A stretch of 64,000 nucleotides of DNA, from contig CP154954.1 in assembly GCA_039621445.1 (NCBI GenBank), positions 41,657,572 through 41,721,571 of the forward strand, given 5' to 3'. The notes under the pieces are model-generated. The model did no database searches. It was not told the DNA's origin and saw only the letters and a list, made by a program, of their open reading frames with translations. Both the position numbers and the translations under genes were made by a program. The DNA comes from Euglena gracilis. Taxonomy: Eukaryota. Positions within the stretch are counted from its first letter, which is position 1, and the number at the start of each line of letters is the position of its first letter. Shown here one piece after another: positions 1 to 64,000 of the stretch.

Positions 1-116
1 TTCTGACGGAAAGCGGTTGGTGGGGGGGGGGCGGGTTCTGGTTAGCGGTTTCGCAGAACAAACCAGCAGAGAAAACGAGAATCCATCCCTGCCGGGGGGC
101 GGCGGGCACGGCACAC

Positions 117-242
117 CAGGGTTCGATATAAGGAGAGGGGGGGGGGGGGTACGGACCCCCCCCCCCTGCGGGCCAGGAGGGGGGGGGTGGGGACACCCCC
201 CCCCCACCTAAACCATGTACGCCCTCCTTATATCGAACCCTG
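117..242. mobile_element. hAT-like MITE (CAGGGTTCGATATAAGGAG TIR family)
   Basis: 19-bp perfect TIR cagggttcgatataaggag/ctccttatatcgaaccctg; 8-bp TSD cggcacac at 109-116 and 243-250. Confidence 0.9.
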
Positions 243-1233
243 CGGCACACCCTTGCCGCTCAGCACCAGGACCACGTGCTGGATGAGGGCCATCCGGGCG
301 GCCAACTCGTCCATCGGAAGGGGAGAGCGCCTGCCAGCGGAGCAAGCCACCCCCAGGCGGTGGGTGACCTGGGGGGGGGGGTTCGGGCCGCTCCCCTGTT
401 TTCGCCCCAATTGTTCTGGAATCCGCAGGTGTGTTCGTTGGGGGGGGGGGTGTTGATTGTGCGGTCACAAAATAATGGGAATTGTGGGAGTATGGGAAGC
501 CACTGGACTTTCCGTCGTTTTTTTTTGTGTTCCATTTTCCTCGCACCGTTCCCAAGCCCTGAAGAGGAGTCATTTGCAGGGGTAATCAAATTCCAGACAA
601 AAAAATGACAGGGAGTAATGAAATATATCACTTTTTTGGATCCAGATCGGCACAGAGCCTTGATACTGCTACTCTTCTTCGAGAATGCTATCAGCGCCTG
701 ACTTTGGGCATTTTTTTTTTAAACATAATGAACAACTACTGCCATTTTCTGCACTTTTTTAATTTTCAATTTAATTCATTTTCCATTTTTGAGTTTTTTT
801 GCGTCGAGTTTTTTGAGGGTCCATATTGTGTTCCCCCCATCATATCTCCCATCGGTTTTTTTTTTATCTTTTTTATTTCCCCCAGTTCCCGTCGACTGTA
901 GCATATTTGGACATTGTGTGTATCCTTGCGGATGGTTTTTCACTGCCCGAGGACAGCCGTGGTTGTTGACGTCCCCAGAGCGTTTCTCCCGCTCAAACTC
1001 AAGTGACACTCCCCTCCAAGCAGGTTTCCACCACCTCACGTGTCTCCCGTGGGGGGATGGAAAGCCGCGTGGCTGGATTTGGGCCAACACCGACCGCCCT
1101 CCATCACCGCGCACCGAGTCCTGGCCTCACTCTGCAGCCCTCCGATGGGAAGCCCGCCAGAACTGGGCTGGAGGGAAAACCCTGCGCATTGTCAGAAAAA
1201 AGCCCCCCCAGGCAGCCAGGTACCACGAGCACT

Positions 1234-1319
1234 ACTTGAACGTGACTTGAACGTGACTTGAACGTGACTTGAACGTGACTTGAACGTGACTTGAACGTGA
1301 CTTGAACGTGACTTGAACG
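1234..1319. repeat. 11-bp minisatellite (ACTTGAACGTG)n, about 7-8 copies
   Basis: Directly visible perfect tandem repeat. Confidence 0.95.
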
Positions 1320-1524
1320 AACCTCTGTTTGTTGGACGGACACTGGAATGCAAAGGTTCAGGGGACCTTCATTCTCTCCCACCGGGGCTGCACTAAGTGG
1401 GCAGACATTCTCTTCTGGCGCGGCATCAAATGGAATTGGAGGCAGAAGACACGGGGGGTGGTTCCCCTGCCGTGGCGCAGTCCCATAACAGGACTGATGG
1501 TAACGCCAGTGGGGCGCGTCGTCA

Positions 1525-1700
1525 CGTGTGTGTTGCATGTGTTGAGGATGTGTTGTTTGTGTTGTGTGTGTGTTGTGTCTGTTGTGTGTGTGTGGTGTGT
1601 GTGTGTGTGTGTTGTGTGTGTGTGTGTTGTGTATGGTGTGTTGTGTGTGTGTGTTGTGTGTGTGTTGTGTGTGTTGTCTGTTGTGTGTTGTGCGTTGTGC
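1525..1700. repeat. Imperfect (TG)n/(TTG) microsatellite
   Basis: Directly visible low-complexity GT tract. Confidence 0.95.
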
Positions 1701-3997
1701 AGTGGTGGCAGGGGAAGATGTCGCGCTGTGGCTCACCGGCAGCGCGCTGAGCGGCACTAGGCAGCGGCAGTCCCAAGCCCCGGCGGACCGTGTGGGACGG
1801 GACTTGGGGAGGGGGACTGGAGGAGGCGGGAGGGGCGAACACCTCTCTTTGGGCCCTTTGGAGGGGGCAGCGCCGGGATCGGGTGGGTTCAGGGCGACCG
1901 ACAGCGCGGTTCCCCGAACTGGACGTTCGAAACAAGTTCCAGTTCGAAACCACTGGGGGGGGGTGGGCGTTGCAGAACTTTGGGGGTCGCTAACCCTAAA
2001 CGAACCGCCCCCCCCCCCCCCCGGGGCCAGCTCCAAGGCCGGAAAATTTAAGCGGCCTGGGAAAAGGTTGTTGGCTGACCCCCCCCCCCCAATGAACCGT
2101 CACAGCCAAGCTGCCCTTCAGGCGGCGGGGCAGGAAACCACCCCCAAGGATGGGGAGGGGTTCAGGGCTGGAACAAAGAAAAGCAGCCGGTTGGCTGGAC
2201 CTCACCCGAACCGCTGCCGACCAACCCTTGCCTGGGCACCAAAAAGAGGGGAATGGACTGGGAATGGGCCAGGGAGGTGGCGTTGAGACCGGTGGTTGCC
2301 AAAACACGGGCTGGGGGGCGACGGAGGAAATGAAGAAAGATCCTGCGATTCACACTGAAAGCTCTCTAGCCGGTCCTCTGTCTGAATGGAAGAGAAAGGT
2401 GAAAAATAAACTACAAAATACGTAATGCTCATACTGAATACAGAATACTCATCAAATCAACTGGGTTCCAAAAATGGAAACTGAAAAAAAGCCTCAAAAA
2501 GGCCAATTATGCAAATTCTTGCTGTCTGTCTAAAAATCAATTTTTTTTGTCAGTCAACAAGTCAAATTTGTTAGATTTTTGACTCATTTCATTTTGCTCA
2601 GAAAAGAACGAAATCACACTGTTGACCATTTTGTGGGTTCATTTGGGGAGTGCGCCCCCACCCTCTCCACCCTCTGGGAGAGGGGGGGTGTACATTTCCA
2701 CGTGGTCTTATGTCAGACCCAGGACCAAATGCTTGTTTCAGGATGCTTGGGGCGGGACCGTTTTACAGGATCCTTTTAAGCAGGTTCGGGGTGGGTGGGC
2801 ACAACCACGTACGTACCCTCTCCCCAGAGGTCTTGCCCCCCTCCTCTGTATGCACACTCTCGACCCGAAATCGGCCGACTACCTTAACTTGTTTTTTATA
2901 GGGGCTTTTTATGCCAACTTTGTATATGGACTGCCAAAACCACCATTTTAAACGACCCCCTTCTTTAACGACGCCCGTTCATAACGACCACTGGGAAATC
3001 CCACCAATGATAAACCACTTGGAGAATTTACTAACCCACACCACACCACCCACCCACCCACCCACCCACCCACCCACACACAGACACACACAAGAAATTT
3101 GCAGAGGAAACGTGTGCAGCAAATGTTTTAAACGCTTGGGTTCACACAAAAACAAGATACAAACAAATCTCTTCAGAGAAGAGCAGATCAAAGAAGGAGC
3201 AACACATCCCCATCCAACCAGCTCTTTAAGCTCTTTAGATTGCCAGACATCTGAAAAAGATTGTCAGAGATCTGAAAAAGTCTGGAACATTACATCCGTC
3301 CATGCATCCATCAATCGTCACCCTCTGACGAGGACCTCCTCTGGAAATGCAGGCAACGGTGGCGGGGTGGGGGGGTCCTGGCCGACCCCCTAACATGCAG
3401 GGGTGCTTCTGGGATTCTTTTTCAGCCCTGGGGAGGGAACTCCCATAAAACTATCGCCAGGCTATATTTCTGAATACCGCCCCCAAAGTGGCGGGCAAGA
3501 GGACGGATGGCCCCCCTGCCGATGCCATATGGCCCCTGGGGCTGGCCATAGCCCCAGCTGGAGGCCGGAGGCGTGGCGGTGGTGCTGGCGGCCGACCGCC
3601 AGGGCCACCGCCAACCACGGCGCTGCGTTCCACGTGGACCGAAATGCACCGGTGGCCGCCGGCCTCTCCGACCGCCGCGAGAGTGGCCGCCCTGGCCGTC
3701 CCTCAGGGAGGAGGGGGCCCGGAGCGCGGGGCTGCCCGCGCCGGACGGGCTGGTGGGGAGGTTGGGGCCAGGCCCGGCAGCGTGGGGGAGTTGGCTGTTT
3801 GGACCGGGCGGGGGCGGCCCCACTGCCGGGGGGGGATTCTAGCATCCAGTTTTTTTTTCTCGGTAAACTCAAATAACCTCCTCATCTCCCCCAAATCCTC
3901 CCTTGTGCCGACACAAGAAATCACTTGGCTAGGCAAGGTCTTCAACCTTTGCAACCGGACCATCCAAAACACCCTTCCCACATCCCAAAGGGCTCTT

Positions 3998-4651
3998 GGA
4001 GGAGCCCAGATAACCGTGGTGTAACCGCGGTGTAACTGCGGTGTAACCGCGGTGAGAACAAGAACAAGAGGGGTGTACCCCTCGCAACCCCCGCGACCCC
4101 CACATGGAGGGTTTCCGCATCCCAGTAGGAGCCAAAAAATGGCACCTAATTAGGAATTAGCACCCAAATTAGGAATCAAAATTGCCAAAATGTGTGATAA
4201 ATTCCTAATTGGATCTATTTTTGGACACAAAAGTTCTAAAAGTAGGTCATATCTGACGTTGTGTGTGAGGTCACACAGGTCACACGTGACCCGTCAAAAC
4301 TGCCACGCCCCCCCCCCGCCCCCCCCCCCCGCGACGTTCAGCGAAAGGGTTAAACTGTTTGCAAGAACCTTAACCCTAACTCGACTCCTTCAAATAACCT
4401 CATAATGACCCGTTTCTGGCCTCAAGAGAACTGACTTGGCGTTTTTAGAAGTGGGTCATTTAGCAAAGGAGTAAACCCCCCAAATAACACCCCCCCCCCC
4501 GTTTTTTTCGGGTGGTCTTACTTTGGGGGGATTTCCCATTTTGCCGACGCCCCCGAAACTCTGCCTCCACCACCTTGCAAGGCACCTTGCCCACGTAACC
4601 GCGGTGTAACCGCGGTGTAACCGCGGTGATAACCGCGGTGTGGGCTCCTCC
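3998..4651. mobile_element. Non-autonomous TIR element with 3-bp TSD (CTT) and subterminal (TAACCGCGGTG)n repeats
   Basis: TIR ggaggagccca/tgggctcctcc; ctt on both flanks; 11-bp repeats at about 4011-4053 and 4596-4640; excision restores QRAL|ALCLL. Confidence 0.75.
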
Positions 4652-4699
4652 CTTGCCCTATGCCTCCTCTGCGCCTATATTCCCCTACATCCTCGTGTA

Positions 4700-4940
4700 C
4701 CATCCACCCCCCCCCCATTATGTACCTCCCCCCGGGAGGCCGAAATTGGGGGGAGGTACACAATGGGGGGGAGGTACACAATGGGGGGGGGGCGAGGTAT
4801 ACAATGGGGGCCATGCCTACGGATGGCCGGGCGAGGTGCATTCCCCTTGGGCCAGGTGCATGCTGCCCCCCCCCCATTATGTACCTCCCCCCCAGGGGGT
4901 ACACAATGGGGGGGGGTACATAATGGGGGGGGGTGGATGG
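4700..4940. mobile_element. Tc1/mariner-pogo-type MITE, TA TSD
   Basis: TIR ccatccac(c)n-attatgtacc; TA on both sides; excision restores HPRV|IDRL. Confidence 0.85.
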
Positions 4941-5276
4941 TAATCGACCGCCTCACCGGTTACATGCTGTGGTTCCACAGGCCACACCGTGGAACAACCC
5001 TGTTCCTCCGGGGATGGTACTTGACAAAGTACACAATTGGCCGGCTCGACCACGCCTTTCCAAAACTCCGAAGGGCCCTCTTCCACCTCCTCTTACAAGG
5101 CCTCACACCCTGGACCGCTTTCGACCCAATCCCACCTCCCCTCTTCAACCCCCTCATCTTCGTTGACGCCACCATCACAACTGAAGGCTGCCAAATCGGT
5201 CTTTACTGCCCCACCGTCGGATGCCGAATCCAACGAATCCCCTGCCCAGCCATATCCCAACAACGTGCCGAGCTGC

Positions 5277-8200
5277 GGCTCCCGGATCTGGCCTGGGGGG
5301 GGGGGTTGTGGGCCGACCCTAGGGTCGGCCCACGGTCGCCAAAGGTCCCCAAAGGTCGCTATGGTCGACCCCCCCCGAGGCTGTGGGGTGGGTGGCGACC
5401 CTAGAAACCCTTGTGGGCCGACCCTAGGGTCGACTTAGGGTCGGCCCACCACACAACCCCCCCCCCCCCCTACAACCCTAGGGTCGACTTAGGGTCGGCC
5501 CACCCCACGACCTCCCCCCCCCCCTGCCACCTCAGGGTCGACTTAGGGTCGGCCCACCCCACGACCTCCCCCCCCCTCCAAAGAAAAAAAAAAGGAAATT
5601 TTCGGAACAATTTTTGTTGCCCAACTTTTCGAGGGCCCCAAAATAACAAAATCCCTTGTGTTACCCACCCGTTTTGGGGGTCAAATCCCTTTTGTTGCGC
5701 AACTGTTCGAGGGCCCCAAAATAACAAAATCCCTTGTGTAACCCAACTGATATTGGGGGCAAATCCCTTTTGTTGCCCAACTGTTCAAGGCCCCCAAAAT
5801 AACAAAATACCTTGTGTTACCCACCCGTTTTGGGGGGCAAATCCCTTGTGAAACCCAACTGATTTGGGGGGCAAAACCCTTTTGTTGCCCAACTGTTCGA
5901 GGGTCCCAAAATAACAAAATCCCTTGTGTTACCCACCCGTTTTGGGGGCAAATCCCTTGTGTTGCCCAACTGTTCGAGGGCCCCAAAATAACAAAATCCC
6001 TTGTGTTACCCACCCGTTTTGAGGGGCAAATCCCTTGTGAAACCCAACTGATTCGGGGGGCAAAACCCTTTTGTTGCCCAACTGTTCGAGGGTCCCAAAA
6101 TAACAAAATCCCTTGTGTTACCCACCCGTTTTGGGGGCAAATCCCTTGTGTTGCCCAACTGTTCGAGGGCCCCAAAATAACAAAATCCCTTGCGTTACCC
6201 ACCCGTTTTGAGGGGCAAATCCCTTGTGAAACCCAACTGATTTGGGGGGCAAAACCCTTTTGTTGCCCAACTGTTCGAGGGTCCCAAAATAACAAAATCC
6301 CTTGTGTTACCCACCCGTTTTGGTGGCAAATCCCTTTTGTTGCCCAACTGTTCGAGGGCCCCAAAATAACAAAATCCCTTGTGTTACCCACCCGTTTTGG
6401 GGGCAAATCCCTTGTGTTCCCCAACTGTTCGAGGGCCCCAAACTAACAAAATCCCTTGTGTTACCCACCCATTTCGGGGGACAAATCCCTTTTGTTGCCC
6501 AACTGTTCGAGGGCCCCAAAATAACAAAATCCCTTGTGTTACCCACCCGTTTTGAGGGGCAAATCCCTTGTGAAACCCAACTGATTTGGGGGGCAAAACC
6601 CTTTTGTTGCCCAACTGTTCGAGGGTCCCAAAATAACAAAATCCCTTGTGTTACCCACCCTTTTTGGGGGCAAAACCCCTTTTGTTGCCCAACTGTTCGA
6701 GGGCCCCAAAATAACAAAATCCCTTGTGTTACCCACCCATTTCGGGGGACAAATCCCTTTTGTTGCCCAACTGTTCGAGGGCCCCAAAATAACAAAATCC
6801 CTTGTGTGACCCACCCGTTTTCAGGGGCAAATCCCTTGTGAAACCCAACTGATTTGGGGGGCAAAACCCTTTTGTTGCCCAACTGTTCGAGGGTCCCAAA
6901 ATAACAAAATCCCTTGTGTTACCCACCCGTTTTGGTGGCAAATCCCTTTTGTTGCCCAACTGTTCGAGGGCCCCAAAATAACAAAATCCCTTGTGTTACC
7001 CACCCGTTTTGGTGGCAAATCCCTTTTGTTGCCCAACTGTTCGAGGGCCCCAAAATAACAAAATCCCTTGTGTTACCCACCCGTTTTGGGGGCAAAACCC
7101 TTTTGTTGCCCAACTGTTCGAGGGCCCCAAAATAACAAAATCCCTTGTGTTACCCACCCATTTCGGGGGACAAATCCCTTTTGTTGCCCAACTGTTCGAG
7201 GGCCCCAAAATAACAAAATCCCTTGTGTTACCCACCCGTTTTGAGGGGCAAATCCCTTGTGAAACCCAACTGATTTGGGGGGCAAAACCCTTTTGTTGCC
7301 CAACTGTTCGAGGGTCCCAAAATAACAAAATCCCTTGTGTTACCCACCCGTTTTGAGGGGCAAATCCCTTTTGTTGCCCAACTGTTCGAGGGCCCCAAAA
7401 TAACAAAATCCCTTGTGTTACCCACCCGTTTTGGGGGCAAATCCCTTGTGTTCCCCAAATGTTCGAGGGCCCCAAACTAACAAAATCCCTTGTGTTACCC
7501 ACCCATTTCGGGGGACAAATCCCTTTTGTTGCCCAACTGTTCGAGGGCCCCAAAATAACAAAATCCCTTGTGTTACCCACCCGTTTTGGGGGCAAATCCC
7601 TTGTGTTCCCCAACTGTTCGAGGGCCCCAAACTAACAAAATCCCTTGTGTTACCCACCCATTTCGGGGGACAAATCCCTTTTGTTGCCCAACTGTTCGAG
7701 GGCCCCAAAATAACAAAATCCCTTGTGTTACCCACCCGTTTTGAGGGGCAAATCCCTTGTGAAACCCAACTGATTTGGGGGGCAAAACCCTTTTGTTGCC
7801 CAACTGTTCGAGGGCCCCAAAATAACAAAATCCCTTGTGTTACCCACCCATTTCGGGGGACAAATCCCTTTTGTTGCCCAACTGTTCGAGGGCCCCAAAA
7901 TAACAAAATCCCTTGTGTTACCCACCCGTTTTGAGGGGCAAATCCCTTGTGAAACCCAACTGATTTGGGGGGCAAAACCCTTTTGTTGCCCAACTGTTCG
8001 AGGGTCCCAAAATAACAAAATCCCTTGTGTTACCCACCCGTTTTGGTGGCAAATCCCTTTTGTTGCCCAACTGTTCGAGGGCCCCAAAATAACAAAATCC
8101 CTTGTGTTACCCACCCGTTTTGGGGGCAAATCCCTTGTGTTCCCCAAATGTTCGAGGGCCCCAAACTAACAAAATCCCTTGTGTTACCCACCCATTTCGG

Positions 8201-11200
8201 GGGACAAATCCCTTTTGTTGCCCAACTGTTCGAGGGCCCCAAAATAACAAAATCCCTTGTGTTACCCACCCGTTTTGGGGGCAAATCCCTTGTGTTCCCC
8301 AACTGTTCGAGGGCCCCAAACTAACAAAATCCCTTGTGTTACCCACCCATTTCGGGGGGCAAATCCCTTGTGTTGCCCAACTGTTCGAGGGCCCCAAAAT
8401 AACAAAATCCCTTGCGTTACCCACCCGTTTTGAGGGGCAAATCCCTTGTGAAACCCAACTGATTTGGGGGGCAAAACCCTTTTGTTGCCCAACTGTTCGA
8501 GGGTCCCAAAATAACAAAATCCCTTGTGTTACCCACCCTTTTTGGGGGCAAAACCCTTTTGTTGCCCAACTGTTCGAGGGCCCCAAAATAACAAAATCCC
8601 TTGTGTTACCCACCCATTTCGGGGGACAAATCCCTTTTGTTGCCCAACTGTTCGAGGGCCCCAAAATAACAAAATCCCTTGTGTTACCCACCCGTTTTGA
8701 GGGGCAAATCCCTTGTGAAACCCAACTGATTTGGGGGGCAAAACCCTTTTGTTGCCCAACTGTTCGAGGGTCCCAAAATAACAAAATCCCTTGTGTTACC
8801 CACCCGTTTTGGTGGCAAATCCCTTTTGTTGCCCAACTGTTCGAGGGCCCCAAAATAACAAAATCCCTTGTGTTACCCACCCGTTTTGGTGGCAAATCCC
8901 TTTTGTTGCCCAACTGTTCGAGGGCCCCAAAATAACAAAATCCCTTGTGTTACCCACCCGTTTTGGGGGCAAAACCCTTTTGTTGCCCAACTGTTCGAGG
9001 GCCCCAAAATAACAAAATCCCTTGTGTTACCCACCCATTTCGGGGGACAAATCCCTTTTGTTGCCCAACTGTTCGAGGGCCCCAAAATAACAAAATCCCT
9101 TGTGTTACCCACCCGTTTTGAGGGGCAAATCCCTTGTGAAACCCAACTGATTTGGGGGGCAAAACCCTTTTGTTGCCCAACTGTTCGAGGGTCCCAAAAT
9201 AACAAAATCCCTTGTGTTACCCACCCGTTTTGGTGGCAAATCCCTTTTGTTGCCCAACTGTTCGAGGGCCCCAAAATAACAAAATCCCTTGTGTTACCCA
9301 CCCGTTTTGGGGGCAAAACCCTTTTGTTGCCCAACTGTTCGAGGGCCCCAAACTAACAAAATCCCTTGTGTTACCCACCCATTTCGGGGGACAAATCCCT
9401 TTTGTTGCCCAACTGTTCGAGGGCCCCAAAATAACAAAATCCCTTGTGTTACCCACCCGTTTTGGGGGCAAATCCCTTGTGTTCCCCAACTGTTCGAGGG
9501 CCCCAAACTAACAAAATCCCTTGTGTTACCCACCCATTTCGGGGGACAAATCCCTTTTGTTGCCCAACTGTTCGAGGGCCCCAAAATAACAAAATCCCTT
9601 GTGTTACCCACCCGTTTTGAGGGGCAAATCCCTTGTGAAACCCAACTGATTTGGGGGGCAAAACCCTTTTGTTGCCCAACTGTTCGAGGGTCCCAAAATA
9701 ACAAAATCCCTTGTGTTACCCACCCTTTTTGGGGGCAAAACCCTTTTGTTGCCCAACTGTTCGAGGGCCCCAAAATAACAAAATCCCTTGTGTTACCCAC
9801 CCATTTCGGGGGACAAATCCCTTTTGTTGCCCAACTGTTCGAGGGCCCCAAAATAACAAAATCCCTTGTGTTACCCACCCGTTTTGAGGGGCAAATCCCT
9901 TGTGAAACCCAACTGATTTGGGGGGCAAAACCCTTTTGTTGCCCAACTGTTCGAGGGTCCCAAAATAACAAAATCCCTTGTGTTACCCACCCGTTTTGGT
10001 GGCAAATCCCTTTTGTTGCCCAACTGTTCGAGGGCCCCAAAATAACAAAATCCCTTGTGTTACCCACCCGTTTTGGGGGCAAATCCCTTGTGTTCCCCAA
10101 ATGTTCGAGGGCCCCAAACTAACAAAATCCTTTGTGTTACCCACCCATTTCGGGGGACAAATCCCTTTTGTTGCCCAACTGTTCGAGGGCCCCAAAATAA
10201 CAAAATCCCTTGTGTTACCCACCCGTTTTGGGGGCAAATCCCTTTTTGTACCCAACTGTTCGAGGGCCCCAAACTAACAAAATCCCTTGTGTTACCCACC
10301 CATTTCGGGGGACAAATCCCTTTTGTTGCCCAACTGTTCGAGGGCCCCAAAATAACAAAATCCCTTGTGTTACCCACCCGTTTTGAGGGGCAAATCCCTT
10401 GTGAAACCCAACTGATTTGGGGGGCAAAACCCTTTTGTTGCCCAACTGTTCGAGGGTCCCAAAATAACAAAATCCCTTGTGTTACCCACCCTTTTTGGGG
10501 GCAAAACCCTTTTGTTGCCCAACTGTTCGAGGGCCCCAAAATAACAAAATCCCTTGTGTTACCCACCCATTTCGGGGGACAAATCCCTTTTGTTGCCCAA
10601 CTGTTCGAGGGCCCCAAAATAACAAAATCCCTTGTGTTACCCACCCGTTTTGAGGGGCAAATCCCTTGTGAAACCCAACTGATTTGGGGGGCAAAACCCT
10701 TTTGTTGCCCAACTGTTCGAGGGTCCCAAAATAACAAAATCCCTTGTGTTACCCACCCGTTTTGGTGGCAAATCCCTTTTGTTGCCCAACTGTTCGAGGG
10801 CCCCAAAATAACAAAATCCCCTGTGTTACCCACCCGTTTTGGTGGCAAATCCCTTTTGTTGCCCAACTGTTCGAGGGTCCCAAAATAACAAAATCCCCTG
10901 TGTTACCCACCCGTTTTGGGGGCAAAACCCTTTTGTTGCCCAACTGTTCGAGGGCCCCAAAATAACAAAATCCCTTGTGTTACCCACCCATTTCGGGGGA
11001 CAAATCCCTTTTGTTGCCCAACTATTCGAGGGCCCCAAAATAACAAAATCCCTTGTGTTACCCACCCGTTTTGAGGGGCAAATCCCTTGTGAAACCCAAC
11101 TGATTTGGGGGGCAAAACCCTTTTGTTGCCCAACTGTTCGAGGGTCCCAAAATAACAAAATCCCTTGTGTTACCCACCCGTTTTGGTGGCAAATCCCTTT

Positions 11201-13977
11201 TGTTGCCCAACTGTTCGAGGGCCCCAAAATAACAAAATCCCTTGTGTTACCCACCCGTTTTGGGGGCAAATCCCTTGTGTTCCCCAAATGTTCGAGGGCC
11301 CCAAACTAACAAAATCCCTTGTGTTACCCACCCATTTCGGGGGACAAATCCCTTTTGTTGCCCAACTGTTCGAGGGCCCCAAAATAACAAAATCCCTTGT
11401 GTTACCCACCCGTTTTGGGGGCAAATCCCTTGTGTTCCCCAACTGTTCGAGGGCCCCAAACTAACAAAATCCCTTGTGTTACCCACCCATTTCGGGGGAC
11501 AAATCCCTTTTGTTGCCCAACTGTTCGAGGGCCCCAAAATAACAAAATCCCTTGTGTTACCCACCCGTTTTGAGGGGCAAATCCCTTGTGAAACCCAACT
11601 GATTTGGGGGCAAAACCCTTTTGTTGCCCAACTGTTCGAGGGTCCCAAAATAACAAAATCCCTTGTGTTACCCACCCTTTTTGGGGGCAAAACCCTTTTG
11701 TTGCCCAACTGTTCGAGGGCCCCAAAATAACAAAATCCCTTGTGTTACCCACCCGTTTTGAGGGGCAAATCCCTTGTGAAACCCAACTGATTTGGGGGGC
11801 AAAACCCTTTTGTTGCCCAACTGTTCGAGGGTCCCAAAATAACAAAATCCCTTGTGTTACCCACCCGTTTTGGTGGCAAATCCCTTTTGTTGCCCAACTG
11901 TTCGAGGGCCCCAAAATAACAAAATCCCTTGTGTTACCCACCCATTTCGGGGGACAAATCCCTTTTGTTGCCCAACTGTTCGAGGGCCCCAAAATAACAA
12001 AATCCCTTGTGTTACCCACCCGTTTTGGGGGCAAATCCCTTGTGTTCCCCAACTGTTCGAGGGCCCCAAACTAACAAAATCCCTTGTGTTACCCACCCAT
12101 TTCGGGGGACAAATCCCTTTTGTTGCCCAACTGTTCGAGGGCCCCAAAATAACAAAATCCCTTGTGTTACCCACCCGTTTTGAGGGGCAAATCCCTTGTG
12201 AAACCCAACTGATTTGGGGGGCAAAACCCTTTTGTTGCCCAACTGTTCGAGGGTCCCAAAATAACAAAATCCCTTGTGTTACCCACCCTTTTTGGGGGCA
12301 AAACCCTTTTGTTGCCCAACTGTTCGAGGGCCCCAAAATAACAAAATCCCTTGTGTTACCCACCCATTTCGGGGGACAAATCCCTTGTGAAACCCAACTG
12401 ATTTGGGGGGCAAAACCCTTTTGTTGCCCAACTGTTCGAGGGTCCCAAAATAACAAAATCCCTTGTGTTACCCACCCGTTTTGGTGGCAAATCCCTTTTG
12501 TTGCCCAACTGTTCGAGGGCCCCAAAATAACAAAATCCCTTGTGTTACCCACCCGTTTTGGTGGCAAATCCCTTTTGTTGCCCAACTGTTCGAGGGCCCC
12601 AAAATAACAAAATCCCCTGTGTTACCCACCCGTTTTGGGGGCAAAACCCTTTTGTTGCCCAACTGTTCGAGGGTCCCAAAATAACAAAATCCCTTGTGTT
12701 ACCCACCCATTTCGGGGGACAAATCCCTTTTGTTGCACAACTGTTCGAGGGCCCCAAAATAACAAAATCCCTTGTGTTACCCACCCGTTTTGAGGGGCAA
12801 ATCCCTTGTGAAACCCAACTGATTTGGGGGGCAAAACCCTTTTGTTGCCCAACTGTTCGAGGGTCCCAAAATAACAAAATCCCTTGTGTTACCCACCCGT
12901 TTTGGTGGCAAATCCCTTTTGTTGCCCAATTGTTCGAGGGCCCCAAAATAACAAAATCCCTTGTGTTACCCACCCGTTTTGGGGGCAAATCCCTTGTGTT
13001 CCCCAAATGTTCGAGGGCCCCAAACTAACAAAATCCCTTGTGTTACCCACCCATTTCGGGGGACAAATCCCTTTTGTTGCCCAACTGTTCGAGGGCCCCA
13101 AAATAACAAAATCCCTTGTGTTACCCACCCATTTTGAGGGGCAAATCCCTTGTGAAACCCAGCTGATTTGGGGGGCAAAACCCTTTTGTTGCCCAACTGT
13201 TCGAGGGTCCCAAAATAACAAAATCCCTTGTGTTACCCACCCGTTTTGGGGGACAAATCCCTTTTGTTGCCCAATTGTTTGAGGGTCCCAAAATAACAAA
13301 ATCCCTTGTGTTACCCACCCGTTTTGAGGGGCAAATCCCTTGTGAAACCCAACTGATTTGGGGGGCAAAACCCTTTTGTTGCCCAACTGTTCGAGGGTCC
13401 CAAAATAACAAAATCCCTTGTGTTACCCACCCGTTTTGGGGGACAAATCCCTTTTGTTGCCCAATTGTTCGAGGGTCCCAAAATAACAAAATCCCTTGTG
13501 TTACCCACCCGTTTTGGGGGGCAAATCCCTTGTGAAACCCAACTGATTTGGGGGGCAAAACCCTTTTGTTGCCCAACTGTTCGAGGGTCCCAAAATAACA
13601 AAATCCCTTGTGTTACCCACCCGTTTTGGGGGACAAATCCCTTTTGTTGCCCAATTGTTCGAGGGTCCCAAAATAACAAAATCCCTTGTGTTACCCACCC
13701 GTTTTGGGGGGCAAAGCCCTTGTGTAACCAAACTGATTTGGCGACCCTAAGTCGACCCTAGGGTTGTGGGGGGGGGGGGGGGGTCGGGGGGTGGGCCGAC
13801 CCTAGGGTCGGCCCACGACCCTAAGGCGACCCTGGGGTCGGCGACCCTAGGGTCGGCCCACTAGGGGGGTCTCCCGGACGGCTCCTTGGGCGACCTTTGG
13901 CGACCTTTGGCGACCGTGGGCCGACCCTAGGGTCGCCCCAAACCCCCCCCCCCCCAGGCCAGATCTACCCCCCCCCC
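5277..13977. mobile_element. 8.7-kb foldback/Mutator-like non-autonomous element with 9-bp TSD, containing a satellite array
   Basis: TSD ccgagctgc at 5268-5276 and 13978-13986; inverted ends gatctggcctggggg/cccccaggccagatc; subterminal palindromes gggccgaccctagggtcggccc at both ends; excision restores RAEL|LALEQ. Confidence 0.8.
5612..13740. repeat. Satellite array of 77-78-bp monomers plus interspersed 35-bp subunits, with higher-order structure
   Basis: Monomer cttttgttgcccaactgttcgagggccccaaaataacaaaatcccttgtgttacccacccgttttgggggcaaatcc; subunit cttgtgaaacccaactgatttggggggcaaaaccc. Confidence 0.97.
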
Positions 13978-14629
13978 CCGAGCTGCTTGCCTTGGAACAA
14001 GCTGTCCACTTCGCCCATAACACTGGTCTCCATCCCTGCACTATTATTGGTGACAACCTTTCCTCTCTCCACCTCCTTTCACACTTCACTCCCTCCCTCT
14101 CAAACCTACCCCTTTGTAAAGACCTCCGCCGTTTACTGAACTTTCTTATGCGTACCAAACTCATTGCCCACCTACTTTGGTGCCCTTCGTCCCTCCAACC
14201 TGCTGACCCGATCTCCCGTTGGAACCTGTCCCCCTACTTATCACTCCCAAACCAATCTGTTGAAGAACGATTCTCCTCTCTCTGTCGTTCCTTCCATCAA
14301 TGCCGCCCCATCGGGATCCTTCACGGGTAACGGTGGGTGTGTTGTCCATTCCCATGTGTTCCCATGCTTCGCGGATCCTACGATCCCTGATCGCCAGATC
14401 CGCGACAGTAAATTAGGTATTGGCACTGTCCATCCCCTGTTCTGCAGTGCATTTTTCACGAAAGGAAGTACACTCTCTACCCCACCTCACCTTGCCACTG
14501 ATGCTCCATCGTGTCTCCGTTGAGGTGTTTTGTACAATATCTGACCACCTAAGAACGTTGCCGCCACCTTCGGGTGTGTTGTCCATTCCCTTTCTGTCCA
14601 TCCTTTTCTGGCTGAGAGCAAAAATGGTG

Positions 14630-15292
14630 TCAGGGGGGGCCATTGCAGGCCCATGGCCTTTGCAGGCCACTGGGACAAAATGGTGCAACAGGACAAAAAG
14701 GTGTCACAGGGGGGCCTTTGCAGGCCCAGGGCCTTTGCAGGCCACTGGAGCAAAATGGTGTTGGAGGGGGGCCTTTGCAGGCCCAGGGCCTTTGCAGGCC
14801 ACTGGGGCAAAATGGTGCAACAGACCGAAATGATGTTACAGGGGGGCCTTTGCAGGCCCAGTGACTTTGCAGGACATTGGGGTAAAACAGTGTCACTGAG
14901 GGGTTGGGGTGGCAAAATGCTTTTCAATGTCAAGTCAAAACTGCTGCAAAAAGTGTCACTGAGGGGTTGGGGTGGCAAAATGTTTTTCAATGTCCAGCCA
15001 AAACTGCTGCAAAATGTGTCACAGCTTTTGGTGTAACATGTGCTGTGAAAACTGGGGTTTGCCACTTCAATTGATCACAGGTTTGGGATGCAATGCAGAA
15101 CACAGAAAAGAAGACACTGGAGCTGAAAGTGGCACCTGATGGTTGGCAGATGGGGGGCCTTTGCAGGCCCAATGGGGGGGGCCTTTGCAGGCTCAATGGG
15201 GGGGGGCCTTTGCAGGCCCAAGACGAGGGGCCTTTGCAGGCCCAGAGGGAGGGGCTTTGCAGGCCCAATGGGGGGGGGCCTTTGCAGGCCCA
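14630..15292. repeat. Cluster of short palindromic GGGCCT-TTGC-AGGCCC repeats plus a ~61-bp duplication (about 14890-15020)
   Basis: More than 10 copies directly visible. Confidence 0.85.
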
Positions 15293-16538
15293 ATAGGAAC
15301 CAGCAGGGCTGAAAAGCCCAGTAAGTCGAACTTCTGGGGCTGCAGATAAGGGCTGAGAAACCCACTTCAACTGGAGAACTTGTCCTCGAACTGCACTGCA
15401 CCTTGGTCTCGGCTATGAACTTGAACTTGAACTTGAACCCTTTTTCTTTGAACTTGATACCAGCACTTGTTACTTGAATTGTTCTTGTAACTTGAACTGC
15501 CAGGGACTTCACCTTGACCAGCACTTTTAACTTGAACCCCTCCAGGGGCTTTCACTTCTCGACCATGTGATATGTCGAAAAAAAATAGACACCCAGAAAG
15601 TTTTTGCGCATTAGGACTTCCCTGCCTATTGTCGGACCAGAATTCGCCCTCAGGTGACACCTCTGAACTGTGTGTGGGATCGACCGGAGACACCAAAAAA
15701 AAGTTTGAAATCCCACCCCCACCTCTTGTCTCAAGGATGCAAAAATCATCGCAGATTTTCCGAGAAAGGAGAAAATTTTTGTTTCTTCACACCAAGTGTC
15801 AATATGCCAATGGTCTCAATCAAAGATTTTCACCTGAACTTTGCGTCCAAGTGGATGCACATGGGTTGTGCCGCAAATGCTCCAACGCTCTGAACTGGCA
15901 TGGCCACAATCCATTCACCCTGTCTGCAGGCAACCAATGTCATCCCCTCAGTTTGATGATTTTTTGCCCCTTCCAAATTCCATTTACACTGAGCTTGAAC
16001 TTCCAACTGACTTGTGGACCAAGGCAGTCAAGCTCCTCCTTTATCATCCCAGTGGGTGTGTCCAGGTGGGGTGGTACGGTGAATCGCAAGGGAAGTAAGG
16101 GAAGGGAATCGGCCAAACAGCCATCGACCCCTCCCACCTCCTCCCGTATTTTCGGGAGCACCAATTTTCGACCCCAAAATTTTTTCCCGGATTTGTTAAA
16201 AAAAACCTGTGAAATTGCTGCAGTGGGGTGGGTCGACCCCCCCCCCCCCCCCCGGATGGGGAGTCGACCCACCCAACAGGCCCTCCCGAACTGCCCCCCA
16301 ATGATCCATGGGTTTTCATTCATTTGCGGTGGACAATGGGCACTCCTTTATCTGATGGTTCCATCAGACACGCAAATGCCATGCCCCCCCCCCCGAGCTG
16401 TCCCCCCCCCCCTAGCATTGCGGCGAAAGAAATATTGAAATATTTCATGAAATTTCACAAATATATTTTCTTATCGGTGAAAGATTTAAAAACGTGTTCA
16501 GCCCGCCAAATGCCTGCCCTGAAATTCGTGGTCATGAA

Positions 16539-16692
16539 CACGTTTTCAATGAGGGCATTTGTGGCAATGACACGTTTTCCATCAAGGCATCTGTGTTCAG
16601 GCACGTTTTCAATGAGGGCATTTGTGGCAATGACACGTTTTCCATTAAGGCATCTGTGTTCAGGCACGTTTTCCATTAGGGCATCTGTGGCA
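16539..16692. repeat. 63-bp tandem repeat (two related ~31-bp halves), about 2.4 copies
   Basis: cacgttttcaatgagggcatttgtggcaatgacacgttttccat... repeated. Confidence 0.85.
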
Positions 16693-16806
16693 ACCCCGAG
16701 CAAGAAGCAAAAATCGCTGTCATGAAAAAACGGCGTGCGGTTGAGAGGCCGGGTGGTCCTCAACGGGTGAGGCGGGTCGGGGGCACTCTAACAACACGAC
16801 AGAAGG

Positions 16807-17094
16807 CTAGGTTGCCTTGGAGCACAACGACAGGGAGTGGCGGACTTCACGGCACACGACACGCTTTACACAAAAAGAGCCATACTTTGGTGGCTCTTTT
16901 GCCAAATCTTGGCAATGAAAATGATATGCCAATCCGCAGGCGTCACAGACAACTTTGTTCAGCTCCACACAATTTGGATTTTTGGGAATGGCAACACCAC
17001 AAAAACCACATTTCTCTTGTTTTACGTGTTCAGGGGGCCCCCTTCGGGCCCCCTGGCTGAACACGTTTTCAGGCTGAAATCTGGGCTCAGCCAC
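16807..17094 (-). CDS. PHD-finger-like fragment (exon or transposase C-terminus remnant)
   Basis: CGFC...CDACGLAYHFHC...C spacing resembles the C4HC3 PHD pattern; the last Cys pair is irregular. Confidence 0.5.
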   Translation of the reverse strand: MAEPRFQPENVFSQGARRGPPEHVKQEKCGFCGVAIPKNPNCVELNKVVCDACGLAYHFHCQDLAKEPPKYGSFCVKRVVCREVRHSLSLCSKAT

Positions 17095-17799
17095 AATTTG
17101 TATGTAGAAATGTGTACCATCCTATCAACCTATTTGAATAGGAAAAGCATGAGGAGGTCCTGGTGGATCCTTCATGGTTGCAAAAATGAAGGAAATATTT
17201 TTCAGTTTCCGAAATATTTCCGAAATGTTTCTGAAATATTTCTGAAATGAAATTTATTTTCCCAATCTTTCGAAAGATACCCAATGCCACCCCCCCTCCC
17301 GAGCTATTCCCATAGGGGGGTTGGTTCACCCCTCCCCCCCCCTCTCCGAGGGGCTCGCCACGCCATTTCCCCCCTCCCCCCCCCCCCTAGCCAGACCCCC
17401 TTGCCACGCCACCTGTTACATTTTGCAACCATGGTACACCCCTCCCCCCCCCTCCGAGACCCGCTCGCCACGCCATTTACCCCCTCCCCTCCCCCCTATT
17501 CGGACCCCCTCGCCACGGCGTACCAACCCCCCATAGGAGGGACGGGAATAACTCACTGTCATAGCACTTTTTATAAAGAACTTCCGAAAGAAGTGCTCAA
17601 AAATCGACCTTTTTGGGACGTTTTCAAAAATCACTTTTTGTCGAATGTGCATTGACCATTTTTTGCAAACATCCAAAAAAAGTTGCCAAAAATGACCCCT
17701 TTTGGGCTGCCCGAGGGTCGGGTATGGGAACAGCTCGGGGGGGGGTACTTGTCTGTTAGTCGATCCACGGCAAAACAGGTCGATCCACACCTATTTTTA

Positions 17800-18035
17800 C
17801 CCCCCCCCTAGTCGTACGACCACCCTCTGCCGGCGCGAAGCGCCGGATTTTTGAAAAATGGGACATTTGGGGGGGGTAAATCTGCCATTTTGGGACAGTT
17901 TTCACACACTTCTACGACCGCCCCCTCATCTATGACCACCCCCCGGTCACAGGTTGCAGGTTATGGGGGTGTTATGACCACCCCCCCCCCCGGTCACAGG
18001 TTGCAGGAACCCGGTCATACGACTAGGGGGGGGGG
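17800..18035. mobile_element. TA-flanked MITE
   Basis: TIR (c)n-tagtcgtacgacc/ggtcatacgacta-(g)n; TA on both sides. Confidence 0.7.
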
Positions 18036-18105
18036 TAGGTACCTCCACCTATTTTTGGGTCGATGGTCAGAAGGTACGGCTGGTGTCGGCACAGGAGAGA
18101 GTTAT

Positions 18106-18306
18106 GGTTAGGGTTAGGGTTTAGGGTTTTGGGTTTGGGTTTGGGTTTAGGGTTGGGTTAGGGTTTAGGGTTTTGGGTTTGGGTTTGGGTTTAGGGTTGG
18201 GTTAGGGTTTAGGTAACCCTAACCCTAACCCAAACCCAGAACCCTAACCCTAACTCTAACCCTGATCCCTGACCCTAACCCTCACTCTCTACTCTAACCC
18301 AAACCC
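18106..18306. repeat. Head-to-head degenerate telomere-like repeats (TTAGGG/TTTAGGG/TTTGGG, then CCCTAA)
   Basis: G-strand repeats to about 18213, C-strand repeats after; flanked by a 30-bp inverted repeat at 18065-18094/18315-18344. Confidence 0.9.
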
Positions 18307-18651
18307 TTTAGACACTGTGCCGACACCAGCCGTATCTTCTGACCCTGTTTTGTGCTTTCCCTGTCCATCAGTGAGCCAAAGTAGGCCAAAAATAGGTGTG
18401 GATCGACTAACAGACTTGATGCACTGCTGTGGATCGACTAACAGACAAGTACCGGGGGACCTAGGTCCCCGAGCTGTCCCCCCCGTACTGTTCCCATTGG
18501 GGGAGTGCCAAACGGTAGACTGGGGGGGGGGGGTAGTGGGTAGTCGGCCGACTAGTCGGCCGACCAATTGGGTAGTCGGCCGACTAATTGGTTGGCCGAC
18601 TAGTCGGCGGACCAATTGGGTAGTCGGCCGACTACCCACTCTAATGTACTA

Positions 18652-18831
18652 CCACCCCCCCCCCCTTTATTGTCCCACCGACCTGCCCCCGGGAGGCCCG
18701 ACCGGACAATAAAGGGGGGGGGACAATAAAGGGGTACCAAAGGAATTTCATTGGCCGGGCCAAAAAAACCCCCCGTCGGCCGGGGCCCAGGGACAATAAA
18801 GGGGGGGGGACAATAAAGGGGGGGGGGGTGG
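18652..18831. mobile_element. ~180-bp TA-flanked MITE (CCACCCCC-TTTATTGTCCC TIR); near-identical inverted copy at 23159-23339
   Basis: TIRs, TA flanks, second copy in opposite orientation. Confidence 0.85.
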
Positions 18832-19912
18832 TACAGTTGGGGTTTTTTGGGGCCCCCCCCCCCTCCCCCCCCTGTACAGTTGGGATTTTTGGGACCCCCC
18901 CCCAGTGCCGAACGGTCCGAGACAGATGAAAATTTTGACACCAAAAATGGCCTTTTTGGACCAAAAAAAGGCCCTAAAAAATTTTTCCGGCGCCTTCGGC
19001 GCCGGTTTTTGGCCAATTTTTGAGGGGGGGTTGGCAGTACAGTTGGGACCCCAGGACCCTCCCCCCCCCCTGTGTTGAGACAGTACAGCAAAAAGTGCCA
19101 AAAAAATGCAAAAAAAAACTGACCTCGGGACCCCCCCTCCCCCCCCCTGCCAAAGCTCCATTATGGTCAGTTTTCGACTTACGTCAGGGAAGGGTTGATA
19201 CAGGGTACCCTAACCCCAATCCCCCCGCAAAAGGTCGAAAGGGCACGTCAATTAACATGTCCCCCCCTTCCTACATGACAATTTTTGTGTAGTGCTGAGC
19301 CCTGGGACCCCTTACGGCCCCGGGATCCTTTATGGGGTGTAGGGGACGGGGGGGGGGGACACGAGGGGGGGGGTGACGCGGGGGAGACGCCATTTTTGGG
19401 ACGGAATCAGCCTCCTAAAGTTGGCTGTCTCGAGAACAAAATTTTGGTTCGAAAGTGGGACGCGGGGGGGATGCGGGGTGGGGGGGGTGGCGGGGGAGAC
19501 ACCCCGAAGGGGCGAAAGGCGGTAGCCTGGGGGGGGGGGTAGTGGGTAGTCGGCCGACTAGGGGGGTCGGCACGCCGTGGCGAGGTTTCCGGCTAGGGGG
19601 GGGGGGAGGGGGGGTTTTTGGCGTTTTTTGGCGTGGCGAGGGGGTCCCGGATGGGGGGGGGGAGGGGTGCGCGGGGGTTTACCAAGAAAATTTTCTTTGG
19701 CGGGCCTGACATGGCGTGGCGAGGGGGTCGGAAAAGGGGGGGGCGGGGGGGGGAAAATGGGGTGGCGTGGCGAGGGGGTCGGTGAGGGGGGGGGGGGGAG
19801 GGGGGTGCCGACCCCCCCTAGTCGGCCGACTACCCAATTGGTCCCCCGACTAGGCCTAGGCGGTAGCTAGTCGGCGAGACAGGGGGGGGGGTAGTGGGTA
19901 GTCGGCCAACTA

Positions 19913-21081
19913 CCACCCCCCCCCTTTATTTGAGCACACCTACGGGCCAACGGACCCCCCAAATGCTCTACTACAAAAAAGAGGTCTCGGACGCCGGTTC
20001 TGTCCAAAGCCCGGCGTTCCAAACGCCGGTTCCGTCCGAAGGACGGAACCGGCGTTTGGAACGCCGGGCTTTGGACAGAACCGGCGTCCGAGACCTCTTG
20101 TTTAAGCCGGCGTTTTAGAGACGCCGGGCTCAGGACAGAACCGGCGTCCCCACCCTTCGGCCAAAGGACACTCCCAGGACCAATCTCCGACCACTTAACT
20201 GCAATGTCACCACTTTGCACTTCACCAAATTCCGGCGATCGCGAGGGTATTTCTGGCTGTGTCAATCGTCCAGGTATAAAATCACCCCTCGATCGAAAGC
20301 TCTTTTCATCAGACGACTGGCGATCACCACCAAATTCAGCCACGTCGCCTGGAGGTCTTATTTTCTGTCAGTGGGGAATCCTAATTTCACAACTCTGGTG
20401 CCCCCCCAAGGCCCTCAGGTCGTTGATTCGAAGAGGAAAAACGTTTCTGTAAGGTTTATTAAGCATCTTAAACCAAAAATCACTGAAAATTGCGACAAAT
20501 TTCGACTCAGATTCTGTCCGATCCGACGATCGCGAGCGTATCTCGGGCTGCGTGCAACGTTAGGGTACCAAGTTACCCCTCGATCGAAAGCTCTTTTCAA
20601 CAGACGACCAGCGGTGCTCATCAGACCTTTCCACGCTGCACGGTACTCTATTTCCAAATCTGGGCCAATTTTCACCAAATTTGGATATCCACCCCAGTGG
20701 TCCCCAGATGGCAAAATTCATTGTCCTTGATGGTTGAAACACTCATACCAGCACCTTAGGGCCACTTTTGGGCACTTTTGGTGACATTTTTTGGAATGAA
20801 AATCGGACGCCGGGCTTTAGACAAAGCCGGCGTTCCTAACGCCGGGCTTTAGGACAGAACCGGCGTCCGAAAGCCCGTGGGGGGGGACGCCGGTTCTGTC
20901 CTGAGCCCGGCGTCTCAAACGCCGGCTTAAATAAGGGGGGGGGTCAAATAAGGGGGGGGGTCAAAAATTCCTTTAGAAATAGGGCAAAAAAAATTTTCGG
21001 CGCCTTCGGCGCATGAAAAAAAAAATTTCCCGGACCCAAATGCTCAATTAAGGGGGGGGGTCAAATAAAGGGGGGGGGTGG
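19913..21081. mobile_element. 1.17-kb TA-flanked non-autonomous element
   Basis: TIR ccaccccccccctttatttga/tcaaataaagggggggggtgg; TA TSD; internal AACCGGCGT palindromic repeats. Confidence 0.8.
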
Positions 21082-21112
21082 TAGTCGGCCGACTACCCAC
21101 TCTAATGTACTA

Positions 21113-23156
21113 ACGGGTCAAAACCGCCGACTTTTAAGCCCCCCCCCCCCATGAACAAAATCCAATGGAAACTAGTCGGTGGCTAGTCGGCGGTCATAAA
21201 AATGGTCTGTGGCGGGCCCAAATCACCCGGAAATGGTCCGGATGGGTCCAAATAAGTGTCTTACGCCTAAATAAACACCCCCAGATGGAAATCTTTGGTC
21301 AGTGGGGGGTCGGTGGGCCCTTGATGGGGGTCCGGAGGGGTAAAAAACCAATGATGAAACAGGGATTACATTAAAATCCTTTAGAAATGCAATCTGCAAT
21401 CTGCGTTCTGCATCACGAGAGGCAGAAAACTCCCCCCTCCACCCCAATCCGAGACTCAAATAACAAAATCCCTTCTGTGCTGGCAACATACTCGGGGGCT
21501 AAGCCGTTTTTTGTGGCTCACTTTGGCATAGGCGGGGGGGGCTCCGCAAAGTACACCTCTCCCCATTGAATTTTCTGATACGAAAACTGTGTCCAGAACG
21601 CCGGTTCGGACCACGGAACTGTGTTCCAGAACGCCGGTTCGGGCGGCAGCCCGAACCGGCGTTCTGGAACACAGTTCCGTGGTCCGAACCGGCGTTCTGG
21701 ACACAGTTGTTGAAACCGTGGATTAGGGGCTCTGGCTTCACGCCCGAACCGGCATTCAAGGAATCCAGGTCAATTTCGGCCTAAATACCACCTCCCCCCC
21801 CCCTAATTGACCCCCCCCTCTAATTGACCAAACGCCCCGGGGAAATTTTTTCGACCCCCCCCCTAATTGACTACCCGGGGGGATTCTGTGCTGAAGCACC
21901 CCCCAATTGACGGTACCCCCCCCCTAATTGACCAACCCCCCCCTAATTGAACCCCCCCCCTAATTGACCAAAAGGGGGGTCCCGTGGAGAGGTCCCACGG
22001 TCAATTAGGGGGGGGGGGAGGTGGTACCCATTTTTCGAACATTTTGGAGCATTTTGGGCTCCTTTCGGCGCATGGCCATATCGACCGGCCGATTGAAGTT
22101 TTCACCCGTCTGGTGCCATGTTACCCATCGATCGAAAGCTCTTCTCAAGTGCTTTTGGCAGATGGCCACAGGATTCAGCAATAATCCACACAGCGCTTAT
22201 TTTCAGCGATCGTGCATTCCAAAATTTGACATCCTAATTTGTGAAATCCCACACCTGAGGTGCCATACAGCACATCAATCGAAAGCTCTCGCCAAGGCCT
22301 TTCATTTGGTACCCACAGAACTCAGCTATACTGCAGAGCACTCTGAAAATCGGCGATCGCATTTTCCGACCTGTTTGCAAAGTCGAAATTCCCATGTTTC
22401 ACCGGCCATGTTGCCCATCGATCGAAAGCTCTTCTCAGGGGCTTTCAGCAGATGTCCTTAGATTTCAGCCGTGCTGCATGGTATTATATTTCAAAAATTC
22501 CCTAAATTTGGCCGAATGGAAATTCTTGCACAAAATACCCCAATATCTGGCCAATTACCTCCCAAAAACTGCTCAGATGTGATTGCCACATGTCTACTAA
22601 GCATTTTGAACACTTTTTGGCACTTTTTATTTTCGGTCCCCTGGACGCTATCTTCCCATCTTCCCGCCCGAACCGGCGTTCCAGAACGCCGGTTCGGCGC
22701 AAAAATTTCTGCGCCGAACCGGCGTTCTGGAACGCCGGTTCGGGCGTGAAGCCAGAGCCCCAATACACGGTTTCAATATAAGTCAAAATTTGCACAAAAA
22801 AAGGGTCTTATCCCTCCAAGTCCATAGCCAACATAGAAGGGATTTTGTTATTTGAGGGGGGGGGGTGCGGGGGGGGGCGGAGCCCCCCCCCGCCTATGCC
22901 AAAGTAAGCCACAAAAACGACTTAGCCCCCGAGTATGTTGCCAACACAGAAGGGATTTTGTTATTTGAGGGGGGGGTGCGGGGGGGCCTTTTGTCAAAAG
23001 TGGCCCAAAATGGACATTTTCCCCCAATTTTTTTGCGTATTCACCCCCGATTTGGGGGTTCTGGAGCCATTTGGGTGGGTTTTGACTGGTGTTGAGGAGA
23101 TTTAGACAAAAAAAATTCCCAGGGGGGGGGCTTAAAAGTCGGCGGTTTTGACCCGT
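21113..23156. mobile_element. 2.0-kb TA-flanked element with long internal inverted arms and a nested MITE (about 21788-22025)
   Basis: TIR acgggtcaaaaccgccgacttttaagccccc; inner inverted arms about 21457-21545/22880-22970 and 21727-21756/22730-22761. Confidence 0.8.
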
Positions 23157-24128
23157 TACCACCCCCCCCCCCCTTTATTGTCCCCCCCCCTTTATTGTCC
23201 CTGGGCCCCGGCCGACGGGGGGTTTTTTTGGCCCGGCCAATGAAATTCCTTTGGTACCCCTTTATTGTCCCCCCCCCTTTATTGTCCGGTCGGGCCTCCC
23301 GGGGGCAGGTCGGTGGGACAATAAAGGGGGGGGGGGTGGTACTGCCGTCGCCCCAATGGTAACCCCTCACCCTCACATTCAACCCTCAAATTCAAGCCCA
23401 ACCTGAATCCTGTGTTTGACCCAAATTTGGGGGGGCCTTTGGCGTCAAAGGCACCGAAGGAAAATGGCCACTTTGAGAAGGGGTAAACAAAATGTGTCAA
23501 AATTTTTGGCCTGTTTGGGGGGGGGACACTTTGAGGGGGGTGAGGATATGAGTTTACTGCTTTGTACTGTCAGAATCTTGGCTGGAGAGCATTGATAAAA
23601 GTGAGCCCACATTGGTCGGGAAGGCGTGCCCTGTAGATCTTCGGCTCAAAGATGAAATGAGCTTTGGAGCTCCCTTCGATGGGTGCAGTGATCATGCCCA
23701 CACCTTTCCCTGTTGTTTTTTTAAAAAAAAATCAACAATCAAGTATTGCGGGAGTCTGCTTGACATCATAAAACCAGAAATGTGATGGGGAACCTTTCTT
23801 GGGGAGTGCCCTTGAAAAAAGTTGTCAATGTCCGCAGAACACAAACCCTCCCTTTCCCCCCGTTTTTGTGCCCCCCCCCCCCCCGAAAGCAAGAACAGAT
23901 GCTAACTCGCTTCTGTATGGTTCATTATGCTTCTTAAACCAAACATCCAATTCTTAAAACAAACACAAATTTCGACTCTGATCGATCCGACGATCGCGAG
24001 CGCATCTCTGCTGCGTGCAATGTTGGGTTGAAAGCTCTTTTCAACAGACGTCCAGTGATGGTAGTCAGATTTTTCCATGCTCGGTACCCATATTCTAAAA
24101 CAGGAACAATGTTCACCAAAATTGGATA

Positions 24129-24769
24129 ACCCCCCCCCCATTTAAACCGACCCGTCGGTTTAGGACTTTTGGGTTGGCGGAAATCCTGGAGGGGGTCGGT
24201 TTAGACGGGGGGTCGGTTTCAGAGGGAGCACATGGCTGGCCGACGGCATGACGGAAGCAGGTTGATGTTAGCAAGGCAATTTCAATTGGCAAATGCCCAA
24301 TTTGGTCGGCCAATTCCTAACTTTGAGTGACAAATGCCTAATTTGGGATGCAAATTCTTAATTTTCGTGGGCAAATGCTGAATTTTGGGTGTAATATCCA
24401 GTTTTTTGGTGGCAAACTGCCTAATTTTGGGTACAAACTTCAAATTTTAGATAGCAAATACCAAATTTTGTAATTTTTGGTTTCAACACCAAATTTTCGG
24501 AGGAAAATGCCAAATTTGAGGTGCAAACTCCAAAATTTGGAAGCAAATGCCTGATTTTGGGTGTAAAATCCCAATTTTGGGTCATCAATACTAATTATTC
24601 AATGAACATGGACGCTCTGTCCGTTGGCGGCTTCCATTATGCTGTGCATGTTTGTCATCCAACTTGCCATGGGTCAGTTTATTTCTTTTTTTGGTTGAAA
24701 TTCTGCAATGGGTCGGTTTGGAAGGGTAGGTCGGTTTAGAAGGGGAGTCGGTTTAAATGGGGGGGGGTT
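24129..24769. mobile_element. TA-flanked MITE with internal degenerate ~21-bp repeats
   Basis: TIR accccccccc-atttaaaccgac; an empty paralogous site (ttggata|tccacccc) is visible near 20681-20700. Confidence 0.75.
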
Positions 24770-26205
24770 TACCCACCCTGGTAGTCCCCAAATGGCAAAT
24801 TGCATTCTACTGCATGGTTGAAACGGTCATATCAGGACCTCAACAACCAATTTGGGCATTTTTTTGGCTCTTTTGATGACATTTGTCGTTGATGGCAGAA
24901 CCGGCGTTAGGAACGCCGGGTTAAAAACAGAACTGCCGTTCCTCACCCCTTTCTCACAGACAGAACCAACGTTCCTAAAACCAGTGGGGGGGGAACGCTG
25001 GTTCTGTTGTGAACCCGGCGTCTGACGCCGGGTTAAATCTTCGCCAAACACAATTTCAGACCAAGAAGGTTTAAGGGGGGCCCAGGGGCGCCTCGCAACC
25101 TGACCCCAGGGTACCCCAACTCCTGGCCCAAACTAATTTTGATTTTGCGAAGTTTCAGTTTGCCCCTTTTTTGACCCTCTCGTCCCTCCTTGTGGGGAGG
25201 TGTGGCTTTGGGTCATGCTCTTCCAACCCTGGCAGTGTGGGGTATCTGAGTTTACCGAACAGCTTCAACTCTGCCCCTGAATTGAGCAGGCTGTTTTCCC
25301 TCAAAGTGGATTCCCCCTGTCGCCAGGCATTGGAAGGCGCCAGAAACCTTAACCCCCTTAAAAACCTCAACTCCGTAAGGAGGGCGTAGTTGTTCAAAAA
25401 TGGCCTGTTGGCAACTCTGGACAGCCCTTATGCTGCCATTGCGGTTCCAGATATTATCCAGACCATGCCGCCAAAGGACTTCTTTGTCAGCCATAAGAAG
25501 CAGGCTGACCCGTCAATTGAAAGTAGACAGGATTGGATTTATTTCTACCGGCGCAATCTAAACAACATCGTTTCCAACTGTAAATGTATTGCAGAATGTG
25601 TTTTGGTGTAGCCTGGTGTAGCTCCTCCAGGTTAAGTGAATCGATCGTCCGGACCCACCCACCCACCCCCAACACGACTTGGTAACACAAGGGATGTTGT
25701 TATTTTGGGGCCCTCGAACAGTTGAGCAACAAAAGGGATTTGCCCCCCCCCCAAAATGTTCGTTCTTTGAGTGGCGTGGATTGAACACACAAGAAAATTC
25801 CAGTGTGTTTTTGGGGGGGTGAGGTCCTGTGGTGGGCCGACCCCAGGGTCTGCCCACTACACAGTCCGGATCTCCTCAATATTCTACTGGAGACCTTCCA
25901 CCGCTGGGCGACTGCCAGCGATATGGGCGTGCCGGTGGCGGGTATCCGACTGCCCTCCATCAGCTTTGCGGACGATGTGGCCTTGATTGCCGCCTCGGCC
26001 ACAGAAATGACGGCCCTCATCCGAGCACACCTCCAGGTGGGTGACCTGGACATTGTTTCCTCTTCAGGTTTTCGCTTTGTCGGTGTGGAGCTGGGCTTGC
26101 CAGAGCCCCAGGCCTCGGAGGTGCACTTCGCCCCTCGCCTGGGCAAGGCCTTGGAGACCCTGCGCCGGCTGAAGGCTCCCCCTGCCGTCCTCCCTGTGCT
26201 CCCTC

Positions 26206-26615
26206 CATAGTGGGCATTTTTTGTTTTTTTAAAAAAAAACAAAACAACGTGTTTTTTTTAAAAAAACACTAAAAAAACATCAAAAAAAAACAAAAGGGAG
26301 ATTTCATTCAGAAAACTCGTTATGAAACACCCAAACCATACTTTGAATCCTACTCAGTTCAAAAAGTGCCAAAAATGGTCGAAAGCATCCAAAAAAAGCA
26401 AAGAAATGCAATTTTATGACTTTTTCCATTTTTTACAGGAGGTAGTTTTTGGCAAAACTGACCCAAAAGTTGCCAAAAATGACCGAAAATACACATTCAA
26501 AAAATTTTCTTTGCAAAACCTAGTGGGGTTTTTTTGTTTTTTTTTTAAAAAAAACATTGTTAGAAATATAAAAAACAAAAAAACAACGTCAAAAAAAACA
26601 GGCATGCCCACTATG
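26206..26615. mobile_element. hAT-like MITE (CATAGTGGGCA TIR); copies in each tandem unit (e.g. 30596-30997) and a relative at 55265-55664
   Basis: TIR catagtgggcat/atgcccactatg; TSD gctccctc (1 mismatch in copy 1, perfect in copies 2-4). Confidence 0.9.
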
Positions 26616-26890
26616 GCTCCGTCCTGTGGCGCGCCACTGTCCTCCCACAGGTGTGTACCACCCAGCGGCTCATGTCCGCCGGGGTGGCGGCCATGGGTCA
26701 CAAGCCCCTGCGCTTGAACACCTGGCGCTCCCCGCTGCGGTAGTGGGGGGCCCATTGGGAGAATCTGCTGTGGCATACCCGGTCGCCACCATGCAGTTTC
26801 TGCAACTGGTATGGCTCCAGACCCTGGGCAACACCTTTGCCATCTCAGGCTTCGTCCACCGGGAAATCGCCTGCCCGGGCCCAACCTGGG

Positions 26891-26989
26891 CAGGGTGGTG
26901 ACTGAAATTTCCGGCCCCTGAAATTTCACGAAATTTCACGATTTTTTTCCTTTTCTTTCCGACCACTTTTCACGAATGTCACCATCCTA
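26891..26989. mobile_element. 99-bp hAT-like MITE
   Basis: TIR cagggtggtgac/gtcaccatccta; TSD aacctggg. Confidence 0.85.
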
Positions 26990-27414
26990 AACCTGGGCAG
27001 AAACATCCTCCGCTCTGCGCTCTGCCCTCGCAGTGGGATGGCGTGTGGTGCGCAACCAGGCTTGCGCTCGTCCGGTCTGCAGCCTGGCCGCGCCTCTGCC
27101 CCGAGCAGGCCTACCCAGGACAGATTGTCCTCACGCCGGTTAATGACTTCCTCCCTCCGGGTGCCGTCTTCACAGATCACTCCTTAGCGTCCTCCGGGGG
27201 AGCCGCGGTCTGGGCCCCAGACACCGAGTCTGCCCTCACCTGTTCTGTTCCAGGTCCCTTGAGCTCCACCCTCTGCGAGTTGGTGGCCCTACGCACGGCG
27301 GCGGAGGCCTCCCCCCCGCACATCTTGACAGACTTACTGACCTCCCTCCAAACGCTGGCAGGGGGGAATCTCTTCTCCCTTCCGTGTGTCCTCCAGTCTC
27401 CCCTCATGTCCCTA

Positions 27415-27690
27415 CCGGGGGGGGGGGGGCAAAAATTTTGCTCTAGAGAAAATTTGCCAGACAAATTTTGCGGAAGCAAATCCCGCGAAATATTTCCAGA
27501 CATTTTTAAGGAATCCCGCGAAATTTTTGTCTATGTATTTCCTTTCAGGTGCTCAAGGCTTCCCTTTTTTGCTTCACAGAAATAAATCCCGCAAAATATT
27601 TCCGGGCATTTTTAAGGAATCCCACGAAATTTGTCATCCGCGAAATTTGTCGCCGCAAAATTTCTCTGGCACGAAATCCCCCCCCCCCCG
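27415..27690. mobile_element. TA-flanked MITE (CCGGGGG TIR) with CCGCGAAAT repeats
   Basis: ta|ccggggg...cccccgg|ta. Confidence 0.65.
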
Positions 27691-27716
27691 GTAGTGCGCC
27701 AGATCATCGCCGCAGC

Positions 27717-28263
27717 CAGGCTTGTGCTTAGTCGGGTGCCTACCCCACGGGAGGGGATGCTAAAGGCTAAAGGTGCCAAAGGCGCCGGGGGCCCGGAACA
27801 GGCTGTATTTTAGTCAGGTGCCGACCCCACCCCAGGGGGGGGGGTGCCTGCCTGGGCAGGCACTTCACTTCAAGGCCCTCCCGATCCCACCCCCCCGGGG
27901 GGGGGGGGTAGGGCACACGGCCCTACCTCAAGTGCCTAGCACAAGTGCCCTAGCACAGACCCGGCGCCAAAGGCGCGGGGAGCCAAAAATGGCCTATTTT
28001 CAAAGGAATGTGCCTGGGCACAGGCCAAAATCCGCCCCCCCCCCCCAGTGCCTGCCTGGTCAGGCACTCAAAAGCACTCCGGACCCCCCCCTCCCCCCCG
28101 GGGTTTGTAAAAAAACAGCCTGGCCCGGAAAAGGCCTTTTTCAATGAGAATTTTCTGGGTCCCCCCGGACCCCCCCCCCCCGGGGGTGTGCCTTCTTGGG
28201 GCAGGCACCCCATAGCACCCACCCACCCCCCCCCTCCCCCCCCGGTCGGTAAGCACAAGCCTG
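27717..28263. mobile_element. hAT-like MITE (CAGGCTTGTGCTTA family, long form)
   Basis: TIR caggcttgtgctta/taagcacaagcctg; TSD gccgcagc; excision restores IIAAA|SSLSTAPLLEKVRAH. Confidence 0.92.
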
Positions 28264-29593
28264 GCCGCAGCCTCCTCCCTCTCAACGGCGCCACTCCTGG
28301 AGAAGGTGCGGGCGCATGACACGGCCGCCATTGAGACCGGTCATCCCAAGGCAGTGGGGAACGACTCCGCCGATTTCTGGGCCAAGGAGGCTGCCCTTGG
28401 CCGGGCCGCATCAACGTGGTCTCCTCCCCCCCCATGCTTTGACGATCCCTTGCTCCTGCAAGACGCCTCAGGGTTGACGATCTACGACCTCCCCGCAGCG
28501 TTCGCCTGGGCCTGGTGGCTCAGGTGCCGGGTCTCCTGTGAGAAGCGCTCATCATTACGCCTCCTCATTTTGTTACCCGGCATCCACCCCAATCGCTGTT
28601 TCCCGGCAGGGTTGTTCGATTAATCGAAAGTCGATCAATCGGTCAAGACCCCCCCAATCATCGTTCATTCGTCCGGTGATCGATTAATCGATTTTCAATG
28701 CCGCACATCCCGATTTTTCCGCACTCCACACCGTATTTTTTGCACTTCCGGTCAACATTTTGCATTTTATCTCAAAAATGTTTGCACATGTTAAAAATTT
28801 GTTCACACTTTATCTCAAAAATGTTTGGCATTTTATCTCAAAAATATTTGCCTACGTTCCGAAATTTTTTGCACACGTATCGGGTGTTTTGCACTTTTGC
28901 CCTTAAAGTCCACGTCTTAGGTGCAGGGACTCAGGACAAGGTGTGCGTCTACGCCGCCGGACTTCAGGCACGAGGTCCGTGTCCTAAAACACAGTCTCCA
29001 TCCAAAATGCTGCGTCATGAATAATGATTTTGTTGGAACCCCCCAAAGCCGACCAAAATGGTTCAGAAAGCGGAAATGAATGGTTTGAAATGGAAATGCC
29101 ATTGCTCCAAAAGCGCATTGACCTCAGAATTTGTCCCACTTCATTCCAACCTTTGACAAATGAGTTACATTGGTTCGTTTCAAGCCGTTTTGAGCCGTTT
29201 TTCGAATACAAATCGTTGTAAATGGACAATACAACTCCAACGCCAACATGTGGTATAGAGAAAAATCAAAGACAGGAGTTCTTGGACATTCCCAAATACC
29301 AATTTGTGGTTTTGGAGTTTGCGCATTCATTCATGGTTGGGAAAAATCTTGACCATCACAAATGCACTGCTCAAAGAAGCGCATTGAGTGTTTGTTGCGC
29401 TCAATGTTAGAAAGGAGAGACATAGCGATGTGATGTAGTGTGATGATTTTTTGGCAAAGAAAAGCACTGCATATGTGGACAGCTTGCATCAAAACCCCAA
29501 ATATTTGCTTTTTTGGCTGGCCATTTCAGGCAGTTTTTTTTGCAATAATTTTTAGCATTTTTGGAATTTTTGGGGTCAATCCATGGTCATCAT

Positions 29594-29879
29594 CAGGGGT
29601 TTTTTTTTAGAACAGGGGGGGGGAGGGGGGGCCCCCCCCACCCCCCCCCCCCCTGGGGGCCCCCCCCCGGGGGGGGGGGGGTCCCGGAGGACCCACAAAA
29701 AATGGCCGAAAATCGCGAAAAGTGCTAAAAATAGCATTTTTTTTGGCGCCTGCGGCGCTGAAAAGTATATCCCACCCCCCTCCAAGGGGACCCCCCCCCA
29801 GGGGGGGGGCTCAGCCGGACCCACCCACCCTGCACCCCCCCTCCCCCCCCCCGGGGGTCCACGACTAAAAAAACCCCTG
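29594..29879. mobile_element. hAT-like MITE (CAGGGGTTTTTTT TIR)
   Basis: TIR caggggtttttttt/aaaaaaacccctg; TSD gtcatcat. Confidence 0.88.
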
Positions 29880-32081
29880 GTCATCATGGATTTTTTGATG
29901 TCGTGTTCAATCCATTGAGGCTTCATTTTGGGCAAATTTCTGGCAGATCGTCAATCATTTTTTGGGATGTTTTCAAATATTTTTAATAAGTTTAGGAAAT
30001 GCTGGGCCTTTTATGCCATTTTTCTGACCTTTTTTGAACTGTGTCCATCCATTTTGGCCATTTTGGCTGCTTGCACAAGGCCTCCCAGTTGGCTTTAGAC
30101 AAATAGGGTGTTCACCGACTCTCGATTTGCCCCCCTCCCCAAAATGTTCGTTCTTTGAGTGGCGTGGATTGAACACACAAGAAAATTCCAGTGTGTTTTT
30201 GGGGGGGGGTGAGGTCGTGTGGTGGGCCGACCCCAGGGTCTGCGCACAACACAGCCCGGATCTCCTCAATATTCTATTGGAGACCTTCCACCGCTGGGCG
30301 GCTGCCAGCGATATGGGCGTGCCGGTGGCGGGTATCCGACTGCCCTCCATCAGCTTCACGGACGATGTGGCCTTGATTGCCGCCTCGGCCACAGAAATGA
30401 CGGCCCTCATCCGAGCATGCCTCCAGCTGGGCGACCTGGACATTGTTTCCTCTTCAGGTTTTCGCTTTGTCGGTGTGGAGCTGGGCTTGCCAGAGCCCCA
30501 GGCCTCGGAGGTGCACTTCGCCCCTCGCCTGGGCAAGGCCTTGGAGACCCTGCGCCGGCTGAAGGCTCCCCCTGCCGTCCTCCCTGTGCTCCCTCCATAG
30601 TGGGCATTTTTTTTTAAAAAAAACAAAACAACGTGTTTTTTTTAAAAAAACCACTAAAAAAACATCAAAAAGCAAAAGGGAGATTTCATTCAGAAAACTC
30701 ATTATGAAACTCCCAAACCATATTTTGAATCCTACTCAGTTCAAAAGTGCCAAAAATGGTCGAAAACATCCAAAAAAGCAAAAAAATGCAATTTTATGAC
30801 TTTTTCCATTTTTTACAGGAGGTAGTTTTTGGCAAAATTGACCCAAAAGTTGCCAAAAATGACCGAAAATACACATTCAAAAAATTTTCTCTGCAAAACC
30901 TAGTGGGCGTTTTTTTTTTTTTTTTTTTTATATTAACATTGTTAGAAATAAAAAAAACAAAAAAACAACGTCAAAAAAAACAGGCGTGCCCACTATGGCT
31001 CCCTCCTGTGGCGCGCCACTGTCCTCCCACAGGTGTGTACCTCCGGGATCTCAAGCCGATGGCCCCCCAGCGGCTCATGTCCGCCGGGGTGGCGGCCATG
31101 GGTCACAAGCCCCTGCGCTTGAACACCTGGCGCTCCCCGCTGCGGCAGTGGGGGGCCCGTTGGGAGAATCTGCTGTGGCACACCCGGTCGCCCATGCGGT
31201 TTCTGCAATTGGTATGGCTCCAGACCCTGGGCAACACCTTTGCCATCTCAGGCTTCGTCCACCGGGCAATCGCCTGCCCGGGCCCAACCTGGGCAGGGTG
31301 GTGACTGAAATTTCCGGCCCCTGAAATTTCACGAAATTTCACGATTTTTTTCCTTTTCTTTCCGACCACTTTTCACGAATGTCATTATCCTAAACCTGGG
31401 CAGAAACATCCTCCGCTCTGCGCTCTGCCCTCGCAGTGGGATGGCGTGTGGTGCGCAACCAGGCTTGCGCTCGTCCGGTCTGCAGCCTGGCCGCGCCTCT
31501 GCCCCGAGCAGGCCTACCCAGGACAGATTGTCCTCACGCCGGTTAATGACTTCCTCCCTCCGGGTGCCGTCTTCACAGATGACTCCTTAGCGTCCTCCGG
31601 GGGAGCCGCGGTCTGGGCCCCAGACACCGAGTCTGCCCTCACCTGTTCTGTTCCAGGTCCCTTGAGCTCCACCCTCTGCGAGTTGGTGGCCTAGCACAGA
31701 CCCGGCGCCAAAGGCGCGGGGAGCCAAAAATGGCCTATTTTCAAAGGAATGTGCTTGGGCACAGGCCAAAATCCGACCCCCCCCAGTGCCTGCCTGGTCA
31801 GGCACTCAAAAGCACTCCGGACCCCCCCCTCCCCCCCGGGGTTGGTACCTCCCCCCCCCCAAGCCCAACGAACACCCTTGCCCAATGAACAGGGGGTGTT
31901 CGGACCGTCTAGATTGTCACCATATACTTTTTTTGCGTCGGCAAGAAAATATTCCTTTGTTGCTTGTCCTCTCCTTGCAGATGAGTTCCTCCCAGTTTTC
32001 TTTTGGTGATAATGTTCGCTACCGCCGTTCCGACGGCTCCTCAGTAGACGCTGTTGTGCTCGGTCCCTCGGAACGTGGGCC

Positions 32082-32317
32082 CAGGGCGGTGCTTAAAGGA
32101 CAGAATTTTTTTTTGTTTGCTTCAGGACCGCCCCCCTTTTGGCCAAGGCTCCGACAAAGTTCTGGACTGGGATTTGAACACATTTTTTGATGCGCTGGGT
32201 GGATGGATGGATCACTTTTTTTCCTGATGTCGACCTGTTGTCGCTGAAGAATGCCATTTACTTGTGTATTTTCATTGAATGTGCTGGGACAGCGGAGTTT
32301 TATAAAGGACCGCTCTG
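32082..32317. mobile_element. hAT-like MITE (CAGGGCGGT family) / candidate nonconventional intron 32079-32322
   Basis: TIR cagggcggtgctta/taaaggaccgctctg; TSD cgtgggcc; removal gives SERGP|QYIALRYNR in frame. Confidence 0.88.
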
Positions 32318-33903
32318 CGTGGGCCACAGTACATCGCCTTGCGCTACAACCGAGCGGGCAAGCTCGTGTACCATGACCGTGCCGAGGTGGCGGACGTCAC
32401 GAACCGTCCCCATCCTCCTGCTCCAGAGCGGAGGAGAAAGGCAAGCACTCCAGTGCCAGTGCAGCGCTACTCTCTGAAGGATTATTTTCAGATGGTGGAT
32501 CCCTTGTTGGGTAAATGGTCCAATAATTTTTATTTAGGCAACAAGTGCAGCGGCCAGTTCATCAACAACAGTCCCCCCTCCCGTGGAGGTGAACGTAAGG
32601 AAAAGAGCAAGAGGACGCGCGAGGAGAGAGAAATCCGGCCCCTTCGACAATCCCGAGATTTTGGATTCAAGTTGAAGGTTGTTGAATGTGCCGCTGCTTT
32701 TGGTGTGGATTTTATTTCCAATCCCTGGTTGTATGTCTGTTGTATTTACAGGCGTGCGTGCTGCTGCACGGAAGTTCAAAGTGTCTGTAGGATCGGTCGC
32801 AGATTGGAAGAGCAAGTGGGCTGAAATCAAAATCAAAGCGAAAGGCAAAGGTGCTTGTTTTGTTTGATTTATGTCCCAATGATATTTGCTATAGAGCGCA
32901 AAAAGAAGAGTTTGCACAAAGGAAAGCGATCCAAGTACCATTTCACGGAGAGGGTTTTGCAGAAGTGGATTCAATCCAAAAGAAACAAGCGCGTCACAGT
33001 CACCAAGCAGATGGTTATTGCAAAGGTGTTTTTTTCCTTTTACATTGGTCTTGTTTCTTTCTGTTCTTTGCTCACGCCAGGCAAAAGAGCTTCGCGGAGA
33101 AATTCGTGAGTTGGGCCCTGATCAACTCGCCCGCTGGTGGTGTGATTTCCGGCGAAGAAGGAGAATCACCACACGGAAGATTTCGTCCCTTCGGCGCATG
33201 CACGACGACGTTGTGTTGCCATTGGTGCAGCGTTACCGGTGTGATTTGTGTGATATTGTGGCAATGGCTAATCGGTTCATGATGATGATGATGTTCATGA
33301 TGTCGCACTCCATTGCATCCCGTTGCATTTCCAGTTTTTTTCCCCCGTTCTAGAGCCAACCTCCACCGCGCAGTCCGAGAGGGCAAAGTCCGTGTACTGG
33401 CCAACGCGGACGAGACTGCGGTCCCGTTGGAGCCGGTGCCAAACAGGATTTCATCTTTGCCTGGACTTTTCCTGGAGTTGGATGACTTGGTTGGATGGTC
33501 TTGATAATTCTGTCGCCTGTTTGCTCAAGATAAAGTTCTGTGGGGGAAGTACACGGTCGACTTGAAGGACGCCATCCGCACCCCGGTTCGTGTGAGAGGA
33601 CACTAGATTCACTTGGTACACATGGACCCCCTTGGTTGCATTTGGATGTAGGTGATGCCTGTTGGGTTTGGCTGATTGCCGCAGTGAATTTGTTAAGCCG
33701 ACGGTATCGGGACCATGTCACCGTCTACCTCAGTTTCTTGCTGGAGATTGCAGTTGGCACCGATGCTGACTCTGACCCTGCCGTTGTGTTTGGGCACGTT
33801 CACCGCCCCGCTCCTGTCATTGTGTGGAAAGGGCTTCACCGAGGGAAGGTCCACAGGGAGGTAAACTCTTTCAAGGCGAAGGGAATTGCCCAAGGAGTGG
33901 AAC

Positions 33904-34220
33904 CAGGCTTGTGCTTAGTCGGGTGCCTACCCCACGGGGGGGGGGGGGGGGTGCTAGGGGCAGGCACCCCATAGCACCCGATCCGCCCCCCCCCCGGGGG
34001 GGGGGTAGGGTTTCGGGGGGTGCCTGCCCCTAGCAGGCACCCCCCTCCGACCCCGGCGCCGAAGGCGCCGGGGGCCCGGAAACGGCCATTTTCAATGAAA
34101 ATTTTCTGGGTCCGGCCCGGACCCCTATCCCCCCCGGGGGGGGGGGTGTGCCTGCTAGGGGCAGGCACCCTATAGCACCCACCCCCCCCTCCCCCCCCCC
34201 GGTTGGTAAGCACAAGCATG
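33904..34220. mobile_element. hAT-like MITE (CAGGCTTGTGCTTA family)
   Basis: TIR caggcttgtgctta/taagcacaagcatg; TSD agtggaac. Confidence 0.92.
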
Positions 34221-34525
34221 AGTGGAACATGTTGTTACAGCGCGTGGCAAAACCACAGCTGTGGCAATGGTGGATCTGCTCAAAACCACCTTGCGCCCGT
34301 GCGAAAAATTTGCCGTTGCCAAGGTTGTACATGGTGGATGGGGCACCTTCGCATATGGTTCCAGATGTTTGCAAATTGCTCGCAGACCAAAACTGGGGCT
34401 TGTACATATCGCCACCCAATAGCACGGTTTATGCACAAGCCATGGACAAAGTTCACATAAATGCTAAGTTCCGCCGCGAAGTGGAGGAACGGTACTGCGC
34501 GTGGTTTGCAAAAGAGATTGAACAT

Positions 34526-35850
34526 CTGGAACCCCACCCCCCGTATCCAGGCATTACGTAAATTGGGCTGGTTTTTGATTCTTATCTCCAAACACTGTTT
34601 TTCCTCTTCTTTTTCCTCCCGGATAAAATTTTCCATTTCATCCTTGTCTTCGGCTGACCCGTGCTTACTTATGTCCCTTAGGGCCTGTGAAGCTGGGTAT
34701 GCCCACCGACTAAGGATATCGGCTATGGTGTTTTCTTTACCCGGGATATATCCCACCGTCAAATCATACTTGGAGAAAATTTGATGCCATCTCGCCCTCC
34801 TCCCCACCGGACCACTGGGGGTGTCTAGGACTTCCCTTGTCCAAGACTCCAAACTTTGGTGGTCGGTTAAAACCAAAACGGGTTGCAATCCAATCCAACT
34901 TTCCCATTTTTGTAGTGCCAAAATTATGGCGTACGTCTCCAACTCCCTGGGGGTCCATTTTCTTTGCCCCTCGGTCAATTTTCGAGACATAAAAGCCACT
35001 GGCACAGTTTTTTTCTCAATCACATCCTGGGCTGTGGGTCTTCCTCCCCCCTCCTTCATTTGCTCTAACGTTGCCCCCACGGCGTACCCACTGGCATCAA
35101 CCCTTAGCACAAAGGGTTTATCTGGGTCTACCGTTGCAACATTAGGCCCGAACACAACCTTTTTTTCAGCTCCTCAAAAGCTTTTAAATCCTCCCCATCA
35201 AATTCCACAGGTTTTCGACTTCCTTTCTTTCCCACCTCCCTGGGGACTTTCAATTTGTCTTGCAACCGGGCTGCTACTTCCGCATACATGTGAATGTATG
35301 CATTGTAATAATTTGTGAATCCCAAAAAGGCTCTCAAAGCCGTAATTGTTTTTGGAACCTCCCACTTTTCGATCGCTCGTAACTTACCCGGTGCAGGCCT
35401 CCTAGTCCCGTTTCCTAAAATTTGTCCACAAAATACGGCCTCCTCAACGAAAAGTTCGGCTTTGAATTCATCAGCCACCAAAAGTTCTGTTGTCAGCACC
35501 TCCAACACCCTTCTCAAATCTTTTTCGTGTGCCCCCACCAGGTCCTCCCCTTCCCCGACCGTTGTCCCCACCAGTATGTCGTCTATGTACCCTGTGGCGA
35601 TATCCCTTACTGGTGTCAAACGGTCATCGATCATTTGCTGAAATTGTTGGGGGGCATTTGTCAAACCCATCACGTTCACCCTCCACTGAAAAATGCCTTT
35701 GGGGGTAAGACAACACGTTATGGGTCGACTTTCTGGGTGTAAAGGTTGTTGGTGAAAAGCTTGCTTCAAATCGATGACCGAAAACATTTGGTTTGCACCA
35801 TGTTTGACCAAAATGTCTTCAATTTTGGGTAGGGGGTAGTTGCATCGCCT
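34526..35850 (-). pseudogene. Ty3/Gypsy pol fragment (RT plus RNase H), frameshift near 35130, no LTRs seen
   Basis: YPLPKIEDIL, FSVIDLKQAFHQ, MGLTNAP, YIDDIL, LRAFLGFTNYY, VDASGYAVGATLEQ, RELETYAI, LTDHQSL, ADILSR. Confidence 0.93.
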
Positions 35851-35867
35851 TGTTTGGCTGTTAGCCC

Positions 35868-36263
35868 CCCCCTATGTCCAACGACCAGTAACCTCTGTCC
35901 TCCGACCGGGGGGGTGGTCGTTGGACATAGGGTAGTGACCAAAAAGGTGTCCTCTGACCGGGGGGGTGGTCGTTGGACATGGGGTCAAAAAAAAGTTGGT
36001 GGGCACCCGCGTCCCTACCCACCCAAAAATGCCCCAATTTTCCCTTCCGGCGCTTCGCGCCGAAAATTTTGGGCAATTTTGACAAATTTTTGTCCAAAAA
36101 GTGTCAAAAATGGCATTTTGGCCAAATTTTTGGGCAATTTTTGGGCAAAATTTTTCGTCCCGGCGCTTCGCGCCGGGACCAAAAATTTGGTCAAACCTCC
36201 GAAAAGGTGTCCTCCGACCGGGGGGGTGGTCATTGGACATAGGGGGGTCGTTGGACATAGGGC
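35868..36263. mobile_element. MITE-like element with CCCTATGTCCAACGACC inverted ends
   Basis: Inverted ends and internal repeats of ggtcgttggacat; TSD not clear. Confidence 0.6.
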
Positions 36264-39200
36264 CTGCCCCCAGTTCATCCGCAACCTCTGATTCCTCCAT
36301 CTCTGACCTGTCGTCTGATTCAGAGGAAGGGGAGGAGGGAGAGGAAGGGGAGGAGCAGGACAGTGAAGTGGAAGTGGTGTGGGCAAAAGCAGCCAGAGGG
36401 GTCTGGGGGTTTTGCCACACCAAGGAGAATCAGCTCTACCTGACAAGAGAGCTCATCTGCCTCGCGGATGTCAAAAACCGGGTGCCGCAGGCACCCGGGG
36501 AATGATGCAAGAGGCAACGGCCAGGGAGGGAGCAAGGGAAGGATCAAAGGAGGGAGGTCGCCGCTCTGCAGTCTTTGTCACTTTCCGTTTCTAGCTTTCC
36601 GTTTGACTGTCTCAAAACAAACGGATATGCATTTGCTGTTCATTGTTGAGCGATCATGCGCGCACTGTTTATGCATGTTTCAAGGTTACTCTGAGAAGGT
36701 GACAGAATTAGTGAACACCCATGCCCAATGAACGCCCCCCGTTCGGACCGTCTAGATTGTCACCTTAGTGTTCGTTGGGCTTGGGGGGGGGAGGTAAAAA
36801 AACAGCCTGGCCCGGAAAAGGCCTTTTTCAATGAGAATTTTCTGGGTCCCCCTGGACCCCCCCCCCGGGGGTGTGCCTTCTTGGGGCAGGCACCCCATAG
36901 CACCCACCCCCCCCTCCCCCCCCCCGGTCGGTAAGCACAAGCCTGGCCGCAGCCTCCTCCCTCTCAACGGCGCCACTCCTGGAGAAGGTGCGGGCGCATG
37001 ACACGGCCGCCATTGAGACCGGTCATCCCAAGGCAGTGGGGAACGACTCCGCCGATTTCTGGGCCAAGGAGGCTGCCCTTGGCCGGGCCGCATCAACGTG
37101 GTCTCCTCCCCCCCCATGCTTTGACGATCCCTTGCTCCTGCAAGACGCCTCAGGGTTGACGATCTACGACCTCCCCGCAGCGTTCGCCTGGGCCTGGTGG
37201 CTCAGGTGCCGGGTCTCCTGTGAGAAGCGCTCATCATTACGCCTCCTCATTTTGTTACCCGGCATCCACCCCAATCGCTGTTTCCCGGCAGGGTTGTTCG
37301 ATTAATCGAAAGTCGATCAATCGGTCAAGACCCCCCCAATCATCGTTCATTCGTCCGGTGATCGATTAATCGATTTTCAATGCCGCACATCCCGATTTTT
37401 CCGCACTCCACACCGTATTTTTTTGCATTTCCGGTCAACATTTTGCACTTTATCTCAAAAATGTTTGCACATGTTAAAAATTTGTTCACACTTTATCTCA
37501 AAAATGTTTGGCATTTTATCTCAAAAATATTTGCCTACGTTCCGAAATTTTTTGCACACGTATCGGGTGTTTTGCACTTTTGCCCTTAAAGTCCACGTCT
37601 TAGGTGCAGGGACTCAGGACAAGGTGTGCGTCTACGCCGCCGGACTTCAGGCATGAGGTCCGTGTCCTAAAACACAGTCTCCATCCAAAATGCTGCGTCA
37701 TGAATAATGATTTTGTTGGAACCCCCCAAAGCCGACCAAAATGGTTCAGAAAGCGGAAATGAATGGTTTGAAATGGAAATGCCATTGCTCCAAAAGCGCA
37801 TTGACCTCAGAATTTGTCCCACTTCATTCCAACCTTTGACAAATGAGTTACATTGGTTCGTTTCAAGCCGTTTTGAGCCGTTTTTCGAATACAAATCGTT
37901 GTAAATGGACAATACAACTCCAACGCCAACATGTGGTAGAGAAATGATATAAAAAAGATGTCATAGAGAAAAATCAAAGACAGGAGTCCTTGGACATTCC
38001 CAAATACCAATTTGTGGTTTTGGAGTTTGCGCATTCATTCATGGTTGGGAAAAATCTTGACCATCACAAATGCACTGCTCAAAGAAGCGCATTGAGTGTT
38101 TGTTGCGCTCAATGTTAGAAAGGAGAGACATAGCGATGTGATGTAGTGTGATGATTTTTGGCAAAGAAAAACTGCATATGTGGACAGCTTGCATCAAAAC
38201 CCCAAATATTTTGCTTTTTTGGCTGGCCATTTCAGGCAGTTTTTTTTTGCAATAATTTTCAGCATTTTTGGAATTTTTGGGGTCAATCCATGGTCATCAT
38301 TGGGGTTTTTTTTTTAAAACCAGGGGGGGGCCCCCCCACCCACCCACCCCCTGGGGGGTCCCCCCGGGGGGGGGGGTCCCGGAGGACCCACAAAAAATGG
38401 CCGAAAATCGCGAAAAGTGCTAAAAATAGAAATTTTTTTGGCGCCTGCGGCGCTGAAAAGTATATCCCACCCCCCTCAAAGGGGACCCCCCCCCCCCGGG
38501 GGGGGTGTCATCCGGACCCACCCACACTGCCGCCCCCGGCCCCCCCCCCAGGGGTCCACGACTAAAAAATCCCTGGTCATCATGGATTTTTTGATGTCGT
38601 GTTCAATCCATTGAGGCTTCATTTTGGGCAAATTTCTGGCAGATCGTCAATCATTTTTTTGGGATGTTTTCAAATATTTTTAATAAGTTTAGGAAATGCT
38701 GGGCCTTTTATGTCATTTTTCTGACCTTTTTTGAACTGTGTCCATCCATTTTGGCCATTTTGGCTGCTTGCACAAGGCCTCCCAGTTGGCTTTAGACAAA
38801 TAGGGTGTTCACCGACTCTCGATTTGCCCCCCTCCCCAAAATGTTCGTTCTTTGAGTGGCGTGGATTGAACACACAAGAAAATTCCAGTGTGTTTTTGGG
38901 GGGGGGTGAGGTCGTGTGGTGGGCCGACCCCAGGGTCTGCGCACAACACAGCCCGGATCTCCTCAATATTCTATTGGAGACCTTCCACCGCTGGGCGGCT
39001 GCCAGCGATATGGGCGTGCCGGTGGCGGGTATCCGACTGCCCTCCATCAGCTTCGCGGACGATGTGGCCTTGATTGCCGCCTCGGCCACAGAAATGACGG
39101 CCCTCATCCGAGCATGCCTCCAGCTGGGCGACCTGGACATTGTTTCCTCTTCAGGTTTTCGCTTTGTCGGTGTGGAGCTGGGCTTGCCAGAGCCCCAGGC

Positions 39201-42200
39201 CTCGGAGGTGCACTTCGCCCCTCGCCTGGGCAAGGCCTTGGAGACCCTGCGCCGGCTGAAGGCTCCCCCTGCCGTCCTCCCTGTGCTCCCTCCATAGTGG
39301 GCATTTTTTTTAAAAAAACAAAACAACGTGTTTTTTTTAAAAAAAACCACTAAAAAAACATCAAAAAGCAAAAGGGAGATTTCATTCAGAAAACTCATTA
39401 TGAAACTCCCAAACCATATTTTGAATCCTACTCAGTTCAAAAGTGCCAAAAATGGTCGAAAACATCCAAAAAAGCAAAAAAATGCAATTTTATGACTTTT
39501 TCCATTTTTTACAGGAGGTAGTTTTTGGTAAAACTGACCCAAAAGTTGCCAAAAATGACCGAAAATACACATTCAAAAAATTTTCTCTGCAAAACCTAGT
39601 GGGCGTGTTTTTTGTTTTTTTAAAAAAACATTGTTAGAAATAAAAAAACAAAAAAACAACGTCAAAAAAAACAGGCGTGCCCACTATGGCTCCCTCCTGT
39701 GGCGCGCCACTGTCCTCCCACAGGTGTGTACCAGATCCGGGATCTCAAGCCGATGGCCCCCCAGCGGCTCATGTCCGCCGGGGTGGCGGCCATGGGTCAC
39801 AAGCCCCTGCGCTTGAACACCTGGCGCTCCCCGCTGCGGCAGTGGGGGGCCCGTTGGGAGAATCTGCTGTGGCACACCCGGTCGCCCATGCGGTTTCTGC
39901 AATTGGTATGGCTCCAGACCCTGGGCAACACCTTTGCCATCTCAGGCTTCGTCCACCGGGCAATCGCCTGCCCGGGCCCAACCTGGGCAGGGTGGTGACT
40001 GAAATTTCCGGCCGCTGTAATGTCAAGAAATTTCATACGATTTTTTTTTTTTCCGACCACTTTTCACGAATGTCATTATCCTAAACCTGGGCAGAAACAT
40101 CCTCCGCTCTGCGCTCTGCCCTCGCAGTGGGATGGCGTGTGGTGCGCAACCAGGCTTGCGCTCGTCCGGTCTGCAGCCTGGCCGCGCCTCTGCCCCGAGC
40201 AGGCCTACCCAGGACAGATTGTCCTCACGCCGGTTAATGACTTCCTCCCTCCGGGTGCCGTCTTCACAGATGACTCCTTAGCGTCCTCCGGGGGAGCCGC
40301 GGTCTGGGCCCCAGACACCGAGTCTGCCCTCACCTGTTCTGTTCCAGGTCCCTTGAGCTCCACCCTCTGCGAGTTGGTGGCCCTACGCACGGCGGCGGAG
40401 GCCTCCCCCCCGCACATCTTGACAGACTTACTGACCTCCCTCCAAACGCTGGCAGGGGGGAATCTCTTCTCCCTTCCGTGTGTCCTCCAGTCTCCCCTCA
40501 TGTCCCCACCGGGGGGGGGGGGGGGCAAAAATTTTGCTCTAGAGAAAATTTGCCAGACAATTTTCGCGGAAGCAAATCCCGCGAAATATTTCCAGACATT
40601 TTTAAGGAATCCCGCGAAATTTTTGTCTGTGTATTTCCTTTCAGGTGCTCAAGGCTTCCCTTTTTTGCTTCACAGAAAAAAAAATCCCTCAAAATTTTCC
40701 GGGCATTTTTAAGGAATCCCACGAAATTTGTCATCCGCGAAATTTGTCGCCGCAAAATTTCTCTGGCACGAAATCCCCCCCCCCCCCGGTAGTGCGCCAG
40801 ATCATCGCCGCAGCCAGGCTTGTGCTTAGTCGGGTGCCTACCCCACGGGAGGGGATGCTAAAGGCTAAAGGTGCCAAAGGCGCCGGGGGCCCGGAACAGG
40901 CTGTATTTTAGTCAGGTGCCGACCCCACCCCAGGGGGGGGGGTGCCTGCCTGGGCAGGCACTTCAAGGCACTCCCGATCCGACCCCCCCGGGGGGGGGGG
41001 GTAGGGCACACGGCCCTACCTCAAGTGCCTAGCACAAGTGCCCTAGCACAGACCCGGCGCCAAAGGCGCGGGGAGCCAAAAATGGCCTATTTTCAAAGGA
41101 ATGTGCCTGGGCACAGGCCAAAATCCGCCCCCCCCCCCCAGTGCCTGCCTGGTCAGGCACTCAAAAGCACTCCGGCCCCCCCCCCCCCCCCCGGGGTTGG
41201 TAAAAAAACAGCCTGGCCCGGAAAAGGCCTTTTTCAATGAGAATTTTCTGGGTCCCCCCCCCGGACCCCCCCCCCCCCCCGGGGGTGTGCCTTCTTGGGG
41301 CAGGCACCCCATAGCACCCACCCCCCCCCCCCCCCTCCCCCCCCCCCCGGTCGGTAAGCACAAGCCTGGCCGCAGCCTCCTCCCTCTCAACGGCGCCACT
41401 CCTGGAGAAGGTGCGGGCGCATGACACGGCCGCCATTGAGACCGGTCATCCCAAGGCAGTGGGGAACGACTCCGCCGATTTCTGGGCCAAGGAGGCTGCC
41501 CTTGGCCGGGCCGCATCAACGTGGTCTCCTCCCCCCCCCCATGCTTTGACGATCCCTTGCTCCTGCAAGACGCCTCAGGGTTGACGATCGACGACCTCGC
41601 CGCAGCGTTCGCCTGGGCCTGGTGGCTCAGGTGCCTGGTCTCCTGTGAGAAGCGCTCATCATTACGCCTCCTCATTTTGTTTCCCGGCATCCACCCCAAT
41701 CGCCGTTTCCCGGCAGGGTTGTTCGATTAATCGAAAGTCGATCAATCGGTCAAGACCCCCCCAATCATCGTTCGTTCGTCCGGTGATCGATTAATCGATT
41801 TTCAATGCCGCACATCCCGATTTTTCCGCACTCCACACCGTATTTTTTTGCACTTCCGGTCAATTTTGCACTTTATCTCAAAAATGTTTGCGCATGTTAA
41901 AATTTTGTTCACATTTTCTCTCAATAATGTTTGTCATTTTATCTCAAAATATTTGCCTACGTTCCGAAATTTTTTGCACACGCGGATCGGGTGTTTTGCA
42001 CTTTTGCCCTTAAAGTCCGTCTTAGGTGCAGGGACTCAGGACAGGGTGTGCGTCTACTACGCCGCCGGACTTCAGGCATGAGGCCTGTGTCTTAAAACGC
42101 AGTCTCCGTCCAAAATGCTGCGTCATGAATAATGATTTTGTTGGAACCCCCCAAAACCGACCAAAATGGTTCAGAAAGCGGAAATGAATGGTTTGAAATG

Positions 42201-45200
42201 GAAATGTCATTGCTGCAAAAGCGCATTGACCTCAGAATTTGTCCCACTTCATTCCAACCTTTGACAAATGAGTTACATTGGTTCGTTTCAAGCCGTTTTG
42301 AGCCGTTTTTCCGAATACAAATCGTTGTAAATGGACAATACAACTCCAACGCCAACATGTGGTATAGAGAAAAATCAAAGACAGGAGTTCTTGGACATTT
42401 CCAAATACCAATTTCTGGTTTTGGAGTTTGCGCATTCATTCACGGTTGGGAAAAATCTTGACCATCACAAATGCACTGCTCAAAGAAGCGCATTGAGTGT
42501 TTGTTGCGCTCAATGTTAGAAAGGAGAGACATAGCGATGTGATGTAGTGTGATGATTTTTTGGCAAAGAAAAGCACTGCATATGTGGACAGCTTGCATCA
42601 AAACCCCAAATATTTTGCTTTTTTGGCTGGCCATTTCAGGCAGTTTTTTTTTGCAATAATTTTTAGCATTTTTGGAATTTTTGGGGTCAATCCATGGTCA
42701 TCATCAGGGGTTTTTTTTTTAAAAACAGGGGGGGTCCCCCCCACCCACCCACCCCCTGGGGGGTCCCCCCGGGGGGGGGGGGGGTCCCGGAGGACCCACA
42801 AAAAATGGCCGAAAATCGCGAAAAGTGCTAAAAATAGAAATTTTTTTGGCGCCTGCGGCGCTGAAAAGTATATCCCACCCCCCTCCAAGGGGACCCCCCC
42901 CCCCGGGGGGGGGGGCTCAGCCGGACCCACCCACCCTGCACCCCCCCTCCCCCCCCCCGGGGGTCCACGACTAAAAAAACCCCTGGTCATCATGGATTTT
43001 TTGATGTCGTGTTCAATCCATTGAGGCTTCATTTTGGGCAAATTTCTGGCAGATCGTCAATCATTTTTTTGGGATGTTTTCAAATATTTTTAATAAGTTT
43101 AGGAAATGCTGGGCCTTTTATGTCATTTTTCTGACCTTTTTTGAACTGTGTCCATCCATTTTGGCCATTTTGGCTGCTTGCACAAGGCCTCCCAGTTGGC
43201 TTTAGACAAATAGGGTGTTCACCGACTCTCGATTTGCCCCCCTCCCCAAAATGTTCGTTCTTTGAGTGGCGTGGATTGAACACACAAGAAAATTCCAGTG
43301 TGTTTTTGGGGGGGGGTGAGGTCGTGTGGTGGGCCGACCCCAGGGTCTGCGCACAACACAGCCCGGATCTCCTCAATATTCTATTGGAGACCTTCCACCG
43401 CTGGGCGGCTGCCAGCGATATGGGCGTGCCGGTGGCGGGTATCCGACTGCCCTCCATCAGCTTCGCGGACGATGTGGCCTTGATTGCCGCCTCGGCCACA
43501 GAAATGACGGCCCTCATCCGAGCATGCCTCCAGCTGGGCGACCTGGACATTGTTTCCTCTTCAGGTTTTCGCTTTGTCGGTGTGGAGCTGGGCTTGCCAG
43601 AGCCCCAGGCCTCGGAGGTGCACTTCGCCCCTCGCCTGGGCAAGGCCTTGGAGACCCTGCGCCGGCTGAAGGCTCCCCCTGCCGTCCTCCCTGTGCTCCC
43701 TCCATAGTGGGCATTTTTTTTAAAAAAACAAAACAACGTGTTTTTTTTAAAAAAAACCACTAAAAAAACATCAAAAAGCAAAAGGGAGATTTCATTCAGA
43801 AAACTCATTATGAAACTCCCAAACCATATTTTGAATCCTACTCAGTTCAAAAGTGCCAAAAATGGTCGAAAACATCCAAAAAAGCAAAAAAATGCAATTT
43901 TATGACTTTTTCCATTTTTTACAGGAGGTAGTTTTTGGTAAAACTGACCCAAAAGTTGCCAAAAATGACCGAAAATACACATTCAAAAAATTTTCTCTGC
44001 AAAACCTAGTGGGCGTGTTTTTTGTTTTTTTTAAAAAAAACATTGTTAGAAATAAAAAAACAAAAAAACAACGTCAAAAAAAACAGGCGTGCCCACTATG
44101 GCTCCCTCCTGTGGCGCGCCACTGTCCTCCCACAGGTGTGTACCAGATCCGGGATCTCAAGCCGATGGCCCCCCAGCGGCTCATGTCCGCCGGGGTGGCG
44201 GCCATGGGTCACAAGCCCCTGCGCTTGAACACCTGGCGCTCCCCGCTGCGGCAGTGGGGGGCCCGTTGGGAGAATCTGCTGTGGCACACCCGGTCGCCCA
44301 TGCGGTTTCTGCAATTGGTATGGCTCCAGACCCTGGGCAACACCTTTGCCATCTCAGGCTTCGTCCACCGGGCAATCGCCTGCCCGGGCCCAACCTGGGC
44401 AGGGTGGTGACTGAAATTTCCGGCCCCTGAAATTTCACGAAATTTCACGATTTTTTTCCTTTTCTTTCCGACCACTTTTCACGAATGTCATTATCCTAAA
44501 CCTGGGCAGAAACATCCTCCGCTCTGCGCTCTGCCCTCGCAGTGGGATGGCGTGTGGTGCGCAACCAGGCTTGCGCTCGTCCGGTCTGCAGCCTGGCCGC
44601 GCCTCTGCCCCGAGCAGGCCTACCCAGGACAGATTGTCCTCACGCCGGTTAATGACTTCCTCCCTCCGGGTGCCGTCTTCACAGATGACTCCTTAGCGTC
44701 CTCCGGGGGAGCCGCGGTCTGGGCCCCAGACACCGAGTCTGCCCTCACCTGTTCTGTTCCAGGTCCCTTGAGCTCCACCCTCTGCGAGTTGGTGGCCCTA
44801 CGCACGGCGGCGGAGGCCTCCCCCCCGCACATCTTGACAGACTTACTGACCTCCCTCCAAACGCTGGCAGGGGGGAATCTCTTCTCCCTTCCGTGTGTCC
44901 TCCAGTCTCCCCTCATGTCCCCACCGGGGGGGGGGGGGGCAAAAATTTTGCTCTAGAGAAAATTTGCCAGACAATTTTCGCGGAAGCAAATCCCGCGAAA
45001 TATTTCCAGACATTTTTAAGGAATCCCGCGAAATTTTTGTCTGTGTATTTCCTTTCAGGTGCTCAAGGCTTCCCTTTTTTGCTTCACAGAAAAAAAATCC
45101 CGCAAAATATTTCCGGGCATTTTTAAGGAATCCCACGAAATTTGTCATCCGCGAAATTTGTCGCCGCAAAATTTCTCTGGCACGAAATCCCCCCCCCCCC

Positions 45201-47866
45201 CGGTAGTGCGCCAGATCATCGCCGCAGCCAGGCTTGTGCTTAGTCGGGTGCCTACCCCACGGGAGGGGATGCTAAAGGCTAAAGGTGCCAAAGGCGCCGG
45301 GGGCCCGGAACAGGCTGTATTTTAGTCAGGTGCCGACCCCACCCCAGGGGGGGGGGTGCCTGCCTGGGCAGGCACTTCAAGGCACTCCCGATCCGACCCC
45401 CCCGGGGGGGGGGGGGTAGGGCACACACGGCCCTACCTCAAGTGCCTAGCACAAGTGCCCTAGCACAGACCCGGCGCCAAAGGCGCGGGGAGCCAAAAAT
45501 GGCCTATTTTCAAAGGAATGTGCCTGGGCACAGGCCAAAATCCGACCCCCCCCCCAGTGCCTGCCTGGTCAGGCACTCAAAAGCACTCCGGACCCCCCCC
45601 TCCCCCCCGGGGTTGGTAAAAAAACAGCCTGGCCCGGAAAAGGCCTTTTTCAATGAGAATTTTCTGGGTCCCCCCGGACCCCCCTCCCTCCCCCGGGGGT
45701 GTGCCTTCTTGGGGCAGGCACCCCCTAGCAACCCACCCACCCCCCTCCCCCCCCCCCCCGGTCGGTAAGCACAAGCCTGGCCGCAGCCTCCTCCCTCTCA
45801 ACGGCGCCACTCCTGGAGAAGGTGCGGGCGCATGACACGGCCGCCATTGAGACCGGTCATCCCAAGGCAGTGGGGAACGACTCCGCCGATTTCTGGGCCA
45901 AGGAGGCTGCCCTTGGCCGGGCCGCATCAACGTGGTCTCCTCCCCCCCCCCCCATGCTTTGACGATCCCTTGCTCCTGCAAGACGCCTCAGGGTTGACGA
46001 TCTACGACCTCCCCGCAGCGTTCGCCTGGGCCTGGTGGCTCAGGTGCCTGGTCTCCTGGGAGAAGCGCTCATCATTACGCCTCCTCATTTTGTTTCCCGG
46101 CATCCACCCCAATCGCCGTTTCCCGGCAGGGTTGTTCGATTAATCGAAAGTCGATCAATCGGTCAAGACCCCCCCAATCATCGTTCGTTCGTCCGGTGAT
46201 CGATTAATCGATTTTCAATGCCGCACATCCCGATTTTTCCGCACTCCACACCGTATTTTTTTGCACTTCCGGTCAATATTTTGCACTTTATCTCAAAAAT
46301 GTTTGCACATGTTAAAAATTTGTTCACATTTTGTCTTAAAAATGTTTGGCATTTTATCTCAAAATATTTGCCTACGTTCCGAAATTTTTTGCACACGGAT
46401 CGGGTGTTTTGCACTTTTGCCCTTAAAGTCCGCGTCTTAGGTGCAGGGACTCAGGACAGGGTGTGCGTCTACGCCGCCGGACTTCAGGCATGAGGCCTGT
46501 GTCTTAAAACGCAGTCTCCGTCCAAAATGCTGCGTCATGAATAATGATTTTGTTGGAACCCCCCAAAACCGACCAAAATGGTTCAGAAAGCGGAAATGAA
46601 TGGTTTGAAATGGAAATGTCATTGCTGCAAAAGCGCATTGACCTCAGAATTTGTCCCACTTCATTCCAACCTTTGACAAATGAGTTACATTGGTTCGTTT
46701 CAAGCCGTTTTGAGCCGTTTTTCGAATACAAATCGTTGTAAATGGACAATACAACTCCAACGCCAACATGTGGTATAGAGAAAAATCAAAGACAGGAGTT
46801 CTTGGACATTTCCAAATACCAATTTCTGGTTTTGGAGTTTGCGCATTCATTCACGGTTGGGAAAAATCTTGACCATCACAAATGCACTGATCAAAGAAGC
46901 GCATTGAGTGTTTGTCGCGCTCAATGTTAGAAAGGAGAGACATAGCGATGTGATGTAGTGTGATGATTTTTGGCAAAGAAAAGCACTGCATATGTGGGCA
47001 GCTTGCATCAAAACCCCAAATATTTTGCATTTTTGGCTGGTTTTCTGCCATTTCAGGCAGTTTTTTTTTGCAATAATTTTTAGCATTTTTGGAATTTTTG
47101 GGGTCAATTCATGGTCATCATCAGGGGCTTTTTTTAAAACAGGGGGGGAGGGGGGGTCCCCCCCCACCCACCCACCCCCTGGGGGGTCCCCGCCGGGGGG
47201 GGGGTCCCGGGGGACCCACAAAATCGCGAAAAGTGCTAAAAATAGCATTTTTTTGGCGCCTGCGGCGCTGAAAAGTATATCCCATTTTTTCCCCTATTGT
47301 CCATGTTGTCCACATTGTCCGTATGTCAAAAACAAACTCGACATTGGTGTTCTTCAACACCGTTCTTCAACACCAACCAAACCACATGCTCACCGAATTT
47401 TGCCCACGTTCAACTAACCCATTTGTATAACCAACGAACCCATTTCCGCACTTTTTTTACCACCCAAGGGACCTGCCTCAAGAAAAAACCCTTGGGTGAT
47501 GAGTGGGTACTCATCCAATGATGATGAGGACACTAAGGGTTTTCAGAGACCCCACATCGAATTCTACTCCCCTGGTCACAAGTGAGGGGCACCATGGCTG
47601 ACATTGTCGGTTATGGTGAACAGAGGGTGACGCCTTGCTTGTGCATTTTTTTTTTAACCAAAAATGCCTTCATTTCAGCTGTTTTTGGTAATTTTGGTTT
47701 GATTTTGGGCTTATTGTTGGAAATTTTTCTCAGTCTTTTTTCCCTTAGGAATGTACAAACTCAGCGCATTTTTTGCGCATTTTTTTGCGCATTTTTGCGC
47801 ATTTTTTCCGAGGGCCGTCCAGCGCATTCCCCCCCCCCTGTCCACTGGTCCACTGCAGGTGAGCAA

Positions 47867-48183
47867 CAGGGCGGTCCTTAGGGGACAGGAAAGTTTTTTT
47901 TTTATATTTCCTTAAGGACCGCCCCCCTTTCGGCCAAAGGGCCAACCAAGGGCTGGACTAGGACTTGGAAAAGGCAAAAATTAAAAAGTCGAAAAACACA
48001 GTTTTTGATGATTTGGGTGGATGGATGATGGTCCAAGGGTGCCAGGAATCAATTTTTTTTCCTGATGTCGACCTGTTCTCGCTGAAAAATGCCAAAATTT
48101 ATTTGCCCATTTTCCGGTAAATTTTTCACTGAGTGTGCTGGGACAGCGGAGTTTTTTTTTTTATTTGCTTAAGGACCGCCCTG
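47867..48183. mobile_element. hAT-like MITE (CAGGGCGGT family); relative at about 56456-56775
   Basis: TIR cagggcggtcctta/taaggaccgccctg; TSD gtgagcaa. Confidence 0.92.
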
Positions 48184-48191
48184 GTGAGCAA

Positions 48192-50290
48192 TGCCGCCTT
48201 CCCTGCCTTTGCCGCCGGAGGACTGGGTGGCGTCCTTCCACAATCCCCTCGCAGCTGCACTGTTGCCGGAGTCCCACCTGCCTGCCCCTTGTCCCCATCG
48301 GATGCCCAGCGCTTCCTCGCTCGTTTGCATTGCCTGCTCGCAGAACGCCTGGCCAAGTGGATGAGTCGCCGCTGCGAGCTGATTGCCGCCGCCCCACAAC
48401 GTGTCCCGGACGGTCTGGGCCTGGTACCCCAGGAATGGGTGCTGGGACAACGCCAGCCTTCGCACCTGCCACCGGAGCGCCGCCTCACGGTGACGGAGTT
48501 GTGACAGGCAGAGGGTGCCTGCCCGCCCGGTTTTGGCCCGAAACCGGGGGGGGGTATTATTTTGGCGGCTGAAGTCGGATCCCAATGGGGGGGGTATTAT
48601 TTGGGGGGTTTACATACCTCTGGACACCTCCGTCGGCAACACGGAAATATTCAGAGCCTAAAAAAGCAACAAAAGGGCCAAAATTCACCTGGCCCGTGTA
48701 GCACCATCTGGGGAGAGAGGGCCCCCCGACACACTGCAACCTGTAACACATCACAGGGATTGTCACAAGCTCAGGGGCTTCCATTACACATTGCTGTTGG
48801 TAAATGTTGCGCCCGCACAACAGTTATCCATTGCGCGTATGCGCAATGTAAAACTGTTGCGCATGTGCGCAATGTCTTTTTTCATGCGGTCTCCCCACCT
48901 CCTTTGCCATCATCCCAGGTCCCATCCAGGCTTGTGCTTAGTCGGGTGCCTACCCCACGGGGGGGGGTGCCAGGGGCAGACACCCCATAGCACCCGATCC
49001 GACCCCCCCGGGGGGGGGTAGGGTTTTGGGGGGTGCCTGCCCCTAGCAGGCACCCCCCTCCGACCCCGGCGCCTTCGGCGCTGGGGCCTGGAAAAGGCCA
49101 TTTTCAATGAAAAGTTTCTGGGTCCCCCCCCCAGGTGTGCCTGCTAGGGCAGGCACCCTATCGCTCCCCCCCCCCCCCCCCCCCCCCCCGGTCGGTAAGC
49201 ACAAGCATGGTCCCATCGTGTGGCCCCGTTCGCCTGAAGTGGCTGCGGGAGCGCCTGGTCCTTTTACAGGAGGAGACGGAGACCTGCCCATCAGCTGCTG
49301 GGTCTTCAGTAGAGGTCTTGCTGGCTCTCTTCGAACGCAGCACCGGTGAGTCCTTCCAACCCCAGGGGTGAATGTGCAGCAACGTGACGGCTCCATTGGC
49401 TGCGTGTTGGGCCTCCTGTGTCTGCACCCCCCGCCCTCGTTGTCCCCTCTGCTGTCCCGAGTTCCCAAGGCAGGGGAGGTGCCTCCAGCCAACAGCTGGT
49501 ACCAGCACTGCAGGCGCGCAAAAGCTGCAGCAAACGCCACCCTGGCCGCCTGGCTGCGGTGCCACCGGTTTCTGAAGCCGGTGGCACCCGAGGAGGGCGA
49601 GTCCGGGATGGCCCTTCTCCTCTTGTGGGAGGTTGACCATGGCTGCGCCTTCCCCAGCGACGCTGGGGATAGATCCTCTTCCTTGTTGGCAGGCTTTTCG
49701 CGGCGGCTGAAAACCACAGCAGAGCAAGACTCCGAGCTGCAGACCTGGTTCGTCCCGAAAGACATGCAGTGCCCTCTCCACCCAGGTCTCCGACCTTCCC
49801 ATCAGGTGCGTTGGCCTGTGAAAGTCATCACCTCCGGCGGTATGTCGGAAACGTGGTTCAGCCATTTTTCGGGACGATGGAAAGCCTACTTTTTGTCCCT
49901 TGTGTGTCCAGCATCACAGGCCGCACCAGCGCTGCCGTCCGCCGGAGCTACATCGAGTTCAGATGCTCTTGCACAGGGGCAGCTGCCGGGGAGCCAGCCC
50001 TGAAACACAGGAGGACGGCTCCTCCCGTGCGCCCAGCCGAAATGACAACGAGTTCAGCTGGGGCCACCTCGCCCGCGGCGCCGGCAATTCGGCGCCCCTT
50101 CATCCACCGTGTCGTCGCAGGCACCACCGCGGAAGAGGCGGGTCACTCTCGGGTCCTGGCTGCAACCACAGCGGCCACCTGAGGGAGCCCATGGCAGAGC
50201 TGCACAGGGGCCGCCCACCTAACGGGGACTGGGACGCGGGCAATTCCCAGGTGACCCCTAGGGAGCCCAGCTGGCGCCCCAGGTGCGCAA
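48192..50290 (+). pseudogene. GC-rich coding-like remnant, possibly the 3' part of the LINE-like ORF
   Basis: Protein-like frames (48192-48500, 49218-50003) on the same strand and with similar composition to the LINE remnant; no diagnostic motif recognised. Confidence 0.35.
48927..49209. mobile_element. hAT-like MITE (CAGGCTTGTGCTTA family)
   Basis: TIR as above; TSD gtcccatc. Confidence 0.92.
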
Positions 50291-50609
50291 GCACCGCCGA
50301 CCGAACCCCCCCCCCCACTACACAGCCTGGGGGGTCGACCCCAGCGACCCTAGGGTCGTAGTGGGCCAACCTGGGGTCGGCCCACTGTCCCCCCCCCCCT
50401 CCCCCAGGCCAGATCCAGGAGCCCAGAGGGTCAGAGAATTCTTTCCAGCATTTTCGGCCAATTTTGGCTGGATTTTGGGTGGGTGGGTGAGTGGTTGACC
50501 CACGGTGATTGTGGGTGGGTGGGTGGGGTTTCAAAAGAAAAGTGGGTGGGCGGGTTTGGGGCCTGGGAAGAATGCTCCCCCAGGTCACTAAGTGAATGTT
50601 TGTCCAGAC

Positions 50610-51316
50610 CAGGGTTGTTTTTTTTTAGTCGGGTGCCGACCCCACCCCGGGGGGGGGTGCCTGCCTGGGCAGGCATTCCAAGGCACTCCAAATCCGACTC
50701 CCCCCCGGGGGGGGGGGGGGTAGGGCAAACTGCCAAAAGTGCCCTGGCACAACCCCGGCGCCAAAGGCGCCGGGAGCCAAAAATGGCCTATTTTCAAAGG
50801 AATGTGCCTGGGCACTGGCCGAAATCCGACCCCCCCCGGGGGGGTAGTGCAGGGTTTGATATAAGGAGGGCGTACATGGTTTAGGTGGGGGGGGTGTTCA
50901 CCCCAACCCCCACCTCCTGGCCCGCCGGGGGGGGGGTCCGGACCGCTCCCCCCCACCTGCCAGGGGGGTCCGGACCGACACTCGGGCGTATCCCCTGGAC
51001 TCATCCCAAAAAGGGTCGATTTTTTCCTCCGGCGCTTTGCGCCGAAAATTTTTTGCATTTTTGGCACATTTTTTTGCCCAAAAAGTGCCCAAAATGGCAC
51101 TTTTGGTCGTTTTGGGGTGTCAAAATTTTTCGGTAACCCAGACCGCGCACCTGTTTAGGTGGGGGGGGGTGTCCCCCCCATCCCTCCCCTCCTGGCCCGC
51201 AGGGGGGGGGGTCCTGACCCCCCCCCCGCCTGTCCTTAGATTGAACCCTGGGGTAGGTCCTTGCTGGGCATGCCCTCCGGACCCCCCCCCCCCCTGGGGT
51301 TGGTAAAAACAGCATG
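50610..51316. mobile_element. hAT-like MITE with a nested second MITE (50850-51250, family of 117-242)
   Basis: Outer TSD gtccagac/atccagac; inner cagggtttgatataagga...ttgaaccctg with TSD gggtagtg/gggtaggt. Confidence 0.75.
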
Positions 51317-52063
51317 ATCCAGACCCCCGAGTCGTAAGAACACCACCATCAGAGGCGCATGCCAAACCAGGGAATTCCCCTTCCTTGGAACCAAAAACTG
51401 GGTACGAAGTCTAGAGAAAAAAGGATGTATTTCCTCTGACAGTCACCTGCCTGCCAATCACAGTGCAGTGGTGCAGCCACCAGAAGGGGCTGACCAGGCT
51501 TTTGCTGAAGGGATTGTAGTACCCCCCCCCCCCGGGGGGGGCTGGACTGCAGATAGTCCAAATTTGGCTAGTGGGATTTCTAGCAGACCCCCCCGGGGGG
51601 GGGGGTCTGCTAGCAGGGCTAGCCAGTGGAAAATTTTTTTCCAGTGACCGGCGCGAAGCACTGAATTTTTGTTGGGACCCCCAAAAATGGCCAAAAATGC
51701 CTGCTTTTGGCCATTTGGGAATTTTTGGATCAAAATCAGCCAAAAACCTATTAAAAACCTCATTTCCACCTCAGCGCACAGCGCCGGAGGAAATTTTTTT
51801 CCAGTTGGGGGGACCCCCCTTCCCCCCGGGGGAGGAGAGGGTCTAGCTGGTCCATTTTTTTCCAGTGTCTAGCCGATTGGCTAGCCAGGGAGTCCAACCA
51901 GCTTCTGAAAAGTTGGCGGAAAAAATTCCAATCCAGCTGGGTTGAGATTGTTAAGCCAAAATTTTGCGGAGAAAATGCCATTTCCCCCTATTTTTGACCC
52001 TCTTTTTTTTCCAAGGAAAGAATCCTGGTTTCTTCTGGGTTGGGCGTATCCAACCCTGAGACC

Positions 52064-52237
52064 AAGGCCAAGAGGAATGAAAAGGCCGCCAAGGTTTCGG
52101 GCACCCATCACGATGATCACTCAGTGGACCACAACAAGTACAAGACGCGCCTGTGTCGCAATTGGAAGGAGACTGGGAAGTGCCCTTACGGGGACACCTG
52201 TGTCTATGCCCATGGGGCTAAGGAAATGCGCTGCAGG
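52064..52237 (+). CDS. Exon of a CCCH zinc-finger (TIS11/ZFP36-like motif) RNA-binding protein
   Basis: [27 protein letters not shown] = C-x8-C-x5-C-x3-H with YKT lead-in; bounded by CTG-N5| upstream and |RNN-CAG downstream, with no GT donor at the proposed exon end. Confidence 0.88.
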
Positions 52238-52913
52238 GAGCAGGCTTTTTTGAATGTGACCCCGCCACTGGCATTTTCAAAGTTTCCCCTCTTCTGGGAG
52301 GGGGTCGGTTTTTGGGATGGGGAGTGTCAAAGCACCATCAATGTTCAGGCCAGGCACCATCAATGTTCAGGTCAGGCAAACAAAGAGATATTCTTTTCTG
52401 CTGCAATTCTCGCCTTTGTTTCGTGTTTTCGGTTGGGGCTGGTTTTTTTTTTGTAATAGAATTCCAACTGGCCAAATTTGGACAAGCTGCAGTTGAGCCC
52501 CCCCCCCCTCCAGGGGGTGCTGAACCCTTAAGCAGAAGCCTGGACAATGCTCAATCTCAAACAAATGGACACAGCAACGAAGGTGTCCATGTTTTTTTGT
52601 CCCGCTTCGCCCTTAGACAAAAAAACACCGGCCCCTAATTTTCGTTTTTCAAACTGGTAAAAACCCATGAAAGAGGTTTCTGAGATTTTTGCTTTCCCCT
52701 GCACGGACTCTCAGACCAGGAACTGCCAATCAGCCCCCTTTTCAATTTTGTGTGTGTGTTTTTGTGATATTCGGGCTGCAAAGCATCGTCTCTGTGGATC
52801 GCCGAAAACGTGCCACCACCAAAAAAAACAGAGAAGGGGGGTTTTGCGCATCTCCCTGGGGGTGGTGCTTTGGGCAAGGACCACCTGGGGTCAGAGAAGA
52901 GAAGCCTGGCTGG
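52238..52913 (+). other. Candidate nonconventional (non-GT-AG) intron derived from a hAT-like MITE
   Basis: Starts gagCAGgctt...tgacccc, ends ggggtca...aagcCTGgctgg; residual TSD gcagggag/gctgggag; splicing gives EMRCR|EDNEAAVMSL. Confidence 0.75.
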
Positions 52914-53020
52914 GAGGACAATGAAGCGGCTGTCATGTCGTTAACCAAGCTGGCCGACCACCTTTCTCGCCAGCGAACAGCAGCCCGGCTTCCTCCAGCA
53001 AAACAGATGCCAGACAGGCA
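52914..53020 (+). CDS. Probable next exon of the CCCH gene (EDNEAAVMSLTKLADHLSRQR...; 3' end uncertain)
   Basis: In-frame continuation after removal of 52238-52913. Confidence 0.65.
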
Positions 53021-53613
53021 ACCTCAATGGGGGGCAAACTTGTAATGTCGTTTCAAAAAGGGTCCGTCCTTGGCTTCTTTTTGTCCTCAGTTGATGGAAA
53101 CTTTTATTTATTTATTCAATGAAAGATTCAATGAAAGAAAGAGCACAGGACTTTCTGGACCTAAAAAAAATAACACAGATCGCCATTTGTTTTTTTTCTT
53201 TCAAAAGGGGCAAAAAATGGCCTAAAATTATTATTTTTGGCTGTTTGAGGTATTTTTGGATTTGACCTGGGTTTTTGACTCAAAAAAGTTCCAACCCAAC
53301 TGGACTGGGCCAAAAGAAAATGCTTTTTCCAAAAAAAAATCCGAAAATGTGAAGAAAAATCAATTCTGGCTGTAAGTTCCAACACCTTCTGTATGAGGTG
53401 CCCACCAAATCAGGTATCAGAAGAGTGTGTCGTGGAATTTTTATTTTTTCCACGGTCTCTGGTCGTCTATTGCGCCTTTTGACACTGTTTAGAGTAGGAA
53501 ACCCCTAGAGGAGGGTGTAAAAAGTGGGGTGTAGGGTGTAAGGGTGCAAGGAGGGTGTGAGGGGTTTCGGTGGAGGGGTGCCCTCCTCCTGGACCAGGTG
53601 AGAGGGCGGACAC

Positions 53614-53928
53614 CAGGCTTGTGCTTAGTCGGGTGCCTACCCCACGGAGGGGGGAGGGGTGCTAGGGGCAGGCACCCCATAGCACCCGATCCGACCCCCC
53701 CCCCCCGGGCGTAGGGTTTTGGGGGGTGCCTGCCCCTAGCAGGCAACCCCCTCCCAGCCCGGCGCCGAAGGCGCCGGGGGCCCGGAAAAGGCCATTTTCA
53801 ATGAAAATTTTCTGGGTCCGGCCCGGACCCCTATCCCCCCCCCCCCGGGGGGGGGTGTGCCTGCTAGGGGCAGGCACCCTATAGCACCCACCCCCCCCTC
53901 CCCCCCCCGGTTGGTAAGCACAAGCATG
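53614..53928. mobile_element. hAT-like MITE (CAGGCTTGTGCTTA family)
   Basis: TIR as above; TSD gcggacac. Confidence 0.92.
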
Positions 53929-54300
53929 GCGGACACCCCCTGTCTTGAAAAACCCTGCCCGGGACCCACCCCAAAAGGTCTTTTCCTTCCGTTTTTTTCC
54001 CCCTTCTGGTGCTTTCCACCGAAAATTTTTCGCATTTTTGACAGTTTTTTTCCCCCAAAAGTCTCCAAAATAGCATTCTGCAGATTTTGGGAGGTGAATA
54101 TTTTCGGTCACCTCATCGACCCCCCACCTGCCGTTGTATCGAACCCTGGTCCACCCTGGCAGCCGGTGGGATCCTGCACCCCCCCCCCCCCGGGTTGCAC
54201 CAGCACCTTTTTTCAACCCCTCAGCTCGCACAGAAAAAATGGCTTGAACTCAGCATTCCTTTTTTTTGGTGAGCCAACAGCAGATTTGCACCCTGTCGCA

Positions 54301-54427
54301 ACCACAGATGGGCATCTGGCCTAACTCGAGCCCTCTCTCCCACGCGGCGTATGCCCCTGCCGCGCCCAGGCAGACCCAAGTGCCAATGTTTGGGTTTGAA
54401 AGCCCTGGCTTGGCCCGAGGTATCTTC
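54301..54427 (+). CDS. Possible third exon of the CCCH gene (QPQMGIWPNSSPLSHAAYAPAAPRQ...)
   Basis: Preceded by CTG-N5; residual repeat aggcaacc/tcgcaacc with the end of the previous exon; frame-compatible; followed by CAGGG. Confidence 0.4.
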
Positions 54428-57400
54428 CGCCAGGGTGACTCCCGGAATTTCTTGGGAAAAAATCAACGCCATGATGAGGCCCTTTTGAGGAATTTTTTGA
54501 CTCTTGGGTGCTTGGGCAGGGAATGAGTGGAGTGGAATGAGTGGAATGAATGAGTGGAGTGAGCGAAGCTGCGATTTTGGCTTTGGGTTTCGGTTCTCTC
54601 GGGTCACATTCAGTTGGTTCAAATGCAGGGGTGGGGAATTGATAACCACAATTTTCCCGCAATTTCTGCAGTTGTCCACCATTTTTGAAGCTTTTCCACA
54701 ATTTTTCCGCATGAACCTGAAACGGATGGCGAAGTGAGTTCCGGCCATGCCTTGAGCGTTTCATGAGGGAACCCTGGTGCATTTTTTTGATATTTTGTTG
54801 CCAATTTGCCAAAGTTTGCCAATTTTTACAAATTATTTATAATTATTTCTGAAATCAGTGTGTTCCAGAAAGTACAAAATCCTTTGTCTGGGTTTTTTGT
54901 TGGAAAAAGTGTCAATAACATCTCAAAGCAATCACCAATTTGACAAAAATAGCTGCAATTCCCACAATTTTCCCTCTGTTTTCCCCCACACATTTTTCCT
55001 CTTTCTTTTCCCGCAGTTTTCCTGCAATTTTTCTCAAGGCTTCCCTGGAAAATGAAGGGTAAAAAGGCTTCCCTGCAAAATGGGTCACCACCATCCTTTT
55101 CAAGGTTGGATGCCCGTTGCGAGTCCTCCTCCTGCAATGAGGGTTATCTGGATGAGGGTCATCTGGTGTTCACCCCAAGGTGGCTTCCGCTTCCAGCTCT
55201 GATTATTTATGAAATCCTCACAACACGTTCGTTATCAAACGGAGTTCAAATTTGACAAGTTAATCATTGTGGGCAGCCTGTTTTTATTGAGGTTGTTTTT
55301 TTGTTTGCTTTTTTAAAATTTGACAATATTAAAAAAACAAAAAAACGCCCATGAGGTTTTGCACAAAAAAATTTTATATGTTTATTTTCAATCATTTTGG
55401 CAACCTCTGGGTATTTTCTGCCAAAAACTCATTTCCACAAACATGAAAAACGTCATAAAATTGCATTTTTTCTGCATTTTGACCCATGTTTTGGCAGTTT
55501 TTGAACTTAGTAGGATTCAAAGTATCTTATCTTAAAGAGTATGGTTTGGGTGTTTCATAACGAGTTTTTTCAAAGAAATTTCCCTTTTGTCTTTTTAATG
55601 GTTTTTTTTGGTGTTTTTTCTTCTTCAAGAAACACATTGTTTTTTTTAAAAAATGCCCACTATGAAGTCAACAGGTCGAGAGGATTGGGGGGACTGCTAC
55701 CTGAGAATTGGCAATCCAGAGATGTGTTTCCCTTGGGGGTTGGTATGTGGGATGCCGTCAGGTGATATCCTGAGCGGAGGTCAGCACACCAGTCCTTTTG
55801 ATGTACATTGGAATCCCCATTTCACATTTCATCCTTTTGCTGCAAATGATGGAGGTGGATTGAGCGTCTGCGAAGCGGTGTAATGTTGGGTTTCTTTTTT
55901 TTTTGAACAAGGCATCTTCTCATTTTGGTGGTTTTTTATTCTGTGAGGTTTTGGTTCAGGTCCTCCCCCAGCGATCCCCCCAGCACTTTTTTTTAATTTG
56001 GTTTTCGTCGAAACAGATGGAACTCATTTTGGTCCGACCCTTTTTTAAAGAAATTGGTTCAAATGCATAATATCAAATGGATGAGGTGTGTGAGATTTTT
56101 TTTAAGGACCCGGGGGGGGGGTCGGCACCAAACCAGCCCCTGGGGTGGGACAGGGGATTTGGGGGTCAATTTTGTCCCAAAAATGTTAGTTCTTCGCACT
56201 GAAAAAAAAGAGGGACCCCCATCCATCGTGGGGTGGGCTGAGCTGGGACCCCTCCCGCCGTGAAAAATAATTTAATAAAAAATAATAATGATTCCTTGAG
56301 ATCCACCCAATGGATGACGCAATGCGTTCTGATAATTCGTCAAATGGGTCTCAAGGCAGGGGAGGGCACAAGCGCCTTTTCTGCATTTGTGTATTTTTTG
56401 ATTTTTGGCGGAATTTGCCAGGGGCTGTACAGAACTGTGTGTGGGGGGGGGGGGTCAGGGCGGTCCTTTGAAACCGGAAGGGTCAGGAAAGTTTTTTTTC
56501 GTTTTCTTAAGGACTGCCCCCCCCCTTTCTGCCGACCAAGGGCTGGACTGGGACTTGAACGGGGTCAAAAACTCAAAAGCCGAAATGCACATTTTTTGAT
56601 GATTTGGGTGGATGGGCGATAGTCCAAGGATGCCAGGGATTATTTTTTTCCTGGTGTCGACCTCTTCTTGCCGGAAAATACCAATTTTTCTTGCCCACTT
56701 CCCTGGTTTTTTTTCCATTGACTGTGCTGGAACAGCGGAGTTTTTTTTTTTTTAATTTTGTAAAGGACCGCTGTGGGGTGGGGTCCCCCCCCCCAGGGAT
56801 GGATGGGAAGCCCTTCGGTATTGAGGTAGGTGGTAGGGGGGGGGTCCCCACCACCCCCCTGGGGGGATAAGGTGGTAGGGGGGGGCGGACCACCCCTCCT
56901 TAACAGGTGCCAAAAATAGCAGAAAATTTTCTTCCGGCGCACAGCGCCGGAAAATGAGCAAAACCCCCCCTTTTGCTGACTTTTGGACATATTGCCCACT
57001 TTTTGACGTGTTGGTGTTCCCCCCCCCAAAAAAATGTTCAAAAAATTTCAAAAATGAGCATTTTTGGATTGATTTTCAAAGAAAAATCAGGGATTTTTGA
57101 CCGATTTCAAACAGATTTCCGGCCCTTTGCCCGTCCATGAAATCGAAAAATTTTCGGCCCTCCCTCAGTTTCGAGTAGGAGGGGGGGGGGTCCGACCCTC
57201 AAGGCTTCCCATCCATCCCTGGCCCCCCACCAGGCCTTTCCATTTTTCTGGGGGGTGCCGATTTCTACGCCAAACTTTTCCCTCAGCTCCCCTATGATTT
57301 TTTTTGTTCCCAAGGGGACCCTTCGTGCCAAGTTTGCCCCTCCCCCCCAGTTCTGCTGGGAATTTTTTTTCAACTTGGAAAAAATTGGCACTTTGAGCCT

Positions 57401-58265
57401 GAGGTGATTTTTTCCTCTTCAGTGGAAATGTGTTCTCAGTATGAGCTTTTCTGCAGTCATCCATAATTTTCTTGAAGGTTCCAATGTCATCCCACCCAAC
57501 TCACCACAGCCCCCATACCTCCTTCCTTTGCCCGCTAACCACCCATGAACAACGACCACCCCCCAGTTGGGGGATACAGTTTCGGGGGTACATACGACCA
57601 CCCTGGCCGGGGTTGTAGGTGGCTTTGAAAACTGGGTTGTTTTTTTGTTTTTGTACTCAGCCGTCCGACCACCCCCTGGTCGGGGGTGGTGGGTTGGGTG
57701 GCGTGTATGACCCCCCCCCCCGGTCAGGGGTCATAGGAACCCGGTCGGTGGGCAAAGGGGGGGGTACATGAGCCCTGGGTGTTCACATGTCAGTGTGCCA
57801 TTTTGAAGAGTCGGACAAAGGGTGCTCCCGCATTTTTTAAAGTATTTTGCGCCTTCTGTTGTAGAGCGGCACCCGTTGGGTCCTTTTTACAGCGTTCCCG
57901 CCGAACGCTGACCACTCCCCTCTCTGCCGTCTGTAATGAGCCCAACATTCAGTTTTCTCAAACCCAGGGCTGTTATCTTCCCTCACAGTTTAGCCTCATA
58001 TTCCTTTTTAACGATCATGTGGAAACTTGGCCTCCTTCAAAGTTGGTTCCTCACCCAGAGGCCAGATATATTTATGGCTGTTGATGCCCCAAGGCTGCAT
58101 AATTCTTTTGAAGAATTGCAGACAAGGCTTGCTGTTGAAAACCTTCAATATGCCACAGAAGCAACAATATTGCATATCAATTTATCATTTCAAAAAATTA
58201 CCATATCAATGAAGGGTTGCATCAAATTCTCGAAATTTGATGTGCAACAGTTTTCTTGCAACAAT

Positions 58266-58897
58266 CAGTCCATTGCTTAAGGGTTCACAGCAGGCTTCTT
58301 TTTAAGTCACCTGACCCCCCCCCCCCCCCCCGGGGGGGGGGGGGGGGGGGGGGGGTGGGTCGGGGCCCCCCCCCCCCCCCCCCGGGGGGGGGGGGTCCCG
58401 CGCCGGAGGCGCTGGGTATACCTTTTCGGCGCGAAGTGCCGAAAATTTTTGAAAATTGCCTTTAACGGGCCCGATTTTGGGGGGGTCCCCGGACCCCCCC
58501 CCCTTTGGGGGGGGTCCCGCGCCACCCTGGGTGGGTGGGGGGGACCCCCCCCCTCCCCCCCCCCGGGGGACTTAAAAAGAAGCCTGGTTCACAGTAGGCC
58601 AAATTTGGCGAGCGAAATCCCAATGACCTCCCTGGAGGGGGTCCGCTAGCAATTTTTACAGTGACCGGCGCGAAGTGCCGCAATTTTTTGGAGGACTCCC
58701 AAAACCTGCCAAACAGGCCCATTTTTGGCCATTTTTGGGATTTTTGCAAAATCAGCCAAAAAATGTATTAAAAACTTCATTTCTTTCCTGGAGAAAAAAT
58801 TTTTCCTGGGGGGGGGTGGCTGGTCTAGCTCCTTTTTTCCAGTGTCTAGTGAAATGGCTAACCAGTGACCCTCCTGGGGACCTTAAGCAATAGCCTG
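58266..58897. mobile_element. hAT-like MITE with a nested hAT-like MITE (58291-58586)
   Basis: Outer TSD gcaacaat, TIR cagtccattgcttaagg/ccttaagcaatagcctg; inner TSD gttcacag, TIR caggcttctttttaagtc/gacttaaaaagaagcctg. Confidence 0.9.
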
Positions 58898-58944
58898 GCA
58901 ACAATGCATAGACCAAGAATGTGTTATTTTCAATGTATACAGAT

Positions 58945-59330
58945 ACAGGGGCATTTCGCATTTTTTCGCATTTTTTGCGCATTTTTTCAAATTTTCCAAA
59001 ATGCGCATTTTTTTCGCATTTTTTGCGCATTCTTTCATTTTTTTCAGCGCATTTTTTTGCTTTTTGGCACATTTTTTCGTGATTTTCCAAAATTTTCGCA
59101 TTTTTTGACCATTTTTGCAATTTTTTTGCAAAAATTTGAAATTTTCGACTTTTTTTGAATCTTACATTTTCCTCATTATTCTACATAATTTCTTCAAATT
59201 TGGTGCCATTTTTGCATGGTTTTGGGTAATTTTTTTTTGCATTTTTTTTGCGCATTTTTTTTTGCGCATTTTTGCGCATTTTTGCGCATTTTTTTCCGAG
59301 GCCGGGCGAGCGCATTCCCCCCCCCCCCTG
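58945..59330. mobile_element. Degenerate MITE rich in GCGCATTTTT repeats; relative at about 47620-47840
   Basis: Shared 3' end agcgcattccccccccctg; partial TSD cagata. Confidence 0.55.
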
Positions 59331-59477
59331 CAGATATGTGCACAGATATTCATGCATAATATGAAATTCCAGGTGACAAAAGTTGTGATCCGAACAGGGA
59401 CCAGGACGTTTGTTAGATTGGGGGGGAGCAGGTGTGGACGTGCGTACCTATTGCACACATACCTCCCTCCCTCCATT

Positions 59478-59755
59478 GGAAACTGTCAGGGGCCTGTCAG
59501 TCATCCGTCCTGCTCGTGAAACTGTCAGGGTCCCCGTGCCAACCTGTCAGTCTTTTTTGAAAATGCCCACCTTCAAAGGCCCCCCTCTGTCAACTGTCAT
59601 GTCCCAATGCCCTTTAACTGTCCGGGTGCCCCACCCTCCCTGTCAGGTCCTGGCACCCGTTGCCGAACCTGTCATTGCTGACAATCCAGGCACCTGTCAG
59701 GTGTTCCCCCATGTCAGGTGCTTTGCTGTCATGTTGCCCCCTGCCTTTGTCAGTG
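59478..59755. repeat. Degenerate repeats with (A/C)CTGTCAGG core
   Basis: About 10 spaced ctgtca motifs. Confidence 0.6.
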
Positions 59756-62700
59756 GAATCACCCTGTTTCTGACCAATTCTTTTTTCCTGATCACCAAAA
59801 TGCCCCACCCCAATTGCTTTGGCCACCTAACTGCCATGTCTTGTGGCCAACCCATGATGAAGCTGTCAGGGTCCTCAGCACTGGGCCGTTGTTGCAGTTT
59901 CCCAGGCGGACACATGCAGTAATAAAAGGGCTCCAATTGACAATCCCCATGAAAGTCAAAGGGATTTCCTTCAGTGGCGTGCAGCCATTTTGTATTCAAA
60001 CTCAAGTGAGAAGGGGGCAATAAGGGGCCTAAATTGGTTTTTATTTTCAAAGTCACCCCAAAGGGATCTTCAGGCCAGGGACGGCCAACGGCCGATCCAG
60101 GGATCGAACGGGGTCAAAAATTAAGAAGTCGAGTGCAGTTTTATATTTTGGGTGGACGATGTGTGTGAAGGCCTAGCCTTTTCCCCCGAAAAGACACATT
60201 TTTTTTTTTCCAAAATATGATTTTTTTCCAAACATTTTTTTTTTTTTCATTGAGATTTTTTTTTTTTACCTCAAGGAGCGCCATGGGGAATTTACAGAAA
60301 ACCCTGAGGGTGGGGGTTACAGCCTTAAGGTAGGCACCATGTTCTGAGACAGGGGCAAGGGCAGGGGATAAGAAAATGTCGCCCTAAATTTTTGGTTTTA
60401 TTTTCACTTCAACCAAAGCCCACCCCCACCCCAACCCGATCCTTGATCGACACTCAAAATTGTCGAAAAGTTCTTTTCCATTGGGTGGATGGACGATTGT
60501 ATGCAGAATAGTTTTCCCCCCATCGACACATGCCACCACCAAACCCTTGTTTTTTTCATTGTGTGTTGAGACACCTCAAGGAGCGCCATGGGGAATTTAC
60601 AGAAATCCCAAAACCCTGAGGGTGGGGGTGGGGGGGGTTTAGAGCCCTCACAGGAGGTGAAATTTGAGAGCTGCTAGTGAGAAATAATTGAAAATTGTCG
60701 CCCTAAATTTTTGGTTTTCCCAAGCATTCAGTTATCACTGTCAACCATTGTCCCCCCCCCCACATTCTCTTAAACACCCTTCCACCCCCCTACATTGGCC
60801 TGTGTTCTTTTCTGATCCATTCTAACAGAAGTTTGGACCGCCATTCATCTGTACAGCACCGTTCCACCCACCCCCATCACCCCTTGGCAAGCCTTCTGTG
60901 GCTGCTTTGAGACCAGCACCTCCACCCAGTCAGAACCCCCCCCTTAGATCTGCTGGCAGGGATTGATACCTTCACGGTGTCTCCCTGGCACATTGTGGCA
61001 CATTGCCGAAGTGCCTGAGCATTTCTGGCAGGCCCCATGTTCCAACTTGGTCAAATACCAGAAATGATAGTGATTTTTGAAGGCCTAATGGCACTCTCTT
61101 TCACCCTGGCAGGGATTGAAAATTCCAATACCTTCACACGGGTGTAGACTGTCCACTGGGATCCCAGTGAACGTTCAACAGAGTTTGGATTCCCAGGGGA
61201 AGATTATGGGTCCATCTGGCTGCCAAGGCTTGTGCCATTGCGCAATGGCGGTGCTGTCAGGGACATTGGCAGGCACGCTTTTGGCTGAACTGGAAATATT
61301 GGAGTGTGCTGCCTGTGCTCCTGTAGTGTAGTCCCAGCAGGGGCAGGAGGGCAGTTGGCATCTTTTTTATCATTTGTTCATTTCTTGTGGCGGCTATATA
61401 CATATTCAGGCAAAGTAATATCGAATTGTCACTTGAGCTTAAGGAAATTTTGGGCCTCAACACTTCATTTCTTTAGAAAAAAGTATAAATTCAACAAAAA
61501 AAAAACTCTAAAAAACAAGCTAGTTGGGGTCAACCAGCGGCCGTAGTGGTTGATCCAGAACTTGGTTTTTGGGGGGGAAATGTCTGATGCCACAATGCCC
61601 ATTTATCGGCCCATAATTCAAAAATCTTCTTCCTCAGGCGGAAAACTGCTCAAAGTGCAACAATTCTTGAAGTCAAAATCACACGTTTGCATGGATCGGG
61701 ATGTCAATTCTTCCGCAATGACTCCAGGGTCAATTCAGGGGCCGGAAGTGTTTTGGTTCTGGCTGCCCTCTGCCCCTGGCCGTTCTCGCTTTTGGGCAGT
61801 CGTCCCCTGTCTATTTCATACCGCTCTGTAGCTCCCACTTGTCCCCCAGCCGGTGCACATCCTGGGAAGTCAACAGTCAAGTTCAGGTCGGTCAGGTTCT
61901 AGGGGGGAGACCGGGGGGGGGGTCCAAAAGTCAACCAGATCCGGATTACTCACCTCCTGGGGTTTTGGCCTCACGCTCGAATCTGCAGTAACCATCATAT
62001 GCTTGTTCTGGACCTTGGCATCAACTTTGTTTGTTTTTTTTTTACTATTTCCGCAAATTTCCGAAAATTATTCTGCAAAATGTCGCAATTTCGCAACAGT
62101 GATTGTTTAAAGTCTCCATCCATATCCTTCCTGATCTGTGTACATTTGCTTAAAAAATTCTGATCAAAAATGCTACATTCCACATCATGGATGCATTTCT
62201 CTGATGTAAAGAAGTCAATAAATCCACCATTGGGCACCATTGGGCATTGCATGCATTGTTTGGCACCGGTTGCCTCTTGTTGACTTAACCCCCAATTAGA
62301 AGCCCCCCGGATTTCACTCTGCGGAAAACCCGAGTGGGGTGCGCCACGGGTCAGGTTTTTGCCGGCCAAAGGCCAGGCCGGAAAATTTTTTTCCAGCATT
62401 TTCGGTCGACGTTGGCTGGGTTTTGGGTGGCTGGGTGGGTGGGTGGTGTTGACCCCCCCCCCGGAGTTGTGGGTGGGTGGTTTTTTTTTTGGTGGTTTTG
62501 GTTTTCAAAAAGTGGGTGGGTGGGTTTGGGTCCCATCCAAGGGGGGGTCACCAAGTGTCTCTATGGTCCCAACCACTCCTCCTGACCCTTGGTCTGGACA
62601 GAGTCCTTGACATAGCAAAACGTGGTTTGCCCAGTTGTTGTGCCCTTGCCTGGTTTCCATGGGAATGTGCATGGTTGCTGGAACCCAATGTGCATTGCCT

Positions 62701-63341
62701 TGGCAATGATGCAGGAAGTTCCCATTTGGGTGGTTTGGTTTGATTTGACGAACCAGCAGGTTGCAAGGTTAGGGTCAGTGTTTGCCCCCAATGGGATTGG
62801 GGCACTGGCTGGTGTCTTTCAACCCTGCAGCACGGTTGCCTCACACTCCTCCAGGCTTGCGTTGTAGAAAGGAATGGTTGCTGATTCTCTTTTACCCACT
62901 GGCAAAAAAATGGGCATTCCATCCTCTGGTAATGAGCAGACATGTTTTTGCCATGGGATGAAGTCTTTTGTAATCCAATGCCACTGCACTTATTTTTCCC
63001 CCTTTTGTGATCCGCAAAAAAAATTATCTGTGACTCGGTAAACGTTTGTCATGTGCTCCGGAGCGGTTTCATTTGCAGCCCAGCCCTCAGGAACAATTTG
63101 CTGATTTTGCCCTTTTGAAACAGACTCAAAAATTGCTCAAGAAGGTAAAGAAACTGGGCTCCAATTGTGGATTTCAGTTCTTTTTGGCATTTGCAAATAG
63201 TGTTCAACAACAAGTCTATTCTTTTTTTTTTGCAGCGGTTCACCAAACTTTGTCGGCATCGTTGGCAAATGGAACTCGTGAGGGAACAAGCGGAAGAGGA
63301 ACTCCTGAGGGGGAAACTGCCGCAAATGGTGGAAGGGGCAA

Positions 63342-63446
63342 TACACACACACACACACATACACACATATATGTACATGCATATGGATTGTATGTATGCA
63401 TGTATATGTATGTATGTACACACACATATATATATATTATGTGTGT
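63342..63446. repeat. Compound (CA)/(TA)/(TATG) microsatellite
   Basis: Directly visible. Confidence 0.9.
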
Positions 63447-64000
63447 TTTTGGCAAGTGTACCCTTTGATACCCCCTTTGACCTGGAGGGGATTTTTGGGT
63501 TATTGAAAGAACAGGGTTGGGGTCAGCCTTGGGCTCTTAGACCTAATTTATAGATTAGTGTTAGGCCTGCGCATGAGTCTAAACTTAGGCCCAACCCTCA
63601 TCCTATTCCTTCAAAAACCCAAAAATCTGCTCTGGGGGGTACCAAAGGGACCCTGGCTTGAGACTGGACAGCTGGGAAAGGTTGGTTGTTCTTCTTCTTA
63701 GGTCTCAAAGTGGGCCTAGCCTCCGAACGGCCCCATCCGTCACTTGCGACGCTATTCCGCCACTATAAGGGTGACAGGGGGTGTCATATGCCTGGCTGGG
63801 CCGGCCAGGGCTTGTCTGCGTGACGTCGCTCCGCACAACAAAACACGGGGAACCGGTGGGTAGTGTCTGGCTCAGACACCGTCCCTCCCTGCCCTACCCC
63901 GGGGCCCATATGTGCAAATGCCAAACCAACCCCGGTGGGAGTCGCTTCCACACCAGCGGAACGCTGTCCTCGCTGCCCCCTGCAGTCCACTCTGTATGAT

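Follow-up and report, generated by a model that had tools for sequence, protein, structure and literature searches.

Euglenid nonconventional (NC) introns, whose origin and removal mechanism have been debated as questions since the 1990s, lack GT-AG and carry CAG at positions +4 to +6 and CTG at −8 to −6 as consensus features (PMC12501133; Milanowski et al. 2014, 2016). In E. agilis they account for a reported 71.8% of introns overall (PMC12501133). The Euglena NC-intron code, as defined experimentally by Nomura et al. 2025 (PMC12501133), reads 5′-N3-CAG/stem/CTG-N5(-6), followed beyond the junction by a purine (R) of the downstream exon. According to that study, terminal pairing of about 12 bp and the CAG and CTG trinucleotides are essential, point substitutions in either trinucleotide abolish splicing, and synthetic introns built on these rules, with spacers of 3 nt at the 5′ end and 5–6 nt at the 3′ end, are spliced (PMC12501133). 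The same Y/R is found at both NC-intron junctions (PMC6221363; PMC4770533), and the gapC intron of E. agilis, a recent gain, carries eight-nucleotide direct repeats (PMC4770533). In E. agilis, 84.4% of introns are 'slidable', with junction direct repeats given as the reason; the 2025 genome-wide study, as it describes its procedure, set aside these introns, the class in which TSDs would show (PMC12501133).

A MITE-like origin for NC introns was said by the sequence-only reading of this locus to have been suggested before, and it is indeed proposed in several published accounts (PMC3935182, PMC11282704, PMC12501133). Already published are the MITE origin, the TIR/TSD labels and an 8-nt repeat at a newly gained intron. 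As noted in the 2014 paper, euglenids had at that time yielded no identified transposable element. The MITE families themselves and the TSD arithmetic appear to be new. The introner elements and TIR/TSD noncanonical introns of Micromonas, Amoebophrya and Fritillaria (PMC11282704) are similar in that MITE-like elements become introns and the TSD helps to restore the exon. However, their TSDs are 3–5 nt long and they are removed by the spliceosome, sometimes a modified one, whereas the window elements have an 8-bp TSD and the TIR stem itself would be the signal.

The window, a stretch of 64,000 nucleotides from Euglena gracilis, contains many such elements (Table 1). All 11 elements listed in the sequence-only reading have exact 8-bp TSDs and CAG-initiated TIRs, as it had claimed, with an identical 8-mer directly flanking both sides. 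Their 3′ ends are CTG in seven cases, ATG in three and CTA in one, and 10–14 of the first 14 bases are inverted-complementary. Independent scans of the window added two perfect-TSD cases, at 27799–28122 (GCCCGGAA) and 30596–30997 (GCTCCCTC). With a CA/TAG start, a TIR of at least 10/14 and no more than one TSD mismatch, 24 matches were obtained, three of which (63350–63416) were discarded as microsatellite artefact. The other 21 are elements with 13 distinct TSDs, corresponding to 13 distinct perfect-TSD insertion events; the remaining eight copies are carried within a 4.4-kb tandem array (25737–47284) and are therefore not independent insertions. Together with three degenerate copies whose TSDs match at 6/8, this gives 16 insertion events, in line with the earlier estimate of at least 16 sites. 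The length of the flanking direct repeats peaks at 8 bp (15 non-palindromic matches; lengths of 7 and 9 bp gave 7 and 3), where a mean of 0.1 per window is expected by chance (20 second-order Markov resamples).

Table 1. MITE copies in the window and the gene model around the copy at 32082.
Feature	Coordinates	Strand	Details
MITE family F, 126 bp	117–242	.	perfect 19-bp TIR CAGGGTTCGATATAAGGAG; TSD CGGCACAC at 109–116 and 243–250
MITE family G, 99 bp	26891–26989	.	ends CAG/CTA; TSD AACCTGGG
Family G, tandem-array copies	starts 31294, 39988, 44400		
MITE family A (outer)	27717–28263	.	ends CAG/CTG; TSD GCCGCAGC
Family A (27717), array copies	40815–41368, 45229–45779		same TSD
MITE family H, nested in family-A copy	27799–28122	.	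TSD GCCCGGAA
Family H, array copies	40897–41215, 45311–45631		
MITE family C	29594–29879	.	TIR CAGGGGTTTTTTT; TSD GTCATCAT
Family C, other copies	42705–42985, 38301–38575		array; mutated end, respectively
MITE family I	30596–30997	.	ends CAT/ATG; TIR CATAGTGGGCA; TSD GCTCCCTC; within LINE-like RT frame
Family I, array copies	26206–26615, 39293–39688, 43703–44100		
MITE family B, 236 bp	32082–32317	+	CAG/CTG; TSD CGTGGGCC; + strand fits full published NC-intron code
MITE family A	33904–34220	.	ends CAG/ATG; TSD AGTGGAAC
MITE family B	47867–48183	.	14/14 TIR CAGGGCGGTCCTTA; TSD GTGAGCAA
MITE family A	48927–49209	.	ends CAG/ATG; TSD GTCCCATC
MITE family A	53614–53928	.	ends CAG/ATG; TSD GCGGACAC
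MITE family E (outer)	58266–58897	.	TIR CAGKCYATTGCTTAAGG; TSD GCAACAAT
MITE family D, nested in E	58291–58586	.	18-bp TIR CAGGCTTCTTTTTAAGTC; TSD GTTCACAG
Older F-like copy	50850–51250	.	ends CAGGGTTTGATATAAGG / CCTTAGATTGAACCCTG; flanks GGGTAGTG / GGGTAGGT, 6/8
Older I-like copy, 76% to 30596	55265–55664	.	TSD AAGTTAAT / AAGTCAAC, 6/8
Older B-like copy, 79% to 47867	56456–56775	.	low-complexity flanks, 6/8
Host gene model of MITE 32082	31981–33330	+	exons 31981–32078, 32323–32702, 32752–32850, 32895–33025, 33081–33330+
Host-gene introns	32079–32322 (predicted)		244 nt (MITE+8); three GT-AG introns of 49, 44 and 55 nt

TIRs and a TSD of fixed length, at unrelated sites and in multiple copies, are the features of class II TIR transposons and MITEs. 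Family A has four perfect-TSD copies and family B two, with degenerate ones besides. The targets of the MITEs include other MITEs, unannotated DNA, a pogo-like HTH gene and an array of LINE-like reverse-transcriptase sequence. Two are nested, H in the family-A copy at 27717 and D in E at 58266. An empty site with a single target copy was found for H: GCCCGGAA occurs once in the family-A copies at 33904, 48927 and 53614, and twice, flanking H, in the copy at 27717. A search of the window for empty sites of the other elements found none, because their insertions are common to all tandem units. The elements are true MITEs with 8-bp TSDs, TIRs, nesting and end-to-end pairing, and they agree with the published code.

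Euglenid NC introns and the window elements are alike in their terminal stem, junction direct repeats and lack of GT-AG. The CAG and CTG motifs of NC introns are both present in 8 of the 13 perfect elements (scored as 5′ CDG / 3′ CH′G complementary motifs), and six of these eight (6/13 overall) match the whole code on one strand or both, the downstream-exon purine included. In all 13 elements the two ends base-pair with each other (−16 to −36 kcal/mol; z −3.3 to −9.6), and the paired stretch inside CAG and CTG is about 12 bp long, as in NC introns. Folded at full length, the 32082 element does no better than shuffles (z −1.27), its 5′ arm pairing with an internal copy. In contrast to NC introns, the window copies are defined as DNA transposon insertions and lie mainly outside genes, and in five of the 13 one end or both read CAT/ATG or CTA, termini that are predicted to remain unspliced from the point mutants reported in PMC12501133.

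CAG/CTG termini, a TIR stem and an 8-bp TSD together make an element fit the NC code by construction, and taking it out would restore the target. The proposal that 3 nt plus 5 nt make exactly one TSD, so that splicing would restore the target, holds arithmetically against the code as published (PMC12501133). Restoration follows from any pair of spacers that add up to 8, however, so the spacer geometry also fits by construction; the TSD accounts for the sum, 3+5=8, and not for the 3/5 split that it had been thought to explain. The reported tolerance of a 6-nt 3′ spacer (PMC12501133) would mean removal with a scar, against exact restoration. Free-standing MITE families with an 8-bp TSD supply a reason why the spacers, both fixed by experiment, total 8 nt, and the same Y/R at both junctions is expected if both copy positions 5/6 of the TSD.

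Only one copy, 32082–32317, lies in a plausible gene; the other 12 of the 13 perfect copies are in repeats or unannotated DNA. Removal of this element plus 8 nt leaves a frame of 304 aa (the other two frame classes give 189 and 199 aa), a length reached at 0 of 4000 random positions, and this frame runs on through three GT-AG introns matching an E. gracilis transcript product. Restoration of this frame is the one indirect sign that the copy may be removed from mRNA. A protein search against 1.84 billion representatives returned two matches, one of them EukProt Euglena gracilis EG_transcript_15903, to which the exon model is 80.6% identical over 108 aa without gaps, bearing out the earlier assignment to a euglenid genome. 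The host gene model encodes a CENP-B/Brinker-like HTH protein, probably of pogo-like transposon origin itself. The coding status of its N-terminus is weak (Pfam KIF2A-like_1st, E 0.13), and across the same N-terminal stretch another frame is open in P0001, a paralogous contig product. Protein database searches found no product spanning the predicted 32078/32323 junction. Across all elements the +8 frame class was best in only 4/13, where 4.3 are expected by chance, which indicates that most copies lie outside coding frames.

The preferred reading, which we regard as probable, is that these are non-autonomous cut-and-paste DNA transposons (MITEs) of the euglenid nuclear genome whose anatomy is the NC-intron signal, and that NC splicing is the precise excision of this transposon group at the RNA level. 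Each insertion would duplicate 8 bp of target, and the resulting order of TSD8, CAG, stem arm of about 12 bp, second stem arm, CTG and TSD8 would be the same object as the published N3-CAG/stem/CTG-N5 with its following R. From a read-through transcript, splicing would take out the element together with the 3 TSD nucleotides directly to its left and the 5 directly to its right, and would leave the sequence as it stood before insertion. The spacer sum (3+5) would be set by TSD length. We infer that the copies are spliced from RNA and that NC introns genome-wide derive from these MITE families; the window MITEs are likely to be the long-suspected source of Euglena NC introns, judging by their anatomy. 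A wider claim, on which we are evenly balanced, is that NC splicing is a dedicated excision system for one living 8-bp-TSD transposon group, with offsets tuned to the TSD, every exonic insertion erased from mRNA, and the MITE families as the ongoing source of most Euglena introns. As a bolder corollary, the excision factor may read the TIR stem as a transposase does, or may descend from a transposase.

At least nine sequence families are present, and a 14-bp terminal consensus, CAGGSTKGTGCTTA, is common to them (26 ends). Such common TIRs mean that the families are related, contrary to the earlier description of several unrelated ones, and they point to one related transposase group, which is most likely hAT-like. 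TSDs of 8 bp are characteristic of the hAT superfamily, whose terminal motif is 5′-YARNG. Among the 26 ends, position 1 is C/T and position 2 is A in all 26, position 3 is G in 21, and position 5 is G in 11 and C in 14. The CAGGG/CAGGC start presumably fits the hAT terminal pattern, which argues against another superfamily. MITEs of the hAT superfamily (e.g. Ds-type) are alike in 8-bp TSD, short CAG-start TIRs, non-autonomy and nested insertions. Ds-type elements can reportedly be spliced out of maize transcripts, in work from 1994 attributed to Giroux; Ds uses cryptic GT-AG sites, whereas the removal proposed here would be non-spliceosomal and TIR-guided, with TSD-compensating offsets. Unlike in hAT MITEs, G stands at TIR position 5 in only 11/26 ends, and a Pfam search of the window's 282 ORFs of 90 aa or more detected no hAT, Merlin or P transposase domain. 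The search for a hAT transposase proposed earlier, run on these window ORFs, thus came back empty. Of the label 'hAT-like', the 8-bp TSD stands; membership of hAT is not established, and the label rests on TSD length and termini, from which we infer the superfamily.

The elements could instead come from another 8-bp-TSD superfamily (Merlin, P or undescribed), a possible but clearly less probable case in which the intron link may still hold. The lack of a transposase in the window and the CAT/ATG ends of family I agree with this, as does a literature search that found no report of hAT in Euglena. According to PMC8101967, E. gracilis itself carries two Merlin families with an intact DDE and TSDs of 8 bp, but all Merlin TIRs begin 5′-GG, whereas the window elements start CAGG (0 of 26 ends begin GG, 25 CA and 1 TA). 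It is unlikely that these are ordinary MITEs without a working splicing link, with hAT-generic ends and TSDs, a coincidental match to the code, and copies that are retained or silenced. The position of 12 of the 13 perfect copies outside plausible genes, the chance-level result for the +8 frame class and the five elements with off-code termini would suit such MITEs, but three independent features (terminal trinucleotides, pairing of about 12 bp, and a spacer sum equal to TSD length) coincide with the mutagenesis-defined code as reported (PMC12501133). The 8-nt repeats at the new gapC intron (PMC4770533), the shared junction Y/R (PMC6221363; PMC4770533) and the restored 304-aa frame also speak against coincidence. 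The direction could also be reversed, with NC introns as the primary mobile entity, circular intron RNA copied and re-inserted, and the non-genic copies intron-derived. Excised NC introns are, per a review, circular RNAs with full-length ends; if cut by the 3/5 rule, a circle of this kind would hold exactly one TSD-length spacer between the TIRs. This reversal is very improbable: the copies sit in non-coding repeats and inside each other, facing either way, their clean 8-bp TSDs are of the kind left by DDE transposition, and no reverse-transcription hallmarks were seen among the aligned family-A copies. Least probable of all is an origin of the 8-nt junction repeats in double-strand-break repair (Milanowski et al. 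2016), as put forward for the gapC intron (PMC4770533); for the window elements it is contradicted by the occurrence of several copies per family, which have conserved TIRs and lie at unrelated sites with a different 8-mer at each.

The MITE-origin hypothesis gains a concrete donor in free-standing MITE families whose termini are the same and whose TSD is fixed at 8 bp. Such donor families turn the question of intron origin in euglenids into simple tests, for which public genomes and an existing knock-in assay are at hand.

Each of the 11 MITEs for which the sequence-only reading had named a flanking 8-mer does carry it, as identical copies that abut the first and last base of the element (11/11). 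All 11 start with CAG and end with CTG (seven), ATG (three) or CTA (one), and 10–14 of the first 14 bases of their TIRs are inverted-complementary. A scan independent of that list started from inverted seeds of 9 bp, let the boundary slide between −2 and +12, and required a flanking direct repeat that was neither palindromic nor of low complexity. It returned 15 pairs with 8-bp repeats, 7 with 7-bp repeats and 3 with 9-bp repeats, while its 6-bp matches were mostly the same elements with the boundary off by one base. The chance level at 8 bp was a mean of 0.1 in 20 second-order Markov resamples of the window. A second scan, for a CA/TAG start, a TIR of at least 10/14 and a target-site duplication (TSD) with at most one mismatch, gave 24 matches, 3 of them a microsatellite artefact at 63350–63416 and 21 real; displaced-flank controls gave raw counts of 4, 6, 0, 2 and 12 matches. 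The 21 real matches represent 13 distinct duplicated 8-mers. The remaining eight are not separate events, because they are the same insertions carried along in a tandem array of a 4.4-kb LINE-like unit. With three older copies added (see table), the earlier figure of at least 16 sites is upheld, made up of 13 perfect and 3 degenerate events.

The nested family H element has a paralogous empty site: GCCCGGAA is present singly at the exact position in three other family A copies. Empty sites were also sought across the units of the 4.4-kb array and none was found, since every unit has the same insertions.

By internal sequence the elements form about nine families. Family A has four perfect-TSD copies, which are 84–93% identical, and family B has two; degenerate relatives aside, the other families are single copies. 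The elements are 99–632 bp long and non-coding, with abundant internal G and C runs. In families A, C, D, F and H, long internal runs of G lie opposite runs of C, at lengths of 10–20 nt (e.g. 33930–34000 and 58332–58384). The lengths of these runs vary among copies, and the variation may be biological or homopolymer sequencing error. A scan of metagenomes for family A copies elsewhere, using a 24-nt family A end, gave 0 matches. The families had been described as unrelated, but they are related: 26 ends give one terminal consensus, CAGGSTKGTGCTTA (C25 A26 G21 G22 S T19 K G16 T21 G13 C14 T21 T24 A19). This shared consensus suggests that all of them depend on a single group of related transposases.

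Among superfamilies, hAT fits best with the 8-bp TSD and with a CAGG start, which we take to match the hAT terminal motif. We therefore favour the label hAT-like, which has about an even chance of being right. A Pfam domain search of 282 stop-to-stop ORFs from the window outside its satellite, each 90 aa or longer and supplied in sets as alignments, detected no transposase domain of the hAT, Merlin or P type. Merlin would also account for the duplication length, as two E. gracilis Merlin families with 8-bp TSDs have been described (PMC8101967); these were the only E. gracilis DNA transposons with 8-bp TSDs that our literature searches found. However, Merlin TIRs begin with GG according to the same paper, whereas 0/26 ends in the window do so.

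The splicing code of euglenid nonconventional introns was derived in E. gracilis by knock-in mutagenesis as 5'-N3CDG-/-CH'GN5-6|R (Nomura et al. 2025, PMC12501133). In that study, all bases of CAG and CTG are required, the 5′ spacer has to measure 3 nt, no more and no less, the 3′ spacer measures 5 nt but may also be 6 nt, and ~12 bp of pairing is required inside the motifs. The downstream exon preferably starts with a purine, and synthetic 50-nt introns made by these rules were spliced (PMC12501133). A MITE with CAG…CTG ends, a 12–14-bp TIR and an 8-bp TSD has this same structure. Removal of 3 nt, the element and 5 nt leaves TSD positions 1–5 followed by positions 6–8, which is the original target, and the arithmetic proposed from sequence is thus correct. 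The same proposal suggested that this geometry would explain the 3/5 offset of the intron consensus; it does account for the sum of both spacers, 8, and leaves the 3/5 split unexplained.

End-to-end pairing of the termini is present in 13/13 elements. Both CAG and CTG occur in 8/13, and the whole code, including the purine, is present on at least one strand in 6/13. The five elements without the CAG and CTG pair (three family A copies, G and I) have CAT/ATG or CTA ends and so are not expected to be spliced, as the point mutants of PMC12501133 predict.

The family B copy at 32082–32317 lies in a plus-strand gene model and carries the full code on that strand. The predicted intron spans 32079–32322 (244 nt), and exon 2 would begin with G at 32323. 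Deletion of this copy with 8 nt joins the ATG frame from 31981 to the downstream exon in a 304-aa open frame, compared to 189 and 199 aa for the alternative frame classes, and the restored frame continues into homology-validated exons. A spanning frame as long as 304 aa was found at 0/4000 random window positions. Among all the elements, this copy alone has such indirect evidence for removal from RNA. Against splicing of this copy, a paralogous contig product is open in a different frame over the same stretch, and the host gene is transposon-like. The fold of the whole element is no better than that of shuffles (z −1.27), and database searches with the right-hand ORF (32327–32821) and the left-hand ORF returned no junction-spanning protein. 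A KIF2A-like reading of the restored N-terminus was dropped, its Pfam match being weak (E 0.13). Frame restoration was also rejected as a general test, as it was not enriched: the class that removes the element plus 8 nt was best in 4/13, which is the chance level; most copies lie outside coding sequence. In the LINE-like unit, deletion of the I and G copies with 8 nt each extends the reverse transcriptase frame to 333 aa; this reflects the geometry of insertion and is no evidence of splicing.

ORF 32327–32821, searched exhaustively against 1.84 billion representatives, gave only two matches, both downstream of the 32082 junction, one of which is EukProt Euglena gracilis EG_transcript_15903. 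Once two GT-AG introns (49 and 44 nt) are taken out, the exon model aligns to the protein of this transcript at 80.6% identity over 108 aa, gapless (E 1e-42), which places the DNA in Euglena or a close relative, as the sequence-only reading had supposed. Frame continuity alone predicts a third such intron (55 nt). Matches of the encoded protein to Brinker/CENP-B/Tc5-type HTH domains are weak, all under Pfam cut-offs, and from these the host gene itself is probably of pogo-like transposon origin. A NADET-like motif near 33400, downstream in this gene, suggests a pogo-type DDE domain; Pfam did not detect such a domain there.

Features of the window, with coordinates
Feature	Coordinates	Strand	Details
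Older MITE copy	50850–51250		6/8 flanks
Older MITE copy	55265–55664		6/8 flanks
Older MITE copy	56456–56775		6/8 flanks
Nested insertion	27799		H inside A
Nested insertion	58291		D inside E
Satellite	5612–13741		~8 kb, unit 77–78 bp; consensus begins AAATCCCTTGTGTTACCCACCC
Tandem array	25737–47284		~4.4-kb unit; units 95–97% identical
Multi-exon gene	31981–33500	+	Brinker/CENP-B/Tc5-like HTH protein; between 4.4-kb array units
LTR-retroelement pol fragment	34283–35871	−	RVT_1 E 3e-16, RT_RNaseH E 6e-25
Tristetraprolin-type CCCH zinc finger	52154–52213	+	KYKTRLC...C...C...H; zf-CCCH E 2e-12, 152-aa ORF
~1-kb element	21632–22678		15-bp TIR CGCCGGTTCGGGCGG; flanks TTCCAGAA; one-base boundary shift gives 10-bp GTTCCAGAAC

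The window is repeat-rich. Its satellite has higher-order periods of 112, 155, 190, 267 and 344 bp. The 4.4-kb unit encodes a LINE-like reverse transcriptase, in whose frame we read the motif ...SISFADDVALIA..., and has an RNase-H-like frame too. Four MITE insertions were in place in this unit before its duplication, and the array is broken at 31697–36787 by ~5.1 kb of other DNA. Outside the satellite, Pfam searches of ORFs with 90 aa or more detected nothing beyond RVT_1/RT_RNaseH and one CCCH zinc finger, and all frames of the window were examined for a second CCCH finger, with none detected. The ~1-kb element, whose termini lack the CAG start, is possibly a member of another group of DNA transposons. 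At 18538–19833, several inverted repeats are built from palindromic GTAGTCGGCCGACTA motifs with palindromic flanks, which mimic TSDs in naive scans. No other RNA genes were detected in the window by Rfam at gathering thresholds or by a tRNA scan.

Published junction details are compatible with the TSD reading. Both junctions of nonconventional introns are reported to show the same Y/R (PMC6221363; PMC4770533), which is expected if each is a copy of TSD positions 5 and 6. The third base of the downstream exon has been reported as C; this base corresponds to TSD position 8, which is C in 7/13 TSDs here and in 9/13 when the opposite strand is read. A recently acquired intron in one E. agilis strain has junctions with direct repeats of eight nucleotides, which exceed those of the other introns that the authors analysed (PMC4770533). 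Introns made 'slidable' by junction repeats reach 84.4% in E. agilis and were excluded before derivation of the code (PMC12501133).

A MITE origin of nonconventional introns was proposed in 2014 (PMC3935182) and restated in 2016, 2018 and 2025 (PMC12501133), and a 2024 review already calls CAG/CTG 'TIR' and the junction repeats 'TSD' (PMC11282704). The 2014 paper states that no euglenid transposable element had been identified by then (PMC3935182). In the main texts of open-access PubMed Central and bioRxiv, we found neither an 8-bp TSD as a rule nor the link between the 3 + 5 spacers and the TSD, and neither a superfamily assignment for such elements nor any account of free-standing MITE families in euglenids that have such ends. 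We regard the elements and their geometry as certain, and a functional link between them and nonconventional splicing is probable; the combined statement of elements, geometry and functional link is, in our judgement, quite likely to hold. The finding describes no new kind of system, and provides concrete, well-supported evidence for the existing MITE-origin hypothesis together with an explanatory step.
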